Source of the DNA: Celeribacter sp. | GTDB lineage: Bacteria; Pseudomonadota; Alphaproteobacteria; Rhodobacterales; Rhodobacteraceae | Direction: 5' to 3' | NCBI RefSeq assembly: GCF_048261515.1 | Contig: NZ_JBLXFZ010000002.1 | Location: 23,347-87,346 of the forward strand | Length of the DNA: 64,000 nucleotides | Part shown: positions 1 to 64,000 of the stretch, piece after piece | Layout of the letters: each line of letters begins with the position of its first letter | How positions within the stretch are numbered: the first letter of the stretch is position 1 | Program-made: the position numbers and the translations under genes | The notes under the pieces: generated by a model | What the model was told of the DNA's origin: nothing | Seen by the model: the letters and a program-made list of their open reading frames with translations, nothing else | Database searches by the model: none

Positions 1-88
1 CGTGACGGCGGGGGCCATCTGGCTGCTGTTTGCGAAACTCCTGATGGTGCCGCTGCCTTTGGGACTGCTCACTGAGGTGATTTACTGA
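1..88 (+). CDS. Tripartite tricarboxylate transporter TctB-family small subunit, 3' end only
   Basis: Frame 2 reads VTAGAIWLLFAKLLMVPLPLGLLTEVIY*; the LxVPLP motif is typical of TctB; the stop overlaps the tctA ATG (TGATG). Confidence 0.75.
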   Translation, partial: VTAGAIWLLFAKLLMVPLPLGLLTEVIY

Positions 89-1596
89 TGGACGGATCTC
101 TTCTGGCGGGCTTCGCGCAAGTCCTGCAACCAAGTGTATTTCTGATCATTGTGGGGGCGGCGACCTACGGGCTGTTGATCGGCTCGATCCCCGGATTGAC
201 CGCAACGATGGGCACGGCACTATTGGTGCCGCTGACCTTCTTCCTTGACCCGATCCCCGCGATCGGAGCGATTGTCGCGGCGACTACCACGGCCATCTTC
301 GCGGGCGATATTCCAGGGGCCTTGCTGCGCATTCCGGGCACGCCAGCCTCGGCTGCCTATACAGACGAAGCCTACAAAATGCGCCAGAACGGACAGGTCG
401 AGTTGGCGCTTGGCGTGAACCTGATGTGTTCGACCATCGGCGGGCTTGTCGGGGTGGCGATCCTGATCATGGCTGCGCCGCAAATCGCGCGGTTCTCGCT
501 GGGGTTTTCTAGCTACGAATACTTCTTTCTCGCGCTTTTGGGCCTGTCCAGCGCGATCCTTGTCAGCAATGGTCCGCGGGTCAAAGGTGTGCTGGCGCTC
601 TGTGCGGGTTTGATGTTGTCGACCATTGGCATTGATGTCGTGATGGGCATTCGGCGCTTCACTTTTGGGGACACCGAATTGATCGGTGGGATTTCGATTA
701 TTCCCGTGCTGATCGGAATGTTTGCGATCACCGAGATCTTGCGCAAATCCGCAGCCCCTTCCGATCTGCCGCCCACGCCGCCCCTGCGGGTGCGTGCTGC
801 TATCTCGGGCGTGCTTGGCACGCTGTGGACCTACAAGGGCGGGGTTGCGCGCTCCTCGATCATGGGCAGCGCCATCGGCGCCCTGCCTGGCGCGGGGGCG
901 GATATCGCCTCGTGGATTGCCTTTGCCCTGTCCAAGAAATTTTCCCGCACGCCAGAGAAATTCGGAACGGGCCATCCCGAAGGGATCGTCAGCGCTTCAA
1001 GCGCGAATAACGCGGCCCTGTCGGGGGCCTATGTTCCCAGCCTTGTTTTCGGCATTCCGGGCGACACGATTACCGCCATCCTGATTGGCGTTCTGTTAAT
1101 GAAGGGGATCACCCCGGGACCGATGGTCTTTGTCATGGACACGGGGCTGGTGAACGCGATTTTTGCTGTGTTCATCCTCGCCAACCTGCTGATGTTGCCG
1201 CTGGGGTTGGGCGCTATCATGGTCTCGCGCCAACTGCTCTCATTGCGCCAGAATATTCTGTTTCCGATCATCCTGCTCTTTTGCGTCGTCGGGGCGTTCG
1301 CGGCCAACAACACGCTGTTTGATGTCTGGGTGCTGCTGATCCTCGGACTTGTGGCCTTCGTTCTAGAGGAGAACGATTTCCCGCTGGCGCCCATGATCCT
1401 CGCCCTGATCCTTGGGCCGCTGATTGAAGAGAACTTCATGAAGTCGGTGATCAAGGCCGACGGTAACCTGCTTGAATTCTTCGCGCGTCCGATTGCGGGC
1501 ACGCTCGGCGCGATCACGTTGCTCATTTGGGCACTGATGATCGCACTCTCCCTTCGCCAGAGTTTCAAAAAACGCACAAGGACAACGACAACATGA
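88..1596 (+). CDS. tctA: Tripartite tricarboxylate transporter large permease (TctA family)
   Basis: 502-aa hydrophobic ORF with GSIPGLT, RIPGTPASAA, GALPGAGA and GIPGD TctA motifs. Confidence 0.93.
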   Translation: MDGSLLAGFAQVLQPSVFLIIVGAATYGLLIGSIPGLTATMGTALLVPLTFFLDPIPAIGAIVAATTTAIFAGDIPGALLRIPGTPASAAYTDEAYKMRQNGQVELALGVNLMCSTIGGLVGVAILIMAAPQIARFSLGFSSYEYFFLALLGLSSAILVSNGPRVKGVLALCAGLMLSTIGIDVVMGIRRFTFGDTELIGGISIIPVLIGMFAITEILRKSAAPSDLPPTPPLRVRAAISGVLGTLWTYKGGVARSSIMGSAIGALPGAGADIASWIAFALSKKFSRTPEKFGTGHPEGIVSASSANNAALSGAYVPSLVFGIPGDTITAILIGVLLMKGITPGPMVFVMDTGLVNAIFAVFILANLLMLPLGLGAIMVSRQLLSLRQNILFPIILLFCVVGAFAANNTLFDVWVLLILGLVAFVLEENDFPLAPMILALILGPLIEENFMKSVIKADGNLLEFFARPIAGTLGAITLLIWALMIALSLRQSFKKRTRTTTT

Positions 1597-2288
1597 CGCG
1601 CAAAGTAGTGGTTATCGGCGGCACCAGTGGCATTGGCCGCGCTATTGCGACGGGGTTTCTCGATGCGGGCGATGATGTCACCGTGACGGGCCACGAAGCC
1701 GTGGACGATTTGCCCGAGGGAATGGCGCAGGCAGTGTTGGATGTCAGGGATAGCGATGCAGTTACCGCGTTTTTCGCACCGATGGAGCGGCTTGATGTGC
1801 TGGTCAATTGCGCGGGCGTCATTCGGCGCGGCGGGGCGGAGTTTACTCACGACGGGTTTGCCGATGTGGTGGACATCAATCTCAACGGGTCGCAGCGCTG
1901 CTGCACCGCCGCGCATGACGCGCTCAAGGCGGCGTCGGGATGCGTGATCAACACCGCCTCGATGTTGACCTACTTCGGATCCGCCGTTTCGCCCGCCTAT
2001 GCCGCTTCCAAGGGCGGGATCGGACAACTCACGCGGTCGCTGGCTCTGGCATGGGCGGGAGATGGCATTCGCGTCAATGCGCTTGCCCCAGGATGGATTT
2101 CCACGCCTCTGACCGAAGCCCTGGGCCAAAACCCCGAACGGTCCGCCACGATCCTCGGACGGACCCCAATGGGTCGCTGGGGGCGGCCCGAAGATCTTGT
2201 TGGTCCCGCCATGTTCCTTGCGTCTTCGGCTGCAGGGTTCGTGACCGGAGCAATTCTACCAGTCGATGGCGGATACGCCGCAGCTTAA
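1593..2288 (+). CDS. SDR family NAD(P)-dependent oxidoreductase
   Basis: GGTSGIG, NCAG and YAASK motifs; start moved to the ATG at 1593 that overlaps the tctA stop. Confidence 0.92.
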   Translation: MTRKVVVIGGTSGIGRAIATGFLDAGDDVTVTGHEAVDDLPEGMAQAVLDVRDSDAVTAFFAPMERLDVLVNCAGVIRRGGAEFTHDGFADVVDINLNGSQRCCTAAHDALKAASGCVINTASMLTYFGSAVSPAYAASKGGIGQLTRSLALAWAGDGIRVNALAPGWISTPLTEALGQNPERSATILGRTPMGRWGRPEDLVGPAMFLASSAAGFVTGAILPVDGGYAAA

Positions 2289-2306
2289 GAACATAAGGAA
2301 AAGACG

Positions 2307-3002
2307 ATGAGCAAACTCTACGATAGTGACGAGGCGCTTTTTGCCCTGATGCGTGAGAAACTGTTCACAGCCGTGATCGGTGATGTGATGGACGTTATGG
2401 GCCTGCGCAAGCAGTTCCTGCCCGCTGGCATTTCGCCTCTGCAACAGACCAGCAAGATGGCTGGGCGTGCGATGCCGGTGTTGGAAGCCGATATCTTTGA
2501 TGACGGAGATGAGGACTCCCGCGGACCATTGTCGAACAAGCCTTTCGGCCTCATGCTGGAAGCGCTCGACGACCTCAAGGCGGGTGAGGTCTATGTCGCC
2601 ACTGGCTCTTCGCTGCGCTACGCGTTGTGGGGCGAGTTGATGACCACGCGCGCGCGCCATCTCAAGGCGGCGGGAGCTGTGCTCAACGGCTATGTGCGCG
2701 ACGCGGACGGCATCGAAAGCCAAGGATTCCCGACCTTCTGCCGCGGCGTTTATGCGCAGGATCAGGGTGTGCGTGGCAAGGTCATCGACTTCCGAACCGC
2801 CATCGAGATTGACGGCATTCGCATCGAAACAGGCACGTTGATCTATGGCGACCGTGAGGGCGTTTTGATCATCCCGAAAGAGGCCGAAGAAGAAGTCATC
2901 CATCGCGCGTTGGAGAAGGCCGAAACGGAAAACACGGTTGGCGAGGCAATCCGCAAGGGCATGTCCGCCGTCGACGCACTCGAAACATATGGCGTTATGT
3001 GA
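2307..3002 (+). CDS. RraA/HMG-CHA aldolase family protein
   Basis: WGELMT, GYVRD and GDREGV motifs of the RraA-like family; AAGGA RBS. Confidence 0.88.
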   Translation: MSKLYDSDEALFALMREKLFTAVIGDVMDVMGLRKQFLPAGISPLQQTSKMAGRAMPVLEADIFDDGDEDSRGPLSNKPFGLMLEALDDLKAGEVYVATGSSLRYALWGELMTTRARHLKAAGAVLNGYVRDADGIESQGFPTFCRGVYAQDQGVRGKVIDFRTAIEIDGIRIETGTLIYGDREGVLIIPKEAEEEVIHRALEKAETENTVGEAIRKGMSAVDALETYGVM

Positions 3003-3011
3003 GGTGGTACC

Positions 3012-3533
3012 ATGACACAGACCGATGACGAAAAAAGAATGCCCTACCAACTCGAAATGCCGAAAGACGCAGGGGAGGATATCGTCATCCCTCACGCCGT
3101 TCCGCAGGATGAGCGTGTCTGGGTGCCGCAGGCGGAGAATGTCTATTTCCGCCCGCTGTGCCTCAATGTCTCGCAAGGCTATTGGGTCAACGTACTCAAG
3201 GTCACAAAAGGCGGCGTTCTCAGCCGTCACCGTCACCCGCAGCCCGTGCATGGGTATGTCCTCAAGGGGCGCTGGCACTATCTCGAACACGGCTGGACGG
3301 CGGAAGAGGGAGGCTATGTTTATGAGCCTCCTGGTGAGACCCACACCCTCGTCGTGCCTGATGACGTGCCCGAAATGATGACCCTGTTTCAGGTGAACGG
3401 CGTGATGTGTTACGTTGACCCTTGGGGCAAGCAGACGGGCTTCGAGGACGTGTTTACCAAGATCGACATGTGCCGAGCGCATTACGAGGCCGTCGGTCTC
3501 GGCGCGGATTATGTCGATCAGTTCATCCGTTAG
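3012..3533 (+). CDS. dad: 2,4'-dihydroxyacetophenone dioxygenase-family cupin
   Basis: DERVWVP, RHRHPQPVHGYVLKGRWHYLEH and EPPGETHTL cupin metal-binding motifs. Confidence 0.82.
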   Translation: MTQTDDEKRMPYQLEMPKDAGEDIVIPHAVPQDERVWVPQAENVYFRPLCLNVSQGYWVNVLKVTKGGVLSRHRHPQPVHGYVLKGRWHYLEHGWTAEEGGYVYEPPGETHTLVVPDDVPEMMTLFQVNGVMCYVDPWGKQTGFEDVFTKIDMCRAHYEAVGLGADYVDQFIR

Positions 3534-3593
3534 CCTTTCCTGTCTGCCGCGATCAGCCTGCTGCGTGTGGACAGGATGCTGGCGGGATGAGTT

Positions 3594-3698
3594 TTTGGCA
3601 AAAAGCAGAGCGGCCCGTCCGTGTCAGAAGTTAGAGATCGGCATGCGAAAATCGGGAGCTTGGTGATCGAGAAAGATTTTTTCGGGCTCACGAGTTGA
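3594..3698 (+). pseudogene. IS3-family OrfA C-terminal remnant
   Basis: Translates FGKKQSGPSVSEVRDRHAKIGSLVIEKDFF, resembling the LHAKIGELxVExDFL end of IS3 OrfA; no start and no OrfB. Confidence 0.45.
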
Positions 3699-3941
3699 GC
3701 CCGGAGAAAACAACGTTTTTGTCCAGCGTGATCATCCCAAGGTGAACATAGTCGACAATGCAAGTTGGTGCGATTCAGCCGTTCCTCGTTCCATTACGCG
3801 CTGGTCGGGGTCAATTCCGACACGCTCGCAACGATGAAAGAGATCAACTGGATGTTCCCGAAATACCCGTTTTCGGCAGGCAACAGATCGTAGCCTTTCT
3901 GCGCTCTTCGAGCATGTGCAGATCGGAGCGGTCCTAGTCGT

Positions 3942-4263
3942 TCTTGACCTGTTCGTTCCCACGTTCCCGCGAGGATAGTGCCGAAGATATGGAAGACGGC
4001 GGGGTAGGGGCGGGGCTTCGCGTCGCGACCATATTCATACATTGATTTGACGGGAACAGTGGAACACGGGAACGGGTTCCTGCGGCTTCGCTGGTTTTTG
4101 TGTTGTTTTGTTTGTGCTCAAAAGCCCTTTGATATCAGAGGTGTGATAATTTATTTCCTAAAAAATCCGTGGGTTATCCACATATTCCAGCGCCCGCTGA
4201 ATTGAAAATTTGGCGTGTTGCACGGACATTATTTGCACGCTGAGGCGAAAGCCGGGGGCGCGG
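3942..4263. repeat. Origin-like region, copy 1 (GTTCCC/GGGAAC iterons and DnaA box)
   Basis: Colinear similarity to 15389-15724; direct GTTCCC repeats at ~3955-3968, inverted GG(G)AAC repeats at ~4052-4073, TTATCCACA at 4174-4182. Confidence 0.75.
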
Positions 4264-4351
4264 TGGATTGCTGTGATCCCTAAAAACGTCCTCGTTTTTG
4301 GTTAGAGTTTTCCGCTAGATTTTTCCTGAGCTGGAATAGGAGCGGAAACGC

Positions 4352-4618
4352 ATGAAAGCATCGAAGTTCACGGACGCGCAGAAGGCGTTCATCATTAAGC
4401 AGGGTGAAGAAGGCGCAACGGTTGCTGAGATCTGCCGTAAGGCTGGCATCAGCCAAGCTACGTACTTCAACTGGAAGAAGAAGTATGCAGGCATGTTGCC
4501 CACAGATATGAAACGGCTGCGTGAGCTCGAAGACGAGAATTCCCGACTTAAGAAGATCGTCGCTGATTTGGCATTGGACAAAGAAATGCTGCAGGACGTT
4601 CTGAAACGAAAGCTCTAA
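4352..4618 (+). CDS. IS3 transposase OrfA (HTH)
   Basis: MKASKFTDAQKAFIIKQ...ICRKAGISQATYFNWKKKY. Confidence 0.9.
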   Translation: MKASKFTDAQKAFIIKQGEEGATVAEICRKAGISQATYFNWKKKYAGMLPTDMKRLRELEDENSRLKKIVADLALDKEMLQDVLKRKL

Positions 4619-5454
4619 GGCCTGCTCGAAGAAGAACGCTGGTTGATGAGATCAGATCTGATTGGCGTGTGTCGACCCGGAGAGCGTGTGCTCTGATCCA
4701 GTTCGATCCGCGCACCTATCGGTACAAGTCTCGTCGGCTCGACCAGGCCGCGATCGAACAGCGGATAAAAGAGATTTGTCAGACGCGTGTCCGGTTTGGT
4801 TACCGGCGCGTACATGTCCTGCTGCGTCGTGAGGGCTGGGAGATCAATGCCAAGAAGACGTATCGCATTTACAAGGAGTTAGGCATGCAATTGCGGAACA
4901 AGACACCGAAGCGACGCGTGAAGGCAAAGTTGCGCGAAGACCGCAAAGATGCTGTTGGCCCTAACGATGTCTGGGCGATGGATTTTGTGCATGATCAGTT
5001 GGCTACGGGTCGCAAGATCCGCATTCTCACGGTTGTGGACACTTTCTCACGTTATGTGCCGGTGCTTGACGCCAAGTTCAGCTACAAGGGCGAAGATGTT
5101 GTCAAAACGCTAGATCGTGCTTGACGCCAAACAGGATACCCCAAGACGATACGAGTCGATAATGGCAGCGTGTCTATCTCCCGCGACATGGAGTTGTGGG
5201 CCTATCAAAGAAACGTCACGCTCGACTTCTCACGTCCCGGAAAACCCACCGATAATGCCTACATCGAAGCGTTCAACGGCAAATTCCGCTAGGAGTGTCT
5301 GAACGCTCACTGGTTCATGGGGCTTGAAGATACCGCCGAAAAGTTGGAGACTTGGCGCAGAGACTACAACGAAGAACGACCGCACAGCGCGATTGGGAAT
5401 AACGTCCCAGCATCGCTGATGAAATTGCCAGACGCATCCAGCCCGTCTGTGTGA
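4615..5454 (+). pseudogene. IS3 transposase OrfB with in-frame stops
   Basis: The rve-like frame continues past TGA at 5122-5124 and TAG at ~5290 to TGA at 5452-5454. Confidence 0.85.
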
Positions 5455-5692
5455 TCAATATGCGGAAAATCTAGCCCTAACCGGGGACACTTTGGGTAGC
5501 TCAGTCTATTGGCTGAGAAATGACAGAACACAACCCGATCAGCAGGAGCAAAGAGTAGCTTAATTTACGCCAGATCCTGTCCAACAAATGGGGAGTAGCT
5601 CAGCCTCACGCCTCGAGAGCTGACACTCAAGCAGCATAACCCGCGGTATCAATGAGGCGGTTACGGTCAATACCGACAGAGCTTAAGATCTT

Positions 5693-5732
5693 ATCTGATC
5701 ACCAAGAAGGCGGTGCCAATGAGGCGGTTACT
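5693..5732 (+). repeat. 40-bp perfect direct repeat, copy 1
   Basis: ATCTGATCACCAAGAAGGCGGTGCCAATGAGGCGGTTACT is identical to 57440-57479. Confidence 0.9.
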
Positions 5733-5736
5733 ATAG

Positions 5737-5762
5737 GTCCCCGGCAAACTGGGGGCAATTCA
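5737..5762. mobile_element. Orphan IS3-type terminal inverted repeat
   Basis: Reverse complement TGAATTGCCCCCAGTTTGCCGGGGAC resembles TGAATTGGCCCCCTATTTCGACTGGAC at ~56646. Confidence 0.5.
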
Positions 5763-7073
5763 ACCAGCTCTTTGATCTGTTATCGATTTCAAAGTGAAAT
5801 ACGCACAAACAAAAATTAGGAACGGGAAACTACCAGAAAGCCCAGCTTCGCTCGTTACGAAGTTGCGTGAAAGAAAGAGAATAATCAGCTGAATGCAAAG
5901 TGTGCAGCAATGCAGTATTATATTATCCTTTGTTGTAGCCAATACGCTGATTGCCAAAATGAGTGTTTTGGCAACAAGATAGGTGAAGAGTGTGAGGCCA
6001 ATTATACCGAAGCTGATGACAATATCGAAATATGAGCTATGCGTCGAAGTTACTTGGCTATAACCCGAGAGACTTTGCATTAACCGAATTAGTTCGGCAT
6101 TGCCATTTGCACCGCTGGGGCCCTCGCCAAACCATACAGTGAAAGGATTTGATCTCAGGTAATCCAAGACCACGGCCCAAATTCCTGAACGTTGCGTAAG
6201 AGTTGGATCTCGGCCAAGAAGCAGAAGAATATCGTCGCGAAAGATGTTTGTCACCCAAAGTGCAATAGGTAAAATGACTAGAAGCACGACAATTATTGGT
6301 TTTCGGTCGGCTGTAGAGAATTTGGCGACTGCTGTCGCCAACAATTGTATTGTTATTGCTAGTACAAGCATTACGATTGCTGAAGCAGAGCCACTGAAGG
6401 CAACGCATGCAATGGCAAAAAGTGCTAGAAATAGGTATTTGCCGATGCCAAATATTTTGTAGGTTTGCCAGAAGTAACAAAACGCGAAACTAGAATAAGC
6501 GCCAAAATGATTTTTATGCATCATAAGTCCGCGGAGGCGTCCATCATGGTAGTCACTCATGATACCGATAGAAGGTACAATTGTGGTGAAAGCTATATTG
6601 AAAACCATAGCTAATGCTAAGATCTTCGCCAGCAGATGGATTTGTTGCTCAGCTTCAAATAGGCGGGCTGTGGTGGCGGCAAAAAACACGGGTACAAGAA
6701 TTAGCACGTACTGGATTATTCCATCTATTGGTGCAGGTGACCAAAGTATTGAAAGACCACACCATAAAAGAAGCATTATGATGCTAACTGACTGAGATAG
6801 AATTTGCCCAGATTTCAGAATGATGGCTACAGTCACGATAGCCAAGATGGAAATCAGTTTTCCGCCTTGGTACGCTGCCATGTTTGCGGGCGGTATGAAT
6901 GTTCCGAGCGTACTCTCGGAACCCCAGAACCACATGCGTAATTCCAAGAAAACATAAATTGTGAAAACAGAATTCACAGTTGCATACGACAATGCACTCA
7001 ATGAAATCTTAGTTGACCTTCTGTCCGCGCGCCAGTCATGTTGTGGCTTGGAATTTATGTCTATCAATGCCAT
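5760..7073 (-). CDS. O-antigen ligase / Wzy-like polysaccharide polymerase (ExoQ-like)
   Basis: Multi-TM protein with GLMMHKNHFG, LLGRDPTLTQRSGIW and HSSYFDIVISFGIIG Wzy_C-type motifs. Confidence 0.85.
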   Translation of the reverse strand: MALIDINSKPQHDWRADRRSTKISLSALSYATVNSVFTIYVFLELRMWFWGSESTLGTFIPPANMAAYQGGKLISILAIVTVAIILKSGQILSQSVSIIMLLLWCGLSILWSPAPIDGIIQYVLILVPVFFAATTARLFEAEQQIHLLAKILALAMVFNIAFTTIVPSIGIMSDYHDGRLRGLMMHKNHFGAYSSFAFCYFWQTYKIFGIGKYLFLALFAIACVAFSGSASAIVMLVLAITIQLLATAVAKFSTADRKPIIVVLLVILPIALWVTNIFRDDILLLLGRDPTLTQRSGIWAVVLDYLRSNPFTVWFGEGPSGANGNAELIRLMQSLSGYSQVTSTHSSYFDIVISFGIIGLTLFTYLVAKTLILAISVLATTKDNIILHCCTLCIQLIILFLSRNFVTSEAGLSGSFPFLIFVCAYFTLKSITDQRAG

Positions 7074-8008
7074 CCTGTGGGGTCCCAGCCGAGTAGCTCT
7101 TCGATTTCACTTATTTCTGGAGTGTAGAGTTCTTGTAATAGCTTTCGATCTTGTTCTCTCATCGGGGCGGGTGAGCTTCCAATGCTCTCAACGAGATTTC
7201 TAATCTTCTTGTGTAAGGATTTCCTGAATGACAAGGGCAAGACAGTTTTAAGAGCGTTTTTGAGGGGGTTTTCACTATATAAATTCACATAGGACCAGGT
7301 TACGAACGGCGACCGAATTTTAGTAACATTTGAAGCGCGATTGAAGTTGATAGTTGGAGAGGGATCGATGTCTAAAAATGTGAAAACGCGACGAAGTGTT
7401 TCCGCCGGTTGATCGCGAAGGTCTTCATGTTTTAGGACTAGGAGGCTATCTGCACCGAACACTTCCTGAAAGCGTCGAATTTGCTGTGCGTATTGCCCTG
7501 TATGGAAATACCGCCAGCCATACCACCAATTGTCTCGTTCACCTGAAATTTCTGATTTCAAGGCCTCTCCGAAACTGTCTGCAGGCTCCCTATTGAATGA
7601 CTTTTGAAACGTATATGCAGAATAGGCTCGTGCGATAGGATTTCGCAGTACGGCTACAAGTTTTGCATTTGGTGACACGCTGTAAATTCGTTCAGCCGCT
7701 TTGGGATCTGGAAGATATAATGGAGTGCCTTCAGCGCGATACTTGTGGGTATTGCCCGCGGCGAAAAGTGATAAGTACTTTTCGCGAGATGTGTATTCTC
7801 CGCTACCCATATTGCTTGGCTGCAATTTCTTGTCGGGGCGAATGGGTAGGCTGGTTTTGTCTGTCAAAAATTCTCTACCCTCGACAAAATAGAATGGTTC
7901 TTTCTCAAGTGACATGAAAATTTCTGGGTGTTGTCCGAGATAGGTGCAGAGTGATGTTGTCGCACTTTTCATTGCGCCAATTACAAAAAGGTTGGGTAAG
8001 TTTGTCAT
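7064..8008 (-). CDS. Sulfotransferase (PAPS-dependent)
   Basis: IGAMKSATTSL 5'-PSB motif, KEPFYF, LRNPIARAYS 3'-PB motif. Confidence 0.92.
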   Translation of the reverse strand: MTNLPNLFVIGAMKSATTSLCTYLGQHPEIFMSLEKEPFYFVEGREFLTDKTSLPIRPDKKLQPSNMGSGEYTSREKYLSLFAAGNTHKYRAEGTPLYLPDPKAAERIYSVSPNAKLVAVLRNPIARAYSAYTFQKSFNREPADSFGEALKSEISGERDNWWYGWRYFHTGQYAQQIRRFQEVFGADSLLVLKHEDLRDQPAETLRRVFTFLDIDPSPTINFNRASNVTKIRSPFVTWSYVNLYSENPLKNALKTVLPLSFRKSLHKKIRNLVESIGSSPAPMREQDRKLLQELYTPEISEIEELLGWDPTGWH

Positions 8009-8018
8009 CTTGGTTCCC

Positions 8019-9326
8019 TTATCTGTTCTGTTTGGGTTTGATAGGGGTCTTAAAGCCCGCTTTATAAAGTAGCCCTACTGCCGCTAAATTTAGAATTGCG
8101 AGCAAAGAACTTACCAACATCGCAGCACCCATAGATCCATATATTTTCGTTGAAATGGGGAGAAAAATTGGCAAAGCCAAAGAAGTTAAGAATACCAATA
8201 TGAAGAGTGCTCGTTCTCGCCCTATCATCATGAGGAAAGCCCTGTTAGGCCCGCACGCCGTGTTTACGAGCTGTCCTAGAGACAAAATGACTAAAATGGG
8301 TTTAAATTTTGTGTAAGTATCGCCAAATAAAGACAAAAAATGTTGTCCCCAAACTAAAAAAACTATGAAGATGGAAAGTGCGCCTAAGAAGCTGAATATA
8401 GTTGCGCCAAGATACAATGTGCGTGCCTCACCGGCTCGTCCTGAATGCCAGCTGCGAGACAGCATTGGTCCAAAAGCCTGGTTGATAGCGACAAGAAATA
8501 TTGTCATAAGCTGGCTCAATCTTGTGGCAGCGAAGAAGCCGCCAGCTTCTGCGGGACCAAGTGTCGCGCCAACCGCAATCGTTGCGGCGTTTTGACCAAC
8601 GGAATTTGCAATTGCTATTCCCCAGAGGCCAATAGTTGCCTTTCTGATTTTGCTGACCGTGCCCGTAATTTTTGCGGCGTCGCCAGCTCTTGAACTCTCT
8701 TTCATCAGTGTACCAAGTAGCAACTTATATTGCGGCACGATTACAAGGAGAAGCACCAAGGCCGCCATCCAAGTTGCAGTTTGTCCAGTTTTGATACCAA
8801 GAGAGTATGCGGAAACCAATGTGATTACGCGCCAAGCCATATCCATTGGGATAAGGGCCCAATAAACTGATCCTTGTGCTCTCAGCGCGGCGGACGCAAA
8901 GTTGGCGAGTGCATAGCAGCATGCAAGTACACCAACAGCCAATAGAGCTGTTCCGTCAAATTTGATACCTGGTGGAGAAATGTTGAAGAGCGAAAAGAGA
9001 ACCGCTAAAAATAACAGCGTTGTACATGAGGATCCGACCAACTTTAGGGAATACAATAGCACCTTGTTTGCGGCTTCTCTGCCCAGAGTTTCTTCTGTTG
9101 AGGGCCAGAAGCGCAAAACAGCGGAATCCTGTCCAAGTGAAGTTATGGTGCCTAGAAGTAGTGCCGTCGAGAAGCCGACTGCCAGAATGCCGTACTCATC
9201 TTGCTCTAAAAGTCTTGCGAATAGAGAAAAAAGCAGAAATGCCAGTCCAGTACCAAAGATCTTTATGACCCCGCTACCTGCTGCGGTTGATATGAGCTTT
9301 CGAAGCAAAGACTTTTTTTCCGACAT
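8019..9326 (-). CDS. Polysaccharide flippase (Wzx / MATE-like)
   Basis: About 12 TM segments; RLLEQDEYG near the N-terminus; GPAEAGGFFAATRL. Confidence 0.85.
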   Translation of the reverse strand: MSEKKSLLRKLISTAAGSGVIKIFGTGLAFLLFSLFARLLEQDEYGILAVGFSTALLLGTITSLGQDSAVLRFWPSTEETLGREAANKVLLYSLKLVGSSCTTLLFLAVLFSLFNISPPGIKFDGTALLAVGVLACCYALANFASAALRAQGSVYWALIPMDMAWRVITLVSAYSLGIKTGQTATWMAALVLLLVIVPQYKLLLGTLMKESSRAGDAAKITGTVSKIRKATIGLWGIAIANSVGQNAATIAVGATLGPAEAGGFFAATRLSQLMTIFLVAINQAFGPMLSRSWHSGRAGEARTLYLGATIFSFLGALSIFIVFLVWGQHFLSLFGDTYTKFKPILVILSLGQLVNTACGPNRAFLMMIGRERALFILVFLTSLALPIFLPISTKIYGSMGAAMLVSSLLAILNLAAVGLLYKAGFKTPIKPKQNR

Positions 9327-9373
9327 TGTTTAATCTTTCAGAAAGGAGCGCTTCAATGGCATGCTTTATGCAT

Positions 9374-10711
9374 TCATGAGTTCTCGGAAATTTTGGTCAT
9401 GTCGAGTAGGAAAACTGATCGTTGACCGTTGGGCGCACCATTGATGACTACAAAACTCTGTGTTCGATCCCAGGCAGGGTGTGGATCAACTCGCCAACTT
9501 GCCTGTGGTCCAACATATTCCGTGGTTACAGGCATGCGGACTAGACATGCCTCTTCTTCACCGTTGTTAGTTATCCATCGAATAGGAACCGAACCATCCC
9601 CTTCACACATGGGCTCATGAGGATAGGCGTCGGTGAGAATAGCATTCTTCTTTGAGTTCCAAGTTGGGTGACCGGAGCCTAAAAAGGTTTCACTCAATTG
9701 AGTGAAGTTACTTCCATCATATCGAAACTTTACGAATCTCAACGAGAACGGCGAACTTAAAAGTTTGAATCCTGCTCGATGCAAAATCTTTATTGCCGTT
9801 GCCGTAAGATTGTTCATGAGGCCTCGCCTAAAAGGAAGCACAACGTTCATGATTATGTCTTTGCTATTTGGGCACCAGTTTGGATGGTGCCCGCCCAACC
9901 ATTGTTCAGGACCTAAGGTAAGGTACATATTTTTTCCGTCACGATCGGCACATATCAACCAAGTTTTTTGTTTTCCATTCGCCAGTCTGCGACGTAGAAC
10001 AATCATGACCAATGTATCATCGGGCGACCATTTAACGTGAAATACGTAGAAGTCTCCAGATTTAGCTTCCTCATTAGTGAAATGATCTGGCAGCTTCTCC
10101 AAAATTTCGGAAACACTAAGCCACAGCCGTGCGGCACCAGTTTCTAAGTCGATCCTGTATACGCCATCTTCGGTACTCGCGCCCTTAAATTCAGGCCTGA
10201 ACTCTGGTGGCACATTGACGCCGTAGCCAGGTTGAGTGTTCGCAATACGCCGAAGGCAAGGTGAAAGTGCTTCACGACCATCATGAGACGCCATATAGAT
10301 TGTGAATTCTAAATGACGTTCACTACCGTTTTGGATGTTGGCGACGACACCGTATGGTGTCCATGTCATTGTGTCCATATCGTTGAACAAGAGGCAGCTG
10401 TCATCCGTTCCCCACTGAACTTGTGCCCCGAGTTGGGTGTCCCATCCAAAGGTTTTGCGTCTAAACACAACTCCGCCAGATTTAAGGTCAATTACGACGA
10501 CTTCCGCAGATTCTCCAATTTCTGGAGGGCGTTTATCAGTCTCAAATTCGGTTAGTGCAAGATATCTACCCGACGGGCTCAACGGGGAAGTGTCGAAAAA
10601 ACGATGGATTGTAGGCTTTGTCCCAATCGAAACTTTCCAGACTGGAACTAGCGGATCAAAATCGGTGTACCTTTGAAAATTTTGATCCAAGTGGTCATAG
10701 CTAGGTTCCAT
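9374..10711 (-). CDS. TolB-like / oligogalacturonate-lyase-like beta-propeller protein
   Basis: Repeated blade motifs (FFDTSPLSPSGRYL, HVKWSPDD, HPNWCPNS, HPTWNS, DPHPAWD); start placed at MEPSY after an AGAGGG RBS. Confidence 0.6.
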   Translation of the reverse strand: MEPSYDHLDQNFQRYTDFDPLVPVWKVSIGTKPTIHRFFDTSPLSPSGRYLALTEFETDKRPPEIGESAEVVVIDLKSGGVVFRRKTFGWDTQLGAQVQWGTDDSCLLFNDMDTMTWTPYGVVANIQNGSERHLEFTIYMASHDGREALSPCLRRIANTQPGYGVNVPPEFRPEFKGASTEDGVYRIDLETGAARLWLSVSEILEKLPDHFTNEEAKSGDFYVFHVKWSPDDTLVMIVLRRRLANGKQKTWLICADRDGKNMYLTLGPEQWLGGHHPNWCPNSKDIIMNVVLPFRRGLMNNLTATAIKILHRAGFKLLSSPFSLRFVKFRYDGSNFTQLSETFLGSGHPTWNSKKNAILTDAYPHEPMCEGDGSVPIRWITNNGEEEACLVRMPVTTEYVGPQASWRVDPHPAWDRTQSFVVINGAPNGQRSVFLLDMTKISENS

Positions 10712-10917
10712 GTTAGGCCTGCCCTCTACCGTCATCTTTTGATTGGGATATGCGTAAAAAAGTGACCATTTCACTTTGAATAGAAAAGTGCGCGTTTCAT
10801 TTAGCCTTAGTATCGAAAAGCTTGGAGCCAATCACTTTTCTTCAGCTCGCTCATGATTGTTTTGGTACGTCCTCTGAAACTATGTCGCGCTTTCAACGCA
10901 ATTTTTTGTGCAGTGCG

Positions 10918-11850
10918 TCAGACTTTTGCTCGGAATTTTTTGACTAGGAAGTCGGAAAGGCTCCGATATGCTGGTTCACTCAAAAAAACTTGTAAGAAAA
11001 CTGTAGCTGCTAGTTTCACGGAATAGCTTCCCCGAAGTACGGCTACCAGCCAAAAGCTCAGTGGGCGCCAGAACGAGTCTCTACGTAGCAATTTTGCAAT
11101 GTGCCAGCCTTTGTATCCCCAATAGGCAGAGGCGCCCGCTGTTTCGCGGATATTCTCTAGCCATGTTTCCAGAGCTTCAGACTTCTTGTTGCTAGATACA
11201 CGTGCAGCTGATGGCATGTCATTCCAAAATACCAATGGATATTCGATCATTTTGAACTTCGCGCCCGCTGCCCATAGTCGGACACAAAAATCGGTATCCT
11301 GAGAGAATGGCAGGTCTGGGTCAAACTTGATCTGTTTCGCAAATCCGTTCTCAACAGCCATGGTCGAGGTTTGAATGAAGCCTCGATCAGACATGAGATA
11401 CTTAGCAATATTCTCATTTTCTTTAGGGCTGCGATGAGGCTTGATAAATTTTATTCCATCACCTCGATCAACCTCAATATATGAACAGATCACTGATTTT
11501 TGCGTGCTATTGTTTATGACACGATAGGTCTCTTCCAGTTTCTCCGTTGAAAATTGATCGTCGCTGTCCAAAAACGCTATCCAATGCCCAACAGCAGCAT
11601 CGATTCCGGTATTTCTAGCTGCTCCGCCGCCGCCATTTTCGCGCCAGATCACTTTGAAGCGAGGGTCGTTGAGCTCACTTACCACCCGAAGTAATTCGGA
11701 GTGATCTGTAGAGCCATCGTCGACAACTATGCATTCAAAATCTTTGAACGTTTGGTTCTGAACCGATAGCAAAGCTGGGTAGATTGTTGACGCGCGGTTA
11801 TATGTCGGGATTACAACCGAAAAAAATGGTAGGTGCATATCCAGACTCAT
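10918..11850 (-). CDS. Glycosyltransferase family 2 (ExoO-like)
   Basis: SVVIPTYNR, VVDDGSTD, NGGGGAARNTG, FLDSDD. Confidence 0.92.
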   Translation of the reverse strand: MSLDMHLPFFSVVIPTYNRASTIYPALLSVQNQTFKDFECIVVDDGSTDHSELLRVVSELNDPRFKVIWRENGGGGAARNTGIDAAVGHWIAFLDSDDQFSTEKLEETYRVINNSTQKSVICSYIEVDRGDGIKFIKPHRSPKENENIAKYLMSDRGFIQTSTMAVENGFAKQIKFDPDLPFSQDTDFCVRLWAAGAKFKMIEYPLVFWNDMPSAARVSSNKKSEALETWLENIRETAGASAYWGYKGWHIAKLLRRDSFWRPLSFWLVAVLRGSYSVKLAATVFLQVFLSEPAYRSLSDFLVKKFRAKV

Positions 11851-11881
11851 TGATTGATTGCTTGTGCGAGAGTGTGAAAAT

Positions 11882-12673
11882 CTAGCAAGTTTTCTTTGGG
11901 CTATTTAAGGCAATCCACAAGGCGTGGGGATTGGTCGTCACGTATCGCCAAAAAAGTTGCCTAGGATTGGTTGCGAGGCGGTGCAGCCACTCCAGATTGA
12001 ATTCCTGCATCCATTTTGGCGCTCGCGGATAGTGGCCAGTTAGGTAGTTAAAGCATCCTCCACAGGTAATGATCCAAGTGCAGTTGAGCTTTTCTTTGAG
12101 ACGGAGTGCCATCTGCTGTTCTAAAGGCTTTCCCATTCCCAACCACACTACGTCGGCGCCACTCTGATTTATTTGAGAAATCAGTTCGTTCTCATCTTCC
12201 GCAGAGGCAAAAAATCCGTTTCTTCTACCAGCAATTTTCATTTTAGGATATTGTGCTCTAAGGATTTCTTCGCACGCGGAGTTGACTGGTTCTGTTGCTC
12301 CTAGAAGAAAAAAACTGTTCCCAGATTTTTCAAATTCAGTAGCAAAGTCATGGATCATATCCGTTGTTGCTGATCGTTCCGGGATTTGTGGCCCTGCCAT
12401 CCGCTTCGATAACGTTACGAGAAATCCACCATCACAGTGGATAATGTCAGCTTTAGAAACGTCGTTCCTAAAGTCTGGATCGGTGCGCGCCAATGAAAGG
12501 CCGTGACCGTTTACATCCATAACGACACGAGGCTTCGTGAGATTAAGTGCAAAATCCTTTCTGAACCACTCAACTAGCTCGCTGCGTGACACGCAATCAA
12601 TGCTGAAGTCACCAAATGTACGTTTTTCGCGATCTTCGAACTCGGTTGAGGGGTTCCTCGGAGTGGCCTTCAT
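11882..12673 (-). CDS. WecB/TagA/CpsF family glycosyltransferase (GT26)
   Basis: HCDGG, FFLLGA, GRRNGFF, GMGKPLEQ, RAPKWMQEFNLEWLHRLATNPR. Confidence 0.93.
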   Translation of the reverse strand: MKATPRNPSTEFEDREKRTFGDFSIDCVSRSELVEWFRKDFALNLTKPRVVMDVNGHGLSLARTDPDFRNDVSKADIIHCDGGFLVTLSKRMAGPQIPERSATTDMIHDFATEFEKSGNSFFLLGATEPVNSACEEILRAQYPKMKIAGRRNGFFASAEDENELISQINQSGADVVWLGMGKPLEQQMALRLKEKLNCTWIITCGGCFNYLTGHYPRAPKWMQEFNLEWLHRLATNPRQLFWRYVTTNPHALWIALNSPKKTC

Positions 12674-13070
12674 TTGGATGTTGTCTCCGTCGTATCGTGG
12701 TTCAAAATGGTCGAGTAAGACTACCTATGCCGTGCCTTTTGCGATTTTGCCGATCTTTTGCTTAGTAATGTTGGTATCGGACGGGACCTTGAAAGAAACA
12801 AGGTCGCGAATGCCTGCTAGGAGGATTTACTCTATTTTTCGGAATAGAACTGGCGCGATGCTGGGCCGCAGAAACTGGCCCTCTGCCGCCTCGTAGTTTT
12901 GCGGGATGAATAATCATGCGCGCCCTTCCATTCAGAGTACTTTCTTGCGCCTAGTTACTCCCGCTAACACATGTGCTGCAATCGATAGATAAGACTATAG
13001 CAATAGTTTCAGACTTATTGCTTCTATGTGATTACAACTTAGGCACTTGTAGATATGTACGGACTCTCGG

Positions 13071-13630
13071 GGAGCTATTGTCAAATCTGGTGTCCGAGGA
13101 TTTTTCATGCGGCGGCCTGATCCTAGTTTGATGGCTTGATGCCGTTGACGAAATCGACGCCTTGTATGACGTCGGCGAGATGGGCAAAGCCGCGCAGCTT
13201 GCGCCAGCCTTTCTCGGTGCTTTGGCCGAGTTTGAACATCATATTAAGCATGCCGTCTCTGTTGAGGCGGCCCTTAGTCCGTTTTGTTCGGTGCCCGATT
13301 GTGGCGAAGGCGCTTTCGATCGGGTTCGATGTGCGGATGCTCTGCCAGTGTTGGGCGGGGAAGTCATGAAAGCTCAACAGCTCGTCACGATCCCGCATCA
13401 GGCGGCCTTTGGATATTTCGCGTCGAAGGTTTCAATGAACAAATCGAATGACACATGCGCATCCTCACGGGTTTCCGCCTGCCAAATGTCATGTAGCATC
13501 TTTTGGGCCTTTGGCTGGGTCCGCTTGGGCAGGTAGTTCAGCACATTGGCGGACTTGTGAACCCAGCAGCGTTGCTGACGGGTGCATGGGTGGGTCTTCT
13601 CCAAGGCGGCCCAAAACCCGATTGCGCCGT
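13071..13630 (-). mobile_element. IS256-family transposase, 3' remnant (frameshifted, 5' part lost)
   Basis: DGAIGFW, QRCWVHKSANVLN and IRTSNPIES motifs split over two frames; truncated by the adjacent IS3; left boundary approximate. Confidence 0.85.
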
Positions 13631-15173
13631 CCATCAGCCCCTGCTGGACAGATTTGGGGATTTGAATAAGGGAAGATTTCTGGTTCATCTTATCGATTAG
13701 GAGATCGAGATGACGAAGAAGCCTACCACATCGAAAGATGCCGCCGACAAGGTGGTTAAGAACATCCGACGCAAGACGCGGCAAACCTATTCATCGGAAG
13801 AGAAGATTTGCATTGTCTTGGCAGGCTTGCGCGGCGAAGAGAGCATTGCTGTTCTTTGCCGTCGCGAGGGCATTTCTGAGAGCCTGTTTTACAGCTGGTC
13901 CCAGGAATTTCCTGAAGCAGGCAAGCGTCGACTTTCTGGAGACACTGCGCGTCAAGCGACGTCGCCAGAGGTGACGGAACTGCGTTCAGAGTCGCTGGCA
14001 TTGAGAGAATGCGTGGCGGATCTGACTCTTGCAAACCAGCTGTTCAAAAAAAGCATGACAGGAAATGGGGGATAATGAGACCTTGTCCGCCATTTGTCCG
14101 AGGGCAATGGTCGAATGAATGAGGTATCCAGCACCCGAGAAGCTTGAGATCATCCGCACCGGCGAAGGCTCACATCTGCCAGTCAAACAGACCCTTGATA
14201 TGTTGGGTATTCCGCGCAGCACTTTTTATCGCTTGTACGACCTTTATGTCGATGGTGGCCTGGATGCATTGGCAGATCAAACTTCACGTCCCAAATCTGT
14301 CTGGAACCGTATCCTGGACATCAGGCGCGATGATCTGATCGAGTTTGCGTTGGAGCACGAGGCATTGTCGACACGGGAGCTTGCGGTCAAATACACGGAT
14401 GAGAAGAAGTATTTTGCTTCAGAAACATCAGCTTACCGCATTCTGAAATGCTGCTGACCTGATCACAACACCAGTATATGTGGTGATCAAGGCTGCTGAC
14501 GAGTTCACGGACAAAACCACAGCTATCAACGAGATGTGGCAGACCGACTTCACCTACTTCAAGATCATTGGCTGGAGCTGGTATTATCTCAGCACAATCC
14601 TGGACGATTACAGTCGCTACATCATCGCCTGGAAGTTCTGCACGACCATGCGCACTGCGGACGTAACGGATACGATCAAACTGGCATTGGTTGCGTCTGG
14701 TTGCGATCAAGCTGTTGTGCGTCACAAGCCGCGGCTACTCAGCGACAATGGCTCCTGCTATATCTCTAGCGATCTGGACGAATGGCTCGAGGGGCAAAGC
14801 ATGACGCATGTGCGCGGCGCACCGTTCCACCCACAAACTCAAGGCAAGATCGAACATTGGCATCAGACTATGAAAAACCGCGTGCTGCTCGAAAACTACT
14901 ACCTACTCGGCGATCTTGAACGCTAGATCGGCACAGTCGTCGATTACCACAACAACCAACGTTACCATGAGAGCCTAAACAACGTCACACCTGCTGACGT
15001 CTACTTTGGGCGCGACAAGGGCATCCTGAGAGAAAGGAAGAAGATCAAAAAGTAGACAATCCGACACCGCCACTTGCATCACGAAAAACAAGCCGCATAA
15101 TCCATCACACAAACGAGCCAGAGCCTCCAATGCTTAAACCGATCTGAAGTCCAACTTTATATGACGACGGACA
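13628..15173 (+). mobile_element. IS3-family element, degraded (OrfA 13710-14075; OrfB 14119-~15100 broken by frameshift and stops)
   Basis: OrfA RRKTRQTYSSEEK; OrfB MRYPAPEKLEII; WQTDFTY, SDNG, QGKIE DDE motifs; imperfect terminal IRs (C/T)GTCC...GGACA. Confidence 0.85.
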
Positions 15174-15388
15174 CTTGCGCCGCTGCTTCGAGATCGAGAA
15201 GTTTATCGATTTTATCTTCACGCAGCTCAGGAAAGTTGAGCGGAAAATCGAGCCCGACCGAGGCCGTGTTTAGGGAACACCGCAGCCGGCTAAAATTGGT
15301 CACCGCATTCGCGTTTCGGGCGGGTATGGACCCGAAAACAACCATGGTCACTTCCAATACGCGTCGCAAAATGCACGGGATTTGCCGA

Positions 15389-15724
15389 TCTTGACCTGTT
15401 CGTTCCCATGTTCCCACGTTCGCGCGAGGATAGTGCCGAAGATATCGAAAGCGGCGGGGTAGGGGCGGTGCTTCGCCTCACGCCCATACTTATTCTTTGA
15501 ATTACTGGGAACAGGGGGAACACGGGAACGGGTTCAGACAGCTTCGCTGACGTGTGCGTTAATTCGCGTGCGCTTGAAAGTTCTTTTGTATCAATGATCT
15601 GACAATTTATTTCCCAAGAAATCCGTGGGTTATCCACATATTCCAGAGCCCGCTGAATTGAAAGCTTTGCGGATTACGTGGACATTGTAGCCACGCCGAG
15701 ACGGTCGGTGTGTGGCGCGGCGGA
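15389..15724. repeat. Putative replication origin, copy 2 (iterons and DnaA box) upstream of the primase-helicase
   Basis: GTTCCC repeats at ~15402-15416, GGGAAC x3 at ~15507-15529, AT-richer tract, TTATCCACA at 15630-15638; homologous to 3942-4263. Confidence 0.7.
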
Positions 15725-15809
15725 TATCAATGTCCAAATCTCAATCCACCGCGCAATCACTCCGACATCGTCTCATTTCTGAACCGAGGTCGCTCATACG
15801 AGCGGAAAA

Positions 15810-16187
15810 ATGACGGAGTGCCATATGCACGATATGACAAAAGGCCAGAGGCCGAAACAGAAACTGACACAGAAATTCAAGCCCCGGCCGTGGGAGAGTA
15901 ATATTTTCGATGAGGTGAAAGGGGCGTCGGCTTGGCGCATCGAGCGTCTCGTACGGGCATGGGTCCCCGGGGCGCGTAGGTCCGGTGATCACCTGATCGT
16001 TCCGAACCCCAAGTGTGGTGATCTTAGCCCCAGCAATCTCATCATCGATCTTCACACGGGAAGCTGGAATGATCGCGAACGCGGCTACTATGGCAAGGAC
16101 ATCATTTCCTTCTACGCGTATTTTCGCGGTCTGACACAGCTTGAGGCCGCGCGGGACCTCGCGATGCAGCTCGGAGTTGACGCATGA
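15810..16187 (+). CDS. Small primase-associated protein (resembles the N-terminal domain of P4/satellite-type primases)
   Basis: VPNPKCGDLSPSNLIIDLHTGSWND...KDIISFYAYFRGLTQLEAARDLA pattern; stop overlaps the next ATG (ATGA). Confidence 0.6.
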   Translation: MTECHMHDMTKGQRPKQKLTQKFKPRPWESNIFDEVKGASAWRIERLVRAWVPGARRSGDHLIVPNPKCGDLSPSNLIIDLHTGSWNDRERGYYGKDIISFYAYFRGLTQLEAARDLAMQLGVDA

Positions 16188-18745
16188 ACGATATGTCTCA
16201 TCACTCTACTGCGCGCCACTTTCTGCGCCCTCTCAGGTCAAAAGACCTGCCGGAAACCGCACTCCCTTGTGTGTCTGTCCCTGCGGAGTTTCCGATGCCT
16301 GATATGCGTCTCGGGACGACTGTGCCTGTCGCGACATATGAGTATCGTCATGGGGACGGGACTTTGGCGTTCCTTGTTGCTCGTTGTGAGTACGATGATC
16401 GGACGGGATTTTATCCGTTCAGCGTTTGGCGTGTGGAAGGTCAGAAACGCTGGGTCAATAAGGCGCTCCCCGTCGATGCTTTCGCAACGCGGGCACCGCT
16501 CTACCGTTTGACGGACCTCATGTCGAATTCTCTCAAACCCGTTTTGATCTCTGAGGGAGAGAAATGCGCGGATGCAGTTGCAGGGTTCGAGAGCGTTGTC
16601 TCGACAACCTGGCATGGCGGCGCGAAGGCGTTGGCAAAAACCGACTTCTCGCCGCTGAAGGGCCGCGATGTGATCATCGCACCCGATGATGACGAACCGG
16701 GTGCCAAGGCGGCCGAGACGCTGGCCGATACGGTGAAGGCACTCGGCGTCGCGCGTCTGCGGGTTTTGAGGGCAAGCGCGCTGACCGACATGTTCGTTGG
16801 CATGCGCAACACGGGCTTTGATATCGCGGATGCCATTGACGCCGGACTGTGTGAGGCACAGTTCATGGCTCTTCTGGAACAGGCCGGGATGGTGGAGGAG
16901 ATTGATGTGACGGTTGCGGAGGAAGGCGCCACCGATGCAGCTTCTGATGAACATACCGATGAGGACCCCATCTGTCGTGAATTGCGCGAGCAGTTTGGTT
17001 TCGAACTCGATCTGCCTGACAATTTCAACATGTCCGTGGGCGGTATTGTGAAATACGACGTGGACCGTCGCGGCCAGCCGGTTGAGGTCTACGCAGGGTC
17101 TCCTATCGCTGTCCTCGGCAGGACAAAGCTTGTCACGAGCCGCGGCGGATGGGGCTATCGCATCGCGGTGCGGGCACCAAAACACGACTGGGAGTCCTTC
17201 ACTGTGCCTGGCCGTTTGCTCGCGGGCGACGGGCGTGACCTGCGCGAAATGATTGCCGACACTGGCGGAATTGTTCCGCAGCAGATGGACGGGCGGCGCG
17301 CCTTGGCTGAGTATATTGCCGAAGCCGCGCAGACTTGTCCGATCGTCAATGTCACCGACCATCCCGGCTGGTGTGGGGAGGCCTTCGCATTGCCTGATGT
17401 GATTGTTTCGCCCGAGAAAGATGACATGCAGCTGACGCTCGACATGGGCGATCGGCCGACCCTGCTTGCAACGGCGGGCACTCTGGAGGGGTGGCAGGAC
17501 CTGACGCGGCTCGCCGCACCAAACAGCCGTGCGACATTCGCGATCTGCGCGGCGCTCGCAGCACCCTTGCTCAGGCCTCTCGGCATCGAGGGCGGTGGCT
17601 TCCATTTCTACGGCCAGTCGTCCCGCGGAAAAACCACCCTGTTGATGCTCGCGGGCTCCGTGTGGGGCGGCGGGGGACGTGATGGGTTTCTGCGGAGTTG
17701 GCGCATGACGGTGAACGGGGCCGAAAGCGTTGTCGCGGATCACAACGATTTGGCGCTCTGTCTCGATGAAATGACCGTTGCGGATGCGGACGGGTTCACC
17801 GACATGCTCTATATGCTCGCGAACGGGCAGGGCAAAGCACGTGCGAAGAAAGACGGCAGTGCCGCAGCAAGCGCAAAGTGGAATGCGTTGGTCTTGTCGT
17901 CAGGTGAGAACACCATTGAGCAGCAGCTTGAGCAGGGGCGCGGGAAGCGGCGTATGACGGGTGGCATGGTTGTGCGCATGATCGACGTGCCCATCGAAGT
18001 CGAACCGGGCGTGAGTTTTGAAGACCTCGGGCCGTACGAGAATGGCGGCGCCTTCGCGGATCAGATCAAAGCGCTCTCCCGCGCGCATTATGGTCACGCG
18101 GGCCGCGTGTTTTTGCGGGCCCTCGTCAATAATCGCGAGGCGCTGTTGGCCAAGGCGCGTGAGCATATCGAAGCCTGTTTGGAGCGCATGCTCGATGACG
18201 ACGATGATCCGCAGATCCAGCGCGTTGCACGGCGTTTTGCCGCTGTTGCCGCCGCAGGGCATTTGGCCGAGCAGGCGGGTATTTTGCAGATCTCACCGGA
18301 GCAGATCGACGATGCGGTTTCTGGATGCTTTGGTGCCTGGATTGTGGCTCGTGGCGGCGGTCAGTCCGAGGAATGGCGCAGCGCCGCGCGACACCTGCAG
18401 TACTTTTTCGAGGCTCACGGCCCGACGCGTTTCGAGCGCCTCGAAAATGGGAAGGCCGCCGACGATGATGCGGAGCGCAGTGACGGTTTTGCTATCCGTG
18501 ATCGTTGCGGGTATCGCGTCGAGCAGGAGGATGGCGCGTGGCTTTACTATGTGCTGCCCTCGGCGTGGGAGCGGGACGTCTGCGGACCTCACTCACCCGA
18601 TCTCATGGTCAAGATTGCTAAGGACCGCGGCGCGCTGATCTGCGGTGAGGGCGGGCGCAGCAAAAAGAACGTTCGTCTTCCCGACTACCCCAACACCACG
18701 CGCGTCTACGCCATCCGTCCCGATCTCCTCGCTGGCGACGGGTGA
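16184..18745 (+). CDS. Toprim primase-DUF927-AAA+ helicase fusion (satellite/island replication protein)
   Basis: Toprim EGEKCAD and PDDDEPG; DUF927-like centre; Walker A GQSSRGKT; Walker B LCLDEM. Confidence 0.85.
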   Translation: MNDMSHHSTARHFLRPLRSKDLPETALPCVSVPAEFPMPDMRLGTTVPVATYEYRHGDGTLAFLVARCEYDDRTGFYPFSVWRVEGQKRWVNKALPVDAFATRAPLYRLTDLMSNSLKPVLISEGEKCADAVAGFESVVSTTWHGGAKALAKTDFSPLKGRDVIIAPDDDEPGAKAAETLADTVKALGVARLRVLRASALTDMFVGMRNTGFDIADAIDAGLCEAQFMALLEQAGMVEEIDVTVAEEGATDAASDEHTDEDPICRELREQFGFELDLPDNFNMSVGGIVKYDVDRRGQPVEVYAGSPIAVLGRTKLVTSRGGWGYRIAVRAPKHDWESFTVPGRLLAGDGRDLREMIADTGGIVPQQMDGRRALAEYIAEAAQTCPIVNVTDHPGWCGEAFALPDVIVSPEKDDMQLTLDMGDRPTLLATAGTLEGWQDLTRLAAPNSRATFAICAALAAPLLRPLGIEGGGFHFYGQSSRGKTTLLMLAGSVWGGGGRDGFLRSWRMTVNGAESVVADHNDLALCLDEMTVADADGFTDMLYMLANGQGKARAKKDGSAAASAKWNALVLSSGENTIEQQLEQGRGKRRMTGGMVVRMIDVPIEVEPGVSFEDLGPYENGGAFADQIKALSRAHYGHAGRVFLRALVNNREALLAKAREHIEACLERMLDDDDDPQIQRVARRFAAVAAAGHLAEQAGILQISPEQIDDAVSGCFGAWIVARGGGQSEEWRSAARHLQYFFEAHGPTRFERLENGKAADDDAERSDGFAIRDRCGYRVEQEDGAWLYYVLPSAWERDVCGPHSPDLMVKIAKDRGALICGEGGRSKKNVRLPDYPNTTRVYAIRPDLLAGDG

Positions 18746-18789
18746 TCGTTTAACAACCAACTGCCCCCGCCTGCCTTGTTAAACGATCA
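18743..18789. other. Palindromic site A (14-bp arms, 19-bp spacer)
   Basis: TGATCGTTTAACAA-N19-TTGTTAAACGATCA, a perfect IR that starts at the helicase stop codon. Confidence 0.85.
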
Positions 18790-18964
18790 GGGCAGGTGGG
18801 GGCTATGCCGTGAGTGAGGCGAGCGGGGGGGAACGCTTTTCTACCAGGTGCCGTGTCGATGGCGTGTCGACCATGGCACGCCGTGATCCTATCGCGCCAG
18901 GTGTCGCGACACGGGCGCCGATATTGCATTGGCCGAGGTGATGGCCCCTCGCAGTACGCCACTT

Positions 18965-19323
18965 CTAATTTGTGTCTGTGGACGTGACTACTTTCAGAGC
19001 TTTGACACCCGCGGTTTGTAGATAGCGCAACAACCTTTCACCATAACTGCCAGAACATTCGATGCCGACGCGTTGCAGATCACCGAATGAACGCATCCAT
19101 TCCAACATCATGCGATGTCCATGCCGTGTGGTTGCGAAGCTCTCGGTGCCGAGCGCAGGGTCGTAATGGTCGACGACGGATTCAACGTGTAAATCCGTGT
19201 GAGTGTCGACGCCTCCGACGATGTAAGGTGTGTATGTTTCTTGCCTTTTGATGCTCCTTTCATGCGGCAAGTGAGTGAGCGTTGCTCAGAAGAATGCAGG
19301 GACAGGACCGGTTATTGTCTAAG
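18965..19323 (-). mobile_element. IS110-family remnant (N-terminal DEDD domain plus ~55 bp of upstream non-coding end)
   Basis: GGVDTHTDLH...GTESFATT...FGDLQRVGIECSGSYG; stops after ~100 aa with no C-terminal domain. Confidence 0.8.
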
Positions 19324-19474
19324 TGATCTATCCCCGCGGGTGCGGGGGAGCCCAACTCTCTTTGTCTGACATCGATTTCATCTGGGGTCTATCCCCGCGG
19401 GTGCGGGGGAGCCTACACACGCGGCCCCAATGGCGTCAGAGGCCAGGGTCTATCCCCGCGGGTGCGGGGGAGCC
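19324..19474 (-). CRISPR. Type I-E CRISPR mini-array: three 29-bp repeats and two 32-bp spacers
   Basis: Repeat GGCTCCCCCGCACCCGCGGGGATAGACCC at 19446-19474 and 19385-19413, with a degenerate terminal copy at 19324-19352; spacers at 19414-19445 and 19353-19384. Confidence 0.95.
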
Positions 19475-19539
19475 TCTTGCGAGCAATAGGTTGATTTTAT
19501 TCAATTGTCAAAGGGCGTGAAGGCGAGTTATCGGGGCGC
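19475..19539 (-). promoter_or_regulatory. CRISPR leader
   Basis: AT-rich TTGACAATTGAATAAAATCAACC...GCAAGA between the cas2 stop and the first repeat. Confidence 0.7.
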
Positions 19540-19833
19540 TCACTTTCGTTTGGCGAGTAAAACTCCATCTGCATCGACAATGTCTTTAGGTGGTTCGCCC
19601 AAATTTTCGATCTGCAGGTGTCCGGTCGCGGAGGTGTCGCGCCAGACAAGTGTGAGGGAGCCTTGACGCAGGTTTTCCCACCAGTCAGAGACGACATTCC
19701 AGACCCGTGTGCGCACCCCTGCTGTCATATCTGGCGCGACGTATACGCCGGGCGAGATTTCTAACATGACGGAGGTCAGGAAGCCGCGGTATCGGGTTTG
19801 GACATTCCGAGTGACGATAATGGTGAGTGCCAT
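19540..19833 (-). CDS. cas2: Type I-E Cas2
   Basis: MALTIIVTRNVQTRYRGFLTSVMLEISPGVYV...DADG; 97 aa; true start at 19833. Confidence 0.92.
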   Translation of the reverse strand: MALTIIVTRNVQTRYRGFLTSVMLEISPGVYVAPDMTAGVRTRVWNVVSDWWENLRQGSLTLVWRDTSATGHLQIENLGEPPKDIVDADGVLLAKRK

Positions 19834-20156
19834 CAATCGCGGCCTTCGATCAAGGTTTTGATCCGTTCGATCATAGCAGAGATAATTTTTTCGTCGGATA
19901 GGGTGCGGGCATGAGCCAAAAGACGCAAAGCGTCGTGACTGACTGTAGAGCCTGGGCCCAAAAGGGTCATGGAGACGGTCTGAAGCGGGATAGCATAGCC
20001 GCCGGGGGAGAGAGCATCTGCGGGGGTGGTTTCTCCCTGCACAAAGGCGAGTGTGCCGTCGCGTGCCGTTAGGGCGCCGCGCGCAGGATAGAGGCATCCC
20101 GCGCGATCGGCGTGAGGGACTTTGACGCTGTCGAGGCCGAGGCGTCCTTTGAGCAT
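19833..20156 (-). pseudogene. cas1: Type I-E Cas1 with a large in-frame internal deletion (107 aa)
   Basis: Cas1 N-terminus (MLKGRLGL...LLGPGSTVSHDALRLLA) joined directly to a Cas1-like C-terminus (EKIISAMIERIKTL); located between cas6 and cas2. Confidence 0.85.
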
Positions 20157-20159
20157 TGT

Positions 20160-20894
20160 TCACTTCCTGCGTTGCGGCGGACGCAGGAGCAACATGCCAT
20201 AGCCATAGGTGCGATGGCGCCCGATGCCGCGTGCCAGAAGCTCGGCAAAGCCCTGTGGGTCTTGCACAGTCAAGGTGCCGAGGATCGTAGCATCTGGTCC
20301 CTCGATCCGTTTTCCGCCGCGCTGGACGACCTGACGCTGGAATTTGTGCAAACGAGTGGTGTCCCGCTCCATTTTAGCCACGGGCGAGAGCCGTTTGGCC
20401 AGCCAGTCGCGATAAACCTCTTCACGCGGACGTGCCTGATCGTTGCGCAGAGTTTCTGCGAGGAAGGCATCTATTTCGGCGCCCTTAGAAAAGGTTGTTT
20501 TGTCCGAGGTCAGCGCAGAGGCCAGCCGGACAACAGGGCGCAGGCGCAGATCGAAGCCGAACCTCGCGCCTGCCTGCCATGTTTCCGCCGGACGTGGGAG
20601 CGAGCGGATCTGTTCGAGGTTCAGAAGTGCGCATTCACTGGGGAGAGCGACGCTTTTGGCCGTCTCCAGAAGAGCCTGCGCCGGTTGTGAGCTATAGGCG
20701 TAAAGAGTGGCCCGCGTTGCGCGCGGTGCGACCATGAGGCGGAAGGGCTGCAATGCGGCGGGGCCGAAGACCTCGCCCAATAGGTGGTGCAGGGCCAGTC
20801 CTTCGTCAAAGGTGCCCTTGCTCAGGTTGCGTTGCGCAGCCCAACCGTGCAGGTCAGGCAGATGGATCGGGAGTTCGACGAGATGGAGGCTCAT
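20160..20894 (-). CDS. cas6e: Type I-E Cas6e (CasE/Cse3)
   Basis: RAMP with C-terminal GIGRHRTYGYGMLLL glycine loop. Confidence 0.93.
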   Translation of the reverse strand: MSLHLVELPIHLPDLHGWAAQRNLSKGTFDEGLALHHLLGEVFGPAALQPFRLMVAPRATRATLYAYSSQPAQALLETAKSVALPSECALLNLEQIRSLPRPAETWQAGARFGFDLRLRPVVRLASALTSDKTTFSKGAEIDAFLAETLRNDQARPREEVYRDWLAKRLSPVAKMERDTTRLHKFQRQVVQRGGKRIEGPDATILGTLTVQDPQGFAELLARGIGRHRTYGYGMLLLRPPQRRK

Positions 20895-21589
20895 GCGATT
20901 TCTCCTTCGCAGATAATCCGTGTGCCACCGTGCAGTCCGGTTTTCCAGTTCCGCAAATCCTGCAGGTCGTATTTGAGCGCACCGTCGTAGGGTCGGCCAT
21001 CATCGGGCCAGATCGCGCGGCCTGTGATTCCCTGTTCCGCGAGGGCCTTGAGGGCTGCATAGGGGCTATCGGCCTCAATCCATCCGGCAACGAGGCGGCG
21101 TGTCGGCAGACAGGGTTTGCGTCCCAGAAACAGCGGGCGTGCCGGACGATCGAGCGCGTCTGCCAGTTGCTCTAGCGAAGGCGACACATCGGAGGTCAGC
21201 CGGATCACCACATGGGTGTCATGGTCGGCCAGATAATCGCGGCGACGACGGTGCGGGCTGTCATAAGTGGCCCCTGCACGTCCTTCGGGCTGGCCCCATG
21301 TGGTCCAGCCTTTGTCTTTTTTTTCCAGTTTGGCGTTCTGCGTATCGGTTACGATCAGCGGGGCGTGTCGCCCTTCGGGCAGGGCCGAAAGTGCGGCAAA
21401 CTCCAGCCGGTTTTGCAGCGCCTGATGGGCGGCGCTGTCCTCGCGCCGCCAGCCGAGGGCATTGGCAAAGAGTCCTGTCAGTGCGGAGGCGGCGGGGTAG
21501 TCCCGCGACGGACCGACATGGTCGATTGTCCCCCCTCCAAAGGCCATGAGCGGCGCGGCGAGGTGAAGATGGAGCCAGCGTTGCGTCAT
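20891..21589 (-). CDS. cas5e: Type I-E Cas5 (CasD)
   Basis: APLMAFGG, PAASALTGLFANALG, RRRDYLAD, LFLGRKPC. Confidence 0.93.
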   Translation of the reverse strand: MTQRWLHLHLAAPLMAFGGGTIDHVGPSRDYPAASALTGLFANALGWRREDSAAHQALQNRLEFAALSALPEGRHAPLIVTDTQNAKLEKKDKGWTTWGQPEGRAGATYDSPHRRRRDYLADHDTHVVIRLTSDVSPSLEQLADALDRPARPLFLGRKPCLPTRRLVAGWIEADSPYAALKALAEQGITGRAIWPDDGRPYDGALKYDLQDLRNWKTGLHGGTRIICEGEIA

Positions 21590-22725
21590 GCAGCCTCCGG
21601 CGCTTTCAGCCGCTTGGGTAGGGATTTGGCGAATTGGGCCAAATTCTCAAGCGACCCGCGTTCCGCATCGGGCACCTCGGTGTTGGCCAGCGACATTACG
21701 CGGCGGGTTTCACCTGTGGCATAGGCGGAATCGAGCGCGGCAAGATGGTCGCACAATGCGGCAACGGCCTGACCTGTTTCGGCCTTGCAGGGAGAGCGGA
21801 AGGCTTCGGCAAGGGAACGCGGTTGCCGGTCTCCGGCCTCAAGCAACATAAAGGATGCGCGCGAATAGGGCGCGGTAGATCCCAGCTTGGCGCCTGGTGA
21901 CACTTCAGCAATCAGGTAGGTCAGGTTGTGCAGCACTTCTCCGGCCAGCGCCACGTCGCCGCCGAGGTTCTCGATCAGGCCGGGCAGGTCTACCACTACA
22001 TAGCCGTAGAACAGCCCCGACGTCAGCTCGGTTTCCTGAATGGTGTCGGCGCCCGTGTCCACTTCGCGGGCCAGATCGTCGGCGGCGATGAAGTAATCGC
22101 TTTCTGCCTCTTCCGCGTGGACGGTGAAGGCATGGGCGACATGCACGGGTGCCTCGATATTGGCGCGAGGATCGGATGTCACCATACGCCCGAAGAGTGC
22201 TCCCGTGAGACCGGCGGGCATTTTGGTGCCTTCACTCATGGCTTTGAGGTTGGCCTTGTGCTCCTTGAGCCATTGTGCTGCGAGATCCTTTGCAGCTTTC
22301 TTGTCGCCGCCTGCCTCCGCCACAAGTTCCTTGGCCGCTTTGGTCAGATAGGCGATTTCAACGGCACCGAGAAGCAAGGTCTGACGCGACTTCTTGTCAG
22401 CGCCTTTGTCGCCATAGACTGCTTTCAAAAGAGCGTCTCCGATTTCCTTGCGCACGTCCTCGTCAATACTGTCAGCCCATTCTCCGAAAACCTTGCGTTC
22501 AACGATTTCGCGCGACCGAAAAGCATCTTCAGCCCCGTCGATCTCGCTCAATGCATGGAGGTCTTCGGCTAGACGCCAGTGCCGCTTGAGACATTGGGAA
22601 CTGACCCGTGTGCGCAGGGCTCCTCCATAGGGTAGTCGCTTGGCAAGGCCTGCATCGTCACGGTTGAGCAATGCGGCTGTATAGGGGGCGAGGAAATGGA
22701 TTTGCAGGAAGCGCGGATCAGACAT
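21586..22725 (-). CDS. cas7e: Type I-E Cas7 (CasC/Cse4)
   Basis: LLNRDDAGLAK, RVSSQCLKRHW, ALFGRMV, HVAHAFTVH, YGYVVVD. Confidence 0.95.
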   Translation of the reverse strand: MSDPRFLQIHFLAPYTAALLNRDDAGLAKRLPYGGALRTRVSSQCLKRHWRLAEDLHALSEIDGAEDAFRSREIVERKVFGEWADSIDEDVRKEIGDALLKAVYGDKGADKKSRQTLLLGAVEIAYLTKAAKELVAEAGGDKKAAKDLAAQWLKEHKANLKAMSEGTKMPAGLTGALFGRMVTSDPRANIEAPVHVAHAFTVHAEEAESDYFIAADDLAREVDTGADTIQETELTSGLFYGYVVVDLPGLIENLGGDVALAGEVLHNLTYLIAEVSPGAKLGSTAPYSRASFMLLEAGDRQPRSLAEAFRSPCKAETGQAVAALCDHLAALDSAYATGETRRVMSLANTEVPDAERGSLENLAQFAKSLPKRLKAPEAA

Positions 22726-23260
22726 TTTGGATTTCCTTTTCAGGGGTGCGCGCGCTCTGGTCGAGGCGCTGGTAGTAGTCGCGGGCGATGCCCTGCCCGT
22801 CTTGTTTCAAATAGGCCCATGCAAGACTGGGCACGTCGATCTGGGGGTGTTTACGTGCAAGCATCCGTATGGCCCGTTCAAGAGCATCATGCCGTGCCGT
22901 GCCCCGTGCGGCGAGCAAACGTGCAAGGCGGGGTTCGGAGAGTACCGGCTTTTCAATATGCGCCCGAGCGTCGCCTCCATCGGCAAGAATAGCTCCGAAC
23001 TGGCGACCATTTTCATGGATGCTTTCGGTTGAGCTGGCAGGGGTCAGGAGCGCCAGTGCCTTTGTGATCGCTCGCCACACGGGTTCTTCGGCAGGAGTCA
23101 TGCCGAACCGCGCTGCCATACGCCAAAAGACCGGCGCCCCCTCGGTGCCCATGCGGCGTGCGGCGGCCTTTTCGCCGCTGGACGCGTGAGCAAGTGCTGT
23201 TGCAATCGCCAAGGCGCGGGCGCCAACTGATGTGGCAGCATTGGTGTCACTTTCAGACAT
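22718..23260 (-). CDS. cas11e: Type I-E small subunit Cas11 (CasB/Cse2)
   Basis: Position between cas8e and cas7; SEPRLARLL and ARDYY motifs; start moved to ATG 23260. Confidence 0.85.
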   Translation of the reverse strand: MSESDTNAATSVGARALAIATALAHASSGEKAAARRMGTEGAPVFWRMAARFGMTPAEEPVWRAITKALALLTPASSTESIHENGRQFGAILADGGDARAHIEKPVLSEPRLARLLAARGTARHDALERAIRMLARKHPQIDVPSLAWAYLKQDGQGIARDYYQRLDQSARTPEKEIQNV

Positions 23261-24755
23261 GTTCCTTCTCCGTGATCCCGAAATTCTCAAATATTTTTCG
23301 AATACTGCTCTCAAAAGCCGCGCGGCCGCGTGTCATGGCGCGTGGCCGCATGATCCCCGCACAGGGAATCGCGGGGGCGGCGCGTGCAAACTCGGCGCGA
23401 GCGGCTGCGGCCAGATGGCGGGTAAAGCGGTTCTGTGCCTCATTGCGGGCATAATCGTCCGAGCATGCCAGTTTCTCCCAAAGAGCGGGGAAAAAGGCTG
23501 CATCGGCAATGCGTGCGACCTGATCGCAGGCGGGTTGGCTACGGGCGTATTCGGCTTTGCCGCGCTTGGCAAAGTCGCCCTCGGCTGCAATCAGGGCTAA
23601 CCCGTCTCGCAATGCACGATCAATATCGTCGATGGTCTTGACTTGTACGGCGGAAAATTCTGCAGCTTGTGGGCCGATCATAGATTTTGTCACGGCTTTT
23701 GGCACTGGAACGACACGGGATTTGAAGCCGTCAGTCTTGGAATTCCCGCGAGCAAAGGCTTCGGCGACCAATGCCATGTCTATAGCCTCTTCATCAGCCG
23801 TCGAAGTGGCCAGTTCCGGCACTTTCCATTCTCCGCCATAGAGCAAGCGCGTAAGAAGTTTATAGCTCCAGTTCTGTTCCCCGAGTGTCAGGGTTTTGTT
23901 CTCGGAGAGGTGAACCGGTGCCCAAGGATCGCCAGTCATGCCTTTGGCTTCCTTGGCCGCGATCCGAGCGGCTTTTGATGTGCCGCGTTTTGCAAAGAGG
24001 CCTTGCGGACTTTCTAGGAGGCGGATGCGGCGACATACCTCAATGAACATTGGATCAAGCGTATGGAGATCGAGCATCTGCTTCTGAGGCCAAGGCAGGC
24101 ACCACAAAAGCGCGGGTCCCGACAGGCCGTTGCGCTTGGCCAGGAGCCGCGTCACGTCACGTCGCCACCATGCGGAGGGATCTATGATCGCTGTGCCTGA
24201 TTGCACTGGTACAAGGCCGATCATTGCCCGCGACGAGGAGCCGCCATTCATCCGGGCAATGCCGTAGTTCCCAGCACCGCCGAACCCCTCCATCGTTTGT
24301 AGGCTCACCAGCGCAAAGAGCCAGTCCTGCGGTGTAGCGTTATGGGCGATCTCACGTTTAAGATCGTGATTGCGCGAGGTGATGAGCATGTCGAGCGCAT
24401 CAGGGGTCGCCACTTCGCTCCACTTCACGCCGCCGGGATTAGGGGGCTGCAAGAAGGCGGGCTTGCTGTCATCCTCTACGACCAGGTGCCACGCTACGTC
24501 ATCCTCGAACTCGGCAGTCAGTTTGCGCAGATTTTCGCGCCATGTCTCTTCATCCTCTGGCAAGGGGACATCCTGTCCGCTGTGCGCCAAAACAGCCAAT
24601 TGCACGAGAAACATGTGCCATGCGGGTCTCTGGTGGGGACGCAGGGCAGGGAAACTCCGGACCTCACCACGTGCCATCGCGGCAAAAATCCCAGGTAAGG
24701 TGAACGCCCCACCGTTGGTATGAATAAGAGGGTCAACCAAGAGGTTATGTGTCAT
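23253..24755 (-). CDS. cas8e: Type I-E large subunit Cas8e (CasA/Cse1)
   Basis: HNLLVDP, LRPHQRPAWHMFLVQL, GFGGAGNYGIARMNGG, EVCRRIRL. Confidence 0.9.
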   Translation of the reverse strand: MTHNLLVDPLIHTNGGAFTLPGIFAAMARGEVRSFPALRPHQRPAWHMFLVQLAVLAHSGQDVPLPEDEETWRENLRKLTAEFEDDVAWHLVVEDDSKPAFLQPPNPGGVKWSEVATPDALDMLITSRNHDLKREIAHNATPQDWLFALVSLQTMEGFGGAGNYGIARMNGGSSSRAMIGLVPVQSGTAIIDPSAWWRRDVTRLLAKRNGLSGPALLWCLPWPQKQMLDLHTLDPMFIEVCRRIRLLESPQGLFAKRGTSKAARIAAKEAKGMTGDPWAPVHLSENKTLTLGEQNWSYKLLTRLLYGGEWKVPELATSTADEEAIDMALVAEAFARGNSKTDGFKSRVVPVPKAVTKSMIGPQAAEFSAVQVKTIDDIDRALRDGLALIAAEGDFAKRGKAEYARSQPACDQVARIADAAFFPALWEKLACSDDYARNEAQNRFTRHLAAAARAEFARAAPAIPCAGIMRPRAMTRGRAAFESSIRKIFENFGITEKEHV

Positions 24756-24757
24756 AG

Positions 24758-27259
24758 TTATGTCTCCTCCAGACGTGCCAACCCCGATGCGTCATAAATG
24801 AAACCTGCGGTCCCGACGCGGAACGTAAGCGGGGAGGTCGTGATGATCTCTGTTGCTTCATCCCCCGTCAGGTCACGCGCCCAATGCGCAGGCAGGGCAA
24901 GCGTTGCGACAGGTGCTCCGAAGGGGCCGATTGTGCCTTCGGGAAAGGTAACAATGGGGCCGCTTTCACCCAGCCGCGTGCGGATGACTTCCTCGTTGGG
25001 GAAGGTGTCTGGAAACTTTTCGCGGCGGTCGAGGATGACATTTTGTGCCCCCATGGTCTCCGCGATAACCTTTCCCGTCACACGGCGACGATAGTCTTCC
25101 AATCCATTTTGAGCGGCAATCTCGTCGAGTCGTTCGGGATGGGTGGCGCGTTCGACCAGTCTGCGGTTCATCTGCGGAATGCGCCACAGCGGCTCGTTCT
25201 CGATTTTGTGCAGTGTCGCGGCCAGACCCGGCACGTCGAGATAGACGCCGGAAAGCGTTGTGTTCTGTCCATATGTGCCCAAGCCATTCTCCGGCTCGCG
25301 GGTTAGTCGGCCAAGGTCGCCCTCGGGGCAGAGGACCACGGCGCTGGCTTGTTCGAACCCGCTGGGGCGAGGCCGGTTGTGGCGGTGTAGGCGGCCGATC
25401 CTTTGCAGCAGCACATCCATCGGGCACAGGTCGGTGATCAGTATATCGGCATCAATGTCGAGCGATTGCTCCAGTGTTTGGGTGCCAATGACGATGACGC
25501 CTTGTGCGGCGCTGTCCTTGCCCAGAACTGCCTCGACGTGGACGTCGAGCCGCGCCCGGTCTTCAGCGGTAAACCGGCTGTGATGTAGGGTTGGCGTGCG
25601 ATTCAGGCAAAACATCAGATCGGGGGCCTCACTTACGCAGGCGGCAAAGGTCTCTCGCGCGCGGTCAACGGTATTTCGGATGACCAACACCCGCGCTCCG
25701 CGGCGGGCAGCCGATATGGCTTTGGCGGCGGCGTCTTCGCCGCTCCAGCCGCTGTATGCGGTAACCGCGACATCCTTTTGTGCCGTGTGGCGGGTCTGGA
25801 CAGGGAAACACTCACCTTTTGTCCAGACTGCGGGGTAGGGTGTCTGTTCTGCCTCCGATAGGCTGGGGAGCGGTGTTTCGCGCCAGGCGGATCGCGCCAC
25901 GGCCCCAAGGGTGGCTGACATCAAGAACGCATGCCCCCCAAGCGCCAGATGGTCACGTAGAACCGCGCGCTGGATTTCTGTCATCCATGCATCCGAGGCG
26001 TGAACTTCGTCAATGACCAGCAAGGAGCGCGACAGTGCCGATCCACGCAAATGCGCATGTTTGACCTGAAGCCCCGCCATCATCGCTTGATCCACTGTGC
26101 CGACAGCAATCTGAGCGGTGAGATAGCGCGTCGCGTGTTCGGCCGCCCATCGTTTTGCTCGGGTGTCGCTGCCCGCATTGTCATCCCATTTTACCTCGAA
26201 AGCGGGCAGGCGAATGCCATGCGCCTCGCCGGAAACGGTTTGCCCCGGTATCGCAAGCACGGCTTCGGGGACTGGAGCGGAAAATATGCGGGCCATCGCC
26301 GCGTTTACACGGCTTTGTAATTGACGGGCTGCGGCACGAGTGGGAACGGCGAAGTAAAGGCTGTCCACGGCGCCGATTTCATACAGTTGAACAAAACGCC
26401 ACAGCGCGGATTCGGTTTTGCCTGCACCTGTTTCAGCCTCAAGGATCACAAGATTGTCGGAAAGTGGGGTTCGAGCCACGACCTCCTGTGCTGGGCGTGG
26501 TGTCGGGTAATCTGACAAGAGTGCCCATGAGGCAGGGCCGGAGAGATGGCGGTCGGATGTGTCCAGACCGATCTCATGGACACGCCGTCGTGCCCGCTTT
26601 CGGGCGGTGTCCCAATAATCTGGGTCGTATGTTGCGACGAATGGAAACGCCTCCCGATCCGATCCGATCCAGTCCGCCAGTGCCAGAAGGCCGCAAAAGA
26701 AATGTGCAAATGTGGGGGACGGTGGTGGTGGGCGGTGGTCGCGGATTTCGGGAAACCATGACGCGAGAGCCTGCCCCATACGGGCCTCTTCAGCTTTCCA
26801 GTCATATTCTTCCAGCGGAGCAAAGGCATCTTGTGCCCAGCTTGGATCCGGACAGGTAACGGGGCGGCCATGATGGGCGAAGAGTATTTTAAACCAGACC
26901 TCTATCCTGTCCCAGCGGACGATATGGAGCGCCTGTCCGCCAAGGGCACTTGCTGCATCGCCCTGCTGCAGCCATTTCCAGCCGCACCGCAAATGATCAC
27001 GCGTCTTGCGGGGATATGGTGAGGGAAGGGCTTTGCTTTGAAAGGACGGGGCTAGCTTTCCGATGTCATGGAGAAACGCGAGTGCGCCCAAACACATGAG
27101 TTGCTCATTCGTCAGACTTTGCCCTGCTGCGCGTTCTGCGCGGGCGCGCAATGTAGGGAGTTCAAGTAGGGCAAGCAGCGTGGCCGCGACATCAGCACTG
27201 TGATGCGCGAGATGGTGAAACTCGCCTGTATCTGTGTCAGTTTTGCCCCAAGAATGCAT
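24758..27259 (-). CDS. cas3: Cas3 HD nuclease-SF2 helicase, apparently intact
   Basis: HHSADV, HDIGK, LADWIGS (HD domain); ETGAGKT, DEVH, SAT, HHSRF, QTLEQSLDID, QRIGRLHRH. Confidence 0.96.
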   Translation of the reverse strand: MHSWGKTDTDTGEFHHLAHHSADVAATLLALLELPTLRARAERAAGQSLTNEQLMCLGALAFLHDIGKLAPSFQSKALPSPYPRKTRDHLRCGWKWLQQGDAASALGGQALHIVRWDRIEVWFKILFAHHGRPVTCPDPSWAQDAFAPLEEYDWKAEEARMGQALASWFPEIRDHRPPPPSPTFAHFFCGLLALADWIGSDREAFPFVATYDPDYWDTARKRARRRVHEIGLDTSDRHLSGPASWALLSDYPTPRPAQEVVARTPLSDNLVILEAETGAGKTESALWRFVQLYEIGAVDSLYFAVPTRAAARQLQSRVNAAMARIFSAPVPEAVLAIPGQTVSGEAHGIRLPAFEVKWDDNAGSDTRAKRWAAEHATRYLTAQIAVGTVDQAMMAGLQVKHAHLRGSALSRSLLVIDEVHASDAWMTEIQRAVLRDHLALGGHAFLMSATLGAVARSAWRETPLPSLSEAEQTPYPAVWTKGECFPVQTRHTAQKDVAVTAYSGWSGEDAAAKAISAARRGARVLVIRNTVDRARETFAACVSEAPDLMFCLNRTPTLHHSRFTAEDRARLDVHVEAVLGKDSAAQGVIVIGTQTLEQSLDIDADILITDLCPMDVLLQRIGRLHRHNRPRPSGFEQASAVVLCPEGDLGRLTREPENGLGTYGQNTTLSGVYLDVPGLAATLHKIENEPLWRIPQMNRRLVERATHPERLDEIAAQNGLEDYRRRVTGKVIAETMGAQNVILDRREKFPDTFPNEEVIRTRLGESGPIVTFPEGTIGPFGAPVATLALPAHWARDLTGDEATEIITTSPLTFRVGTAGFIYDASGLARLEET

Positions 27260-27302
27260 TCAAATAACGATCAACTGTATCATTGTCTGTCTAATGCCGG
27301 GA

Positions 27303-27332
27303 ATTGTGCGAGGACTATATGTGTCGCACAAT
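27303..27332. promoter_or_regulatory. Candidate operator upstream of cas3
   Basis: Perfect 9-bp IR ATTGTGCGA-N12-TCGCACAAT, 44-73 bp upstream of the cas3 start. Confidence 0.4.
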
Positions 27333-27682
27333 GGAGGAATTCTGGCCTTTATGTATGTACCGCTTCTTGGCCGCTTCTTGTAAAAACACGCAATTTTGGG
27401 ATAGTGAATTCCAGTCAAGCGAGGCCCGTTCGGCTTTTGCAGAGAGCATTGAGCTCGGGGGGTGACTTGCGGGATTTCGGAAATTGATCCGACGCGGACA
27501 AAACGCAGCGTGACTGTTATTCCCCTAAACTCCGAGGAGTTGTGGCGAGGCAGGACGTCCTCATTTCAGATCAGTGTGACAACCCTGATCATTCCTCACT
27601 GTTTTTATTCGTGCAAAAGCGCCGTCTGTGCTAAAGTAGACCGCAATCTGTGGTGTAGCTGTGGCATGAGCGGCCCTTCGGA

Positions 27683-27729
27683 TAATCGTTTAATAATAGT
27701 ACGATACCGTCACGATAGTTAAACGATCA
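27683..27729. other. Palindromic site B (14-bp arms, 19-bp spacer)
   Basis: TAATCGTTTAATAA-N19-TAGTTAAACGATCA; arms match site A at 12/14 and 13/14 with identical spacing. Confidence 0.8.
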
Positions 27730-27734
27730 TGATC

Positions 27735-28976
27735 TCAGTGCAGTAGCGGTCGCGCGTTGACGGCTTTCAGCTCCGAGACAATGCGGTCGATGTGGCGCAG
27801 TGTGACTGCGCGAGACCAGTTGCGGATGACGGCCATCCGCAGAGCAAACAAGTCACGTGGATCGAGGTCCGCATGATGCGTTTCGACGTATGCCATCACA
27901 TCATCGATCGTCAGTCTCGGGATCTGGATGACGCGCATCCGTGACAGCAAAACGGGGTCGATAGCGTTGATGTTGTTGGCTGTCAGGATGAATGACACAT
28001 CGCCCAGATCGACGGTCACACCAGTCGCGGGGCAGCGGAAATGCTTTGCCGTAGAGCGTTCGAGAAGTGGCAAAAGCGCATCAGACATCGAGCTGCGCGA
28101 GCCGCTGCTCGACGTGGCGCCCTTGCCGACCTTGTCGATCTCATTGATGATGACCATCGGATTTGGCGATTGGCTGTCGATCACCGCGCGAAAAACGTCA
28201 CCCATCTGGCTCGACGACCAACCCGCCTCGACACCTGCGATCCGCATCGCGGATGTGCCTGCACCCGCATCGATCTCGACGTGGTGGATGCCAGCTTGTT
28301 CCGCGATATTCCGCGCGAGTGTCGATTTGCCTGTGCCATGCGCACCGACGAGGAGGGTAGGGGTCAATCCGAAGAAGCGGTCCTCCACCATTCGGGCTTT
28401 TAAGGAGGACCAGATCACGTTCAACGGGCGCTGCAACCAAGGCGCTTCGGCGAAGATCTTGGCGACCAGCTCGTCGATCTCGTGCTCAGAGCGCGGTCCT
28501 GCGTAGGCGAGTGGCCCCGTGGCGGATTGGAGCCGTTTGAGTGTCTCCTTATCCGTTTTAGAGGAGATTTGGCGTGTTAGGGGATAGCGCCGCGCATATT
28601 TTGTTGCGCGGGCTTCAATGTGCTTTTTCTGTTCGCTCTTCTGGTTGATCACGGTTTCAACAATCAGACAGGCTTGGAAATATGAGAAGTCGTGTGCATC
28701 GGCACGGCAGGCGTCCGGATCGAACGAGGTCAAAAGCTCCGCAATCTGTTTGCGGAAGGCTTTGAAGTTGAAATCGAAGTTCTGGAACACGCTGGCTTCG
28801 TGGCTGAGCTCGTCAATGCCGATGTCGAAGGCTTCGTCAAACGGAATACCGAGTTCGTCCGCCTTGGATTTGAGACGCGTATAGGCGCGTTTGCGTGAAG
28901 CGCGCAGCAACTTCTTCCAGATGCGCGTTTTGGCTTCGCTTCGTGTCTCGCGGATGGTGTAGGTCGTTTTCTTCAT
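27735..28976 (-). CDS. AAA+ ATPase with a Lon-like ATPase module and no protease domain
   Basis: Walker A GAHGTGKS, Walker B-like IINEIDK, LLPLLE, FILTAN, LLSRMRVI; start placed at MKKTT. Confidence 0.8.
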   Translation of the reverse strand: MKKTTYTIRETRSEAKTRIWKKLLRASRKRAYTRLKSKADELGIPFDEAFDIGIDELSHEASVFQNFDFNFKAFRKQIAELLTSFDPDACRADAHDFSYFQACLIVETVINQKSEQKKHIEARATKYARRYPLTRQISSKTDKETLKRLQSATGPLAYAGPRSEHEIDELVAKIFAEAPWLQRPLNVIWSSLKARMVEDRFFGLTPTLLVGAHGTGKSTLARNIAEQAGIHHVEIDAGAGTSAMRIAGVEAGWSSSQMGDVFRAVIDSQSPNPMVIINEIDKVGKGATSSSGSRSSMSDALLPLLERSTAKHFRCPATGVTVDLGDVSFILTANNINAIDPVLLSRMRVIQIPRLTIDDVMAYVETHHADLDPRDLFALRMAVIRNWSRAVTLRHIDRIVSELKAVNARPLLH

Positions 28977-28980
28977 AGCG

Positions 28981-29115
28981 CTATCCAATGAAGAGCGACA
29001 GAATATCGGACAAGATGCTGAGCAGATCGTCAGCAAGAACGATCATATTCGCCGCGGCCAAAGCCAAAATTTGAAGGTCGCGTTCTGTACGCGTTTTGTT
29101 GTTTGAAGTCGTCAT
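28981..29115 (-). CDS. 44-aa small protein with a hydrophobic C-terminus
   Basis: MTTSNNKTRTERDLQILALAAANMIVLADDLLSILSDILSLFIG; AGGAG RBS; stop 4 nt before the ATPase start. Confidence 0.55.
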   Translation of the reverse strand: MTTSNNKTRTERDLQILALAAANMIVLADDLLSILSDILSLFIG

Positions 29116-29294
29116 GATGACATCTCCTAATGATGGTAGGAGTCCCGAGTATCGAACTCGGCCGTCCGCGCTCATCTGGCGCCAATTCTCGGGGGTATAA
29201 GACCCGACCGCACACCTGTGCTGACTCCCGTTGCTGGAAGCAGTGCTAATCAACCGATCAGCGTATGGTGTGGATCGTGCTCTTGGTCATCATG
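29116..29294 (-). ncRNA. Structured 5' leader (candidate cis-regulatory RNA)
   Basis: Series of hairpins (GCTGATC/GATTAGC, CTTCC/GGGAG, TCGGG/CCCGA, CCGAGT/ACTCGG) ending in CTCCTA/TAGGAG, which occludes the RBS. Confidence 0.45.
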
Positions 29295-29300
29295 CGGGGT

Positions 29301-29329
29301 ATATGGGATTAAGGTGCATGTTGGTCAAG
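29301..29329 (-). promoter_or_regulatory. sigma70-type promoter
   Basis: CTTGAC-N17-CCATAT, close to the rhizobial RpoD consensus CTTGAC-N17-CTATAT. Confidence 0.55.
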
Positions 29330-29738
29330 GGGAGGAGGAGAAGAGTCAATCTCGTTTTTCCGCAAGACTTTGTTGAACAGATCTGAAGTCAGACGATATG
29401 CCAGTCTCGATTGTGTCCTTCGTCTCAGTGGTCTCGGATCGGAGTGTCTCATGAGCCTGCGCAATTCGACATAGTGTTAAAGCGTCATCATCTCGGCCAG
29501 CTTCGGTTCGGTTCTTCTCATTGTTTTGGCGGTAAAATTTCCCATGGCATGAATGTTTTGAACATTTGCTCTTGCCATTTAAATTATTTGTAGTCACAAA
29601 TTGGACTATACAAATTGGAGTCGACGGATTGCTTGCGCTTTCCTTGGCTTCAGTGGGGCGGCGGTTCGCGTTTGCTGCCGGATTTTTATGGATGGCCTCG
29701 CCGGCCGATGCCCGTTCGCAACTTAGGAGTTTTGCTTC

Positions 29739-30395
29739 ATGACCTTTTCCCCCGATGAGCTGGCAAAGCGGCAAGCCATTATCGATCACTGCATCTTGAT
29801 GAATAGCTCGGGGCTCAATCAAGGGACGTCGGGAAACGTTTCGATCCGTCATGGCGAGGGACTTTTGATCTCACCGACGTCACGTCCCTATGCGAGCCTC
29901 ACACCGGAAGACATCGTCTTTATTGATGGGGACGGGGAGCCGCATGGTCGCTGGAAGCCTTCGACCGAATGGCGTTTCCACCGTGATATTCTCAAGACAC
30001 GCAAGGACGCAAATGCTGTGGTCCATGCGCACCCGACCTACACCACGATCCTTTCGATCCATAACAAAGAGATCCCCGCCATCCACTACATGCTGGCGGT
30101 CTTCGGCGGGCCGAATATTCGCGTTGCTCCCTATGCGATTTACGGAAGCCAAGAGCTTTCCGACAATGCGATTGAGGCACTGGTGGATCGTCAGGCCTGT
30201 ATCCTCGAGCACCACGGCATGATCTCCGTCGGCACCTCGATCCAGCAGGCATTCTGGTACGCGACCGAGCTTGAAACCCTTGCGCGTCAGTATCACGGCG
30301 CCCTGCTTCTGGGTGAGCCGCCTTTGCTTACGGATCAGCAAATTCAGGATGTCATCGACAAAATGGCGGGCTACGGCCTGAGCGACAAAAAATAA
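29739..30395 (+). CDS. Class II aldolase (L-fuculose-phosphate aldolase family)
   Basis: GTSGNVS, PSTEWRFH, HAHP, LEHHGM. Confidence 0.92.
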   Translation: MTFSPDELAKRQAIIDHCILMNSSGLNQGTSGNVSIRHGEGLLISPTSRPYASLTPEDIVFIDGDGEPHGRWKPSTEWRFHRDILKTRKDANAVVHAHPTYTTILSIHNKEIPAIHYMLAVFGGPNIRVAPYAIYGSQELSDNAIEALVDRQACILEHHGMISVGTSIQQAFWYATELETLARQYHGALLLGEPPLLTDQQIQDVIDKMAGYGLSDKK

Positions 30396-30406
30396 GGAGG
30401 CTCTCG

Positions 30407-31357
30407 ATGCCTAAGTACGACTATTCCGCAGTAGGCTTTTCTGTTCTCGATGTGCTGTGCCGCTACGCAGAAGATATGCCCCCTCCAGGTGGCGCGACAT
30501 TCGTGGACGAGATCCAGATGACGGTTGCGGGCACGGCAGCAGCGACGGCTGTTGATTGCGCGATCCTCGGTTTGAATGGCCAGATCGTCACCCGCGTGGG
30601 TCGCGATGACATGGGGAACTACCTCGTCAGCAAAATGGGCGAGTTCGGCATTGATACCTCTTTGGTGCAATATGACGACGACGTGCAGACATCGACCAGC
30701 ATGTTGCCCATCCGTCCTGACGGATCACGCAGCGGCTTTTTCGTTCCGGGCACGTCCGATACATTGGAGATCGGCCCCGAGCTTTGGGATGACGTTCTCG
30801 ACGCAGACATCATCCACCTCGGTGGCACGGGTCTGCTTGCAGCCTTTGACGGGGAGCCATCGGTTGCCTTGTTGAAGCGCGCGAAAGTGCTGGGTCGCAC
30901 GACTGTGTTCGATCTTATTCAGGCCAATCCCGAGACTATCGCCAAGGTCAATCCGCTTCTTCCGTACATTGACTACTTCGTGCCTTCCATCGTGGAGGCC
31001 GCAGCGATGGCCGGTGTCGATGATCCCGCAGAAGTCGCGCGTTGGTTCAAATCCAAGGGCGTCAAGAATGCGATCCTGACATTGGAAGGCGACGGCGTTT
31101 GGGTCGATCCCGAATTCGGTGAAGCGTTCCATCTGCCTGCACACAAGATCGACGTGGTCGACACGACGGGGTGCGGCGACAGCTTTACTGCGGGTATTAT
31201 CGTTGGCCTGTCCAAAGGGTGGGATATCCGCGAATGCGCTCGCTTCGCAAACGCAGTGGCTGCGAATGTCGCGCTCGGCTTGGGTTCCCAAGGCAAGCTG
31301 ACTTCGTTCGATGCCACCATCGAGGCCATGAACTCATGGCCTGTGCGCGACGCATAG
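30407..31357 (+). CDS. PfkB/ribokinase-family carbohydrate kinase
   Basis: AGTAAATA, VGRDDMG, DTTGCGDSFTAG. Confidence 0.92.
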   Translation: MPKYDYSAVGFSVLDVLCRYAEDMPPPGGATFVDEIQMTVAGTAAATAVDCAILGLNGQIVTRVGRDDMGNYLVSKMGEFGIDTSLVQYDDDVQTSTSMLPIRPDGSRSGFFVPGTSDTLEIGPELWDDVLDADIIHLGGTGLLAAFDGEPSVALLKRAKVLGRTTVFDLIQANPETIAKVNPLLPYIDYFVPSIVEAAAMAGVDDPAEVARWFKSKGVKNAILTLEGDGVWVDPEFGEAFHLPAHKIDVVDTTGCGDSFTAGIIVGLSKGWDIRECARFANAVAANVALGLGSQGKLTSFDATIEAMNSWPVRDA

Positions 31358-31390
31358 TCTGCACACAGCATAAAATTTTGGGAGGAAAAC

Positions 31391-32146
31391 ATGCTACTGG
31401 ACGGAAAAACGGCACTGGTAACAGGTGCATCGCGCGGTATCGGCGCGGAGATCGCAATCGGGCTGGCGGAGCAGGGGGCGGACGTCGCCATCACTGATCT
31501 GGCGAGCCAGTCTGTCGATCTGGCCAAGGTTCAAGCCGCAATCGAAGCGGCAGGGCGGACCTGCTACAACCATGCACTTGATGTGACATCCAAATCGTCC
31601 ATCGAGGACGTTTTTGCAGCAGTCACAGAGACCGCTGGCGGTATCGATATCCTTGTGAATAACGCGGGTATTCTTGTGCCCAAGCGTCTTGAGGAACTCG
31701 ACGAAGCCACATGGGATGCGCATTTCGACGTGAATGCGAAGGGCATTTTGCTCTGCACGAACGCCGTTCTTCCGCAAATGCGTGCGCGCAAACAGGGGCG
31801 GATCATCAACATCGCCTCTATCGCGGGACGCCAAGGCTCTCCGACCCAAGGCCACTATGCGGCGACGAAGTCTACTGCGATCACCCTGACGCGTGTTTAC
31901 GCGCAGGAAGTTGGCATGGACGGCATCACCGTTAACGCGATTTGCCCCGGTATTATCCTGACGGAAATGGGCAAAGAGAACCTCGGAAGCCAAGAAGAGA
32001 TCGACCATTGGTCCAATGTCGCCGCACTCAAGCGTCTTGGCGATCCCAAGGATGTTGTCGGTCCTGTGGCGTTCCTCGGCTCCGATCTGTCGAACTTCGT
32101 GACGGGTCAATCCATCAACGTCTGTGGCGGAATCTACTTCCACTAA
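31391..32146 (+). CDS. SDR family oxidoreductase
   Basis: TGASRGIG, NNAG, YAATK. Confidence 0.93.
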   Translation: MLLDGKTALVTGASRGIGAEIAIGLAEQGADVAITDLASQSVDLAKVQAAIEAAGRTCYNHALDVTSKSSIEDVFAAVTETAGGIDILVNNAGILVPKRLEELDEATWDAHFDVNAKGILLCTNAVLPQMRARKQGRIINIASIAGRQGSPTQGHYAATKSTAITLTRVYAQEVGMDGITVNAICPGIILTEMGKENLGSQEEIDHWSNVAALKRLGDPKDVVGPVAFLGSDLSNFVTGQSINVCGGIYFH

Positions 32147-32291
32147 GTGAAACGCGAGGCTGGCCGTGTGAGTGGCTGGCCTCCCGATACTATCCCGCTC
32201 GCCCTCTTTCGGAGACCTTCATGTGTCACACAGCATCAGCCTGCATAACACACGTCACGGTCTGTCTTTCTCGGACAGGGTGGGCGGACGC

Positions 32292-33482
32292 ATGAGCGCC
32301 GTCGCCTCCGCATCGAGAGCAATCCCGCGCGGCTTCGTGATGCGTCACGCTATGGCCCAACTGATCATGTGGTCAGCCTTCTACTATCTCTTGCCCGCCA
32401 TCCTGCCGCATATGCTTGCGGGCACGGGGTGGTCTGGCGTGGTTGTGTCGGGGGCGTTTACGGCGGTTTTTCTGTTCTGGGCGGTGCTGTCGCCTGTCGC
32501 GGGCGCAATCATTGATCGTGGGTATGGCGCGGTTGCGATGCGTCTGGCGGGAGGCCTTGGTGCGTTTTTGCTGCTGATCTTCTCGGTGGTGCAGAGCCAG
32601 ACCTTGGCGCTTGGAATTCTCGTCGTGTTGGGGCTTCCCATGGCGATGACCCTCTATGATCCCTGTTTTAGTCTTATGATTACGCGCTTTGGCGCGGGTC
32701 AGTCGTCGCGGCGTGCGATTACGGTTGTCACGCTTGTTGCGGGTCTTGCAACGCTGCTGACATTTCCTTTGGTGGCGTGGCTTGCGTCAGCGGGTATGGA
32801 CTGGCGCTGGATCGTCCGCGTTTTTGCCGTCCTCGTTTGCATTGCCGTGGCGATTATGCCCGCCGATGGGGTTGTGCGAAGCGTCGCTCCTCGGCCTGAC
32901 GGGGTACTAACACATTCGGGCGGAAAATCCCGTGCGATGGCTATCGGAATGGCCTTTGCCTTGGTGATGCTCGGACATGCGCTTCTGTTGTTCCAGCTTC
33001 CGCTTCAACTGGCAAAGCTGACTGACGGGGATGCCGCCCTCATGCTGCCGATGGTCTTGGGGCCTGCGCAGATATTCGGGCGTTTGGTTTGGGGTGCGCT
33101 CTTGGGGCGGATGGCATTGGATCGCGCGGCGATCGTGCTCTTCGGCTTCATGATTTTGCCGCCGCTTATGCTCTTTATGACTTCGGGTCTGACCGTCGCT
33201 CTGATCGCTCTTATCATCCAGGGCGCGGGTTTTGGTGTGCAGACGGTTATCCGTCCGATGCTTTCGGCACAGTGGATCCCTGAAACGGGTTTCGCGCAGC
33301 AGCTTGGCCTGATCGCGATGATCGGACTTCTCTTCATGGCACTCGCGCCTGTTCTGGGCGCATGGGTCGCCGCGGCATCGGGCGTCACGGGACTTGTCGC
33401 AATGGTTCTCGCGGTAGATCTGGCTGGTCTGGCACTGTTGCTAGGGTTGGTCGTTACCGCACGCAGGGAGGCTTGGGCGTGA
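32292..33482 (+). CDS. MFS transporter
   Basis: About 12 hydrophobic segments; GAIIDRGYG loop; LYDPCF; start moved to ATG 32292. Confidence 0.8.
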   Translation: MSAVASASRAIPRGFVMRHAMAQLIMWSAFYYLLPAILPHMLAGTGWSGVVVSGAFTAVFLFWAVLSPVAGAIIDRGYGAVAMRLAGGLGAFLLLIFSVVQSQTLALGILVVLGLPMAMTLYDPCFSLMITRFGAGQSSRRAITVVTLVAGLATLLTFPLVAWLASAGMDWRWIVRVFAVLVCIAVAIMPADGVVRSVAPRPDGVLTHSGGKSRAMAIGMAFALVMLGHALLLFQLPLQLAKLTDGDAALMLPMVLGPAQIFGRLVWGALLGRMALDRAAIVLFGFMILPPLMLFMTSGLTVALIALIIQGAGFGVQTVIRPMLSAQWIPETGFAQQLGLIAMIGLLFMALAPVLGAWVAAASGVTGLVAMVLAVDLAGLALLLGLVVTARREAWA

Positions 33483-34642
33483 TGGGTGTTGTCGTAGCAG
33501 GTGGCGCCATGACGCCGTTCAATCGTCGCAAGGATGCAAGCTCCTATCGCGACTGGTGCGCTGACGCCTTTCACGGGGCCTGCATGGATGCGGGGCTGGA
33601 TACGTCAGATATCGACGCGCTGGTTGTCGCCATCGAAAGCGATTTCTTCTCCCTGCAACTCAATCCAGCAGCACTTGTCGCGGATCACCTCGGACTGCGC
33701 GACATTCATGTCCAGCGCGTCGAAGGGGGCGGGGCCACGGGGCATTTGGCCGTGCAGGCAGGTGCCGCGCTCGTCGCCTCGGGGCAGGCACGCCGCGTTG
33801 CGGTTCTGGGGTTCGAGGGATCGGCCTCCCATCTTCCGCCCGCGTCGATGAGCCTGCTCTATGCCATGTCATATGACGCATGGGCGGAGGGGATGATCGA
33901 GATCGGTTCAGCCTCCATCTATGCTTTGTCCGCGCTTGCCTATATGGCGCAAACAGGTGCGACATCCGAAGATTTCGCAGGCATCGCCGCGCGCAACCAT
34001 CAAAATGCGCGTTTAAATCCGAAGGCACATTTGCCACTGGATGTGAGCGTGGCCGATGTACTGGCCTCGCCAATGGTGTCGTCACCTTACCGTCGTCTGG
34101 ATTGCTCTCCCTTGAGCGATGGCGCGGCCTGTGTTGTGCTTGCGCGGCCTGACGCTCTTCCTGAGGTGGGCAAGGGGCGTGCGACACTGGCGGGTACAGC
34201 CGTTGCAAATGATCTGGTACGGTTGGGGGATCGACCCGATGTTGGGCGTTTCCGCGCGAAAACCACGGCCGCACAGCGTGCCTATGCGCAGGCGGGCTGC
34301 CGTCCGAGCGACATTGGCGTGGCCGAAGTTTATGACAGTTTCTCGGGCGCGCAGCTTCAAGCATTGGATGCATTGGGTGTGGTCGAGGATGCGGTGGCAT
34401 CCGAGCGCAACGGGCATTTCGCCGCCGATGGAGCGCTTCCCGTGAACCTCTCGGGCGGGCTGTTGGGGCAGGGGGCGCCTGTCGGGGCAACGGGCGTTGC
34501 GCAAGTGCTGACTGCCGCCCTGCAACTTGAGGGGCGCTACGAAGGTTTGCGCCCGCAGACACCACCTCGTTTTGCTCTTGTTGATACTCATGGCGGGGTT
34601 GCCACCCTGTGTGCGGTCTCCGTTTTGGAGGCGCCCCGATGA
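33482..34642 (+). CDS. Thiolase-family protein (SCP2/non-specific lipid-transfer type)
   Basis: NHQNARLNPKAH, CSPLSDGAAC, AEVYDSF, NLSGGLLGQGAPVGATG; the usual N-terminal catalytic Cys position reads GGATG. Confidence 0.85.
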   Translation: MGVVVAGGAMTPFNRRKDASSYRDWCADAFHGACMDAGLDTSDIDALVVAIESDFFSLQLNPAALVADHLGLRDIHVQRVEGGGATGHLAVQAGAALVASGQARRVAVLGFEGSASHLPPASMSLLYAMSYDAWAEGMIEIGSASIYALSALAYMAQTGATSEDFAGIAARNHQNARLNPKAHLPLDVSVADVLASPMVSSPYRRLDCSPLSDGAACVVLARPDALPEVGKGRATLAGTAVANDLVRLGDRPDVGRFRAKTTAAQRAYAQAGCRPSDIGVAEVYDSFSGAQLQALDALGVVEDAVASERNGHFAADGALPVNLSGGLLGQGAPVGATGVAQVLTAALQLEGRYEGLRPQTPPRFALVDTHGGVATLCAVSVLEAPR

Positions 34643-35004
34643 AGTATCACCTCGTACTTGATTACACCCTCGCGACAGGTCGCTTGTCGCCTTTCTTTAC
34701 CGCTTTGGCTGAAGGGCGGGCCTGTGCCAGCTCCTGCATGTCCTGCGGACAGACAGCCTTTCCGCCGCGCGCGACATGCGCGGCCTGCCACGCTGACGGG
34801 TTCGACTGGGTGGACCTGACGGGGGAGGCAGAGGTGCTTCACATCACGCATACGGCAGATTCCGCATTCGCATTGGTGCAATTCGACGGGGCGGACACAA
34901 CCGCGCTCGTCAGGATTGCGCATGACCAGACAGAGGGAACGCGCGGACGGCTCGTGCGCTCCGAAAATGAAACGGGCCTGTGGCTAGAGATCACGGCGTC
35001 TTAG
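34639..35004 (+). CDS. DUF35-type Zn-ribbon/OB-fold protein (thiolase partner)
   Basis: CMSCGQTAFPPRATCAAC; overlaps the thiolase stop. Confidence 0.85.
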   Translation: MKYHLVLDYTLATGRLSPFFTALAEGRACASSCMSCGQTAFPPRATCAACHADGFDWVDLTGEAEVLHITHTADSAFALVQFDGADTTALVRIAHDQTEGTRGRLVRSENETGLWLEITAS

Positions 35005-35016
35005 GAGGAAAAAGAG

Positions 35017-36669
35017 ATGTTTACGGATTGGACTGCGGATCAACTCGCACATATCGGTTTGAAACGGGCAGAGACGGGTGTCGAGATCGACATTCCCGAG
35101 GATGCTAATATCTACGCCATGACGGTTGGCAGGCAGATCGCAGAGGGGCGCGCGGATGCGCCTGCGATGGTGTTCGAAAAGCCCGATGGCACGTTGGAGC
35201 ATTGGAGCTTCGGGCAGGTTGATGACGCCGCCACAGCTCTCGCCGCACGGCTTCGTGCTCTCGGTTACGGGCAGGGCGACTACATCGGGCTGCACACGGG
35301 AATGCGCCCCGAAACCGCCATTGCTCATATGGCCGTGTGCAAACTCGGTGGTGTTGCGGTGACGCTTTCGCAACTTTACGGCCCCGACGCCCTGTCCCAT
35401 GCGCTCAACCATTGCGGCGCACGTTGCCTGCTGACGTCCGAGCAAGGTTGGTCGGGCTTGCGTGCTGACGCGAAAAGCCTCTTCCCCGATCTCGCGCACG
35501 TTCTCGTGGCCGATTGCGAAGGGTCCGAAGAAAACCTCGGTGATGTTCTGGCCTCAGACGCGCCTGCCGATTTCGAGCCCGCCTTCACGGGCGCGGACGA
35601 TACGGCGCTCTTGATGTATACCTCCGGTTCGACGGGGATGCCGAAAGGTATCCGTCACGGTCACCGCGTGCTGGCGTCCTACCGTCCGTCGATCAACCTC
35701 TTTTTCAATCTCAGCATGTATGACGAGGATGCTGTATTCTGGTCGCCGTCCGATTGGGCGTGGGTTGGCGGATTGCTCGATATGCTCTTCCCCGCGTGGA
35801 TGGCGGGGTGTCCTGTGGTCACTGCTGAAGCGCGGTTCAAGGCCGAATGGGCCTACGACTTCATGGCGCGCCACAAGATCACGCACACCTTCCTTGCTCC
35901 GACCGCGATCAAACGTCTGGCACAAACGTCCAATCCGCGTGACACCTACGATTTGTCGCTGCGCGTGATTTGCACGGGCGGTGAGGCACTGGCTGCGGAT
36001 ACGCTGGCATGGGCCGAGGACGAGCTTGGCGTTGTGTGCAACGAGTTCTACGGCATGACCGAGGTCAACCACCTCATCGGCAACTGTGCAGCGCTTTACC
36101 CGCGTCGCCCCGGTTCGATGGGCGTGGCCTATCCGGGCCATGTGGTGAAGCTGGTCGATGCGGATGGCAACGAGGTTCCCGATGGCGAAGAGGGTGAAAT
36201 CGTCACCCCCGCCACGGCTCCCACGCGCTACTTGGGCTATCTCAAGAACGAGCAGAAGGAATCCGAGCTACGTCTTGGTGACTGGATGCGGACCTTCGAC
36301 TTGGCTGTGCGCGATGAAGACGGATACTTCTGGTATAAAGGGCGCTCCGACGATCTCATCAAATCCTCGGGCTTCCGCATTGGACCTGCCGAGATCGAAA
36401 GCTGTTTGCTGGCCCACCCCGATGTCGCCGAGGTTGCCGTGATTGGCAAGCCCGACGCCGACCGTGGCCAGATCGTCAAAGCCTTCGTGCGTCTGGCAAA
36501 GGGCGCGAGCGCCGAGGATGACCTTGTGAAGGCGCTGCAAAACCACGTGCGTGAGCGCCTCGCCGCCTACAAGGCACCGCGCGAAATCGCCTTTGTCGAC
36601 AGTTTTGAAATGACGTCCTCCGGAAAAATCAATCGCCGCGCTTTGCGCAATGCTGAAGCCGCCGCCTGA
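35017..36669 (+). CDS. AMP-forming acyl-CoA synthetase
   Basis: YTSGSTGMPKG, YGMTE, GRSDDLIKSSGFRIGPAEIE, SSGKI. Confidence 0.93.
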   Translation: MFTDWTADQLAHIGLKRAETGVEIDIPEDANIYAMTVGRQIAEGRADAPAMVFEKPDGTLEHWSFGQVDDAATALAARLRALGYGQGDYIGLHTGMRPETAIAHMAVCKLGGVAVTLSQLYGPDALSHALNHCGARCLLTSEQGWSGLRADAKSLFPDLAHVLVADCEGSEENLGDVLASDAPADFEPAFTGADDTALLMYTSGSTGMPKGIRHGHRVLASYRPSINLFFNLSMYDEDAVFWSPSDWAWVGGLLDMLFPAWMAGCPVVTAEARFKAEWAYDFMARHKITHTFLAPTAIKRLAQTSNPRDTYDLSLRVICTGGEALAADTLAWAEDELGVVCNEFYGMTEVNHLIGNCAALYPRRPGSMGVAYPGHVVKLVDADGNEVPDGEEGEIVTPATAPTRYLGYLKNEQKESELRLGDWMRTFDLAVRDEDGYFWYKGRSDDLIKSSGFRIGPAEIESCLLAHPDVAEVAVIGKPDADRGQIVKAFVRLAKGASAEDDLVKALQNHVRERLAAYKAPREIAFVDSFEMTSSGKINRRALRNAEAAA

Positions 36670-36706
36670 GTGGCGCCACCAGAAGCCGAGATGAAAAGGA
36701 AATAAG

Positions 36707-38176
36707 ATGAAGATGATCCAACTCCTACCCGAAGTGGCTGCCTTTCTCGATGCTACGCAGGGGCTGCGCATTGATGGTGAACAGATCGAAACCTCGGAAA
36801 CCATCTCGGTCGAGAACCCGTCCGACTGCTCGATTTTGGCGCAGGTTGCCTGTGCTGACGCAGGTCACGTCGATCAGGCCGTTTCCGCCGCGCGTCAGGC
36901 TCTAAACGGTCCGTGGGCGCGTTTGACGCCTCACGATCGCGGGCAGCTTCTGTGGAAACTCGCGGATGCGATCGAAGAACGAAAAGACGTTTTCGGACAG
37001 TTGGACGCTTTAGACAACGGCAAGCCCTTTGCTCATGCGCGGGACGTGGATGCGGTTTGGTCGGCCCGTCATTTCCGCTATTTCGCGGGTTGGCCGAGCA
37101 AGATCCAAGGTGCGACCATTCCCGTCTCGACGCCGGATCGGTTCAACTTTACCCGCATCGAACCTGTTGGCGTCTGTGGTATCATCACTCCGTGGAACTA
37201 TCCCACGCTGATGGTCGCATGGAAACTGGCGCCCGCTTTGGCGGCGGGGAACACAATTGTTCTCAAGCCTGCCGAGCAAACCCCGTTGAGTGCGCTCTAT
37301 CTCGCGGATCTGGCACTTGAGGTCGGGTTCCCCAAAGGGGTTCTGAACGTCATTCCAGGTTATGGGCGTGACGCAGGGGCTGCACTCGCGGCACACAATG
37401 GTGTGGATAAGGTCGGCTTCACGGGGTCCACGGAAACGGGGCGTCGGATCGTTGAGGCGTCAGCGGGTAATCTTAAGAAGGTCTCGTTGGAGCTTGGCGG
37501 TAAAGCGGCGAACATCCTGTTCGACGATGCTGATTTGTCGAAGGCTATTCCTGGTGCGTTCTGGGCGCTGTTTGGCAACAACGGTCAGTCGTGTACTGCG
37601 GGCGCGCGTTTGTATGTCCATCGCTCGAAAATGGATGAAGTTCTTGAAGGGCTACAAGAGCTGGCTAACGGTTTGAGCATTGGTCCGGGGATGGCGCAGG
37701 ACGCACATGCGCTTGGTCCCGTTATCTCCGAGCCTCAGATGACCAAGGTTCTCGGCTATATCGAAAGCGGTCGCGCCGATGGTGGCGAGATTGTCGCGGG
37801 TGGCGCACGTCAGGGCAACAGCGGCTATTTCGTGCAGCCCACCGTTATCGCGGGCGTGCGGGACGACATGGCCGTTGCGCGTGAAGAAATCTTCGGTCCC
37901 GTTCTGAGTGTTCTTCCCTTCGAGGATGAGGATGACGTTTTGGCGCGTGCGAACGACACGGTCTACGGGCTGGCGGCTGGTTGTTGGACCCAAGACATCA
38001 GCCGCGCAAATCGCATGGCGGCGGGTCTCAAGGCGGGAACGATCTGGATCAACTGCTGGGGAGACACCGATGCGGCCTCTCCCTTCGGCGGAATGGGACA
38101 AAGCGGTTACGGCCGCGAAATGGGGCCAGACGCTCTGGCGCTCTACACGCAGACGAAGAGTGTCTGGCAAGGTTAA
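36707..38176 (+). CDS. NAD-dependent aldehyde dehydrogenase
   Basis: PWNYP, FTGS, LELGGK, GQSCTAG, EEIFGPV. Confidence 0.95.
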   Translation: MKMIQLLPEVAAFLDATQGLRIDGEQIETSETISVENPSDCSILAQVACADAGHVDQAVSAARQALNGPWARLTPHDRGQLLWKLADAIEERKDVFGQLDALDNGKPFAHARDVDAVWSARHFRYFAGWPSKIQGATIPVSTPDRFNFTRIEPVGVCGIITPWNYPTLMVAWKLAPALAAGNTIVLKPAEQTPLSALYLADLALEVGFPKGVLNVIPGYGRDAGAALAAHNGVDKVGFTGSTETGRRIVEASAGNLKKVSLELGGKAANILFDDADLSKAIPGAFWALFGNNGQSCTAGARLYVHRSKMDEVLEGLQELANGLSIGPGMAQDAHALGPVISEPQMTKVLGYIESGRADGGEIVAGGARQGNSGYFVQPTVIAGVRDDMAVAREEIFGPVLSVLPFEDEDDVLARANDTVYGLAAGCWTQDISRANRMAAGLKAGTIWINCWGDTDAASPFGGMGQSGYGREMGPDALALYTQTKSVWQG

Positions 38177-38224
38177 CGAATGCATGATTTGATGCCGCGA
38201 GTTTAGCATCGGGAGTAAAACAGT

Positions 38225-38962
38225 ATGAAAAACCCAACGATCCCAAAGTATAAGATGGTTCATGACGAACTACTCAAGCGCTTGAAGGCGGGGATGTATT
38301 CCGTCGGTACACGCTTGCCCTCGGAAGACGCCTTGGCGCGGTCTTTCGGTGTCAGCCGTCTAACAGCGCGTCGTGCGCTGGAGCCATTGGTAGATGCCGG
38401 TTATCTGGTGTCGCGACAGGGCAGTGGCTATCTCGTCAACACCCTGTCGCCGCCAGAAACAACCTGCCTGACCTCATTTACGGATATGGTTCTGCGCGAC
38501 GGTCAGATTCCGGGCGCACGTCTGATTGAAATTCGTGAGCGTGATGACGAGCCGCCGCACGAAGTGACCTCGTTGTTCAATGAACCCGTGGCACTCATTC
38601 GGCGTCTACGAACGGTGGATGGTGTACCCACACTGTTGGTGAGCACTTGGCTGCCTTGTCGTTTGGTCGAGGGGATGAGCCCCGAAGACTTCCCGCAAGA
38701 GGGGCAGGACCAGTCAATCCTGCGCATTCTGTCGGAGCGGTTCAATCTCGATTGGGGGCGTGCCTGTGAAACCATTGGACCGTGCGCGGCTCCCGAAGAC
38801 GCGGCGGAACATCTCGGTATCGAGGAGAACACGCCAATCCTGTCGCAGGCCTGCACCGCGTTCGACAGCGATCACAACCCTGTCTTTTTCGATCAGGTCT
38901 ACCGCGTTGGCCCTGTCACTTTCAATCTCGTCGGAGCGCAAAGATCCTCCGACACGATCTAA
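38225..38962 (+). CDS. GntR family regulator (HutC/UTRA)
   Basis: LPSEDALARSFGVSRLTARRAL wHTH plus UTRA-like C-terminus. Confidence 0.9.
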   Translation: MKNPTIPKYKMVHDELLKRLKAGMYSVGTRLPSEDALARSFGVSRLTARRALEPLVDAGYLVSRQGSGYLVNTLSPPETTCLTSFTDMVLRDGQIPGARLIEIRERDDEPPHEVTSLFNEPVALIRRLRTVDGVPTLLVSTWLPCRLVEGMSPEDFPQEGQDQSILRILSERFNLDWGRACETIGPCAAPEDAAEHLGIEENTPILSQACTAFDSDHNPVFFDQVYRVGPVTFNLVGAQRSSDTI

Positions 38963-38977
38963 AGAAGGAACAAATAT

Positions 38978-40402
38978 ATGTCTCTCGTGGTCGGAATTAT
39001 CAAAGGGTCTCTTCCCAGCTATTTCCCTGAGAAATATGGCGTTTTCCCTGCCGCTTTTGCGGCTGTCGAGGAGGTCGCCTCTGGCGTTGATGCCCGTGTG
39101 GTGGAAGTGCCGAGCGTTCCCATGGATGGTTCTGGCGCGAGAGAGGCGGTCGATTATTGCAAAAGCAACGGCGTGGATTTCATTCTGCTTGTGCATGGTG
39201 GTTTCACTATGGGCGATGTTGCACGCGAAATCGCCGCGAGCGGAATGCCAATGGGGGTTTGGGCCACGCCTGAACCCGTTCATGAAAACGACATTCAGCT
39301 CAATAACTTTGTGTCCTTGAACATGAGCCTATCCATTGCACGCGGCGTGCGCGATCTACGTAAAGCGCCTGTGCAATGGTACTTCGGCGCACCCGATAGC
39401 GCACAGTTCCAAGCGCGTTTGGGGCGCACACTTCGAGCTTTGACGGCACGCAAGGCGTTGCAGCATGCGCGCATCGGTGTCGTCGGTGGTTTGGCGCCGA
39501 CATTCTACAATATGGCGGTGTCCCCCGACACGTTGAAGCGCAGCACAGGTGTTGAACCTGTACACGTTGATATGATGCGCATGACCGCTGGAATGGCGAA
39601 CTGTGCCGAGGATGACGTTGCGCGCGAAGTGGCCGCGATGTTGGCGAAAGCACCGATGCGCGGCGTGTCCGATGCTCATATGGAGAAAACCGCGCGGGCG
39701 GCATTGTCCCTTCGTGACATTGCAGCACAAGAGGGTTTCGTGGGCCTGGCCGTGTCGGACTGGCCGACTTTGCAAGAGGTCGAGGGTATCCATCCAGGTG
39801 CGGCGTTCACGTGGCTTGAAGAGAATGACAATATCCCCGTGGCTTCCGAAGGCGATGTGCTGGGAACGGTGACGCAACTCGTTGCGCGCGCGCTCACGGG
39901 ACGTGTCGGTTGCCTACTGGATATGACCTCCCCGCAGCTGGAGCAGAATCGAATTCTGATGTGGCATGGCGGTGGAGGGCCGCTCTATATGGCGGCGGGA
40001 GAGGCGGCTTGGATCAACAATCCCATGATCGGTCGTGGCACCCCTGAAGGGGCCTGTTTCGGGGCCATTGTGGACTATGAATTCAGTGATGGCGCGCACA
40101 CGATTTTGCGTGTTGCCCGCAGTGGCACAGCCACCTTCACCGTAGAAGGATCCGTGCAGGCGGGAGGAGAAACTGGCTTCACGGGGACGCGCGGCTGGGT
40201 CACGAATTTCCGTTCAAATACAGGTGATTGTACGGCATCCGATGTGGTCACGACAGTGATGGAGCACGGGCTTGAGCACCACTATGTCTTGGTGCCTGGT
40301 GAGTGGTCAGCCGACTTCAATGAGTTCTCGGCGTGGATGGCGATGGAACAACTTCCGGTTATTTCCGCCCATGATGGGCTGCCGAGCACTTCTATCGCTT
40401 GA
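38978..40402 (+). CDS. L-fucose/L-arabinose isomerase family protein
   Basis: VASEGDVLG, MWHGG, HHYVLVPG; overall layout of the FucI/AraA superfamily. Confidence 0.72.
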   Translation: MSLVVGIIKGSLPSYFPEKYGVFPAAFAAVEEVASGVDARVVEVPSVPMDGSGAREAVDYCKSNGVDFILLVHGGFTMGDVAREIAASGMPMGVWATPEPVHENDIQLNNFVSLNMSLSIARGVRDLRKAPVQWYFGAPDSAQFQARLGRTLRALTARKALQHARIGVVGGLAPTFYNMAVSPDTLKRSTGVEPVHVDMMRMTAGMANCAEDDVAREVAAMLAKAPMRGVSDAHMEKTARAALSLRDIAAQEGFVGLAVSDWPTLQEVEGIHPGAAFTWLEENDNIPVASEGDVLGTVTQLVARALTGRVGCLLDMTSPQLEQNRILMWHGGGGPLYMAAGEAAWINNPMIGRGTPEGACFGAIVDYEFSDGAHTILRVARSGTATFTVEGSVQAGGETGFTGTRGWVTNFRSNTGDCTASDVVTTVMEHGLEHHYVLVPGEWSADFNEFSAWMAMEQLPVISAHDGLPSTSIA

Positions 40403-40473
40403 CAGGTTCCGTAAAGCGTGTTCAGGTTGTATCAACAAATTCGTCAATACAGATTTAGGGTGGGAGAAGCTCG

Positions 40474-41523
40474 TTGACAAAAGTGCAGATAAAGTCGGTT
40501 CGGAAAGAATTCGGTGGTTTCACCGCAATCGAGAATATCGACTTGGACATCGAGTCGGGCGAGCTGGTCGCTTTGTTGGGGCCGTCGGGCTGCGGCAAGA
40601 CGACAACCTTGCGTATGATCGCAGGCCTTGAGCATCCGACAAGTGGGGAGATTTTGTTTGACGGGCGCGATGTTTCTGATCATCCCGTCCAAGATCGGAA
40701 CGTAGGCATGGTGTTCCAGCGCTATGCGCTGTTCCCGCATATGACGGTCGAAAAGAACGTGGCGTTTGGTCTGAAAGTGCGTGGCACGCCTCAGTCCGAG
40801 ATTGCTCCGCGTCTCGACGAAATCCTCGACGTGGTTCAACTGACGCAGTTCCGTCACCGCTTCCCCGCCCAACTTTCTGGCGGACAGATGCAGCGTGTCG
40901 CGATTGCGCGGACACTCATCACCAAGCCTTCGGTCCTGATGATGGACGAGCCGCTTGCAAACCTCGACACGAAACTGCGCGGCGAGATGCGCCAGTTTAT
41001 TCGCGAGTTGCAGCAGCGCTTCGGGATCACGACGATCTTCGTGACGCACGATCAGGTTGAGGCGATGGAACTCGCTGACCGTGTAGCGGTGATTTTCAAC
41101 GGCCATCTGGCGCAATTCGACACGCCGGAAGCGCTCTACAATCATCCCAAAACGCTTGATGTCGCCGACTTCATGGGCGCGTCGAACATCGTGCCTGGCC
41201 GCATGACTTCGGCCACGTCGGTGACAACCGATCTGGGTGAAGTCAGCGTCGTCGCACGTGATGACATCTCCGCAAACCAGTCGGTTCAGGTCATGCTCCG
41301 CAGTGAAGCTATTGATTTGAAGCTCGAAGCTCCTGCTGCAGGTAATGCCATCAGCGGGACTGTAACAGGGCGCGACTTCTTCGGTGCGAACGTAAGCTAC
41401 GCCGTCGATTGTGGTGGACGAACCATCGAAGTTAACGAGCCAGGCGGTCGCCGCTTGGTCGATGTGGGGACGCCTGTGTGGCTCGATATCGCGCCCGACC
41501 GTGTTTGGCTCCTGCGAAACTGA
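40474..41523 (+). CDS. ABC transporter ATP-binding subunit (PotA/MalK-like)
   Basis: GPSGCGKT, LSGGQMQR, MDEP, TOBE-like tail. Confidence 0.95.
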   Translation: MTKVQIKSVRKEFGGFTAIENIDLDIESGELVALLGPSGCGKTTTLRMIAGLEHPTSGEILFDGRDVSDHPVQDRNVGMVFQRYALFPHMTVEKNVAFGLKVRGTPQSEIAPRLDEILDVVQLTQFRHRFPAQLSGGQMQRVAIARTLITKPSVLMMDEPLANLDTKLRGEMRQFIRELQQRFGITTIFVTHDQVEAMELADRVAVIFNGHLAQFDTPEALYNHPKTLDVADFMGASNIVPGRMTSATSVTTDLGEVSVVARDDISANQSVQVMLRSEAIDLKLEAPAAGNAISGTVTGRDFFGANVSYAVDCGGRTIEVNEPGGRRLVDVGTPVWLDIAPDRVWLLRN

Positions 41524-41589
41524 TCTGGCGCTTAAGCCTGAAACTTACTTTGGAGGAGTGAATTAATGAAAACTTTAGGGAGGACTACT

Positions 41590-42933
41590 ATGAAACACTC
41601 ATGGAAACTGGCGAGCGTCATCGCCATTGTGGCGGCTCAAGCTGCTGTAGCAGACGATGTGAATGAATTCCGCGAGGCATTCTTGGCTGGTGAACTCGAC
41701 TGGTCCGCTGTCGAAGCGCGCGCCCAAGAAGAGGGCGAAGTGAACCTGTACTACTACGGTGGTATCGACCCGCTGAATGTTTGGATGGACCGCGTTGTTG
41801 GACCTGCTATGTCCGACCTCGGAATCAAACTGAACCCCGTGCGCATCACCGCGACCAAAGATGCCGTCGATCTGGTTCTTGCCGAGAAGAACTCCGGTAA
41901 GGGCCTCGGCGAAGGTAGCATTGACCTCATCTGGTTGAACGGCGAAAACTTCGCAACGCTCAAGCGTCAAGACGCATTGTTCGGTTCGTTCGCAACGCTT
42001 CTGCCGAATTCGGCAAACCTTGAGTTTGATCCAGAAGATCCGCGTTCGCAGCTGAACCTGCGTGACTTCGGTGTTGAAAACAATGCCGCAGAAATGCCGT
42101 GGTCTGGCGATCAATACGTCTGTTCCTATAACGCTGACCGCGTTGCAGCAGAAGACGTGCCTTCCACTTTTGAAGAGATGCACGCCTATCTGGAAGAGAA
42201 CCCAGGCAAGTTCACCTACGTCAAGCCGCCGCACTACCTCGGCAACACCTTCGTTCAGGAAGTCATTTACGCATTCAATCCTGATGGTACGGGTGCCGAG
42301 CCTTTCCAACAGTCGCGTGACGACATCCCCGCAGAAGAGTTGGCACGTTTGATCGAGCCTGCCTTCGAATATCTTCGCGACATCGAGCCTCTGCTTCTTG
42401 ACGGGACCAATGGGAGCGCACGCTACCCTGAGGACAACCCCTCGCTGGACGGCTTGTTCTTGAACGGTGAGATTGACTTCTCCTGTGCGTTTGGCCTCTA
42501 CGGCGCGGCGACAGGGCTGGCTATGGGCACATTCCCGGAAGCTGCACAGCAGTTCATCTTCCCCGAAAACACCATGATCAAGAACAAGAACTATCTGGGT
42601 GCTCCATCCAATATGCCGAACCCCGCTGCGGCGATGGTTCTGGCTAACTGGATGACCTCGCTCGAGTCTCAGGCGACGAAAATGCAGATGGCGGGTCAGC
42701 CCGCAGGTATCGATGTGTGGAAACTCAGCGAAGCTGATGCTGCAACGCTCGCCGAAGCCTCTCCGGGCCTGATTGGTGTAACTGCGGAAGAACTTGCCGC
42801 TAATACCGCACCCGACACCAATGCGACGCTGGTTGATGTGATCGAGGCCACATGGCTCGAGTACATTGAGCGTGACAGCACGGACTCCATCGAAACCATC
42901 GTGGCGCGCGCCTACGAGAACCTTTCGAAGTAA
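41590..42933 (+). CDS. ABC transporter substrate-binding protein (YnjB-like)
   Basis: Signal peptide; IDLIWLNGENF, GKFTYVKPP motifs; alternative start at 41566. Confidence 0.8.
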   Translation: MKHSWKLASVIAIVAAQAAVADDVNEFREAFLAGELDWSAVEARAQEEGEVNLYYYGGIDPLNVWMDRVVGPAMSDLGIKLNPVRITATKDAVDLVLAEKNSGKGLGEGSIDLIWLNGENFATLKRQDALFGSFATLLPNSANLEFDPEDPRSQLNLRDFGVENNAAEMPWSGDQYVCSYNADRVAAEDVPSTFEEMHAYLEENPGKFTYVKPPHYLGNTFVQEVIYAFNPDGTGAEPFQQSRDDIPAEELARLIEPAFEYLRDIEPLLLDGTNGSARYPEDNPSLDGLFLNGEIDFSCAFGLYGAATGLAMGTFPEAAQQFIFPENTMIKNKNYLGAPSNMPNPAAAMVLANWMTSLESQATKMQMAGQPAGIDVWKLSEADAATLAEASPGLIGVTAEELAANTAPDTNATLVDVIEATWLEYIERDSTDSIETIVARAYENLSK

Positions 42934-42942
42934 AACGATCCT

Positions 42943-42971
42943 TGTCCGCCGCGCCCTACACGCGGCGGACA
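42943..42971 (+). terminator. Intercistronic 11-bp stem-loop after the SBP gene
   Basis: TGTCCGCCGCG-N7-CGCGGCGGACA. Confidence 0.55.
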
Positions 42972-42995
42972 CCATCCCCACATTTGGAGATCAGG

Positions 42996-43937
42996 ATGTC
43001 AAATCCTTCAGCGACAGTCCCTGAACCTGCGCGCGCGCCTCGCCGCACTCTCGCCGAAAGGCAACGCCGCGCCCGTTTCTGGCAAATTGCGCAACTCGTG
43101 CCGATGATGGCTGTGTTGCTGGTATTGTTTGGCGGCGCGCTTTTTCTAGCCGTTCTACAATCTCTCGGCTTTGCACCTTGGTTCGGGGTCAACACTTTCC
43201 CCGACTTCTCGTTCTTTGGCGCCCTGTGGGGATCCTCGACGTTCTGGGTGTCACTTTGGCTGACGCTCTATTACGCGACGGTGTCTACCATCCTCGCCTT
43301 GATCTTCGGTACGCTTTTGGCTCTGGCGCTGGTGAAAACCTTCCCAAGCAAAACGCTCTATAAGTACCTCTACAAACTGCCATTGATGATCCCCTATACC
43401 GTCGGGATCGCCCTTGCCATGATCATGCTCGGCAATGGCGGTATGCTCTCTCGCTTGGCAGCATTCTTCGGACTGATCGACGATCCGTCGCAGTTCATCC
43501 AAATCCTCAAGACGCACTACGGGTGGGGCATCATCGCCGTGTACGTCTGGAAGCAGACACCGTTCATCACTTTGGCAGTATATGCCGTGTTGCTCGGGGT
43601 AGGGCGCGAAACCGAAGAAGCAGCCGCGATCCTTGGTGCTCGCAAATACCGCATCTTCTTCAGCGTTACCCTGCCGCAAATCCTGCCAGGTATCGTGTCG
43701 TCGACGCTCATCTGCTTCGCCTTCAATGTCGGCGCTTTCGAGGCTCCGTTTATTCTGGGGGGAGGGTTCCCTGATACCCTGCCAGTGGTGGCGTGGCGCT
43801 ACTTCAATGACGCAGACTACACATTGCAATTGCAAGGCATGGCAACTGTTGTGTCCATCGGAATGGTCGCGGGTGTGATCTTGTTCTCATACCTCGCAGT
43901 ATACCGACGCTACGAGCGTCGTATGGGGCGGAACTGA
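42996..43937 (+). CDS. ABC transporter permease
   Basis: TM segments; EAA motif ETEEAAAILGA. Confidence 0.9.
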   Translation: MSNPSATVPEPARAPRRTLAERQRRARFWQIAQLVPMMAVLLVLFGGALFLAVLQSLGFAPWFGVNTFPDFSFFGALWGSSTFWVSLWLTLYYATVSTILALIFGTLLALALVKTFPSKTLYKYLYKLPLMIPYTVGIALAMIMLGNGGMLSRLAAFFGLIDDPSQFIQILKTHYGWGIIAVYVWKQTPFITLAVYAVLLGVGRETEEAAAILGARKYRIFFSVTLPQILPGIVSSTLICFAFNVGAFEAPFILGGGFPDTLPVVAWRYFNDADYTLQLQGMATVVSIGMVAGVILFSYLAVYRRYERRMGRN

Positions 43938-43938
43938 T

Positions 43939-44799
43939 ATGAAAAAAGCAAATGATACTTCACTGAACGAGCGTCTGTCCCCGTTCCAGAAGTTCTACCT
44001 GATTATCGTGGTGGGCTTTATCCTCGGGCCGTTCATTCCTTTGATCATTCAGAGTTTCGCCTTCCGCTGGGCGTGGCCTGATCTCCTGCCGAGCACTTGG
44101 TGGCTTGAACAGCGCGAGAAATCGATGTTCCCGCTCGCATGGGACTACGTTCTCTCGCCTTACAGCAACCTGTGGGAGGCGACGGTTAACACTGTGGTGA
44201 TCGGGCTTGTGGTGACATTCATCTGTCTCGCGATCTCCCTGCCTGCCGCAAAGGTTCTGGCGCGTGACCAGTTCCGTGGAAAGAACGCGTTTGAGTTCTT
44301 CCTGTCGCTGCCACTGATTGTGCCCGAAGCTGCGATTGGTATCGCTCTGTTGATGATCTTCATTCATCTCGGATTGGCGGGTACCTACGTGGGGATTGTG
44401 ATCGCCCATTTGATCCCGACCATTCCCTACATGGTGCGAATGCTCACATCCGTCTATCAGGGTCTCGGCCGTGATTTCGAGGAACAGGCGATGATCTTGG
44501 GTGCAAGCCCGTTGCAGGTCCTGCGCCTTGTGACCCTTCCCATGCTGTTGCCTGGCGTTGTGGCCGGTGCGTTGTTCACCTTCCTTGTGTCAACCAACAT
44601 CTTCTTGCTGACCTTCTTCCTTGGACAAGGGAAGGTCATCACCTTGCCGACGCTTTTGTTCTCGAAAATCTCAAGCGGAACGCTCGACGCCTCCGCCGCT
44701 GGCCTCGCTTTGATTGTGACCGTTCCCGGGATCATTCTGCTCATCATCTCTGAGCGCTTCATCAAAGAAGAAGCTTTCGGCAAAGGCTTTGGAAATTAA
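43939..44799 (+). CDS. ABC transporter permease
   Basis: EAA motif FEEQAMILGAS. Confidence 0.9.
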   Translation: MKKANDTSLNERLSPFQKFYLIIVVGFILGPFIPLIIQSFAFRWAWPDLLPSTWWLEQREKSMFPLAWDYVLSPYSNLWEATVNTVVIGLVVTFICLAISLPAAKVLARDQFRGKNAFEFFLSLPLIVPEAAIGIALLMIFIHLGLAGTYVGIVIAHLIPTIPYMVRMLTSVYQGLGRDFEEQAMILGASPLQVLRLVTLPMLLPGVVAGALFTFLVSTNIFLLTFFLGQGKVITLPTLLFSKISSGTLDASAAGLALIVTVPGIILLIISERFIKEEAFGKGFGN

Positions 44800-44812
44800 A
44801 AGGACGTTTCAC

Positions 44813-45922
44813 ATGATCGACCCAACTATCCTCAGTCGCTTCCCCAAGATCGACCCCAAGACCCTTGAGGCACGACTTGGACGGCCAGGGCCTTCTCCGC
44901 GCGTGATCATTGATACCGACACCGCCAACGAAATCGATGACCAATATGCTCTCGCATGGTCCTTGCTCTCTCCTGAGCGGATGGATCTGGAAGGCGTCAC
45001 CGCTGTGCCGTTTTCCTTTGCCCACCACAGGGAAGGCCTGCTCGAGTCCTATGACCTGATCAAAGACGCAGAAGGCAAGGGCGATGCCGAGCGCTTCATG
45101 GGCGGCTTCGGTGGATGGGCCAAGCGGCTGATCGACCAAGGGCGTAGCGTTGATGACGTCACCTTTGTCGGCCCCGCTGAAGGCGTGGAACTCTCTTATC
45201 AAGAGATCCTGCGCGTCTTCGACAAATGCGGCGTATCGAGTGAGGGGAAGGTCTTTAAAGGATCGCCCGCGTATCTCGAAAGTTTTGATCAGCCCATCGA
45301 CACGCCTGCCGCACGGTTCATCATCGAGCGTGCGCGTGCCGAGGATGATCGCCCGCTGTATGTGCTCGCTATGGGTGCCCTGACGAATATCGCGTCTGCC
45401 TTGCTTATGGCGCCCGATATCATCGAGAAGATCGTCGTGGTTTGGACCGCATCCTTCCCGTCCTACGCGCCGTTCTGTAACGAGCCGTCATTGAACCTCG
45501 TGCAGGATAAACTTGCCTCGCAGCTTTTGTTCGAGAGCGGCGTCCCGCATGTCTATCTGCCTGGCTATCACGTCGGTGCGCAGCTGAAGATTTCGCTGCC
45601 TGAGATGGAGCGGTTTGTGAGCGGGCAGGGCGCGATTGGTGACTACCTCCACCACTTGTATACGCATAACCCGCTGCACGACATGTTCGCGATCACGGAT
45701 GCGGAAACAAAGACATGGGTGATCTGGGACATCATCAATGTCGCGTGGCTGTTCGATCCTGACTATGTCTCGACCAAGATCATGCCGTCTCCTGTTCTCA
45801 ATGACGAGTTGTATTGGGAGCATCCAGAGGGCGCGCATATGATGCTGGAAGCCTTCGATCTCGATCGAGATGCGATCTTTGAGGACTTCTACGAAACACT
45901 AAAGCGCGCACCAAAAGCGTAA
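44813..45922 (+). CDS. Nucleoside hydrolase (IU-NH family)
   Basis: IIDTDTANEIDD, MGALTNIA, WDIINVA. Confidence 0.88.
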   Translation: MIDPTILSRFPKIDPKTLEARLGRPGPSPRVIIDTDTANEIDDQYALAWSLLSPERMDLEGVTAVPFSFAHHREGLLESYDLIKDAEGKGDAERFMGGFGGWAKRLIDQGRSVDDVTFVGPAEGVELSYQEILRVFDKCGVSSEGKVFKGSPAYLESFDQPIDTPAARFIIERARAEDDRPLYVLAMGALTNIASALLMAPDIIEKIVVVWTASFPSYAPFCNEPSLNLVQDKLASQLLFESGVPHVYLPGYHVGAQLKISLPEMERFVSGQGAIGDYLHHLYTHNPLHDMFAITDAETKTWVIWDIINVAWLFDPDYVSTKIMPSPVLNDELYWEHPEGAHMMLEAFDLDRDAIFEDFYETLKRAPKA

Positions 45923-45991
45923 CCCAATCCCTCCTCCCGGGTGCTAGAGGCCTGTAAGTGCAACCCGTTCTTACAGGCCTCTATAGGTTTG
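45743..45991 (+). repeat. ~249-bp direct repeat, copy 1 (3' end of nucleoside hydrolase plus terminator)
   Basis: Roughly 90% identical by eye to 53722-53969. Confidence 0.92.
45945..45983 (+). terminator. 14-bp stem-loop ending the catabolic operon
   Basis: TAGAGGCCTGTAAG-N11-CTTACAGGCCTCTA. Confidence 0.7.
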
Positions 45992-46370
45992 TAAGCGGGG
46001 TTCCGACCTTGCAGTTACCTACTCATGGAATGTGGCGAATTGACTTACCGCAAGCGGTAAACTCGCGCCATTGGCACCGCCTGCCTGATTTGCTGGATGG
46101 TCGCCGAAGCCATGTGCAACCTAATGCTTACTTCGACAAGTGTCGCAACGGTTGGCCGCATTCCGTCCTTGGCGACAATCGATGAGAACAGCCCCTTGCT
46201 GCGGTGCAGCTTCATCAAAGGGCTTATCCATTGCGTGGTGCTGGACGGCCTTAAATGCCAAGGTCGGCAAAACGGACAAAACACCCCTCCGCTGTGGCGA
46301 GATCAATAGACGCTTTTTGTCTAAGCACAGCCCGCTGTGATTGGGCCGAACTTTGGTTCGTCGCATAGTC

Positions 46371-46652
46371 TTAGAAATCATCAACTTCAGGGACATTCCC
46401 AAGCCTGACAATGAATCTGGGTGCTCCGACTTCTCCACTGCCTGTGTCCTCGCTAATCGAATAGGCGTCAGCGCCTACACAATTTTCACTCAGGGCTTCC
46501 CGTTCGGCTCTATTTTGGGCTTCTACTGCTGTTGAATACTGGAACTGTTTGCCGATTTTTAGTCCGGATCACTCATCTCGTCCGGGCTTTTGTTCCACAT
46601 AGGTCTGGCAGATATAGTGAACTTTGCTTGCACTTTCGTCTACTTTTTTCAT
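46371..46652 (-). pseudogene. Small hypothetical gene with an internal stop
   Basis: MKKVDESASKVHYICQTYVEQKPGRDE*SGLKIGKQFQYSTAVEAQNRAERE...LGNVPEVDDF*; TGA at 46569-46571; AAGGA RBS. Confidence 0.6.
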
Positions 46653-46755
46653 GGTAAATCCTTTGTGCAATGTGTTGTGCCATTGACGATTGAAAGGACG
46701 AGAACGTCAGATATGTTGAGCCATTGTTTTGGCACCGGGCCAGTTTTGGCATGCA

Positions 46756-46947
46756 TTAGCGCGGGGGATTTGTCGACGCTTTTCCTTCGCGCCCGAGACG
46801 CGCGATGCGCAGACGGTTGATCTTGGTTTCCCGTTGTTCCGCCTCTTCTTCAATTAGCTTTCGGACAATGCGGGTTGTCTTGTCCATCGCGGTTTCCGCT
46901 TTGGGCTTTTGCGGTTTGAACAGATTTGATTTTGTCAGTTTTTCCAA
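46756..46947 (-). CDS. Small basic hypothetical protein
   Basis: TTG start after an AAGGA RBS; KLTKSNLFKP...AEQRETKINRLRIARL. Confidence 0.55.
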   Translation of the reverse strand: MEKLTKSNLFKPQKPKAETAMDKTTRIVRKLIEEEAEQRETKINRLRIARLGREGKASTNPPR

Positions 46948-46996
46948 CTGGTTTCCTTCTCTTTGATATTTTCGTGGCACGTCGGAACGGCGTCGT

Positions 46997-48130
46997 TCAG
47001 ACCCGTGCCAGATGTTCGATCGGCCCCTGAACGTCGCGCGCGTGCGGCGCGGATCGGTCGTTGAGCAGTTTTGTCGGGATGTCGGGGGCCGCCATGGTGC
47101 GCATCAGTGCGCTGTAGTTCATCTGGAACCGCATTTGCGATCCAACGCCGTGCGTCGTCGTGCCGTTCGTTCCTGTGGTGCCAAGGACAAGGTGGTCGCT
47201 TGTCGCGCCGATGAACCTGTGTCCCGATGGTATCGAAAGCCCGTCTGCATCCGTGTCCTGATACCCGATGGCAAGGATAATCCGCGTTGCGTCCCGACTG
47301 TCGGGCACCAGTCGTATGCCCGCCAAGGTGATATCCGCATAGCTCACGAAGGGGCGCAAGGACTTCGCATCCGTTTCGATCACTTCGGCCACCAGCGTGA
47401 AGGCGTCCTGAAAAAGACCGTCAATCGGAGTCCCTGTGAGGGGATCGACACCGAGTAAAAGGGCCTCACCAATGCGCAGGTCGTTTATCCGGCCTGTTGC
47501 GTGCGTGCCAAATGCCCACGGCAGGTTTGCCGAATTGCCGCCCGAGACCGTTTCGAGAAGAGGGCCACACTGGACCTCGATATCATCGGCAAGTGCCGAG
47601 AATGCCCGCATTTTTGCTGCCGTAGGGGCAATGCCGCTCAGGCAGGCGAAATTTGTGCCGATGCCTGTCAGCACCACTCCTGGTGTGTCCATGACGTGTC
47701 GCGCCATATCGCCCAGATCATGCGGCATGATCCCCTCGCGCATATCGCCCATTTCGACCATCAGGATGATGCCGTGAACCGTGTTTTGCCGCATGGCCGC
47801 CACGGCAAGCGCCGAGATCACCGACATTTCGGTATTGTAACTCGTGTCACAGAGGTGAACGATGTCATCGACCTGGCTCAACATCGGGGTCCGGATCAGA
47901 GTGATCGGAGAGCGGATGCCTGCCTGCCGCAAACGCTTCACATTGCTCAAACGCGCCTCGGCCAAACCTACGGCGCCACCATCGAGCATTGCGCGCGCGA
48001 TGGCGGGATGGCCGCGCACCGCCTTGGTGACGGCGGTAAGGCCGATCCCGCGTGTCTGAAGACGTTTTGCGAGCGTTTTGGTGTTGTGGCGCAGCTTGTG
48101 CAGATCCACTTCCAGTCGCGGGCAGGTCAT
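46997..48130 (-). CDS. PLP-dependent alanine/ornithine racemase family protein
   Basis: AVTK (PLP lysine), EMGDMREG, GTNFAC, SGGNS, RIGEALLLG. Confidence 0.88.
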   Translation of the reverse strand: MTCPRLEVDLHKLRHNTKTLAKRLQTRGIGLTAVTKAVRGHPAIARAMLDGGAVGLAEARLSNVKRLRQAGIRSPITLIRTPMLSQVDDIVHLCDTSYNTEMSVISALAVAAMRQNTVHGIILMVEMGDMREGIMPHDLGDMARHVMDTPGVVLTGIGTNFACLSGIAPTAAKMRAFSALADDIEVQCGPLLETVSGGNSANLPWAFGTHATGRINDLRIGEALLLGVDPLTGTPIDGLFQDAFTLVAEVIETDAKSLRPFVSYADITLAGIRLVPDSRDATRIILAIGYQDTDADGLSIPSGHRFIGATSDHLVLGTTGTNGTTTHGVGSQMRFQMNYSALMRTMAAPDIPTKLLNDRSAPHARDVQGPIEHLARV

Positions 48131-49326
48131 ATCGTGTCCAGCGCTGGCTTTTGCATCATGGCGGGAAAGGCCGTGGCCACCATCGCATGAAGATGCGCCT
48201 CGGGACGGGTCAGGGCATCTGTCACGGGCAATCCCAGTTCGGTGGACTGTGCGATGATGGTGTCCGTTATCTCGGCGTCTGTCATGCCCTCGTGGTTCAG
48301 CGTGATCCCGATGACCTTCGTGTCGGCAAAAGCTTCGATCAGGGCAATCTCGCTGGCGGGCGTTGGCATGGGCATCGTGTCGAAATCGCAGCGGTTCACC
48401 CGTTTGGGGGCGTGCTGGAGGATGACCGCATCAGGTTGGCTGCCGCGCAGAATAAAGGCGGAGGTGCAGAAGGCGGGGTGGCTGAGCGCTCCTTGACCCT
48501 CGATCACGATGACATCGGGCTGCTCGGCCTCGGAGGCCGCGACAATCGCGCCTTCGAGCTCGCCACAGCAGAACTGGGGCGGGACGGCGTCCATCGCGAT
48601 ACCGTATTTCGCACCTTGCATCAGGCCTGTCTGGCCTGTGCCGACCAGCACTGTCTTGATCCCCTTGGCGTTCAGCGCACGCGCCAGACAGGTTGCAGTT
48701 GTCCGCTTCCCGATGGCGCAATCTGTTCCGAGGATCGCGATGCGAAGCGCAGGGACATCGGCGACACTGCCATCGAACAGGCGCATATCCTTGCTTGGTT
48801 TGGGTCTGCGGATGTCACGGATGGTGACATGTCGATCCGATGCCGCTTGTGCGATTTCGGTGTCGTCGCCGAGGTATTCGTGCAGGCCGCTGACGATGTT
48901 CATCCCGTGGGCAATCGCTTCCAACACGACAGCACGATCAGCCGGCGAAAGCCGACCCGTCGAAGGGGCCATGCCGTAGATGAAGGTGTCGGGCATATAG
49001 GTTTCACGGGTGATTGCGGCATTGAGATCTTTGACGACGGGAATGGTGTTGCGCACGTCATCAAGAACCAGTCCGCTGTTCTCGCCGCTACAGGTGCTGT
49101 CGATAACGGAGAGGATCTGGTAGGCCTGTGAATGGCGCACGAGACCGTTGGCGGTCTTGCCGTCAATTCTGGCAAAGTTGCCCTCGCAATAGACAACGGC
49201 GGTCGGGTGTGCGGGGATCGGACGTGGCGTGGTCTGTCGTGTGGCTGCACCATGTGTCATGGGGGGAGCTTGAGCGCCCCTGATGGGACGGCGAATGGTG
49301 TCGACCGTCTGGGTTTCAGTTTTCAT
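48127..49326 (-). CDS. DUF1611 domain P-loop protein (DgcN-like)
   Basis: GKTANGL, SGLH, GTDCAIGKRTT, TGQTG, EGQGALSHP. Confidence 0.88.
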   Translation of the reverse strand: MKTETQTVDTIRRPIRGAQAPPMTHGAATRQTTPRPIPAHPTAVVYCEGNFARIDGKTANGLVRHSQAYQILSVIDSTCSGENSGLVLDDVRNTIPVVKDLNAAITRETYMPDTFIYGMAPSTGRLSPADRAVVLEAIAHGMNIVSGLHEYLGDDTEIAQAASDRHVTIRDIRRPKPSKDMRLFDGSVADVPALRIAILGTDCAIGKRTTATCLARALNAKGIKTVLVGTGQTGLMQGAKYGIAMDAVPPQFCCGELEGAIVAASEAEQPDVIVIEGQGALSHPAFCTSAFILRGSQPDAVILQHAPKRVNRCDFDTMPMPTPASEIALIEAFADTKVIGITLNHEGMTDAEITDTIIAQSTELGLPVTDALTRPEAHLHAMVATAFPAMMQKPALDTI

Positions 49327-49396
49327 AATGTTTCCTTTTGGTTGCGAAGCTATCGCATTGGCGGGACCGTGACGGGATCGTCTTGGCGCTGCGTGC

Positions 49397-50224
49397 TCAG
49401 TTGATGAGACGGCATTGTCCCTTGTATTGCTGGAAATTCCTGTTGCATTCCCAACGGTTTCCAGACCTGTCGAGATGGGCGTTTTCGGGGATGTCGATCA
49501 GGTCGCAGCCTGTCTCGGTGGCTTCATAGCCCCGTTGGCAGGACCATCCCTCGCCGTAAGAGGCATCGTCAAAATAGGCGAACTCGGGAACGAAAACGGC
49601 CTTGCACAGATCGTCCTGTGCAAAAAAGCCCCGTTCGCAGGTCCACGGCTCGCCATAGTGCAAACCGTTGAGAAATCCGTTGGCGGGCACAACGATTGGC
49701 GCGCAACCGTTTCCTGCCTGTTCGAACCCGCGCTCGCATTCCCACGTGGAGCCGTTGGAGGCCTCCACGAGATAGCCGTTGTCTGGCACGATGACCTCCT
49801 GGCAGTTGTCGCCGACCTTGAGAAATCCGCGGAGGCATTTCCAGCGTTCGCCCGAGGGATCCAGAAATCCGCCAGCGGGGACAGCCACAGCCACGCAGGT
49901 CGTTTTGTTGACTTCGCGATAGCCGTGGTTGCATTCCCATCCCTGACCGTATGTCCGATTGGTCGCATAGGCCTGCTGGGGAACCACAATGGCCACGCAG
50001 CTCTCACCGTCAGGCCTATACCCGATATTGCATTCCCACCCCTCGCCATAGGTATTGGTGCTAGCGTTTTCGGGCACGGGTTGGGCGATTGCGGGCAGCG
50101 CCAGTAGGAGCAGGGCGAATATCGGACCAAGCAAGGTCCAGAACATCCGGCCATGCCCCGACACGGGGTGGGCGCAGGCGGCGCGTGACGAGTGCTGCGT
50201 TGCTATCGTGTTATGAGCCATCCA
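49397..50224 (-). CDS. Secreted Cys-rich tandem-repeat protein
   Basis: Signal peptide (LLLLALPAIA) followed by 7 repeats of VPxN...WxCxRG(Y/F)...C; start uncertain. Confidence 0.75.
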   Translation of the reverse strand, partial: WMAHNTIATQHSSRAACAHPVSGHGRMFWTLLGPIFALLLLALPAIAQPVPENASTNTYGEGWECNIGYRPDGESCVAIVVPQQAYATNRTYGQGWECNHGYREVNKTTCVAVAVPAGGFLDPSGERWKCLRGFLKVGDNCQEVIVPDNGYLVEASNGSTWECERGFEQAGNGCAPIVVPANGFLNGLHYGEPWTCERGFFAQDDLCKAVFVPEFAYFDDASYGEGWSCQRGYEATETGCDLIDIPENAHLDRSGNRWECNRNFQQYKGQCRLIN

Positions 50225-50564
50225 GCCCGAGCCCTGTGAGGCAAGCGGTGGCGAGGTCACGGTCCGGCGTATCTGTGCCAGGGCGGGTTGCCCAACCCGT
50301 TTCCATCATTGCATTGCGGCGGTCAAAGCCCGAGAGATCGCGAAGCGCGGCAAGTTTCCCGATACGTTCGGGATCAGTGGCAGCCATGTCCATGCATACT
50401 GGAACCATCGCCATGGTCACTTCGTTTTCCGACATTTCCGCGGCCAAGGCCTGAGATTTGGTATGTGTCGTCCAGCCACCCCAATTGAAGCCGAAGACAG
50501 TAATTGCAATAGCGCCGACCACGGCACCGTAGATGCCGGGTTTCGTCCATTCGGGAAAAGTCAT
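50211..50564 (-). CDS. Hypothetical membrane-anchored protein
   Basis: KPGIYGAVVGAIAITVFGFNWGGW TM segment; C-terminal LATAC; AAGGA RBS. Confidence 0.75.
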   Translation of the reverse strand: MTFPEWTKPGIYGAVVGAIAITVFGFNWGGWTTHTKSQALAAEMSENEVTMAMVPVCMDMAATDPERIGKLAALRDLSGFDRRNAMMETGWATRPGTDTPDRDLATACLTGLGLDGS

Positions 50565-51087
50565 ATTTTGATCCTTTGACGGAGAAAGTGCCGTCTCACT
50601 GTGTGTTGCGCTGACAAATCATTTTGTCAGCGCGCTGTCCAAGTCGTTTGATCGACGGTGCCGCCCGTGGCCGTGAGCATTCTGTTCGAAAACAGACCGC
50701 AACTACGCGATGTCATGGCGCAGCTGTGGCGCACGACAAAATCGGCAAGCATCCGAAGCATCAGATTCCTGCTCGGGCATGTGACAGCTGAATTTTGATG
50801 ATAGAATATCGTAATCCACTCTGGCGGGCGACGCGCCACTGCCGAAGAAGACCACAACTTTGTGATCTACATATAGTCTCTTTGCACCCGAATTGCAATG
50901 ATTGTGGTCCCGCTCTTGTTTTGACGCCATAGCGGCGGAAGCACAGTGCGAGCGGGCCGAGCATAGAGAGTGTCCGCAGTTCGTAATTTGGCAAAGCCGT
51001 TTACCATCAAGATCGCTCGAATGAGCCGCGCGGGTATCAGTGCTTGATTTTGCTGCATTGATAGGGTTTACGCTCACACCATAGCGT

Positions 51088-51145
51088 AAGGACCCGGTGA
51101 GAGCCCGGGTGGCTCTTCCGGCCGCTGATCCGCCGGACAACCCTG
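51088..51145 (+). ncRNA. sul1-like cis-regulatory RNA motif
   Basis: GGACCCGGTGAGAGCCCGGGTGGCTCTTCCGGCCGCTGATCCGCCGGA directly upstream of a SulP gene, matching my recollection of the alphaproteobacterial sul1 motif; needs an Rfam check. Confidence 0.6.
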
Positions 51146-51214
51146 TAAACTCCCAATATTTACCGCAGGTCGTCACGTGAAAGACGATCATGCGCAGGGT
51201 AACGGACTGACTAT

Positions 51215-52711
51215 ATGATTTCTATTTCTGACTACCGACAGCAATGGTTCGGGAACATTCGTGGCGATGTGCTTGCGGGTATTGTCGTTGCACTGGCGTT
51301 AATTCCCGAGGCGATTGCCTTTTCCATCATTGCAGGCGTAGACCCCAAGGTCGGTTTATATGCATCCTTTTCCATTGCCGTGATTATTTCCTTTACTGGC
51401 GGACGGCCTGGGATGATTTCGGCTGCGACGGCGGCCACAGCCGTTTTGATGGTCACGCTCGTCAAGGATTACGGGCTTGAATATCTCTTGGCTGCAACTG
51501 TTCTTGCGGGTCTCTTGCAGATCGGGGCGGGGCTTTTGAAGCTCGGGCGCTTTATGCGCTACGTGTCGAAATCTGTGATGACAGGCTTCGTGAATGCCTT
51601 GGCGATCCTGATCTTTATGGCGCAACTGCCGGAGTTGAACCTGAACAACGCAGGCGTCACTTGGCTGACATACGCCCTTGTCGCTTTTGGGTTGGCGATC
51701 ATCTATCTGTTCCCACGTTTAACAACCGCTGTGCCATCGCCCCTCGTGACCATCATTATTCTGACCTTACTCGTCGGGTTCATGGGGTGGGATGTTCGAA
51801 CCGTAGGCGACATGGGCGCATTGCCCGATACGCTGCCCGTCTTTCTCATTCCGCAGATCCCGCTGACGTTTGAGACGCTTGTGATCATCTTCCCATACTC
51901 CGCAGCGGTTGCCGTTGTCGGTCTGCTGGAGAGTTTGATGACCCAGAACATCGTCGACGACCTGACGGACACAAAGTCGGATCGGAACCAAGAGTGCATC
52001 GGTCAGGGGATTGCCAATACCTGTACGGGGTTCATTGGCGGCATGGCTGGCTGCGCTATGATTGGCCAGTCGATCATCAACGTGAAATCCGGCGGGCGCG
52101 GGCGTCTGTCGGCCTTTACCGCTGGCGTCGTGTTGTTGTTTCTTGTTGTTGGCCTCGGTGATCTCGTGGCGCAAATCCCGATGCCTGCCTTGGTCGCGAT
52201 CATGATCATGGTGTCGATCGGCACATTCTCCTGGTCCTCGATTAAAGCCCTTAGAGTGCATCCGCGCTCGTCCTCCATCGTGATGCTCGCAACAGTCGTC
52301 ACCGTGGTCTACACCCACAACCTCGCCATTGGCGTGTTGGTCGGTGTGTTGCTCTCCGGGATCTTCTTTGCGGGCAAAATCGCGCAGCTCTTCCGCGTCT
52401 CTTCGACCCTGTCCTCTGACGGGCGCGAACGGGTCTATGTCCTCGAAGGTCAGCTTTTTTACGGATCGGCTGAGGACTTCGCCGCAGCCTTTGATTTCCG
52501 TGAGGCACTTGACCGCGTGGTCATCGACGTCAGTCGGGCGCATATTTGGGATATCAGTTCCGTTCAAGCGTTGGATATGGTCATCCTGAAATTCCGCCGC
52601 GAAGGTGCGGAGGTTGAGGTCGTCGGCATGAACGATGCAACAGAAACGCTCGTCGACAAGCTTGCGATACACGACAAGCCGGGCGCGTTGGACAATTTGA
52701 TGGGACACTGA
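51215..52711 (+). CDS. SulP family inorganic anion transporter with STAS domain
   Basis: [36 protein letters not shown]-terminal STAS. Confidence 0.95.
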
Positions 52712-52723
52712 GGGAGGATCATC

Positions 52724-53575
52724 ATGGACAAGATACTGACACTACTGGACGGGTCGGCCTATTCCGAAAGCGTCTGTCACTACACAGCGTGGATCGCGCG
52801 AAAGCTCAATGCCGACGTGGAGGCCATGCATGTATTGGGCCGCAGCGAAGGCGCGGTGACGGGCGATCTTTCGGGCGCGTTGAAACTCGGTGCTCGCACG
52901 GCTCTGCTTGAAGAGTTGTCGTCACTGGACGCCCAGCGTGCAAAACTTGCGCAAGCAAAAGGTCACGCCATTTTGGAGGATGCGAAAGCCATCCTTGAAA
53001 AAGACGGCATTTTGAATGTGAACCTTCGCTTGCGAAAAGGTGATCTTCTTGAGGCGGTTCGCGATCTTGTGGACGACACGCGTGCTATCACGATCGGGAA
53101 ACGGGGCGAGGGCGCCGATTTCGCGACGGGTCATCTGGGGTCCAATCTGGAGCGGATCGTGCGAAGTTCCAAGGTGCCTGTTTTCGTGGCCTCGCGGGAG
53201 TTTCGCCCTGTCACCAAAGTGCTCGTGGCCTATGATGGAAGCGCAAGCTCGAAGGTGGCTATCGAACGCATGTCGACGAGCCCCGTTTTTATCGACCTCG
53301 ACGTAAGTGTGTTGTGCATTGCACAAGATAGCGCACAAGCGCAGAGCATCGCGAATGACGCAGTTGAAAAGCTCACCGCCGCCAATATCGCAGCCACGTC
53401 ACGAACCGCGACAGGCGACCCCGAAGACGCGCTCAATAAACTGGTGTGCGGGGAGGGGTTCGATCTTCTGGTGATGGGGGCGTATGGCCATAGCCGGATC
53501 AGAAGGCTCATTATCGGCTCAACGACCACCGCGATGATCCAATCCGTGAAAATTCCTGTTCTGTTGTATCGCTAA
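52724..53575 (+). CDS. Universal stress protein (tandem USP)
   Basis: LDGSAYS, IGKRGE...GSNLE, MGAYGHSRIRRLIIGSTT. Confidence 0.92.
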   Translation: MDKILTLLDGSAYSESVCHYTAWIARKLNADVEAMHVLGRSEGAVTGDLSGALKLGARTALLEELSSLDAQRAKLAQAKGHAILEDAKAILEKDGILNVNLRLRKGDLLEAVRDLVDDTRAITIGKRGEGADFATGHLGSNLERIVRSSKVPVFVASREFRPVTKVLVAYDGSASSKVAIERMSTSPVFIDLDVSVLCIAQDSAQAQSIANDAVEKLTAANIAATSRTATGDPEDALNKLVCGEGFDLLVMGAYGHSRIRRLIIGSTTTAMIQSVKIPVLLYR

Positions 53576-53721
53576 CGCTCAGGCGGGTCCAAGCGTGGAG
53601 GTGTTGCGAAGTACAATTTTGCCGTAGTGATAAAGGTATAAATGACGGCGGCCCTATCGCCTCACCGCTAGGAACCGGCGAGGAGCCACGACTTACGCCC
53701 TAGATGATATGTAGATATGTA

Positions 53722-53969
53722 GCGTGGCTGTACGATCCTGACTATGTCTCGACCAAAATCATGCCGTCTCCTGTTCTCAAGGACGAGTTGTATTGGGAAC
53801 ATCCAAAGGGCGCGCATATGATGCTGGAAGCCTTCGATCTGGATCGCGATGCGATTTCGAGGACTTCTACAACACGCTGATACGCGCACCAAAAGCGTAA
53901 CCCAATCCCTCCTCCCGGGTGTTAGAGGCCTGTAAGTGCAACCCGCGCTTGCAGGCCTCTATAGGTTTG
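53722..53969 (+). repeat. ~249-bp direct repeat, copy 2 (orphan nucleoside hydrolase 3' end plus hairpin)
   Basis: Matches 45743-45991; has a 1-bp deletion and no upstream part of the gene. Confidence 0.9.
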
Positions 53970-54035
53970 GGAGGGGGGAGGGCGTGAGACTTCAAAAGGC
54001 GTATGCTTGGTCTTTTGCGGCTTGCTTGGCCTCGG

Positions 54036-54770
54036 CTATTGAAAGATCAAGGCGACCTCTGCTTCACTAAGAAGCCTCCATTCCCCTGGTCCTAGCTCGT
54101 TAGAGAGGACCAGGCCGCCAAAACCCTCGCGGTGTAATTCCGAAACGTGGTTTCCGGTTGCGGCAAACATGCGGCGTACTTGGTGGTATCGCCCCTCGGT
54201 AATATGAAGCAGGGCTTCGGTCGGCGAAACCACCTCCAATTCAGCAGGAGCGAGTGGTTTGTCTTCGTTCTCCAATATCATGCGCCCCGAGGCAAACAGG
54301 TCTCCTTCCGTGCCTATTAACGGGCGGGCCAGCTTGACCCGATAGGTCTTTTTTACGCGGCGCTTCGGGCTGGTCGCATGGTGCAGAAGATCGCCATCAT
54401 CTGTGAGCAGCAAAAGACCAGAGGTCTGTTTATCCAAGCGGCCAACAGTTGAGATCCTTGGATCACGCAACCTCCAACGCTTGGGGAGGATGTCATACAC
54501 CAAAGCGCCGTCGTCATTGTGTGAGCAGGTCATGCCCACAGGCTTGTTCAACAAAATAACCATAGGTGCGAGCGGATCGAGAGCCTCACCGTATACGCTC
54601 ATGCGGTGAGGTAAATCTGGTGTGATAGGTATACGCTTGGTGACGTCCACAAGCGTGGAGGCATCGAGAGTGATCCCTCCAGCCTTTGCAATGCGTGCGA
54701 TGTCTTTGCGCGAGCCGTAACCCATAGAGGATAGCAGCTTGTCGAGCCGCGCTGTTGGAACCTTAGCCAT
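54036..54770 (-). CDS. RsuA-family pseudouridine synthase
   Basis: S4-like RLDKLLS, NKPVG, GRLDKQTSGLLLLTDDG, EGRYHQVRRMF; start moved to ATG 54770. Confidence 0.92.
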   Translation of the reverse strand: MAKVPTARLDKLLSSMGYGSRKDIARIAKAGGITLDASTLVDVTKRIPITPDLPHRMSVYGEALDPLAPMVILLNKPVGMTCSHNDDGALVYDILPKRWRLRDPRISTVGRLDKQTSGLLLLTDDGDLLHHATSPKRRVKKTYRVKLARPLIGTEGDLFASGRMILENEDKPLAPAELEVVSPTEALLHITEGRYHQVRRMFAATGNHVSELHREGFGGLVLSNELGPGEWRLLSEAEVALIFQ

Positions 54771-54894
54771 GAATTTGGCTCCCTGAATGGAGGTCCGCCC
54801 CCCCGAGTTCTGAATGACCATTTGAGATTTCCAGATCACAACATGGGCCATTTACAGTCATCTTTAAGGGGCACTTGTGTGTGGAGCACGCGCC

Positions 54895-55785
54895 CTAAAT
54901 GGATGACGGTTTGGCGCGAACGAGTTCAATGCGTCGGTGTGGCGCGAGGTATCCCTTGTCTCGCAGAGCGTCATCGACAAGGCTATAGACCTCGTCGCGG
55001 CAATCGGGATCGAGATCAAAGCGCGATAGCCAGAAACGAAGCGCATAGGTGATGCCACCTTCTTCGTAAGCAAGAACACGCACGTCGGGTGCAGGGTCTT
55101 GTTGGATCAGCTTTGCATCTTTCACTGCATTCAGCATCACCTCGCGAGCGCGACCGACGGGCATGGTGTGATCAAGGGTGATCGCGACCTGCGCCCGATA
55201 CTGCGGTCTGGGGGCCGAGTAGTTGGTGATCCTCTGCCGTGCGATTTGGCTGTTGGGGATGATCATATAGGTCGAGTCACGTGTTAGAATGCGCGTGGTG
55301 CGCCAGCCGATTTCAATGACTTTCCCGCGCGCCAGACTATCAATGTCGATCCAGTCTCCAATGCGAAATGGCCCTTCGACCCCGAGAGCGATACCCGATA
55401 GGGTATCGGCGACAACGTTTCGGATCGCGAAGCCAAGCATGGCAAGGATCAAGCCCGATCCTGCCAAGGCCCCGATCGCACCCTGTCCGAGAAACAGGGA
55501 GATGGCGGCTCCAAACGCCACGAAAAAGAGAAGCGCCGCAATCAGGTCGCGTAACAGCCGTGGATAGGGGCGGTTGCGCGGGCTGGCTGCGTCCAACGCC
55601 ACAGACACCACGCGACTGGCAAGCCATGCGAATGCAAAATAGGCCAATGCAGTGATACTGGTCGACAAGGTGTCATCGGTGCCTATCAGAACCGCGATGT
55701 GCGATGAAAACAGTATCAATCCTGCGCAGATGATTGAGAAAACCGTCGGCCAAATGAGGCGTCTGGCATGGAATTTCGTATTCAT
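54895..55785 (-). CDS. MscS mechanosensitive channel family protein
   Basis: LSGIALGVEGPFRIGDWI, GKVIEIGWRTTRI, IPNS. Confidence 0.92.
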   Translation of the reverse strand: MNTKFHARRLIWPTVFSIICAGLILFSSHIAVLIGTDDTLSTSITALAYFAFAWLASRVVSVALDAASPRNRPYPRLLRDLIAALLFFVAFGAAISLFLGQGAIGALAGSGLILAMLGFAIRNVVADTLSGIALGVEGPFRIGDWIDIDSLARGKVIEIGWRTTRILTRDSTYMIIPNSQIARQRITNYSAPRPQYRAQVAITLDHTMPVGRAREVMLNAVKDAKLIQQDPAPDVRVLAYEEGGITYALRFWLSRFDLDPDCRDEVYSLVDDALRDKGYLAPHRRIELVRAKPSSI

Positions 55786-55859
55786 TTCAGACGCCTCCTT
55801 TGTGGCTCTGAGTTAGTCATGTCTTTGGGAGAGGAGAAATGCCTCGACCTCGCCTGTTT

Positions 55860-56297
55860 CTAGTCTTTGTGGTTTGCTGAAGGTGGGGTCACTTCCATAA
55901 CCGTCAATGTCCGTCGCTGATCGTCACGGGTGTCCCAGTAAAAACTGGCTCCTTCGGACAATCCGAGAAGCGCGACACCAATGGGTGTCATGACCGATAC
56001 GCAAAGGTTCGTGATGTCAGCCTCTTCGGGATAGACCAGCGTGATTGTCTTTTCCTGTCCGGACATTCCGTCCTGATAGGTGACTGTGCTGCCCATTGTC
56101 ACAACATTGTCGCGCACCTTGGCTGGGGCAACGATACGGGCGCGCCCGATTTCATCGAGTAGTCGATCTGCCAGTGCAGGCTGACGCCGCATCATGCTGT
56201 CTGCCAGCTTTTCGAGGTGGGGCAGATCATCTGCGCTGATCACGATTTTTGGGTTGCGCTTGTTTGGTTTCTTGGTGGTCTCAGTCGAAGTCGACAT
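55860..56297 (-). CDS. rnk: Regulator of nucleoside diphosphate kinase (GreA/GreB family)
   Basis: LLDEIGRARIV, VVTMGSTV, TLVYPEEAD, SVMTPIGVALLGL. Confidence 0.88.
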   Translation of the reverse strand: MSTSTETTKKPNKRNPKIVISADDLPHLEKLADSMMRRQPALADRLLDEIGRARIVAPAKVRDNVVTMGSTVTYQDGMSGQEKTITLVYPEEADITNLCVSVMTPIGVALLGLSEGASFYWDTRDDQRRTLTVMEVTPPSANHKD

Positions 56298-56672
56298 GGG
56301 ATGCCTCCTTTAGATGTGGGAAGGTTGTAAGAATGCCTGCAAACGGGAGACGTGCGAGCGGGTGCTCGACGGTCTGCCGGTCGAAGTTGGAGATATGAGG
56401 GATGAAAGGCGGGGAATGTGTTTTCCTACTGGCGATTTAATCGCCAGAGCCGCAATTCAGTACTGTAGGAGGACCCCGGAAGGTTAGGCAGACACGAACG
56501 CGCCTAGACCGCCCGGGGAAGGGAGCGGTTTAGCAAAAAAGTCCGAACTTGATTTGCACATACCATCATGACGATAGAGCTAAGCACACTCCGCTCGATA
56601 GTCAATCTCGATTACGAGACTTAGATTTCGTGACCGACCAGCCACGTGAATTGGCCCCCTATTTCGACTGGA

Positions 56673-57439
56673 CTGTAACCTGGACTGCTGTGATCCCTAA
56701 AAACGTCCTCGTGTTTGGTTAGAGTTTTCCGCTAGATTTTTCTGAGCTGGGAGAGGAGCGGAAATGCATGAAAGCATCGAAGTTCACGGACGCGCAGAAG
56801 GCGTTCATTATCAAGCAAGGCAAGGAGGGCACAACGGTTGCTGAGATCTGCCGTAAGGCGGGCATCAGCCAAGCTACGTACTTCAACTGGAAGAAGAAGT
56901 ATGCAGGCATGTTGCCCACAGATATGAAACGGCTGCGTGAGCTCGAAGACGCGAATTCCCGACTGAAGAAGATCGTCGCTGATTCAGCAGGATCGGCTCA
57001 ATCCGGAGAAACCAACCGCCCAATCCGACCTCGAACGCGAGATCGCAGAACTGCGAAAAGAGAACCGTATGCTCCAGGAGGAGAGGGATATTTTAAAGTT
57101 GAGCCGTACAGCAATCGATCCAATGGAACGATTGTAGGCGATAACGCCAACGCCACGGTGTTCTTTGCGGAGAGCAGCAGATGAGGTTTGCCTTTGTTGA
57201 AGAACAACGCGACATCCCAGTGAACCGCTTGTGTGTGATTGCGGACGTCAGCCTACGTGGCAACCGCGCCTGGCGTCCTCGACCGGCCAGTAGGCGGCAA
57301 CGCACTGACATGGTGTTGCTCGCCCACATCCGAGAACAGTTCCGCCTGCCTCTTGGCAGCTACAGCAGACCCCTTACGAAGCTCTTAGAGACAGGCTACA
57401 GTGACACCGCAAGTGTTCCGCAGGTCCGTCCAGGCTACA
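56673..57439 (+). mobile_element. Nested degraded IS3-family elements
   Basis: IRs TGTAACCTGGAC (56673) and GTCCAGGCTACA (57439); contains the 5' ~294 bp of the IS407-like element (56691-56984) and OrfA/OrfB fragments of a second IS3 (ELRKENRMLQEERDIL; MRFAFVEEQR). Confidence 0.75.
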
Positions 57440-57479
57440 ATCTGATCACCAAGAAGGCGGTGCCAATGAGGCGGTTACT
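57440..57479 (+). repeat. 40-bp perfect direct repeat, copy 2
   Basis: Identical to 5693-5732. Confidence 0.9.
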
Positions 57480-57582
57480 CTTCTCCACCTATGTCCGCAA
57501 CAATAACAGCGGTTTGGTAGGAGGGCAGCTCAGGCCTGTGTAATGGAGCAAACCTCGAGCCAAACTATTGCCGCCAGAAATA

Positions 57583-58266
57583 TCAGTAATTTGCAGGCCT
57601 CAACTCGGCAAAGGTTGCAAGATAATGTCGCTCCAAAAGTTGGCAAGCCATTTTCTTGTCCCTTGCAAGTACACTCTCCAGAATGGCTCTATGCTCTTCT
57701 GCAGCCCCCTCGCGGCGGGCATTGCTGGAATTTATGTTCATAGAAATGTTCCGATAACGCACAGCTTGGTCCATCATCAATGCACAAAAATCTTTCAGCC
57801 ATGTTGATCGGCATGGATCGAGCATTCGCACGTGGAATTCCTTGTGCCGGACATCCCATGCCTCCGAGATTTCCCGCTCTGATCCAGGTTTCAATTTGCG
57901 TGCCTCGCGCACAAGGGCTTGATACGAGAGGATTAACGCATCCTCCCATTCGTCATCCCCCAGCGTGATTGCCTCTGATAATGCCTTCTTTTCTGCCCAA
58001 ATCCGGGTTTTGACAAGCTCTTCAAGATCATCCAGTTCTAGCGGCGCAACAAAGAAGCCGCGTTGTTTCTTGCGCTGGACCAACGCTTCGGCGGAAAGGC
58101 GGTTCAAAGCCTCTCGAACGGGTACAGAGCCAATCTTGTAACGATCCGAGACTGCCTCTATCCGGAGCTTTTCGTTGGGCAATAAAATCCCCTGAAGGAT
58201 ATCCCTTCGGATCAGATCATAAACTTGTTCTGAGAGATTTCGAGCGTCAGGCAATAATTTCTCCAT
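57583..58266 (-). CDS. GntR family regulator (FCD domain)
   Basis: wHTH GSVPVREALNRL; FCD motifs HKEFH and EEHRAI. Confidence 0.9.
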   Translation of the reverse strand: MEKLLPDARNLSEQVYDLIRRDILQGILLPNEKLRIEAVSDRYKIGSVPVREALNRLSAEALVQRKKQRGFFVAPLELDDLEELVKTRIWAEKKALSEAITLGDDEWEDALILSYQALVREARKLKPGSEREISEAWDVRHKEFHVRMLDPCRSTWLKDFCALMMDQAVRYRNISMNINSSNARREGAAEEHRAILESVLARDKKMACQLLERHYLATFAELRPANY

Positions 58267-58274
58267 AGTCCCAC

Positions 58275-59138
58275 TTAGCCAATTGGCCCTGATTGTTCTT
58301 CTTTCTGCCAGAAGACAATTTTCCGCTGTGCAAACAGAACTGTAAAGTACAGGAGTAGGCCAAGAAGACTCAAGTAAAGGATTAGTGCGAACACGCGTGG
58401 TGTATTCATCTGGCTAGCTGATTGCCGGATCAACGCGCCAAAGCCCTCTCCACCTCCTAGAAACTCGCCAGTAATTGCACCTGCCATAACTCCCACAGCG
58501 GCAATTTTCAGACCTGTGAAAAAATATGGAAGGCCAGTAGGAAGTTTCAAGCGAAGTAGGGTTTGCATACGCGTTGCACCCATTGCCTTAAATAGCATTC
58601 GTTCATCCTCGCTTGCGGCATAAAGACCTGCGGCTGTGGACACTACGATTGGAAATGTTGCGATAAATGCCGCAAGTGCAACCTTGGATGAAATGCCGAA
58701 GCCAAGCCATGCGATAAACAACGGCGCAAATGCGATTTTTGGCATTGTATCAATCGCCACGAGGTACGGAAGCAATGCACGCTCGCCAAAACGGGTCTCG
58801 CCGACGATAACACCTAGAGTGAACCCGATAGAAATAGCGATGGCAAAACCCCAGAATACTGTTTTGGTCGTGGTCCAGAATGCTGTCAGCATATAGCCGC
58901 CAGAGAACAAATTTTTGCCGACGAAAATCAAATCCGTTAAAGTCTCAGCTGGGCTTGGAAGTATAATTGGAGACACCCATCCCATTCGAGTAACCAGTTC
59001 CCACGTTCCGACAAAAGCAATAAACAGCAAAGTCATCGCAAGCCAACGTGGAATGGAGTCGATGATGCTTATATTCTCTGTCCAGACAGTATCAGGCAGT
59101 TCGGCATTTATTTGATTCGCCGTATTTTGATCGGTCAT
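58275..59138 (-). CDS. ABC transporter permease (NitT/TauT family)
   Basis: ILPSP, PKIAFAPLFIAWLGFG, LPTGLPYFFTGLK. Confidence 0.92.
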   Translation of the reverse strand: MTDQNTANQINAELPDTVWTENISIIDSIPRWLAMTLLFIAFVGTWELVTRMGWVSPIILPSPAETLTDLIFVGKNLFSGGYMLTAFWTTTKTVFWGFAIAISIGFTLGVIVGETRFGERALLPYLVAIDTMPKIAFAPLFIAWLGFGISSKVALAAFIATFPIVVSTAAGLYAASEDERMLFKAMGATRMQTLLRLKLPTGLPYFFTGLKIAAVGVMAGAITGEFLGGGEGFGALIRQSASQMNTPRVFALILYLSLLGLLLYFTVLFAQRKIVFWQKEEQSGPIG

Positions 59139-59947
59139 ACCGTCGCCTCCTTATCTAACAATGCGCGCATATGAGCGACGATCTTTCCAAACTTCTCAGT
59201 GTTGACCATCTCAAGCGTTCTGGGGCGCGGCAGATCAATAATGACTTCTTCGACAACCCGCCCAGGGCGCGGCCGCATTACCAATACACGGTCCGACATA
59301 ATTACGGCCTCCGCGAGTGAATGGGTGACTAGAAATGCAGTTGCGTTTGTTTCACTGCAAATGCGCTGGAGCTCCATATTCATGAAGTCCCTGATCAACT
59401 CGTCCAATGCGGAGAACGGTTCGTCCAAAAGTAGGACTGCGGGTTCGGAAATTAGCATTCGACAAATCGAAGCGCGTTGGGCCATACCGCCTGACAACTC
59501 GCCAGGGTAGACATCGGCAAAATCCCCAAGGCCGACAAGGGACAAAAGCTCTTGTGCTTTTGAGTGAGCAGCGCGCGCTGCGGCCTTGCCTTCACGGATA
59601 TCGATGGGCTGAACGATGTTCTCCAGAACTGTCTTCCACGGCAAAAGCGTTGCATGTTGAAACATCATGCCAATGTCGGCACGCGGCCCAACGACAGGTT
59701 TACCTTCCAGAATGACCCGCCCTTGGGTTGGAGGCATGAGCCCCGACATGATCTTCAGCAATGTCGACTTCCCACAACCAGACGATCCCACGACCGAGAC
59801 AAATTCACCCTTGTGTAGGGTTACGTTCACATCGGACAATGCAACCAGCCGGTTCTTGGCATATGTTTTTGACAAGCGGGAGATTTCATAGACTGGCCGT
59901 CCGTGAGGAGAGGCAGCCGATGAGTTTCGGGGCTCAGCCAGAGTCAT
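59135..59947 (-). CDS. ABC transporter ATP-binding subunit (NitT/TauT family)
   Basis: GSSGCGKS, LSGGMAQR, LLDEPF. Confidence 0.94.
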   Translation of the reverse strand: MTLAEPRNSSAASPHGRPVYEISRLSKTYAKNRLVALSDVNVTLHKGEFVSVVGSSGCGKSTLLKIMSGLMPPTQGRVILEGKPVVGPRADIGMMFQHATLLPWKTVLENIVQPIDIREGKAAARAAHSKAQELLSLVGLGDFADVYPGELSGGMAQRASICRMLISEPAVLLLDEPFSALDELIRDFMNMELQRICSETNATAFLVTHSLAEAVIMSDRVLVMRPRPGRVVEEVIIDLPRPRTLEMVNTEKFGKIVAHMRALLDKEATV

Positions 59948-60981
59948 TAGGCGTTCCAATCTGCAACAAATTCGTTCGTATAGACGGATGACAGGTCGTC
60001 GAGTGGTCCTTCTAGCGCGCCAGAGGATACCGCTGAGTCGTGAATCAGTTTCCAGTGCTCAGGGGGCTGATATCCAAAGCCGTGTTCAATGAACGCATCG
60101 GTTGGCGTCATTCGGTCGATTGCCAGCGACAAGAGCGCAGTCGCGACTTCAGTATCTTCACCTTCCTGCGGATTTCCTGCCGCACAGTGAGCCAGCGCAG
60201 CTTCTTTGTTGGCAGGATCGGATGCAAAACGCATTCCTTTTACCAAAGCGCGACCGAATTTTGGCGCAAGATCAGGGTTTGCGGCCATCGTGCTTTCTAG
60301 CATGGCGATACCGTTCCCGAAGAAAGCGAAGTATTTTTCAGGAGTGATTTCACGCAGGTCAATTCCGCGCGCGCTAAGAATGGCTGCATCGGAGATCGCG
60401 CCAGCATAGGACCCAACTTCGTCGCGCAAGAACGCAACCGCAGCCGTGCCACCATCACCCACCGGAAGGAACGTGTAGTCCGTACCTTCCGCCATGCCCA
60501 AATCGCTTAGGATCGCTTGAGTAAACGACATTTCTGCCCCGTCAGCTGTGCCGATCCCTACAACTGTCCCGCGTAGATCCTCGGGAGTTTGCACTGGACT
60601 GTCGTCTTTTACGAGAAGGCCGAATACCGATTTCGCAAATAGGTTGTAGATGAACTTTACATCGAGCCCACGTGCTCGAGCGCCTAGTACAGGGCCAGGG
60701 CCAGGTGCGCCGATTTCTGCCTGACCGGCGGCCATTGCCTGTAGGACAGAAGATGATCCATCAACCGCTTGCAGTGTCGGACTTAAACCCTCTTCGTCGA
60801 AATAGCCTTCGCCGAGGGCAACCCAATAGGGCATCCAGGTGATCGCCGATGGGTTCGGTACCGCGAATGTAATTGGCGTTTGTGCCCGCAGCAAGCTGGG
60901 GGTGCCTAGCGCGAACGAGGCAGTTGCGGCGGCGGTAAGCCCACCAAATGTGCGACGTGAAATTTTCCTGTTGGTCGTCAT
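59947..60981 (-). CDS. ABC substrate-binding protein (NMT1/THI5-like) with Tat signal
   Basis: SRRTFGGL twin-arginine signal; GYFDEEGL. Confidence 0.85.
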   Translation of the reverse strand: MTTNRKISRRTFGGLTAAATASFALGTPSLLRAQTPITFAVPNPSAITWMPYWVALGEGYFDEEGLSPTLQAVDGSSSVLQAMAAGQAEIGAPGPGPVLGARARGLDVKFIYNLFAKSVFGLLVKDDSPVQTPEDLRGTVVGIGTADGAEMSFTQAILSDLGMAEGTDYTFLPVGDGGTAAVAFLRDEVGSYAGAISDAAILSARGIDLREITPEKYFAFFGNGIAMLESTMAANPDLAPKFGRALVKGMRFASDPANKEAALAHCAAGNPQEGEDTEVATALLSLAIDRMTPTDAFIEHGFGYQPPEHWKLIHDSAVSSGALEGPLDDLSSVYTNEFVADWNA

Positions 60982-61187
60982 GGTGATTTCCTCCCTATAT
61001 GGTTAGCGGCACAACGAAGAAAGCTTCCTCTGTGCGCTAGATCTCACGCTATATGATTCGGCGAGAAATGCAAAAAAATATATATTTTTTAAAATTTGGA
61101 CTTGGAATATCTCGCACTTGATGCAAGATCTCATGGGGAATGGCACCGTTCGGATTCCCCGCGCATTGCCAATTGGAGGAGAAAACC

Positions 61188-61886
61188 ATGAACTACGCTG
61201 TGTCCCCGCCACCCCAAGCCTACCTTGATATCACTGGCAGCGATGAGAAATTTCCTGTGCGCCGCATTTATTGTATCGGCAAGAATTACACGGCACACAT
61301 TATTGAGATGGGCGGAGATGTTGAGCGCGATCCCCCTGTCATTTTTCAAAAACCTGCTGATTCTGTGGTTCGAAATGGTGGGGATATTCACTATCCAGCT
61401 TATACGAAAAACTATCATTTCGAAGGCGAGATGGTGGTCGTGCTAAAATCTGGTGGTTACAACATAAAAACTGAAGACGCATCCAGCCATATTTTCGGCT
61501 ACGCGGCTGGCCTAGATATGACGCGCCGCGATCATCAGGCAGGTGCGCTAGAGAACGGTTTGCCATGGGAAATGGCTAAGTCCTTTGATCAATCGGCGCC
61601 GATTGGCCCTGTCACAAGAGTTGAAGAGACAGGTGTGATCACCGATGGGAACCTTAGCCTGACCGTGAATGGCGACGTGAAGCAGGACGTTGATATGTCG
61701 TTGATGATCTGGAAAACCGACGAAATTATCTCGAAGCTCTCCGAGCAATATGAACTGAAAGCTGGTGATGTTATCATGACTGGCACACCTGCGGGTGTTG
61801 GTGCGGTTGTTACAGGCGACATTATCAATGTCCACGTCGATGGCTTGCAGGACCTACGGGTTCGGATAACTGAACCTGCAGGATGA
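61188..61886 (+). CDS. Fumarylacetoacetate hydrolase family protein
   Basis: VRRIYCIGKNY, FQKP, HFEGEMVV, GDVIMTGTPAGVG; GGAGGAG RBS before ATG 61188. Confidence 0.92.
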   Translation: MNYAVSPPPQAYLDITGSDEKFPVRRIYCIGKNYTAHIIEMGGDVERDPPVIFQKPADSVVRNGGDIHYPAYTKNYHFEGEMVVVLKSGGYNIKTEDASSHIFGYAAGLDMTRRDHQAGALENGLPWEMAKSFDQSAPIGPVTRVEETGVITDGNLSLTVNGDVKQDVDMSLMIWKTDEIISKLSEQYELKAGDVIMTGTPAGVGAVVTGDIINVHVDGLQDLRVRITEPAG

Positions 61887-62500
61887 CGACTGCTTCGGAT
61901 CTTGCGGCTGCCGGCACGGCTACGCTTGGCGAGGCGTGGGAGGCCGCGAGAGTCATAGATAATCCCCCGCTGCCACTGACACCTGAAATGTCAGTGGCAG
62001 GTGTGGCGCTTACCGTCCAATGTAAGCCTGGCGACAATCTGGCGATACATAGAGCCATTGCCGCCGCGCCATGTGGTGGGGCGGTCCTCGTCGTTGATTA
62101 CGGAGGATGTGTTTCGTCCGGACCTTTCGGGGAGATCATGGCCGTGGCTTGCCAGATGCGAGGCATCGTCGGACTGATTATCGACGGGGCCGTCCGTGAC
62201 AGCGTTCAAATAGCGCAAATGGGCTTTCCGGTTTTTGCCCGTGGGAAAAACATTCGGGGTACGAAAAAGGATGATCATGGCGCACTTGATATACCGTTGG
62301 AAATGGGCGGCACAATAATTCAGCCTGGTGAAATGGTTGTCGCCGATGCCGACGGAATTGTCGTTTTTCCACAACACGAGGCCGATGATGCATTAACTGC
62401 AGCTCAAGTTCGTTTGAAAGGCGAGGACAGCGTAATGGCCCGTTTGAGGGCGGGTGAGACCACGATGCAGATTTTTCAGTTAGATAAGTCGGAGAGATGA
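61883..62500 (+). CDS. RraA/HMG-CHA aldolase family protein
   Basis: PGDNLAIH, FGEIMA, DGAVRD, ADADGIV. Confidence 0.9.
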   Translation: MTTASDLAAAGTATLGEAWEAARVIDNPPLPLTPEMSVAGVALTVQCKPGDNLAIHRAIAAAPCGGAVLVVDYGGCVSSGPFGEIMAVACQMRGIVGLIIDGAVRDSVQIAQMGFPVFARGKNIRGTKKDDHGALDIPLEMGGTIIQPGEMVVADADGIVVFPQHEADDALTAAQVRLKGEDSVMARLRAGETTMQIFQLDKSER

Positions 62501-63369
62501 TTATGCAAAATGAAATTGGGATCGCGGGTGCTGGTCGCATGGGAACTGCTCTCGCGAAGCGGCTCCTTGAATTGGGCCACTCGGTTACGATTTGGAACCG
62601 AACTGTAGCGGGGACGACTGCTGCGGTTGAGGCAGGGGCGACGGTCGCCGCTGATTTGGACGCTCTGGCGAGATGTGAGATCATTTTGATCTCGTTAACG
62701 GATGCCGATGCGGTGTCATCTGTGGTTGGAAAATTGGCCGCCTCGGGAATAGGAGGGCGGCTTGTCATTGACATGTCGACGCACTTACCCAGCGAAACAC
62801 AAGCTATTGCCGAAGTTATCACATCATCAGGGGGCGAATTTATTGAATGCCCAGTTGGAGGGACCGTCGGTCCTGCTTTGAAAGGCCAACTGCTTGGAAT
62901 GGCCGGAGGGACATCATCTGCATTTGCTCGGGCCCAACCGATATTGGAAAGGCTTTGCAAACGTGTTGAACACTTAGGGCCCGTGGGTAACGGTGCGCGC
63001 ATGAAGTTGGCTGTTAATCTGCCGCTCGCGATCTACTGGCAGACCTTAGGTGAAGCTTTGTCGCTTCTTGGTGACGCAGGCGTTTCACCAGAAACTGCAA
63101 TCAGCCTGATCGCAGACAGCTCCGCAGGCCCGACCGTTTTAAAGAACAGGGCGCAGGTGATAATAGACACATTGAATGGCACCGATCAGCCTGGCACTTT
63201 TGACATCGCGGGACTTAACAAAGATTTGCGCCTCGCTTTGACACTGGCGAAATCCGAGTCGCGGGAGCTACCATTGGCGCGGGCCGTTGAGCCCATTTAT
63301 AAAGACGTTCTGAATGCTGGATTGGGCGGCTTTGACGGTGCAAGTCTTACAAAGCGATCTTCAACTTGA
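62497..63369 (+). CDS. NAD(P)-dependent oxidoreductase (3-hydroxyisobutyrate/6PGD family)
   Basis: GAGRMG, WNRT, DMST, ECPVGG, MKLAVN. Confidence 0.9.
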   Translation: MIMQNEIGIAGAGRMGTALAKRLLELGHSVTIWNRTVAGTTAAVEAGATVAADLDALARCEIILISLTDADAVSSVVGKLAASGIGGRLVIDMSTHLPSETQAIAEVITSSGGEFIECPVGGTVGPALKGQLLGMAGGTSSAFARAQPILERLCKRVEHLGPVGNGARMKLAVNLPLAIYWQTLGEALSLLGDAGVSPETAISLIADSSAGPTVLKNRAQVIIDTLNGTDQPGTFDIAGLNKDLRLALTLAKSESRELPLARAVEPIYKDVLNAGLGGFDGASLTKRSST

Positions 63370-64000
63370 GCGTTTTAAATCCAGCCGAACTCGTATTGCT
63401 AATTTCCGCTCTTGCATTTTCCGGCGCAGTGATCGGTTTGCTCGCAGGACTCTTTGGAATTGGTGGTGGAGCAATTTCCGTTCCGGTTTTCTTCGAGTTT
63501 TTCCGCTTTTTTGATTATTCGTCGGACATTGCAATGCCCTTGGCTGTCGGAACGTCACTTGCGGTGATCATCCCGACTTCAATCAGTTCAGCGAGAGGGC
63601 ATTTTTTGCGCGGTTCGGTTGATATGAGCTTACTGCGAATTTGGGCGTTACCCGTGATGTTGGGGGTCCTTATTGGGGCGTTTATTGCTGGCTACGCAGC
63701 GCCATGGGTGTTCCAAATAGTTTTTGTCGTTGTCGCCAGTCTGAATGCAGCAAAATTGCTCTTGGGCGGAAAAGGTTGGAGGGTCTCAGATTCTCTTCCC
63801 AGAAAAAATATGTTACGGCTATACGGCGCGATGATCGGGGTGATGTCTGCACTGATGGGGGTTGGTGGCGGCGCAATTTCCAACCTCGTAATGACGCTTC
63901 ATAACGTCTCAATCCATAAGGCCGTATCTACGTCCGCTGGCGTTGGGGTGCTTATCGCAATACCTGGTACGATCGGATACATGGCGGCGGGTTGGGGAAC
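63366..64000 (+). CDS. TauE/SafE family membrane protein, 3' truncated by the window edge
   Basis: TTG start overlapping the upstream stop; open frame to the window end with GLLAGLFGIGGG, GTSLA and ALMGVGGG motifs; absent from the ORF track. Confidence 0.85.
   Translation, partial: MSVLNPAELVLLISALAFSGAVIGLLAGLFGIGGGAISVPVFFEFFRFFDYSSDIAMPLAVGTSLAVIIPTSISSARGHFLRGSVDMSLLRIWALPVMLGVLIGAFIAGYAAPWVFQIVFVVVASLNAAKLLLGGKGWRVSDSLPRKNMLRLYGAMIGVMSALMGVGGGAISNLVMTLHNVSIHKAVSTSAGVGVLIAIPGTIGYMAAGWG

Follow-up and report, generated by a model that had tools for sequence, protein, structure and literature searches.

In mobile islands, defence systems are concentrated in hotspots, and how such hotspots are defined at the level of DNA is mostly unknown. 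The locus described here raises this question in a compact form: within a stretch of 64,000 nucleotides from Celeribacter sp. (hereafter, the window), a type I-E CRISPR-Cas cassette lies between two matched palindromes, which an initial annotation had tentatively interpreted as recombination or protein-binding sites delimiting a swappable slot between two core genes. Here, we addressed what kind of element these palindromes represent, with which genes they are inherited and whether their positions have anything to do with the exchange of cargo. In this locus, a short sequence under purifying selection marks a junction at which related islands carry different cargo, and since both empty and occupied states are at hand, the hotspot question becomes directly testable in marine Rhodobacterales.

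Two palindromes and their genetic surroundings

Both palindromes were found exactly where they had been reported, with 14-19-14 geometry, among the following features (loci of relatives are denoted by L numbers):

15810..16187, plus strand: small 125-aa ORF that runs into the helicase start and partners the helicase in the backbone
16184..18745, plus strand: DUF927 primase-helicase, 853 aa (Pfam DUF927 1.6e-59; NCBIfam SCCmec Cch1 1.9e-24)
18743-18789, unstranded: site A, perfect 14-19-14 palindrome, TGATCGTTTAACAA + 19 nt + TTGTTAAACGATCA
18763..18803, unstranded: GC-rich hairpin H2, 16-bp stem with the right arm of site A as its loop, interleaved with site A
18965..19270, minus strand: N-terminal relic of an IS110-family transposase (Pfam DEDD_Tnp_IS110 3.8e-7), truncating the CRISPR array
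19324..19475, minus strand: type I-E CRISPR array, 3 repeats and 2 spacers
19540..27259, minus strand: type I-E cas operon (cas3, cse1, cse2, cas7, cas5, cas6e, cas2; NCBIfam and Pfam)
27395..27522, plus strand: 3'-end relic of a 647/657-aa gene, 64-67% identical to L149, L159 and L152 across 118-134 nt
27683-27729, unstranded: site B, imperfect 14-19-14 palindrome, TAATCGTTTAATAA + 19 nt + TAGTTAAACGATCA
27735..29036, minus strand: Lon-like AAA+ ATPase (Pfam AAA 1e-18; Lon AAA module in PDB and NCBIfam), protease domain absent
27677..29348, minus strand: laterally shared AAA module composed of promoter, leader, peptide, AAA and palindrome
29536..36390, plus strand: core catabolic genes (aldolase, PfkB kinase and onward), 92% nucleotide identity to L089

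The TGA stop of the helicase ORF (16184-18745) forms the first three bases of site A, and the stop of the AAA ORF (27735-29036, minus strand) lies 5 nt from the right edge of site B, both as originally described. Absence of any other copy in the window was confirmed by a degenerate-pattern scan, which returned only A and B (expected 0.00 from 100 shuffles); moreover, the 3.4-Mb assembly as a whole contains no 12-nt half-site apart from those of A and B. Two further statements require amendment. The AAA gene, designated as convergent, is so with respect to the helicase but is co-directional with the cas operon, both being on the minus strand. The interval between the palindromes had been described as consisting of the IS110 relic, the array and cas; since it also holds the GC-rich hairpin and the relic (about 130 bp) of an unrelated 647-aa gene, that inventory was incomplete.

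The relatives of the 853-aa helicase include SCC Cch and satellite Rep proteins. Its small upstream partner has no Pfam match and clusters with the ORF preceding the helicase in L127, L129, L147 and L148. The AAA gene, which has homologues of 74-80% identity, is preceded by a gene for a small hydrophobic peptide. The nearest relative of the cas operon is that of L159 (90% nucleotide identity), in comparison with which cas1 has been lost by a 547-bp deletion (missing part, L159 13307-13854), and the arrays of L159-L161 contain about 15-40 repeats versus 3 in the window; this type I-E system is adaptation-dead. The IS110 relic has no second copy in the genome, and Rfam models gave 0 matches at E <= 1 across 18400-29700.

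A conserved palindrome family confined to islands

When 185,579 species genomes were scanned for the exact pattern, about 22 instances of the same geometry emerged in Rhodobacterales and Hyphomonadaceae, and additional ones came from protein-based look-ups independent of the pattern. The family, described as TGATCGTTTAAYAAT-N15-18-ATTRTTAAACGATCA, comprises at least 27 distinct instances, is confined to Rhodobacterales and one Hyphomonadaceae, and is found in island DNA in all cases, with 1-3 copies per genome. The motif search suggested by the initial annotation brought to light a family of Rhodobacterales island palindromes. Among 72,556 plasmids only one chance match was detected, viral contigs gave 0 matches, and a literature string search retrieved no relevant paper; this strongly conserved family is previously undescribed.

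Each arm spans 15-16 bp with the consensus T-G-ATCGTTTAA-Y-AAT, the arms are 15-18 bp apart, and at some loci a third arm copy is located 22 bp further on. Pairwise differences within the AAA clade are lowest in the arms (0.10), against 0.345 in the spacer and 0.40 at third codon positions. Relative to synonymous sites, arms change about fourfold more slowly; drift is seen in the spacer, and substitutions in the arms are not compensatory across the family. Slow arms, a drifting spacer and non-compensatory changes therefore point to a sequence-specific protein site on double-stranded DNA rather than to an RNA hairpin or terminator, with the arms as predicted half-sites for a protein that may be dimeric or multimeric.

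The same observations bear on the idea that the palindrome acts between convergent operons as an insulator or as a terminator of transcription in both directions, shielding backbone modules from read-through, which we consider improbable even though sites A and B are positioned 0-7 nt past the stop codons of convergent genes and hairpins of some family members are far stabler than shuffles (z -5 to -6). What is conserved is arm sequence rather than pairing, a U-tract is absent, a terminator scan was negative at A and B, and the AT-rich stem with its 15-19-nt loop differs from the GC-rich stem and short loop of intrinsic terminators. The minimum-free-energy RNA fold at site A selects the H2 stem (-36 to -39 kcal/mol, z -3.8) and not the palindrome, and site B does not exceed shuffles in stability (z = -1). 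The terminator position is held by separate GC hairpins in A-type sites, L177 and L130; H2, kept in all A-type sites, probably terminates transcription of the helicase gene. Furthermore, the palindrome lies upstream of an operon in L129/L155, L127, L128 and L138, and a co-directional gene begins about 20 nt after it in L159, L152 and L162. As for a promoter inside site B, it was rejected with only a 9/12 consensus match and a family spacing that is too long.

A second possibility, a MITE-like or REPIN-like miniature mobile palindrome that inserts after genes and spreads between islands while being functionless for them, is very improbable in our estimation. REPIN/REP-RAYT elements do share two conserved inverted arms, a less conserved spacer and extragenic location after stop codons, to which the TG...CA outer ends may be added. 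Nevertheless, 1-3 copies per genome contrast with the tens to hundreds of REPINs, flanks are devoid of target-site duplications, solo arms are no more frequent than expected by chance, and the RAYT/Y1 transposase (PF01797) is absent from 19 of 21 genomes, that of the window included. Spacers are vertically inherited inside each module lineage, and the family is spread across genera on islands instead of being species-specific. The condition named in the initial annotation as refuting its proposal, a common dispersed repeat or terminator, is thereby at variance with the data, as the sites are conserved sequence-specific DNA elements.

Inheritance together with backbone genes

Each palindrome is inherited with its flanking backbone gene, spacer included, and not with cas. 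Site A overlaps the stop codon of the DUF927 helicase in five cas-less relatives, and its orthologues, sharing spacer and GC hairpin, follow the helicase in L089, L147, L148 and L175; homologues at 82, 76 and 64% identity have this 3' palindrome as well. The palindrome follows the helicase at a distance of 0-95 bp in 8-9 loci, among them the window, L089, L147, L148, L175, L177, L127 and L130. Orthologues of site B lie 5-7 nt past the AAA stop (L149-L154, L159, L162), an arrangement shared by 8/8 loci in the clade whose AAA identity is 74% or more, whereas distant AAA homologues are devoid of the palindrome. Blastn blocks shared with L152, L154, L159 and L162 reach from the outer edge of site B to the module's promoter, and in four independent comparisons homology blocks end within 0-30 bp of the palindrome. 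Assignment of the helicase and the AAA ATPase as core genes is borne out, both belonging to the backbone of one island family.

The association with the helicase is not obligatory in either direction: the DUF927 helicase is absent from 14 of 20 palindrome-bearing genomes with the arms still conserved, and no palindrome accompanies the helicases of L176 and L178, which have 50-53% identity and share the C-terminal tail. Co-variation of the helicase C-terminal domain with site presence was accordingly rejected, site-negative helicases carrying the same tail. Nor was a small DNA-binding gene found beside the site, as adjacent ORFs of 129-131 aa are membrane proteins and the remaining ones are IS6 fragments or lack Pfam matches.

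Empty and occupied states of the convergence zone

The initial annotation proposed to look for an empty single site between helicase and AAA homologues, and the metagenome contig L175 provides it: the helicase is followed by one palindrome and then by a convergent AAA fragment. The window represents the occupied state, in which cargo is bracketed by two palindromes. In comparison with congeners, the extra DNA of the window on the helicase side corresponds exactly to 18803-27729, i.e., cargo plus site B; their synteny with the window, interrupted by the absence of 18803-29535, picks up again at 29536 with the gene order of L147 and L148. In three congeners, helicase and site A are followed, 13 nt further on, by a 14-nt stretch resembling the AAA 3' end, which is no more than suggestive of a relic of that end (E value of about 1 in an unrestricted search).

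Differences in cargo between related loci are likewise observed. Relatives carry beside the AAA-linked palindrome a pair of genes encoding 647 and 246 aa, this pair with cas I-E, or a helicase fragment (L149-L154, L159, L162, L140). In L159, the same AAA-palindrome stands alongside cas, which is placed behind the 657/246-aa gene pair, and the far side has no second palindrome; in general, AAA islands bear cargo with just one palindrome. In relatives, the 647/657-aa gene comes after the AAA-linked palindrome, and its relic in the window shows descent from an L159-like gene order.

The reading to which we give about half of our credence is that the palindromes are end-pieces of backbone modules in tRNA-integrating Rhodobacterales islands, with cargo gathering at module convergence. 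Site A would close the primase-helicase module and site B the module of peptide and AAA genes; in the basic island the two modules would converge on a single palindrome, and the convergence zone would be the place of cargo accumulation. In the window this zone would be filled by the decayed 647/246-aa gene pair, the adaptation-dead CRISPR-Cas and IS debris, as a block colinear with an L159-type island including its own palindrome copy. Two palindromes would then bracket the cargo because this block brought its copy along.

Alternatively, the palindromes may be cargo-capture sites at which a trans-acting recombinase inserts or excises units of cargo plus palindrome beside a resident copy, resembling integrons or pdif modules without IntI or Xer geometry. 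This appears rather unlikely to us, notwithstanding the contrast of one site in L175 with two in the window, the surplus matching cargo plus site B exactly, the variation of cargo directly after the AAA-linked site, the coincidence of palindrome edges with ends of homology blocks, and arms that, with their 15-16 bp and TG...CA outer ends, resemble recombinase or transposase sites. Spacers are passed on whole with the backbone gene and no hybrid (crossover) ones were seen; cargo-bearing AAA islands have a single palindrome. Distances of breakpoints from the arms vary (+14 nt at A, 0-1 nt at B, +28, +60 and +140 nt elsewhere); the indel endpoints, 14 nt outside A and at the outer edge of B, share no position internal to the sites. 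No tyrosine recombinase is encoded in the window, in agreement with the initial annotation, and IntI, serine recombinases and Y1 transposases are missing from the genome. With non-hybrid spacers and no cognate recombinase, A x B cassette exchange is therefore unproven. Of the swappable-slot proposal, conserved sites, backbone genes, the empty state and cargo variation stand; recombination at the sites is not supported, with palindromes following backbone genes rather than cas, no hybrid spacers and off-site indel endpoints.

Known recombination systems were compared in this respect. Integron attC sites, too, are imperfect palindromes in which the outer boxes are conserved and the centre varies, and they close a gene unit on its 3' side. 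In site A, GTTTAAC/GTTAAAC can be read as the core boxes RYYYAAC/GTTRRRY, most family members having AAT/ATT on one side; the extra DNA of the window is likewise cargo plus its own site beside a resident one. Unlike attC (57-141 bp), the palindrome measures 47-48 bp without L boxes or extrahelical bases, forms no tandem cassette arrays, has a conserved GATC reaching beyond the "R boxes" and adjoins in the window 9 kb of cargo with its own promoters. IntI (TIGR02249) gave nothing over the cut-off in 13 palindrome-bearing genomes, the window's included, and attC was rejected. Modules bounded by short conserved inverted-repeat sites and shuffled between replicons are also typical of Acinetobacter plasmid pdif modules and dif/Xer IMEX. 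As stated initially, the geometry differs from dif: the arms are 15 bp, in a 15-17/18-15 layout rather than 11-6-11 (6-8-bp centre), and the genome's dif candidate (C2:278482) has different arms, which excluded dif/Xer. A tyrosine integrase core site was discarded too: the integrases found near sites in L129, L146 and L149 bear no relation to each other, those of L149 and L155 adjoin a tRNA gene, and tRNA-derived direct repeats were not found inside palindrome loci. The att site of a large serine recombinase was rejected with 0 matches to PF00239 in the window's genome and no consistent proximity elsewhere.

There is also a small chance, in our judgement, that an undescribed IntI-free capture system inserts defence cargo plus palindrome between convergent helicase and AAA genes by means of a trans factor, possibly host-encoded. 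If so, multi-kilobase defence systems would have a functional counterpart of integron cassettes or pdif modules.

Possible function and accompanying genes

For palindromes as module end-pieces, a role may tentatively be sought by analogy with SaPI/PICI rep-adjacent origins: they might be an island replication origin or helicase-assembly site, a guess that we treat as possible and far from firm. As in the SaPI/PICI ori and P4 crr, an integrative island carries a repeated sequence of predicted protein-binding type directly 3' of its primase-helicase gene, and other DUF927 helicase lineages have their own inverted iterons 3' of the helicase (5-fold enrichment). Unlike these origins, the palindrome has two inverted arms, rarely a third, and site A is without an AT-rich unwinding region, its spacer (79% G+C) being poor for origin melting. 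Helicase-less site-bearing islands and genomes, in which the arms persist, and close helicases lacking the site also count against an origin. A site of cargo-exchange recombination is ranked second among the guesses and looks doubtful.

Variable anti-phage cargo between conserved backbone genes of an integrative element is shared with the defence hotspots of P4-like satellites and prophages. The islands described here differ in that a conserved palindrome marks the cargo zone, the backbone consists of the DUF927 helicase and Lon-like AAA, and the hosts are Rhodobacterales. Apart from these comparisons, a candidate two-gene system (647+246 aa) repeatedly accompanies the palindrome, and the AAA+/small-peptide module is likewise its repeated companion.

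Arrangement of the palindromes and their flanking genes

The two palindromes of the initial annotation, site A and site B, are confirmed by sequence and lie far beyond chance expectation: a degenerate-pattern scan of the window matched these two only, in agreement with the claim of no further copy, and 0 matches were obtained in 100 shuffles. The elements concerned are the following.

Left flank of site A: 125-aa ORF
16184-18745, plus strand, left flank: DUF927 primase-helicase, 853 aa (Pfam 1.6e-59; resembles SCCmec Cch helicase too)
18743-18789: site A, perfect palindrome (TGATCGTTTAACAA, 19 nt, TTGTTAAACGATCA)
Between A and B: IS110 N-terminal relic
19324-19475, between A and B: type I-E CRISPR array, three repeats
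Between A and B, minus strand: cas2, cas6e, cas5, cas7, cse2, cse1, cas3
27683-27729: site B (TAATCGTTTAATAA, 19 nt, TAGTTAAACGATCA)
27735-29036, minus strand, right flank: Lon-like AAA+ ATPase without protease domain

Bases 1-3 of site A are the stop codon of the helicase ORF, while the AAA ORF stops 5 nt beyond the end of site B; cas and AAA share the minus strand and both converge on the helicase. Upstream of these genes lie a polysaccharide cluster and IS debris, downstream a catabolic operon (aldolase, PfkB kinase and onward). The window carries no tRNA and, as had been stated, no recombinase gene, IS fragments excepted. In the whole 3.4-Mb assembly (15 contigs) the 12-nt half-site is present at sites A and B only, so the motif is not a dispersed repeat of this genome, a possibility that the initial annotation had named as one that would refute its reading.

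Several features of the surroundings may be mentioned separately. A peptide gene of 44-59 aa is always found 4 nt upstream of the AAA gene (window 28981-29348), in the same order in homologous loci (L149 9853-9996, L152 9817-9996, L154 913-1059); between-locus homology of the AAA module begins at a conserved promoter (CCTCCCCTTGACC), and many Rhodobacterales carry the AAA family in multiple copies. In the congeneric loci L147 (8564-9082) and L148 (8539-9057), a NusG paralogue and a MarR gene separate the polysaccharide cluster from the helicase module; the corresponding window position (about 13.1-15.7 kb) is occupied by Mutator and rve transposase fragments. The best dif-like site of this genome, outside the window (G000 C2:278482), is TATGCTCATAA-TCGGTA-TTATGTAAAGG.

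A palindrome family of Rhodobacterales

The wider motif search proposed initially was run as an exact-pattern scan of one genome per species (185,579 species), and recovered the palindrome elsewhere in Rhodobacterales, which means that it is not private to the window. About 22 of the 94 stretches returned, belonging to Rhodobacterales genera (Celeribacter, Thalassobius, Tateyamaria, Cognatishimia, Marivivens, Pacificibacter, Tropicibacter, Ponticoccus, Roseobacter) and one Hyphomonadaceae, have common geometry and extended arms; further copies were found pattern-free, by tracing protein homologues. The consensus half-site of 27 distinct sites is T-G-A-T-C-G-T-T-T-A-A-Y-A-A-T, with positions 0, 1 and 12-14, free in the search pattern, conserved too and the central 15-18 nt unrelated between sites. 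The palindromes are a real conserved family that lacks the defining features of every known family tested. Genomes carry one copy, except for the window's genome with two and a Celeribacter MAG (G301) with three; the reading of these copies as selfish mini-palindromes is highly improbable. A scan of JGI metagenomes gave four palindromes, viral contigs none, and 72,556 plasmids a single match attributable to chance; Rfam contained no match to the palindromes and a literature string search for the motif returned nothing relevant.

Stretches from AT-rich Flavobacterium and Bacteroidales were rejected as other motifs or chance. Among these matches (within L031-L124) are unrelated motif families having a ATCGTTTAA core in common: Flavobacterium, for example, has AATCGTTTAA in tandem or inverted copies, and rumen Bacteroidales have a 42-bp CGACCATCGTTTAACCAT... 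palindrome. Within the family, the copies of a Celeribacter MAG (L114 5266-5311) and of Pacificibacter marinus (L141 9976-10021), the latter adjoining a 1825-aa ORF, are common to both with nearly identical 60-bp flanks on either side, which points to recent between-genera transfer of that segment.

Each site accompanies its own backbone gene

In three congeneric loci (L089 from a Celeribacter MAG, L147 and L148), the order polysaccharide cluster, helicase, site A, 105 bp, aldolase reproduces the synteny of the window, with flanks of 92% nucleotide identity and helicases of 82, 82 and 76%; the spacer of site A and the GC-rich hairpin interleaved with it are as in the window, and cas, site B and the AAA gene are lacking. 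On the other side, all eight loci with an AAA gene at least 74% identical (L149-L154, L159, L162) have a family palindrome with a homologous spacer 5-7 nt past the AAA stop, and the common AAA block, which starts at the promoter (about 29348), stops at the outer edge of site B (27677-27685). Judged by these alignments, each site belongs to its backbone gene and not to cas, and a reading of A and B as the terminal parts of two backbone modules is to be preferred to one as a matched pair that moves the cas cassette.

The empty single-site state sought in the initial annotation was found in L175, where a helicase (64% identity) is followed by TGA, a single palindrome of site A type with the GC hairpin, 11 nt, and the stop of a convergent AAA fragment whose 105 aa show clear homology to the C-terminal end of AAA in the window. 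The three congeners are possibly empty as well: 13 nt past the GC hairpin they contain TGATCTCAATGCAG, a 13/14 match to the bases after site B (linker and AAA stop region) that is not significant alone (E about 1) and stands at the expected position. Should this match be genuine, the window's additional DNA on the helicase side would be exactly 18803-27729, cargo and site B, and most of AAA would have been lost later in the congeners.

What lies past the AAA-linked palindrome varies: a convergent 647+246-aa gene pair (L149-L153, L162), a Mokosh/RecD-like helicase fragment (L154), or a 129-aa membrane protein succeeded by a 657+246 pair and, after that, by a complete type I-E operon whose array is long (L159); L140 has the 647+246-aa pair too, but an FtsH/IetA-like ATPase in place of AAA. 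The proposed swappable slot finds partial support: the flanking genes are backbone, an empty state exists and cargo varies.

The convergent pair (647-686 aa and 246 aa) recurs beside the AAA-linked palindrome with 72-92% nucleotide identity between loci; it has no Pfam or PADLOC match and is a candidate uncharacterised two-gene system, possibly of defence.

Positions of the 647-686/246-aa pair
L149: 11520-14200
L152: 11821-14528
L159: 2535-5248
L140: 10239-12919
L162: 381-2441

Origin of the cas cargo

The nearest relative of the window's cas operon is L159, with 90% nucleotide identity over two segments, one running from the start of cas3 as far as cas6e, the other from cas2 up to the first repeat; 547 bp of cas1 are missing in the window, and the AAA modules are only 75% identical. 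The initial annotation placed only the IS110 relic, the array and cas between the sites; these are indeed there, but a relic of roughly 130 bp (27395-27522), derived from the 647-aa gene at its 3' end, also persists within the 424 bp that separate site B from cas3. By the cas identity and this relic, the block that runs in the window from AAA through site B, the 647 relic and cas to the array is colinear with an island of L159 type; it has lost its integrase, cas1 and the 657/246 pair and, to IS110, most of its array. The integrase of the L159-type island has no homologue in the window's genome. Intact islands of this kind carry a tyrosine integrase and lie beside a tRNA gene: tRNA-Ser for L149, tRNA-Leu for L155, where an integrase is present, and tRNA-Cys for L131/L132, where the next gene, of 306 aa, is uncharacterised and not a confirmed integrase. 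As to remnants, the window's cas1 is fused in frame to cas2 (19540-20163), and the array holds only 2 spacers, its last repeat being degenerate and abutted by the IS110 relic; in L159-L161 cas1 is intact and arrays have roughly 15-40 repeats.

Probable recognition on duplex DNA and possible functions

Arms and spacers were compared in the AAA clade, where the helicase gene occurs in none of the fetched loci; the pairs are non-independent, so effect size counts and not a p-value.

Pairwise difference in the AAA clade
Arms: 0.10
Spacer: 0.345
AAA gene overall: 0.20
Third codon positions: 0.40

Arm substitutions are one-sided, without compensation. Folded as RNA, site A forms the GC hairpin (16-bp stem) by preference, and the stability of site B does not exceed that of shuffles (z about -1); L177 and L130 carry a distinct GC hairpin between helicase stop and palindrome. 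A terminator scan found nothing at either site, and an insulator or terminator is an improbable reading. The position relative to genes varies: 470-520 bp upstream of AAA (L127, L128, L138), upstream of a three-gene integrase operon, with the 83%-identical block beginning at most 2 bp from the palindrome (L129/L155-157), or about 20 nt before a co-directional gene (L159, L152, L162). Taken together, these properties speak for arms that are recognised on duplex DNA, at fixed spacing, and not for an RNA structure.

What the palindromes do we infer rather than demonstrate. In general terms, covering both more specific readings considered below, they are quite probably sequence-specific protein sites on duplex DNA. 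As to the binding protein, no candidate was found among the integrases, recombinases and neighbouring small ORFs examined: integrases near the sites are mutually unrelated, IntI, serine recombinases and Y1 transposases are all absent from the window's genome, and the small ORFs are membrane proteins, IS6 fragments or without match.

That the site serves as an island origin or for helicase assembly is a tentative possibility, in line with its adjoining the helicase in 8-9 loci, with the third arm that L149 and L152 have at a distance of 22 bp and the tandemly duplicated right arm of L155, and with other DUF927 lineages having their own long-spacer palindromes or inverted iterons at most 300 bp 3' of the gene in 11 of 29 loci (1.9 vs 0.40 clusters per kb); it is opposed by 14 of 20 site-bearing genomes being without any DUF927 helicase, by helicases at 50-53% identity with the same C-terminal tail but without the site, and by the 79% G+C of the site A spacer. 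A cargo-exchange recombination site is rather unlikely. Although empty and occupied states both exist and homology blocks stop at the palindrome (+13 nt, 0-6 nt, +28 nt, -2 nt), spacers are whole with no hybrids, the breakpoint position is not fixed, some being 60-140 bp off, and AAA-island cargo is flanked by one site only.

The duplication in L155 (1322-1355) is 17 bp long (TAAACGATCAGATGTAC twice), comprising right arm end and flank beside the palindrome, and the third arm of L149 and L152 is degenerate and counted from the right arm. Inverted motifs repeated 0-300 bp past the helicase stop (for example CGTGTCGGAC..., GGGCGGATTTT..., AATCCGACAA...) were observed in L008, L012, L013, L018, L028 and L029; such repeats after other DUF927 helicases of the same bacterial family look like lineage-specific iterons.

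Follow-up and report, generated by a model that had tools for sequence, protein, structure and literature searches.

CRISPR systems of type I-E are typified by the locus of E. coli K-12 (cas3-casABCDE-cas1-cas2), in which Cas3 fuses an HD nuclease to a DExH helicase and a leader lies between cas2 and an array of 29-nt repeats, with a CCCCGC/GCGGGG stem, and 32-nt spacers. Systems without adaptation have been described on mobile elements, including type IV-A3 plasmids, CASTs, jumbo-phage systems, and viral mini-arrays. In these, the loss is a conserved lineage trait, the mobile carrier is defined, and the spacers match rivals (PMC11656645, PMC9071438, PMC7038947). The arrays of IV-A3 systems are extended by the Cas1/2 of a host I-E system, which relies on similar repeats and leaders (bioRxiv 10.1101/2023.06.23.546257). 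Degenerate secondary loci have also been described, where a complete system is accompanied by a damaged one of the same subtype (Bernheim et al. 2020, PMC7145637).

We investigated a type I-E operon on the minus strand of a 64,000-nucleotide stretch of Celeribacter sp. DNA (hereafter, the window). The operon, at 19324-27259, reads cas3-cse1-cse2-cas7-cas5-cas6e-cas1Δ-cas2, followed by the leader and the array. It shares with the canonical system its gene order and content, the fused Cas3, the repeat length and stem, the spacer length, and the leader position. Unlike the canonical system, its Cas1 has no equivalent of L74-S258, its cas3 abuts cse1, and the locus falls in a distinct Rhodobacterales-centred clade with a Cas1 ~ 37% identical to the E. 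coli-like Cas1. As in the adaptation-less systems of mobile elements, the array is very short, there is no working integrase, and an adaptation module of a compatible subtype is present elsewhere in the cell; the locus differs from them in having a private deletion behind the loss, a degraded island as carrier, and spacers without known targets. The genome resembles those with degenerate secondary loci in pairing a complete system with a damaged one of the same subtype. Unlike sporadic cas pseudogenes (PMC7145637), the lesion is a clean in-frame internal deletion that leaves the interference genes untouched. We consider it probable that this is a horizontally acquired cassette of the Rhodobacterales clade that has undergone a private slippage deletion, making it a redundant second system in early decay or, at best, one with a frozen memory.

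Layout of the type I-E locus

The features of the locus are collected in Table 1. A sequence-only reading had described Cas3 with HD and DEVH motifs and Cascade genes of full length, and NCBIfam profiles and located motifs confirmed both. The HD domain and DExH helicase of Cas3 match cas3_HD and cas3_core above their cut-offs, none of the motifs LHDIGK (63), GAGKT (278), DEVH (417), SATL, and QRIGRLHR (619) is missing, and the protein aligns over its full length with relatives at 76-95%. The profile score of cse1 was 60 bits, below the curated cut-off of 70, and relatives have collinear 500-aa orthologues. For cse2, the start was taken as called in relatives, whose 180-aa orthologues carry PF09485. 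The protein encoded by cas6e sits in a 90%-identity cluster with members named CasE, and the subunit order cas7-cas5-cas6e is that of type I-E. The start/stop overlap between cas3 and cse1, with the other genes overlapping or abutting, suggests a single operon. The cas2e gene is 85-93% identical to its relatives, and its start overlaps the cas1 stop (TGATG) in the same way as it does in them; the retention of a full-length cas2 and of its translational coupling, also described from the letters alone, was therefore upheld.

Table 1. Positions of the cas genes, array elements, and flanking features in the window
Feature	Position	Strand	Description
Region upstream of cas3	27260..27734	-	Unrelated to the conserved ~85-nt block preceding cas3 in close relatives
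cas3	24758..27259	-	833 aa, HD nuclease and SF2 helicase fusion; NCBIfam cas3_core 1e-52, cas3_HD 6e-18
cse1/cas8e	23253..24755	-	500 aa; TIGR02547 casA_cse1 end-to-end, 1.9e-16
cse2/cas11	22718..23260	-	180 aa; TIGR02548 casB_cse2 1.6e-7, 31.5 bits, above the cut-off of 28.5
cas7e	21586..22725	-	379 aa; TIGR01869 1e-99
cas5e	20891..21589	-	232 aa; TIGR01868 2.1e-50
cas6e	20160..20894	-	244 aa; TIGR01907 3.4e-9, below cut-off
cas1 remnant	19833..20156	-	107 aa; codons 1-85 fused in frame to the last 22 codons
cas1 deletion junction	19903-19907		Between two CGCAC microhomologies
cas2e	19540..19833	-	97 aa, full length; TIGR01873 1.7e-26
Leader	19475..19539	-	Promoter-like TTCACG-16-TAAAAT at 19521-19494; ~93% identical to the leaders of close relatives
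CRISPR array	19324..19474	-	Repeat GGCTCCCCCGCACCCGCGGGGATAGACCC x3, 29 nt; third ends ...GATAGATCA
First repeat	19446-19474		Perfect
First spacer	19414-19445		32 nt
Second repeat	19385-19413		Perfect
Second spacer	19353-19384		32 nt
Last repeat	19324-19352		Degenerate
IS110-family internal fragment	18969..19308	-	PF01548; from 38 nt before the ATG to codon 101

The cas1 deletion and its distribution

The deletion was mapped against two genomes of the same genus and seven metagenome contigs, which are 90-95% identical and all encode a Cas1 of 291 aa. Alignment to the full-length protein shows one in-frame gap of 552 bp (184 codons) that removes codons 86-269. The 107-aa length had been read correctly from the sequence; the proposed split (~ 86 and ~ 20 residues) and junction (~ 19895) were replaced by the values in Table 1. 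BLAST segments on the two sides of the junction overlap by 7-10 nt. When mapped to E. coli Cas1 structures, the missing segment corresponds approximately to L74-S258, so that E141, H208, D218, and D221 are all gone, in line with the earlier placement of the catalytic residues in the missing part. Against the Cas1e profile, only positions 3-69 of 269 match, with 43.8 bits versus a cut-off of 215.6, well short of a full-length integrase. Because all catalytic residues and some of the N-terminal domain are deleted, the locus's own Cas1-Cas2 cannot integrate new spacers, and its description as adaptation-dead holds for its own Cas1.

The Cas1 stub is the sole member of its protein cluster (~ 15 billion proteins). 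Recurrence of the deletion in other strains had been proposed as a check, and the same lesion was found in none of the 80 clade loci. Full Cas1 proteins of ~ 291 aa are encoded by ~ 70 of these loci, while the five without cas1-cas2 are without cas3 too. Two further loci carry different cas1 lesions (one TAG stop and one frameshift), which indicates that cas1 loss is sporadic in the clade. The view that the loss of adaptation is the typical trait of a mobile element does not fit a private allele of this kind, which shows no conserved design.

Intact sister loci, from Roseovarius sp. ZX-A-9, a Pseudorhodobacter MAG, and metagenome contigs, are 90-95% identical to the window at the DNA level from the cas3 ATG to the first repeat, and have the identical repeat sequence. 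Their Cas1 is 291 aa long, their arrays hold from 19 to at least 47 spacers, and their cas3 is preceded by a conserved block of ~ 85 nt; none of these applies to the window. No such cassette occurs in the closest species (98% flank identity), and within the genus the clade is found only sporadically. The cas1 lesion would be explained by a spontaneous microhomology deletion of the replication-slippage type in one lineage only. An in-frame outcome would then be a 1-in-3 chance that happened to preserve the cas1-cas2 stop/start overlap.

Interference genes, array, and island

Across 7.1 kb, the interference ORFs contain no stop and no frameshift. On the window's lineage these genes have accumulated 40 non-synonymous and 86 synonymous changes (dN/dS ~ 0.15). 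All 138 sites of cas7e that are at least 95% conserved are unchanged, as are all 26 highly conserved sites of Cas2. Relaxed constraint on the stub and cas2 was not significant (10 non-synonymous to 10 synonymous changes versus 40 to 86 in the interference genes, p = 0.13). The number of window-unique amino-acid changes was set aside as a relaxation signal (p = 0.0015), because the branch is longer in that segment, which confounds the count. The intact ORFs, the complete set of Cas3 motifs, and the dN/dS fit ongoing selection and a very recent lesion equally well. If transcribed, the intact cas3, cse1, cse2, cas7, cas5, and cas6e could build a Cascade with two fixed crRNAs and recruit Cas3. The ORFs are intact as described, and the locus is a candidate for interference; the claim of competence is weakened upstream of cas3, where unrelated sequence takes the place of the conserved promoter-proximal block all the way to the ATG.

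The array, read earlier as holding two spacers, was confirmed as such, with three 29-nt repeats at 61-nt spacing, of which the first two, like the leader, are perfect. The identical repeat occurs in relatives' arrays of 20-60 repeats, that is, 19-59 spacers versus two here. The predicted crRNA is 61 nt, with the 5' handle AUAGACCC. Judging by their leader-adjacent position, the two remaining spacers would be the newest of the array. For both, no protospacer was found in the strain's own genome (local BLAST), 72,556 plasmids, IMG/VR (searched with N at every sixth position), the JGI metagenomes, or 400 family genomes at up to 3 mismatches, and 50,697 phage records returned chance matches only (E of at least 0.3, unrelated hosts); since the databases are incomplete, these absences are weak evidence. 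The proposal of a frozen weapon against specific rivals lost ground in these searches.

The IS110-family fragment lies 16 nt past the last repeat and is truncated internally. It is 78% identical to an IS of ~ 1.65 kb in Antarctobacter plasmids; in that IS, 373 nt separate the left end from the ATG. No second copy of the fragment was found in the genome. Together with the replaced sequence before cas3, an array ending at a degenerate repeat beside this fragment gives the cassette two further lineage-specific scars in addition to the cas1 deletion.

At 3.5-29.5 kb the window contains a variable island, in which an intact DUF927 primase-helicase is accompanied by duplicated origin-like repeats and fragments of IS elements. 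The island has no plasmid match, and neither an integrase nor a tRNA nor recognisable ends were detected in it. A hairpin marks the 3' end of the helicase gene, and past it lies the cas cassette, inserted separately at the island edge. The earlier description of a replicative island is weakened: the replication features may point to one, but the missing integrase, tRNA, and ends, and the separate insertion of the cassette, count against it. An Rfam scan of 18000-30000 matched no family, PADLOC gave only weak, uninformative matches for the neighbouring AAA ATPase and helicase, and a look-up of the helicase in public contigs gave no exact record.

These features bear on the alternative that the locus is an interference-only module kept by selection, with Cascade and Cas3 maintained against two fixed targets to the benefit of the host or the island. 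Such a module would agree with the intact ORFs under purifying selection along the lineage, with the intact leader, promoter-like site, and repeats, and with an island setting that includes a primase-helicase and origin-like repeats, and adaptation-less CRISPR on mobile elements is well documented (PMC11656645, PMC9071438). However, the allele is private, with no sign of recurrence, neither spacer has a target in the collections searched, and the native sequence before cas3 is lost. The island has neither an integrase nor detectable ends, and the cassette was inserted separately at its margin. In the clade, the relatives without adaptation genes are in every case without cas3 as well, a different architecture from that seen here. 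We regard selective retention of this kind as unlikely.

A second type I-E system and the remaining alternatives

A search of the genome for another cas1, proposed in the sequence-only reading, was successful: contig C6 carries a second, complete E. coli-like I-E system with 32 repeats (31 spacers), a Cas1 of ~ 308 aa, and an intact Cas2. This intact system is the candidate source of adaptive immunity for the strain. The C6 Cas1 is 37% identical to that of the window clade, and the Cas2s are not detectably similar. The two repeats agree at 21 of 29 positions and have the CCCCGCAC.CGCGGGGAT stem-loop core in common. Beyond a TTTGACATTG motif, the leaders are unrelated and cannot be aligned, and the 5' handles differ (ATAGACCC vs ATGAACCG). 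With two spacers versus 31 in the C6 array, the window array shows no sign of ongoing acquisition.

Borrowing of Cas1 in trans, as had been suggested, is therefore weakened, given that the available system belongs to another clade. A broader version is cross-talk, in which C6 Cas1-Cas2 extends the window array in trans, or C6 crRNAs load the window Cascade, and the window's own Cas1 is dispensable. An intact Cas1, Cas2, and 32-repeat array in the same genome and the shared repeat core make this conceivable, and it has a precedent in IV-A3 and host I-E systems (bioRxiv 10.1101/2023.06.23.546257), yet that precedent depended on similar repeats and leaders, whereas here the leaders are unrelated, the two Cas1s and Cas2s are as dissimilar as described above, and the handles differ. 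We consider cross-talk distinctly improbable, and no higher a probability is given to the cassette being kept as an interference-only I-E effector that depends on the second system for spacers or crRNAs. If true, this would represent chromosomal cross-talk between two I-E clades, similar to that between IV-A3 and I-E, just after the loss of the integrase.

An assembly or sequencing artifact, with a full-length cas1 in the real genome, was also considered, given that the genome is a 15-contig draft. This is very unlikely: homology at the junction is only 5-10 nt, which is not long enough to cause k-mers to collapse, no other contig of the 99.99%-complete assembly contains the missing 552 bp, and the flanks are collinear within a 445-kb contig.

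The stub protein was modeled with a pLDDT of 44.7 and a pTM of 0.25, compared to 81.6 and 0.79 for a full-length relative with the same alignment. The deletion also takes the last two strands of the N-terminal domain (86-91 and 94-97), and the main Cas2 contacts of Cas1 presumably lie in the deleted helical domain. The stub has the change L24P, at a position where 20 relatives show no variation; with A11V, this makes 2 changes among 39 highly conserved sites versus 4 of 514 in the interference genes, a marginal difference (p = 0.06). From the model and these changes, the stub looks unconstrained, and the suggestion that it could still bind Cas2 is weakened. That the in-frame stub is functional in itself, for example by partnering Cas2, acting as a scaffold, or regulating adaptation in a dominant-negative manner, is scarcely credible, since its retained frame and cas2 coupling and the ~ 94% identity of its first 85 residues to the nearest relative are set against a 1-in-3 chance of staying in frame, the lost strands and poor model, the proline at an invariant site, and the lack of a second example among ~ 15 billion proteins and 80 clade loci.

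Read as a redundant cassette in early decay, the locus is another example of CRISPR-Cas erosion, with a slippage deletion in cas1, an array shortened next to the remains of an IS, and foreign sequence upstream of cas3. It opens no new class of system and does not look like a new type of weapon. Its value is modest: it offers a naturally occurring Δcas1 allele whose I-E effector is otherwise intact, alongside a different I-E clade. In a culturable marine Rhodobacterales strain, one could test directly whether adaptation machinery or crRNAs are shared between two I-E clades.

The cas1 deletion and its distribution

We favor, with moderate confidence, the reading that a private slippage deletion put an end to adaptation in a type I-E cassette that is redundant and was acquired horizontally. 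The operon is complete-looking and is followed by a leader, with a promoter-like TTCACG-16-TAAAAT inside it, and a short array. All genes between cas3 and cas2, both included, abut or overlap their neighbors, suggesting that they form one operon. Cas3 carries LHDIGK at 63, GAGKT at 278, DEVH at 417, SATL at 448, and QRIGRLHR at 619.

Features of the island, the cassette, and the loci compared with them (window positions unless a locus or contig is named)
Feature	Position	Strand	Remarks
Origin-like duplicated repeats	3930-4275; 15380-15735		island
IS3, IS256, IS481-like, IS110 fragments			island
Polysaccharide gene cluster			island; low GC (44-47%)
DUF927 primase-helicase			island; intact
Hairpins	18743-18789; 27682-27730		
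cas cassette	27259-19324	minus	island
Cas3	within 27259-19324	minus	NCBIfam; HD domain, helicase core
Cse1, Cse2, Cas7e, Cas5e, Cas6e	within 27259-19324	minus	NCBIfam
Cas1e fragment		minus	NCBIfam; profile positions 3-69 of 269 only
Cas2e		minus	NCBIfam
Deletion junction	19903-19907		
Spacers (32 nt)	19414-19445; 19353-19384		
AAA ATPase	27735-29036	minus	island
Second I-E system (L006)	G000 contig C6:5623-15824		
Rhodovulum MAG cas1	L043:9545-10417		in-frame TAG at codon 273
Acidobacteriaceae MAG cas1	L082:3773-4640		frameshift near codon 39
Repeated three-spacer block	L016:15843-16208		within array
Duplicated spacer	L017:13940-14061		within array

Against two same-genus genomes of the same system clade and seven metagenome contigs (DNA identity 90-95% between the start codon of cas3 and repeat 1), all with a Cas1 of 291 aa, cas1 has one gap of 552 bp (184 codons). 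Both breakpoints, upstream ...CATGCCCGCAC and downstream ...GG(G/A)CGCAC, carry CGCAC, which places the junction inside this microhomology; the BLAST segments on either side overlap by 7-10 nt. Such a junction is what slippage or microhomology-mediated deletion typically leaves behind. The in-frame outcome had a prior probability of one third, and the TGATG overlap of cas1 stop and cas2 start is kept despite the deletion, as in relatives. By alignment to the solved structure, lost residues 86-269 correspond to about L74-S258 of E. coli Cas1, and E141, H208, D218, and D221 (E. coli numbering) all fall inside them. Alignment to the 291-aa and E. coli proteins thus confirmed the in-frame internal deletion, catalytic residues included, described in the sequence-only reading.

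Among ~15 billion proteins, the 107-aa stub is the sole member of its 90%-identity cluster and occurs on one contig only. Of 80 clade loci surveyed in GTDB species genomes, about 70 have full-length Cas1, two carry other cas1 lesions, and none has the same one. Cas1 damage is therefore sporadic across the clade and the window's allele private; the check for recurrence proposed in the sequence-only reading thus turned up no second case among these loci. The two other lesions may be genuine pseudogenes or errors in the MAGs. Five of the 80 loci (L083, L085, L089, L090, and L105) are Cascade-only: they have cse1-cse2-cas7-cas5-cas6e, and within 7 kb there is no cas3, cas1, or cas2. The genome of L089 also contains a complete copy, L066.

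Array, upstream region, and island

Only three repeats of 29 nt (GGCTCCCCCGCACCCGCGGGGATAGACCC) are present in the array, and the last of them differs at its end (...GATAGATCA); relatives with intact Cas1 have 20, at least 48, 60, 43, and 38 repeats. It ends at that altered third repeat, and 16 nt further begins a piece from inside an IS110-family element, reaching from 38 nt before the ATG to codon 101. The intact counterpart on Antarctobacter plasmids measures about 1.65 kb and has 373 nt upstream of its ATG; no further copy was found in the genome. From the sequence, we infer that the distal array was lost by a deletion involving this element, leaving two leader-proximal spacers. Internal duplications in the arrays of L016 and L017 show that repeat-to-repeat recombination occurs in this clade. 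Neither spacer had a protospacer in its own genome, phage records, plasmids, IMG/VR, JGI metagenomes, or 400 family genomes, though element databases for marine Rhodobacterales are thin, and the proposed weapon against specific rivals is left unsupported.

A block of ~85 nt directly 5' of the cas3 ATG is conserved at 86-92% identity in four close relatives (metagenome loci L023, L024, L027, and L030; …CTGCGAAAAAACTTTTTGCTTGCCAATAG…TTAGATTATAAATAAAATTTGTGCG…) and probably serves the I-E systems of this clade as their promoter or regulatory region. Window 27260-27345 was compared with it; no similarity to the block was found in the 500 nt upstream of the window's cas3, similarity to relatives begins exactly at the ATG, and no Shine-Dalgarno-like sequence is evident upstream. 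Predicted cas expression would have to come from the new upstream DNA, or by read-through from the AAA ATPase gene, which lies directly upstream and is co-directional. Its 433-aa product has a Lon-like AAA+ ATPase domain and no protease domain, is missing from the closest species, and has only weak PADLOC matches (TRIP13-like, E=9e-5).

The closest species in the genus has 98% protein identity on both flanks and is syntenic up to 3538 and again from 29536; its right junction holds only the last 62 DUF927 helicase codons, the helicase 3' hairpin, and about 100 nt. The window's island is 26 kb. Its origin-like repeats are direct copies of about 345 bp that share about 80% identity and contain GTTCCC/GGGAAC repeats as well as a DnaA-box-like TTATCCACA. 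One copy precedes the primase-helicase operon and the other lies at the island's left edge beside IS3 fragments, with the polysaccharide cluster and IS debris between them. The window contains no tRNA or tyrosine integrase and has no plasmid match, so the "replicative island" of the sequence-only reading is only partly supported; the cas cassette sits at the island's edge as an insertion of its own. The IS110 fragment, array, cas operon, and cas3 upstream region are enclosed by a pair of related hairpins, one reading TGATCGTTTAACAA-N19-TTGTTAAACGATCA and the other a copy with 79% complementarity; each hairpin follows closely on the stop codon of the gene beside it (helicase, AAA ATPase). Their 11-mer GATCGTTTAAC has no further occurrence in the genome of 3.4 Mb, and the closest species has one hairpin copy, after the helicase remnant. 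The pair may mark a site at which the cassette was inserted or recombined.

Constraint and alternative explanations

At sites at least 95% conserved, the window was compared with the consensus. The six interference genes were changed at 4 of 514 sites (Cas3 A284S, A564T, W720L; Cse1 P88A), none a catalytic residue, Cas2 at 0 of 26, and the stub at 2 of 39 (A11V and L24P, L24 being invariant in 20 relatives; p=0.06 against the interference genes). Window-lineage substitutions were 40 non-synonymous and 86 synonymous in the interference genes (dN/dS about 0.15), and 10 and 10 in the stub plus cas2 (about 0.35), a difference that was not significant (p=0.13). The lineage counts indicate purifying selection on the interference genes through most of the window's lineage, and the sequence hints at relaxed constraint on the stub. 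That selection has kept an interference-only module is unlikely; the interference genes may still be intact only because the events are recent.

Another cas1 was indeed found in the genome, in a complete second I-E system (cas3-cse1-cse2-cas7-cas5-cas6e-cas1-cas2; 32 repeats, CCGTTCCCCGCACACGCGGGGATGAACCG, and 31 spacers, none targeting its own genome), encoding an E. coli-like Cas1 of about 308 aa. In-trans acquisition has been demonstrated for IV-A3 arrays, to which host I-E Cas1/2 adds spacers, and similarity of both repeats and leaders had predicted it (bioRxiv 10.1101/2023.06.23.546257). Here, by contrast, the repeats agree at 21 of 29 positions and the leaders are unrelated; Cas1 is 37% identical between the second system and the window's clade, and the Cas2 proteins have no detectable similarity. 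Together with a 2-spacer array without sign of recent growth, this argues against the proposed borrowing of Cas1, and we regard cross-talk as very unlikely. Both I-E types are sporadic in the genus (window type in 3 of 33 genomes, the other in 2), and only this genome has both.

An assembly artefact behind the short cas1 is still less probable, given that assembler k-mers are far longer than the microhomology and that the deleted 552-bp segment is absent elsewhere in the 15-contig, 99.99%-complete assembly, where its sole match was the paralogous cas1 of the second system (43% amino-acid identity). A functional stub is scarcely credible: modeled with the same 20-sequence alignment, a full-length relative reached pLDDT 81.6 and pTM 0.79 and the stub 44.7 and 0.25, with zero residues at 70 or above, and the stub lacks strands 86-91 and 94-97, which belong to the N-terminal domain in the full-length model, and keeps only the last helix beyond the deletion.

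In the favored reading, the slippage deletion in cas1 would have ended adaptation of a redundant, horizontally acquired I-E cassette, from which the native upstream region and the greater part of the array would also have disappeared. The phenomenon is of known kinds, namely degenerate secondary CRISPR-Cas loci (PMC7145637) and adaptation-less CRISPR-Cas systems (PMC11656645, PMC9071438).

Follow-up and report, generated by a model that had tools for sequence, protein, structure and literature searches.

A tRNA-Ile(UAU)-family gene embedded in the leader of a small ORF–AAA+ ATPase operon, and a possible translational switch on a Rhodobacterales island

A tRNA gene and a cognate codon in one leader

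The leader of an operon that encodes a 44-aa peptide and a Lon-like AAA+ ATPase embeds the complete gene of a long-variable-arm tRNA-Ile(UAU) family, whose anticodon matches the codon AUA. The same leader begins with a short upstream ORF (uORF) in which an AUA codon is invariant among relatives. Two folds are conserved in this RNA. One is the tRNA cloverleaf, and the other is a closed fold that masks the Shine-Dalgarno sequence (SD) and the start codon of the small ORF (sORF). They are mutually exclusive because the 5' strand of the acceptor stem lies in helix P3 of the closed fold, its 3' strand in P7 and a strand of the D arm in P1. On balance we think it somewhat probable that the cassette serves as the 5' control of the sORF-ATPase backbone operon, with the tRNA fold opening the SD in a trp-attenuator logic applied to translation. 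The window analyzed is a stretch of 64,000 nt from Celeribacter sp., and all coordinates refer to it (Table 1). Relatives are given by locus number where they have to be told apart.

Table 1. Features of the leader-sORF-ATPase unit in the window.
Feature	Position	Strand	Details	Basis
AAA+ ATPase	27735..28976	-	413 aa	Pfam PF00004, NCBIfam lon, PDB profile search, Foldseek
Small ORF (sORF), MTTSNNKTRTERDLQILALAAANMIVLADDLLSILSDILSLFIG	28981..29115	-	44 aa	ORF call beside homologues, codon-position bias, alignment, AlphaFold2
Hairpin CGCGU-ACAGA-ACGCG	29079..29093	-	5 bp; within sORF codons 8-13 (R-x-x-R motif)	Scan match on the opposite strand
Closed fold of the leader	29114..29293	-		Fold z-score, CM R1, covariation counts
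Anti-SD CUCCUA (29142-29137) / SD UAGGAG (29129-29124)	29124..29142	-	6-bp stem, 7-nt loop	Sequence
tRNA-family cloverleaf	29134..29229	-	96 nt; leader nt 65-160	Pair counts, CM R2, Rfam tRNA-Sec below threshold
Leaderless uORF MMTKSTIHTIR-stop	29258..29293	-	11 codons; AUA at 29266-29264; stop UGA 29260-29258	
Sigma-70-type promoter	29300..29328	-	-35 TTGACC 29328-29323; 17-nt spacer; -10 CATATA 29305-29300	Sequence

Promoter and upstream ORF

Between the -10 element and the ATG of the uORF lie 6 nt, and the A of this ATG is the seventh nucleotide past the -10 element, at the predicted start site. Hence, the transcript should be leaderless. The same geometry (-35, 17 nt, -10, 6-7 nt, ATG), together with a leaderless uORF, is common to 12 distinct cassettes and to locus L087. 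In 11 of these 12, and in L087, the uORF has exactly 11 codons and ends in AUA-CGY-UGA; the uORF of L085 has 13 codons with the AUA still present. The AUA is invariant across the cassettes while the remaining codons vary, as in the peptides MVSPRHTHSIR, MTKNMHTLSIR, MTTLMMHNSIR and MQTTIRHRSIR. Moreover, frame 0 of the uORF is uninterrupted in all cassettes and frame +1 is usually interrupted. AUA is a rare isoleucine codon in the host genome (2.8 per 1000 codons) and accounts for none of the 66 isoleucine codons in the island backbone genes, i.e., the ATPase, the sORF and the primase-helicase. Pairing in helices P0 to P2 of the closed fold (see below) accounts for part of the sequence conservation of the uORF.

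An earlier note on this DNA, made from the sequence alone, had described much of this anatomy. Its promoter is real and recurs with the same geometry in relatives, the -10 element being CATATA and not, 1 nt off, CCATAT. The 11-codon uORF, the 6-bp CTCCTA/TAGGAG stem over the SD and the 44-aa ORF followed 4 nt later by the ATPase are likewise present and conserved in relatives, so that both the leader structure and the small ORF are found at homologues of the ATPase. The at least four hairpins that it had counted exist, and their structure is conserved, but most of them are arms of the cloverleaf to which we turn now.

The embedded cloverleaf

The window copy has an acceptor stem of 7 bp (GGGAGUC/GACUCCU, including G1.U72), a D arm with a 4-nt loop (GCAC-AGGU-GUGC), an anticodon loop CUUAUAC with the anticodon UAU at 29199-29197, a long variable arm with the loop CAGAUGA, and a T arm with a 5-bp stem (CCGAG-UUCGAUA-CUCGG). 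It is followed by ACCA at 29137-29134, which corresponds to a discriminator A and an encoded CCA (29136-29134). The anticodon stem contains a U.C mismatch at 31-39, a pair that is weakened in the island copies. Going by the anticodon, the tRNA is predicted to decode AUA. Apart from this single-copy gene, no UAU tRNA was found in the host genome. The 12-bp acceptor/T stack, the T loop and the ACCA make cleavage by RNase P plausible.

Standard searches barely detect this RNA. ARAGORN called no tRNA in the window and thus missed this copy, and in Rfam the only match within the tRNA clan is tRNA-Sec, below threshold, with 20.7 bits for the window and 28.8 bits for L085. It was this weak match, together with two extra cassettes, that allowed the cloverleaf to be recognized. 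The cloverleaf is well supported by comparison. When six island copies are aligned with plain MAFFT, 97.6% of the pairs are kept, with eight compensated pairs compared with 2.5 in shuffles. In an alignment of 25 sequences 97.1% are kept, with 127 compensated cells compared with 38.8 in shuffles and 18-27 in slid controls. Among the island copies the acceptor pair 6-67 occurs as U-A, A-U or G-C. Since neither position is paired in the closed fold, covariation here supports the cloverleaf specifically.

A viral family of long-arm tRNA-Ile(UAU)

A search pattern derived from the D and anticodon arms matched 70 viral contigs in IMG/VR (a pattern of the T arm and CTCCTACCA retrieved ordinary tRNAs only). 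With a covariance model built from the island copies (CM R2), 63 of 69 viral loci score 67-90 bits, compared with 22-32 bits for the ordinary tRNAs there; scores across the whole family range from 67 to 116 bits. The 63 viral matches represent 35 distinct sequences and mostly lie within phage tRNA arrays, which contain as many as 25 genes. ARAGORN labels several of these relatives tRNA-Ile(tat), although its detection is erratic in the loci tested. A review describes bacteria and phages as largely devoid of UAU tRNAs (PMC8007984), and neither the viral long-arm tRNA-Ile(UAU) family nor the island cassette was found described in the literature searched.

Members of the family share a cloverleaf of about 95 nt with acceptor and T stems of 7 and 5 bp, N1.U72, A73 and an encoded CCA, a D arm AGCAYNGGURUGC with a 4-nt loop, and a variable-arm loop CAGAUNR. 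The anticodon loop YU-UAU-RN, A73 and CCA are invariant in the family alignment while the stems vary, and the island copies retain all family-invariant positions, A73 and CCA included. The fifth pair of the T stem (columns 70-88) covaries among 25 sequences, being CG in 11, AU in five, UA in five and GC in three, and hence the branch is of the 7/5 type. In the window copy, A8 is unable to pair with the fifth T-stem pair.

Viral and island copies differ in their setting. The viral copies lie on contigs of 35-57% GC, in arrays or behind plain promoters, whereas the window copy is fused to a uORF and an mRNA. The viral relatives adjoin ordinary tRNAs in low-GC phages, and the decoding of AUA would suit such phages. 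Their acceptor stems are varied and without coupling to an SD. In the island copies, by contrast, the acceptor GGGAG/CUCCU is fixed; all seven island-type tRNAs retain CUCCUACCA and an acceptor of the form GGGAG.../...CUCCU-ACCA. In L086 an SD-like GGGAGAC downstream matches the locus's own acceptor variant GUCUCCU. The island-type AUA-CGY-UGA uORF is absent at the viral array copies examined and occurs only with island copies.

The closed fold

The second conserved fold spans the leader from the uORF to the start of the sORF. Its outermost helix, P0, pairs the 5' AUGAUGAC at the start of the uORF with GUCAUCAU at the start of the sORF. P1 is formed by codons 6-9 of the uORF and the 3' strand of the D arm, P2 (29262-29245) contains the uORF stop codon, and P3 (29243-29221) sequesters the 5' strand of the acceptor stem. 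In P7 the SD pairs with an anti-SD, CUCCUA, which is the 3' strand of the tRNA acceptor stem plus the discriminator. The 201-nt leader has a folding energy of -78.6 kcal/mol (z = -4.4 against 200 shuffles). In L087, P3 starts 2 nt past the uORF stop and P2 is absent.

The covariance model CM R1, for which the window and L016 served as input, matched nine cassettes over the full length and none of more than 60 loci of a paralogue of about 366 aa. Leaders were aligned by covariance models, as plain MAFFT misaligns two leader types (11 leaders). In the alignment fitted to the model, 88.7% of the closed-fold pairs are kept. Pairs altered on both sides number 23, whereas shuffles gave 9.9 and slid controls 1-8. 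By these counts the helices P1, P3 and P7 covary. Compensatory changes across homologues are thus present in the closed fold as well as in the cloverleaf. On the leader strand, neither the sequence nor a motif scan revealed a hairpin with a following U run, i.e., an intrinsic terminator. The output of a switch would therefore be exposure of the SD.

Not all leaders retain the tRNA. Five of them (L002, L005, L008, L010 and L014, here called type B) keep the AUA-containing uORF and P0 to P3 and have lost the T loop and the acceptor. We read these type B leaders as cases in which the tRNA has decayed into a purely regulatory leader. Hence, the uORF logic does not strictly require the tRNA.

A proposed switch from closed fold to tRNA

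In the arrangement that we favor, the sigma-70-type promoter would give a leaderless RNA that starts with the 11-codon, AUA-containing uORF. If no ribosome occupies the end of the uORF, P3 (1:2) and the anti-SD:SD helix (3:4) would form and translation of the sORF would be off: P1 would hold the uORF, P3 would trap GGGAG, CUCCU would sit on the SD in P7, and P0 would cover the AUG of the sORF. If AUA is decoded slowly or termination at UGA is slow, a ribosome would stay longer at the 3' end of the uORF, melt P1, P2 and the foot of P3, and so free strand 2. The two acceptor strands could then pair as the 2:3 helix, so that the cloverleaf would form and the SD would be released. RNase P and 3' trimming would be expected to act on the folded tRNA in turn and to separate it from an mRNA whose SD is open. 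From the sORF, translation would then continue to the ATPase, which starts 4 nt downstream. As the tRNA in the leader matches the very codon that is sensed, such a loop may be homeostatic or may sense phage-driven changes in AUA decoding.

Thermodynamic modeling agrees with this direction of switching in part. Forcing the acceptor stem in the free leader costs 12.1 kcal/mol in the window and 10.9, 8.7 and 9.4 kcal/mol in other lineages (four of five lineages); in L009 the acceptor stem is already part of the minimum-energy fold. With a modeled ribosome on the AUA or the stop codon, the cost drops to 0-5 kcal/mol. The effect on the sORF initiation region is modest: its unpaired fraction rises from 0.19 to 0.36 with a ribosome on the uORF, and P7 stays in the minimum-energy structure. 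Further points against the switch are the fold of L009, the type B leaders, the 31-39 mismatch in the anticodon stem and the inactivity of six allo-tRNA(UAU) species in E. coli translation (PMC5389517).

A more specific version of the switch is doubtful in our estimate. Here the uORF would gauge the AUA-decoding capacity of the cell and thereby decide on maturation of the tRNA(UAU) as well as on synthesis of the peptide and the ATPase, and the tRNA pool would tell the island of a helper phage or of an invading one. AUA-decoding capacity would be low in the host of 60% GC; an AT-rich phage could drain it, and a phage equipped with a tRNA(UAU) could flood it. In a bolder variant, the long variable arm would lead to charging with serine or leucine, so that the released tRNA would mistranslate AUA, a codon rare in the host and in the island backbone genes and presumed common in AT-rich invaders.

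The downstream genes and their island

The sORF adjoins the start of the ATPase in every close homologue, and the junction in all homologues is either a 4-nt gap, as in the window between the TAG of the sORF and the ATG at 28976, or an ATGA overlap. This supports an arrangement for translational coupling of the sORF to the ATPase. Substitutions in the sORF are unevenly distributed over codon positions, with the third exceeding the first and the first exceeding the second (13/5/16 between the window and L002), and a core ANxIVLxDD is conserved. AlphaFold2 predicts a single long helix spanning residues 3-43 (pLDDT 84). This 41-residue helix is amphipathic. It has a net acidic core and contains conserved Asp residues, and distant relatives are clearly not transmembrane-like. 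L087 has the cassette and the ATPase without the small ORF.

The ATPase contains a Lon-type AAA module with a Walker A motif GTGKS and a Walker B motif IINEID, and an invariant Trp253 lies in a putative pore loop. By profile and by fold its closest relative is the LonA AAA+ module: Foldseek aligns it with LONP1/LonA at a TM score of about 0.5 over about 280 columns, and the match to NCBIfam lon is far below the cutoff. Unlike Lon, it lacks both the C-terminal Ser-Lys protease domain and the Lon N domain and is paired with the 44-aa helix; it has a private N-terminal domain of about 200 aa and ends about 60 residues past the AAA module. Its homologues are 33-80% identical, those in Tritonibacter, Celeribacter, Primorskyibacter, Yoonia and metagenomes being 35-80% identical. 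A scan of genome contigs with the single protein gave no match, and an alignment-based scan returned mostly the different AAA paralogue of about 366 aa, which has no leader.

A type I-E CRISPR-Cas operon lies downstream of the ATPase. The leader-sORF-ATPase unit of relatives faces, in convergent orientation, a VapE-like gene or a split primase/helicase pair of 246 and 647 aa, with integrases, transposases or plasmid genes nearby. These neighborhoods support the view that the operon is part of the backbone of a mobile, replicative Rhodobacterales island. PADLOC gave no convincing defense-system match for the ATPase, the peptide or their neighbors, and BLAST of the leader and the ATPase against plasmids and phages returned no close relatives.

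Relation to known systems and alternative explanations

The proposed switch resembles attenuation of the trp, his and thr operons, in which a short leader ORF contains the sensed codon and a chain of overlapping helices starts beside the leader stop. It differs in that the 2:3 helix would be a tRNA acceptor stem, that the sensed codon is cognate to the embedded tRNA, and that the uORF is leaderless. The tRNA itself shares with the allo-tRNA(UAU) a tRNA-Sec-like core, a long variable arm, the UAU anticodon, mismatches that weaken stems and a mobile-element context. However, allo-tRNAs have an 8/4 or 9/3 acceptor/T branch, whereas the family described here is 7/5. Mukai et al. (2017) found tRNA-Sec-like allo-tRNA(UAU) near toxin-antitoxin (TA) systems and transposons; none of the six that they assayed worked in E. 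coli translation, two proved toxic, and non-translational roles were proposed, with a regulatory non-coding role suspected (PMC5389517). Acidobacteria and soil were the main sources of the reported allo-tRNAs, for which no linkage to a uORF or an SD was described (PMC5389517).

One alternative is that a horizontally acquired tRNA-Ile(UAU) gene with a promoter of its own just happens to lie upstream of the sORF and the ATPase, that the "uORF" is nothing but the 5' leader of a pre-tRNA, and that no switching takes place. The E. coli tufB operon is an established example of a tRNA-mRNA co-transcript. A plain co-transcript would fit with a tRNA family that is genuine and frequent in phage arrays, and also with the modest opening of the SD in the thermodynamic model. 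We nevertheless regard it as unlikely. It would leave unexplained why the length, the frame, the AUA and the UGA of the uORF are kept while other codons differ, even in type B leaders that have no tRNA, and why P1, P3 and P7 covary. Furthermore, only in island copies is the acceptor fixed to the SD/anti-SD sequence, and the viral array copies are without the AUA-CGY-UGA uORF.

The earlier note had compared the region with the P1 c4-icd-ant and P4 CI-kil immunity regions and with type I toxins, and had read it as an RNA-controlled toxic or abortive module or a regulatory switch of the island. An immunity RNA of this kind would be a leader RNA excised by RNase P that blocks a harmful, ATPase-coupled sORF in cis or in trans. 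The layout does agree with the c4-icd-ant regions of P1 and P7 and with CI-kil of P4: a promoter is followed by a structured RNA of the RNase P type, a small ORF and a coupled gene that needs translation of the small ORF, all on a phage- or satellite-like element, here an island with primase-helicase genes. Segments of the leader are complementary to the SD and the AUG, and the heavy masking suggests a costly product. The c4 and CI RNAs are RNase P substrates in immunity leaders (PMC5499578). They are, however, hairpins without a T loop (PMC5499578) and act as antisense RNAs, whereas the leader contains a full tRNA with the anti-SD inside its acceptor stem and is without sequence or Rfam similarity to them; no C4, TA or riboswitch family was found in it by Rfam/Infernal at the gathering score or at E values up to 10. 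Action in trans is unlikely because processing would leave the anti-SD base-paired within the acceptor stem of the tRNA. A motif scan of the opposite strand of the leader showed no promoter-like site for an antisense RNA. The likeness to type I TA systems finds no support either: the predicted acidic amphipathic helix of the peptide differs from a typical cationic membrane toxin, and L087 keeps the cassette and the ATPase without the small ORF. We consider an immunity RNA or a type I TA-like module improbable. What stands of the earlier reading is that, in an island backbone, a conserved RNA structure covers the SD and the start codon of a sORF arranged for coupling to the ATPase. That reading is thus partly supported and right in spirit, in that it saw an RNA-gated small ORF on an island; it had missed the tRNA and the cognate codon.

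The cloverleaf might also act, without a part in decoding, as a mimic or decoy. A protein that recognizes tRNA-Ile, for example IleRS, TilS, an anticodon nuclease or a modification enzyme, would then bind it and thereby set the fold of the leader. An anticodon loop and UAU that are invariant amid variable stems, together with the weakened 31-39 pair of the island copies, would fit such a role, as would the translational inactivity of the related allo-tRNA(UAU) near TA systems, two of them toxic (PMC5389517). Yet the viral relatives stand in arrays beside the ordinary tRNAs of low-GC phages, where decoding of AUA would be useful, and the island copies keep every family-invariant position including A73 and CCA. 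Moreover, the cassette encodes no candidate binding protein. A mimic is very unlikely on this evidence.

If the switch from closed fold to tRNA operates as proposed, it would be, as far as known, the first tRNA gene governed by a leader peptide containing its own codon and the first tRNA acceptor stem that provides the switching helix in a translational riboregulator. It would offer a testable function for UAU-anticodon, tRNA-Sec-like RNAs near mobile elements, which are reported to be inactive in translation, and it suggests a route by which satellite-like islands might sense infection through codon-decoding capacity. The type B leaders would be an example of a tRNA that decays into a pure regulatory RNA. 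In addition, the search exposes a widespread phage class of long-variable-arm tRNA-Ile(UAU), against the stated near-absence of UAU tRNAs (PMC8007984).

Other readings and pairings of the leader were dropped. Neither base pairing between the variable-arm loop CAGAUGA and the start of the sORF nor an extended pairing between the uORF and the anticodon loop is conserved. A tmRNA, including the permuted form, is contradicted by the order of its parts and has neither ARAGORN nor Rfam support. A tRNA remnant of an att site was rejected, since the leader and the ATPase occur together in differing flanks.

A small hairpin inside the sORF is conserved as well. Its stem is kept as CGCGC/GCGCG with differing loops in L002, L005, L014 and L008.

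Cassettes in Front of Other Genes and Type B Leaders

The tRNA cassette also stands in front of genes other than the Lon-like ATPase of the window (Table). On the viral contig L087, an island-type copy leads directly into a 442-aa ATPase homolog (33% identity), and the small ORF is absent between them. A PrtN-family regulator gene is divergently transcribed in these surroundings and an AAA_25 helicase gene lies close by. In locus L086, where the uORF start is mutated from ATG to ATC, the genes that follow encode two RNase T-like exonucleases and then an Xre/MbcA-type antitoxin, and in L085 an AUA uORF of 13 codons lies upstream of a 140-aa ORF.

The "type B" leaders (L002, L005, L008, L010, and L014) keep the promoter, the AUA uORF, helices P0–P3, and the CCAGAUGAGCG motif; they have lost CCA together with the T loop and the 3′ strand of the acceptor. 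The partner of the sORF Shine-Dalgarno sequence is here a pyrimidine-rich P4 loop, which replaces the lost acceptor 3′ strand. Type B leaders have the appearance of a former tRNA that has decayed until only a regulatory leader remains.

Coordinates of the features discussed.
Feature	Location	Details
Conserved 5-bp GC hairpin	window 29079-29093	within sORF codons 8-13 (R-x-x-R)
Pyrimidine tract CTCCTCCTCC	window 29331-29340	immediately upstream of -35
sul1 RNA match	window 51087-51142	plus strand; Rfam, 75 bits
Island-type cassette	L087:12314-14296	viral contig; drives ATPase homolog
tRNA cassette	L086:1548-3171	precedes exonuclease ORFs
tRNA cassette	L085:1084-1617	precedes 140-aa ORF
Cognatishimia ATPase homolog	L017:2471-3918	41% identity
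AAA ATPase, ~366-aa family	L042:2740-3840	example of L020-L079

Small Elements Around the Window Promoter and sORF

In some relatives, the hairpin within the sORF is trailed by a T run on the opposite strand and is therefore terminator-like. CCTCC-rich tracts resembling the one upstream of the window promoter occupy the equivalent position in L002, L005, L008, and L014, and this tract may be a regulator site.

Other ATPase Relatives and Viral tRNA Genes

The region upstream of the Cognatishimia homolog is unrelated, with neither uORF nor tRNA present; an acidic small ORF of 52–66 aa overlaps the ATPase gene and a WYL-domain gene lies upstream. Loci L020–L079 hold a distinct, well-conserved AAA ATPase family (~366 aa, N-terminus MTRATTTIPF...) without the leader cassette. 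Each Roseobacter genome has several copies of it, and plasmids of Cereibacter and Paracoccus carry it too; the L042 copy adjoins a class II ribonucleotide reductase.

Phage tRNA arrays on the IMG/VR viral contigs (L088–L156) carry a family of ~95-nt tRNA-Ile(UAU) genes that combine a tRNA-Sec-like D arm with a long variable arm. This family comprises 35 distinct sequences, of which ARAGORN detects only some and miscalls one as tRNA-Ala.

Follow-up and report, generated by a model that had tools for sequence, protein, structure and literature searches.

Which compound is broken down by the tightly packed catabolic genes at positions 29739-45922 of the 64,000-nucleotide stretch of Celeribacter sp. 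DNA that we analysed (the window), and do they form a single pathway? An earlier note, made from the sequence alone, had proposed a pathway for a modified nucleoside or substituted sugar, in which hydrolysis frees an unusual sugar that passes through an isomerase, a kinase and an aldolase to an aldehyde that is oxidised, activated with CoA and cleaved by a thiolase. The listing of open reading frames and Pfam/NCBIfam scans give 15 genes rather than the 14 it counted; all lie on the + strand with intergenic distances of -34 to +71 bp, as co-directional and tight as described, and every family that it listed is encoded. The order starts with a class II FucA-like aldolase, a PfkB kinase, an SDR oxidoreductase, an MFS transporter, a thiolase-like protein and a DUF35 protein, continues with an AMP-forming acyl-CoA ligase, an aldehyde dehydrogenase (ALDH), a GntR/UTRA regulator and a 474-aa protein with no Pfam match, and ends with an ABC ATPase, a solute-binding protein, two permeases and a nucleoside-hydrolase-like protein. 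Literature searches found no publication describing this gene combination and no characterised pathway onto which it maps, in agreement with the earlier note, which recognised no named pathway in it.

The genes are co-conserved across 39 related loci, each extending at least 8 kb 5' and 7 kb 3' of the isomerase gene. Among these loci, which are mutually related and not independent samples, the ABC genes occur in 35-37, the nucleoside-hydrolase-like gene in 34, and the GntR gene in 33, the acyl-CoA ligase and thiolase-like genes likewise in 33; an epimerase with DhaL and DhaK is found in 34. Co-conservation persists where gene order and strand are rearranged, and because the same gene set is seen again in dozens of loci, the cluster is not a chance arrangement.

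The GntR/HutC-family regulator with its UTRA domain (38225-38962; Pfam GntR and UTRA) has a predicted operator on the + strand at 29586-29620, about 140 bp 5' of the first gene, formed by the perfect palindrome ATTTGTAGTCACAAAT and an adjoining degenerate copy. A second predicted copy, TTGTATCAACAA, lies at 40427-40438 (+ strand), 36 bp 5' of the ABC ATPase gene, and across the 64-kb window TTGTANNNACAA is found at 29588 and 40427 only, both in the cluster. In related loci the motif (predicted HutC-type consensus TTGTA-N3-ACAA) sits at operon starts: it likewise precedes the ABC ATPase gene in L001, L002, L005, L006 and L016, and in the split versions L018, L019, L020, L022 and L007 it stands 5' of two operons, one for the transporter and sugar genes and one for the CoA module (thiolase-like protein, DUF35 protein, acyl-CoA ligase and ALDH). 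Most likely, the cluster is one GntR-controlled regulon with a common predicted operator.

Uptake would be carried out by an ABC importer of YnjB/PotD type, comprising a PotA/PhnT/UgpC-like ATPase with a TOBE domain (40474-41523; Pfam/NCBIfam scans), a periplasmic solute-binding protein with a signal peptide (41566-42933; Pfam SBP_bac_8) and two permeases (42942-43937 and 43939-44799; Pfam BPD_transp_1) that are 80-89% identical in type I loci. The solute-binding protein scores 270 bits against the YnjB-like NCBIfam family PRK11622 (cut-off 203), and a search for a solved relative of it found none. A sugar-type importer of the CUT1 or CUT2 kind was considered and rejected, the system being of PotA/YnjB (PRK11622) type. 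The long nucleoside-hydrolase-like protein (44813-45922, the probable start within a frame that opens at 44789; Pfam IU_nuc_hydro, 66 bits), with its N-ribohydrolase fold, would then strip the aglycone and leave a free aldose. Its Ca2+ and ribose-diol residues are conserved, the DTDxANEIDD motif of the Ca2+ site and the counterparts of N168 and D242 being invariant among orthologues, both 5'-OH-binding positions are altered (E166 to Ser in 54/54, N160 to Pro in 53/54), and Trp stands at the position of the general-acid His241 in all 54; the enzyme thus appears to have kept its Ca2+/cis-diol site and rebuilt its 5' pocket. Fourteen of the 39 loci have a PNP_UDP_1 gene, which encodes the only glycosidic-bond enzyme of the minimal clusters L072, L073 and L104, and in these other versions a PNP/MTAN-superfamily enzyme may cleave instead of or beside the hydrolase. 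Nucleoside-type cleavage of the imported compound is most likely.

The 474-aa protein (38978-40402), encoded by the signature gene of the system, has only a weak NCBIfam match, to the sulfoquinovose isomerase SftI (87 bits). Its AlphaFold (AF2) model (pLDDT 91) shows the AraA/FucI isomerase fold anticipated by the earlier note, with Foldseek TM-scores of 0.78-0.81 to L-arabinose isomerases (AraA) and 0.73 to FucI, and the metal-site residues E291, D315, H330 and H434 do not vary among 30 sequences; this putative metal-dependent aldose-ketose isomerase would turn the freed aldose into a 2-ketose. Phosphorylation at C1 would follow by the PfkB-family kinase (316 aa; 30407-31357; Pfam PfkB), which we infer to be a ketose 1-kinase, its best solved relatives being the ketose 1-kinases YdjH (95 bits) and sulfofructose kinase YihV (76 bits), with scores that just slightly exceed those of ribokinases. 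The FucA-type class II aldolase (218 aa; 29739-30395; Pfam Aldolase_II, 175 bits) would cut between C3 and C4, yielding DHAP and an aldehyde; it scores 232 bits against the NCBIfam L-fuculose-phosphate aldolase and 208 bits against E. coli FucA, the score for the 5-deoxyribulose-1-P aldolase DrdA (6BTD) being 154 bits. The aldehyde would be oxidised by the NAD(P)-dependent ALDH, a generic class 1/2 enzyme (489 aa; 36707-38176; Pfam Aldedh, 569 bits) found in just 19 of the 39 loci; a GMC oxidoreductase occurs in 5, some of them lacking ALDH. The SDR oxidoreductase (251 aa; 31391-32146; Pfam adh_short) is accessory; it clears the NCBIfam "glucose 1-dehydrogenase" subfamily cut-off (223 vs 215 bits), and orthologues at 69% adjoin the cluster in L086 and L090.

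The kinase and aldolase steps are filled differently in most relatives, where a psicose-type 3-epimerase, a DhaK/DhaL kinase and a LacD-type class I aldolase would reach an equal endpoint. Against the psicose 3-epimerase model the epimerase scores 204 bits; the LacD-type aldolase clears the tagatose-bisphosphate aldolase cut-off. Across the 39 loci, 31 have only this set, 3 have only PfkB and FucA (always paired: the window, L001 and L052) and none has both, supporting a non-orthologous displacement of the PfkB/FucA pair with equal net chemistry. This mutual exclusion points to a (3R,4R) ketose of ribulose, psicose or fuculose configuration as the isomerase product, present as the 1-phosphate after the kinase, an argument that takes each aldolase to have the specificity usual in its family; LacD-type enzymes are known for lax specificity.

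As to the class of substrate, our best guess is a purine ribonucleoside or riboside with a modified 5' position, candidates being 5'-deoxy-, 5'-methylthio- and 5'-arsinoyl-ribosides, a modification that would leave ribokinase unable to use the freed sugar; we found no riboswitch or diagnostic accessory gene betraying the substrate. We think it unlikely that the cluster is instead a marine version of the fucose/D-arabinose pathway known from E. coli, acting on a glycoside or an arabino- or ribo-nucleoside of an ordinary FucI-type sugar (D-arabinose, D-ribose, L-fucose or D-allose), with the nucleoside-hydrolase-fold enzyme as a furanosidase and glycolaldehyde, lactaldehyde or glyceraldehyde as products. 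In its favour, the similarity of the aldolase to E. coli FucA is roughly what a distant orthologue would show, the AraA/FucI fold of the isomerase fits, and E. coli K-12 uses D-arabinose via a 1-phosphate route; moreover, the carriers include sponge-associated hosts (Boseongicola MAGs), sponges make arabinonucleosides, and sulfatase genes that adjoin the cluster in L086 and L090, like an arylsulfatase in pMaD8, give a hint of sulfated algal sugars. However, for ordinary nucleosides the genome already encodes two canonical nucleoside hydrolases, the cluster's hydrolase has lost both ribose 5'-OH-binding residues, the importer is of PotD/YnjB and not sugar type, the clusters repeatedly contain a PNP/MTAN-superfamily gene, and glycolate, lactate and glycerate require neither an acyl-CoA ligase nor a C-C lyase.

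In the CoA module, the earlier proposal finds no support at its thiolase step. In the 5'-modified riboside pathway that we favour, the acyl-CoA ligase (550 aa; 35017-36669; Pfam AMP-binding), a short/medium-chain enzyme with orthologues at 59-81% and with acetyl-CoA synthetase-like proteins, ACSM2A and 4-hydroxybutyrate-CoA ligase as nearest solved relatives, would activate an acid, most simply the ALDH product. The supposed thiolase (33482-34642) does have the fold (Pfam Thiolase_N/C) and lacks all thiolase catalytic residues: aligned with the archaeal thiolases 7YVY and 6ESQ, it has Gly for Cys, YDSF for HDCF and GAP for GHP, and all 42 orthologues have Gly for the nucleophilic, acyl-enzyme Cys and a YD(S/A)(Y/F) motif, HDCF and GHP being gone, which makes thiolysis very unlikely. 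Although its sequence matches true archaeal thiolases better (182 bits) than it does Ltp2 (90 bits), the protein looks like an apparently new acyl-CoA C-C lyase of retro-aldol type, its Gly and YD(S/A)(Y/F) motif resembling those of the Sal/Ltp2 steroid side-chain aldolases. In these DUF35-bound enzymes the catalytic Tyr lies in a YDHF/YDCY motif and Gly89, which we assign by sequence alignment to the former Cys position, contacts the beta-hydroxyl (PMC12329534). Changing the third motif residue of Sal from Cys to Ser or Ala abolished activity (PMC12329534), and Ser or Ala is what the cluster's protein has there, so its catalytic acid must differ; the His of an invariant THGG is a candidate. 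The DUF35 zinc-ribbon/OB protein (34639-35004, with start codon and SD; Pfam zf-ChsH2; PDB 3IRB), whose gene comes after the thiolase-like gene in every case and overlaps it by 4 bp in the window, is proposed as its partner, and together they would cleave the CoA ester at a C-C bond. The earlier reading thus holds from hydrolase to aldehyde oxidation, backed by co-conservation, the common predicted operator and the non-homologous kinase/aldolase replacement, and finds no support at thiolase cleavage.

Could the CoA module belong to a separate pathway? Two neighbouring modules under one regulator, with importer, hydrolase, isomerase, kinase and aldolase handling a sugar while MFS, ligase, thiolase-like/DUF35 and ALDH degrade a separately imported beta-hydroxy acid, e.g., a zwitterionic algal osmolyte, seem to us quite improbable. 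The whole genomes G1154 and G1155 and the three minimal clusters keep the sugar genes with no CoA module, so the sugar route can do without it; in split clusters the module is a separate operon, the MFS gene (32172-33482, start possibly 32292; Pfam MFS_1) mostly heads it, and in the Sal pathway ligase, aldolase and ALDH make up a self-sufficient chain-shortening unit (PMC12329534). On the other hand, the module occurs together with the isomerase gene in 33/39 loci, directly linked to it in L065, and a sample of 400 genomes from across the phylum showed the thiolase-like gene nowhere else; split clusters place the hydrolase gene in the CoA-module operon, with the same predicted operator before both operons, and in pMaD8 there is a 4-bp overlap between the LacD and ALDH genes. 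Most clusters, minimal ones lacking the module among them, have an MFS belonging to either of two related types, which probably exports a by-product. A 5-substituted pentose would give an acid X-CH2-COOH, which has no beta-hydroxyl, so a retro-aldol role is no simple consequence of the sugar route, and the target of the module may lie elsewhere in the molecule, e.g., in the aglycone or a side chain.

A sulfo-EMP-like route, in which isomerase, 1-kinase and aldolase turn a 6-substituted hexose that is sulfonated, or anionic in some other way, into DHAP and a C3 sulfo-aldehyde for oxidation by ALDH and export by MFS, is highly improbable: SftI is the isomerase's only NCBIfam match, YihV is the kinase's second-best solved relative, LacD/DeoC-family class I aldolases include sulfofructose-phosphate aldolase and this importer family also carries charged solutes, yet scores lie far under family cut-offs (87 vs 700 bits), there is no sulfoquinovosidase where nucleoside-hydrolase- and PNP-fold enzymes are present, a 3-epimerase before the class I aldolase would be superfluous for (3S,4R) sulfofructose, the FucA-type aldolase is unsuited to it and the CoA module is left without explanation.

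Homology between L001 and the window is confined to 29535-45991 (BLASTN), the conserved block ending on the right with the 3' end of the hydrolase gene and a hairpin (45743-45991, + strand); the last 250 bp of this homology also match 53719-53969 in the window. The cluster, which is found in cultured strains, is horizontally mobile island or plasmid cargo in marine Rhodobacterales, and on balance we regard it as probably a GntR-controlled, mobile catabolic regulon by which these bacteria would degrade an imported nucleoside-like glycoside via an isomerase-kinase-aldolase route.

The 15 genes at 29739-45922 form a real, conserved and mobile catabolic regulon, apparently an undescribed one, in which an isomerase-kinase-aldolase theme is joined by two enzymatically novel components. 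They lie on the + strand in a densely packed array, with gaps of -34 to +71 bp in the ORF listing, and Pfam and NCBIfam scans assign their products, in gene order, as a class II FucA-like aldolase, a PfkB kinase, an SDR, an MFS transporter, a thiolase-fold protein, a free-standing DUF35 zinc-ribbon protein of 121 aa, an AMP-forming acyl-CoA ligase, an aldehyde dehydrogenase (ALDH), a GntR/UTRA regulator, a 474-aa protein without a Pfam match, an ABC ATPase, a PRK11622 (YnjB-like) binding protein with a signal peptide, two permeases, and a long nucleoside-hydrolase-like protein (44813-45922). These assignments agree with the families listed in an earlier note on this DNA, which also called the 474-aa protein a FucI/AraA-like isomerase. 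That call is borne out by its AlphaFold (AF2) model (pLDDT 91, pTM 0.92), which superposes over its full length in Foldseek on L-arabinose isomerases (TM 0.78-0.81) and on L-fucose/D-arabinose isomerases (FucI; TM 0.71-0.75) at a sequence identity to AraA/FucI of 13-15%; the protein is thus predicted to adopt the three-domain fold of AraA/FucI aldose-ketose isomerases. Residues E291, D315, H330, and H434 are unchanged in 30/30 isomerase homologues, and their spacing (24/15/104) can be matched, by spacing alone, to that of E306/E333/H350/H450 in AraA (27/17/100), two acidic residues and two histidines that we take to form the Mn2+ site of that enzyme. A biosynthetic role for the cluster was rejected because an importer with a solute-binding protein, a catabolic-type repressor, and an ALDH are all present.

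Using isomerase homologues (44-95% identity) as anchors, we gathered the surrounding loci from genomes, metagenomes, and plasmids, searched these with tblastn for homologues of every cluster protein, and counted genes in the 39 loci whose sequence extends at least 8 kb upstream and at least 7 kb downstream of the isomerase gene. The counts are descriptive rather than statistical because these loci are mutually related: ABC genes are found in 35-37 of the 39 loci, the nucleoside-hydrolase-like gene in 34, a 3-epimerase and the kinase subunits DhaL and DhaK in 34 each, GntR in 33, the acyl-CoA ligase together with the thiolase-like gene in 33, a LacD-type aldolase in 31, the MFS gene (inside the flanks) in at least 26, ALDH in 19, and a PNP_UDP_1-superfamily gene in 14. 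Two main layouts occur, namely a single operon of the window's type and a pair of convergent operons, SBP-permeases-ATPase-(PNP)-epimerase-DhaL-DhaK-LacD-SDR-isomerase facing thiolase-like-DUF35-ligase-(ALDH)-GntR-NH, where SBP is the solute-binding protein and NH the hydrolase-like protein. The retention of the gene set through such rearrangement argues for a single function, and copies of the regulon turn up in dozens of contigs from ocean metagenomes as well as on plasmids carried by cultured strains.

Some loci carry additional neighbors. In two metagenome loci (L086:12558-14093 and L090:17842-19374) and on the Marinovum plasmid pMaD8 (an arylsulfatase; L033:469-1830), the cluster is bordered at its thiolase-like or MFS end by a sulfatase gene. 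In one alphaproteobacterial genome, the next gene after that for the hydrolase encodes a flavin monooxygenase (FMO/Pyr_redox_3; L007:17122-18363), and a 51% homologue adjoins the cluster in a further locus (L055); such an enzyme could act on a heteroatom substituent.

The PfkB kinase and FucA-type aldolase are found in three loci only: the window, the Celeribacter MAG locus, and L052, the only metagenome contig with this variant. The other 31 complete loci have in their place three activities encoded by four genes: a xylose-isomerase-like TIM barrel with D-psicose 3-epimerase as its nearest match (204 bits), a two-subunit DhaK/DhaL kinase, and a class I aldolase scoring above the tagatose-1,6-bisphosphate aldolase cut-off. 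The two sets are mutually exclusive, with zero of the 39 loci carrying both. The window aldolase has E. coli FucA as its nearest solved relative (208 bits, vs. 154 bits for DrdA) and scores 161 bits against the NCBIfam RU1P aldolase model; it falls below the NCBIfam FucA equivalog cut-offs (NF005984, 232 vs. 264; TIGR01086, 221 vs. 400), and we therefore call it FucA-like rather than FucA. Among solved structures, the PfkB protein scores best against the ketose 1-kinases YdjH and YihV, by a slight margin over ribokinases, and DhaK-type kinases bind the carbonyl beside the hydroxymethyl group being phosphorylated. On both counts, the two gene sets would most simply make a ketose 1-phosphate and split it into DHAP and an aldehyde. 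The substrates of FucA-type enzymes are (3R,4R) ketose 1-phosphates (those of fuculose, ribulose, psicose, and 5-deoxyribulose). Since a 3-epimerase is required on the class I route but is dispensable on the FucA route, family specificities fit a (3R,4R) isomerase product that would be epimerized to a fructose/xylulose-type (3S,4R) form for the class I aldolase. The exchange of PfkB and a class II aldolase for epimerase, DhaKL, and a class I aldolase is a clean natural non-orthologous displacement, and it constrains the stereochemistry of the pathway intermediate. In a metagenome locus arranged differently (L078:7212-9204), GntR-isomerase-epimerase-DhaL-DhaK is preceded by genes for both E1 subunits (alpha and beta) of a TPP-dependent dehydrogenase, with no aldolase, hydrolase, or ABC genes nearby; this may be a variant that splits the ketose by thiamine chemistry.

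A perfect palindrome, ATTTGTAGTCACAAAT, with a degenerate neighbor, lies about 140 bp ahead of the first gene (29586-29620). Its core, TTGTANNNACAA (TTGTA-N3-ACAA), occurs at two sites in the 64-kb window, 29588 and 40427 (0.26 expected by chance), the second directly ahead of the ABC genes. The same core precedes the ABC genes in five related loci (L001, L002, L005, L006, and L016), both the transporter/sugar and the CoA-module operons in four others (L018, L019, L020, and L022), and the thiolase-like gene in L007, the CoA module being the thiolase-like, DUF35, ligase, and ALDH genes. We predict that it is an operator of classical HutC/GntR shape (palindromic, GT-N-AC type) at the promoters of the regulated operons, and its presence ahead of both operons ties the sugar and CoA genes to one regulator in silico. 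An Rfam scan of the window and seven related loci returned no riboswitch in or ahead of the cluster.

The nearest relatives are Rhodobacterales, the Celeribacter MAG being 95% identical. The isomerase gene is scarce (8 of 401 genomes sampled within the order and 3 of 401 sampled across the class) and is absent from 5/5 other genomes of the genus that were checked. DNA homology between the window and the MAG is limited to 29535-45991, the flanks being unlike; the final 250 bp of this block recur at 53719-53969; and full clusters are plasmid-borne in Marinovum algicola DG898 (pMaD8, MALG_04864-04879), Paracoccus seriniphilus DSM 14827, and Parasedimentitalea marina. Together these features indicate that the cluster travels as cargo. 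Just upstream of the MAG copy (L001:219-455), a 240-bp stretch is 82% identical to window positions 18563-18802, which in the window are separated from the cluster by about 10.7 kb (CRISPR-Cas and an AAA ATPase), as if cargo had been inserted. The segment duplicated about 8 kb downstream (45743-45991) comprises the 3' end of the hydrolase gene and a hairpin, and the single MAG copy is 91-92% identical to both window copies, consistent with insertion of the intervening genes. On the L052 contig, the hydrolase gene is followed after about 200 bp by a tRNA gene (16955-17041), a hint of island integration targeted to tRNA genes.

The thiolase-fold protein, which the earlier note had taken for a thiolase, lacks the catalytic residues of one. 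In an alignment with the archaeal thiolases 7YVY and 6ESQ, the acyl-enzyme Cys of the C-A-S-G motif is replaced by Gly, HDCF by YDSF, and GHP by GAP. The Gly at the former Cys position, the Tyr-Asp pair, and the His of a THGG motif are each present in 42/42 orthologues (down to 48% identity), among which the third residue of the YD(S/A)(Y/F) motif is Ser or Ala and the GHP position is GAP in 39/42 and His in 0/42. Two DUF35-bound steroid aldolases, Ltp2 (motif YDHF) and Sal (YDCY), act between a CoA ligase and an aldehyde dehydrogenase, and in both the motif Tyr serves as catalytic base, taking the proton from the beta-hydroxyl, which is contacted by a Gly (Gly89 in Sal); the catalytic acid is Cys304 of YDCY in Sal, where C304S/A is inactive, and Tyr344 in Ltp2 (PMC12329534). 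By sequence alignment only, Gly89 of Sal would correspond to the former Cys position. The cluster protein shares with Sal-ShyDUF35 and Ltp2-ChsH2DUF35 (found with a CoA ligase and the ALDH Sad) the Cys-less thiolase fold with Gly for Cys, the Tyr-Asp of YDxF/Y at the HDCF position, a DUF35 zinc-ribbon partner, whose gene here is directly downstream, and a CoA ligase and an ALDH encoded alongside. It differs from them in the third motif residue (Ser/Ala vs. Cys in Sal and His in Ltp2), in the absence of a second Tyr (the Tyr344-equivalent region reads GQGAP), and in the invariant THGG His; it is nearest in sequence to true archaeal thiolases, acetoacetyl-CoA thiolases among them. Its DUF35 partner is free-standing, and its context is sugar rather than steroid catabolism. 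It thus resembles an aldolase, not a thiolase, and since it has neither the acid Cys of Sal nor the acid Tyr of Ltp2, it would at most work like this family, as a member of neither subfamily. We put only slightly below even the chance that it is a CoA-ester C-C lyase with a Tyr/His apparatus. A malonyl-type decarboxylation or a beta-elimination is possible, but each requires a substrate for which there is no supporting evidence. For the C-C lyase as for these alternatives, no second context informs function, since the gene was not found outside the cluster system in 400 genomes sampled across the phylum.

The nucleoside-hydrolase-like protein passes PF01156 (66 bits vs. a Pfam cut-off of 34). 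We aligned it with the two canonical nucleoside hydrolases of the window's genome and scored 54 orthologues. All 54 retain the Ca2+ aspartate cluster (DTDxANEIDD) and the residues equivalent to Asn168 and Asp242, and the Thr126 equivalent (GALTN loop) is Thr in 49/54 and Pro in 5/54, whereas the Asn160 equivalent has become Pro in 53/54, Glu166 Ser in 54/54, and His241 Trp in 54/54. From group I enzymes and Crithidia IU-NH structures, we take the Asp cluster and C-terminal Asp to bind Ca2+ and the ribose 2',3'-diol, Asn160 and Glu166 to hold the ribose 5'-OH, and His241 to be the general acid. Trp at the His241 position is a hallmark of purine-specific hydrolases, in which the base is activated by stacking. 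Because canonical inosine-uridine-type hydrolases are encoded elsewhere in the genome, at C1:55814-56704 and C1:752522-753400 (357 and 259 bits), the cluster enzyme is an extra, specialized copy. A gene of the PNP/MTAN superfamily, distant from DeoD, HpnG, and AMP nucleosidase, is also present in many clusters, and three minimal ones (L072, L073, and L104) have no other candidate for a glycosidic-bond enzyme. The occurrence of two unlike nucleosidase folds within a single system speaks for a nucleoside-like substrate; the rebuilt 5' pocket, the ordinary hydrolases elsewhere, and a 1-phosphate route instead of ribokinase make a sugar modified at the 5 position our best guess.

A more specific reading, which we consider improbable, is that this regulon supplies the bacterial route so far missing for 5-deoxy-5-X-ribosides that originate from marine algae and SAM chemistry, including a new class of cysteine-less thiolase-fold lyase acting on a CoA ester. 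Candidate substrates within it would be arsenosugars and their adenosine precursor, 5'-methylthio- and 5'-deoxyadenosine, and a sulfonium analogue. Cleavage of the ribose between C3 and C4 would give DHAP and X-CH2-CHO, and oxidation would give X-CH2-COOH; were this true and the substrate an arsenosugar, that acid would be dimethylarsinoylacetate, a long-postulated microbial step toward arsenobetaine. TIGR04283 was dropped as an arsenosugar lead because it is nonspecific, scoring above cut-off in 101/301 genomes across the class, the window's included. The similarity of the MFS protein to ArsK (68 vs. 400 bits) is weak and is not evidence for an arsenical, and the SBP, for which we found no solved relative, for that reason gives no ligand clue.

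Several observations favor a link between the CoA module and the sugar route. On pMaD8 there is a 4-bp overlap between the LacD and ALDH genes, and a gap of 43 bp separates the ligase gene from the epimerase gene directly downstream of it. A related locus (L065:6730-11407) has thiolase-like-DUF35-ligase-isomerase only, with no importer, hydrolase, kinase, or aldolase within 10 kb, and links the isomerase directly to the module; the thiolase-like gene was also found in no other setting in the phylum-wide sample of 400 genomes. Against a simple link, an X-CH2-COOH acid has no beta-hydroxyl for a retro-aldol reaction, two genomes have the sugar genes entirely without the module, and ALDH is patchy, being often missing or joined by a GMC oxidoreductase. 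Given both sides, the module may let the pathway also use a portion of the substrate that minimal clusters excrete, for which the near-universal MFS protein is a candidate exporter.

The logic of the cluster matches that of three known systems. Like the E. coli L-fucose/D-arabinose pathway (FucI, FucK, FucA, and AldA), it is predicted to have an AraA/FucI-fold isomerase, phosphorylation at C1, a FucA-type aldolase giving DHAP and an aldehyde, and an NAD-dependent ALDH; unlike that pathway, its kinase is PfkB (DhaKL in relatives) rather than FGGY, its isomerase is 13-15% identical and matches no Pfam model, and the route is fed by an NH-fold enzyme and a PotD/YnjB-type importer and followed by an acyl-CoA ligase and a putative thiolase-fold lyase. 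With the DHAP shunt (MtnN/MtnP, MtnK/DrdK, MtnA/DrdI, and Ald2/DrdA), it would share nucleoside cleavage, conversion of a 5-substituted ribose to a ribulose 1-phosphate, and a FucA-like class II aldolase yielding DHAP and X-CH2-CHO. The order would be reversed, however, the isomerase acting on the free sugar before a ketose 1-kinase; the nucleosidase is NH-fold; and the aldehyde would enter an oxidative/CoA branch rather than being reduced and excreted. Pfam and NCBIfam found neither an MtnK-type 1-kinase nor an MtnA-type 1-phosphate isomerase among the 15 proteins. In sulfo-EMP (YihS/SftI-type isomerase, YihV, YihT, aldehyde reductase/dehydrogenase, and exporter), a glycoside of a terminally blocked sugar is likewise hydrolyzed and isomerized, phosphorylated at C1 by a PfkB kinase, and cleaved by a DeoC/LacD-family aldolase, the C3 product being oxidized or reduced and exported; the cluster differs in having no GH31 or NAD-dependent sulfoquinovosidase, similarity scores far under family thresholds, and a different implied stereochemistry (FucA type, or epimerase before a class I aldolase). 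By these family assignments, no defining enzyme of the DHAP shunt or sulfo-EMP is present. The haloarchaeal non-carboxylating pentose bisphosphate pathway also takes nucleoside ribose to a ribulose 1-phosphate cleaved by a FucA-like aldolase, but through ribose 1,5-bisphosphate and a phosphatase, and the cluster encodes none of those enzymes. In the literature, we found no description of an isomerase-first DHAP shunt or of this gene combination, nor of the system in work on arsenosugar degradation genes and YnjB ligands.

Much of the turnover of small organic matter from algae is due to Roseobacter-group and related marine bacteria, in which many transporters and catabolic islands still lack an assigned substrate. 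The dedicated high-affinity importer suggests that this regulon probably targets a specific, ecologically relevant metabolite. Identifying it would let marine models include a further flux of carbon (and possibly of sulfur or arsenic), assign a natural role to the "rare-sugar" 3-epimerase, define a new nucleoside hydrolase subfamily with a rebuilt 5' pocket, and provide a third active-site solution (Tyr-Asp, no Cys, and an invariant His) for DUF35-bound thiolase-fold lyases.
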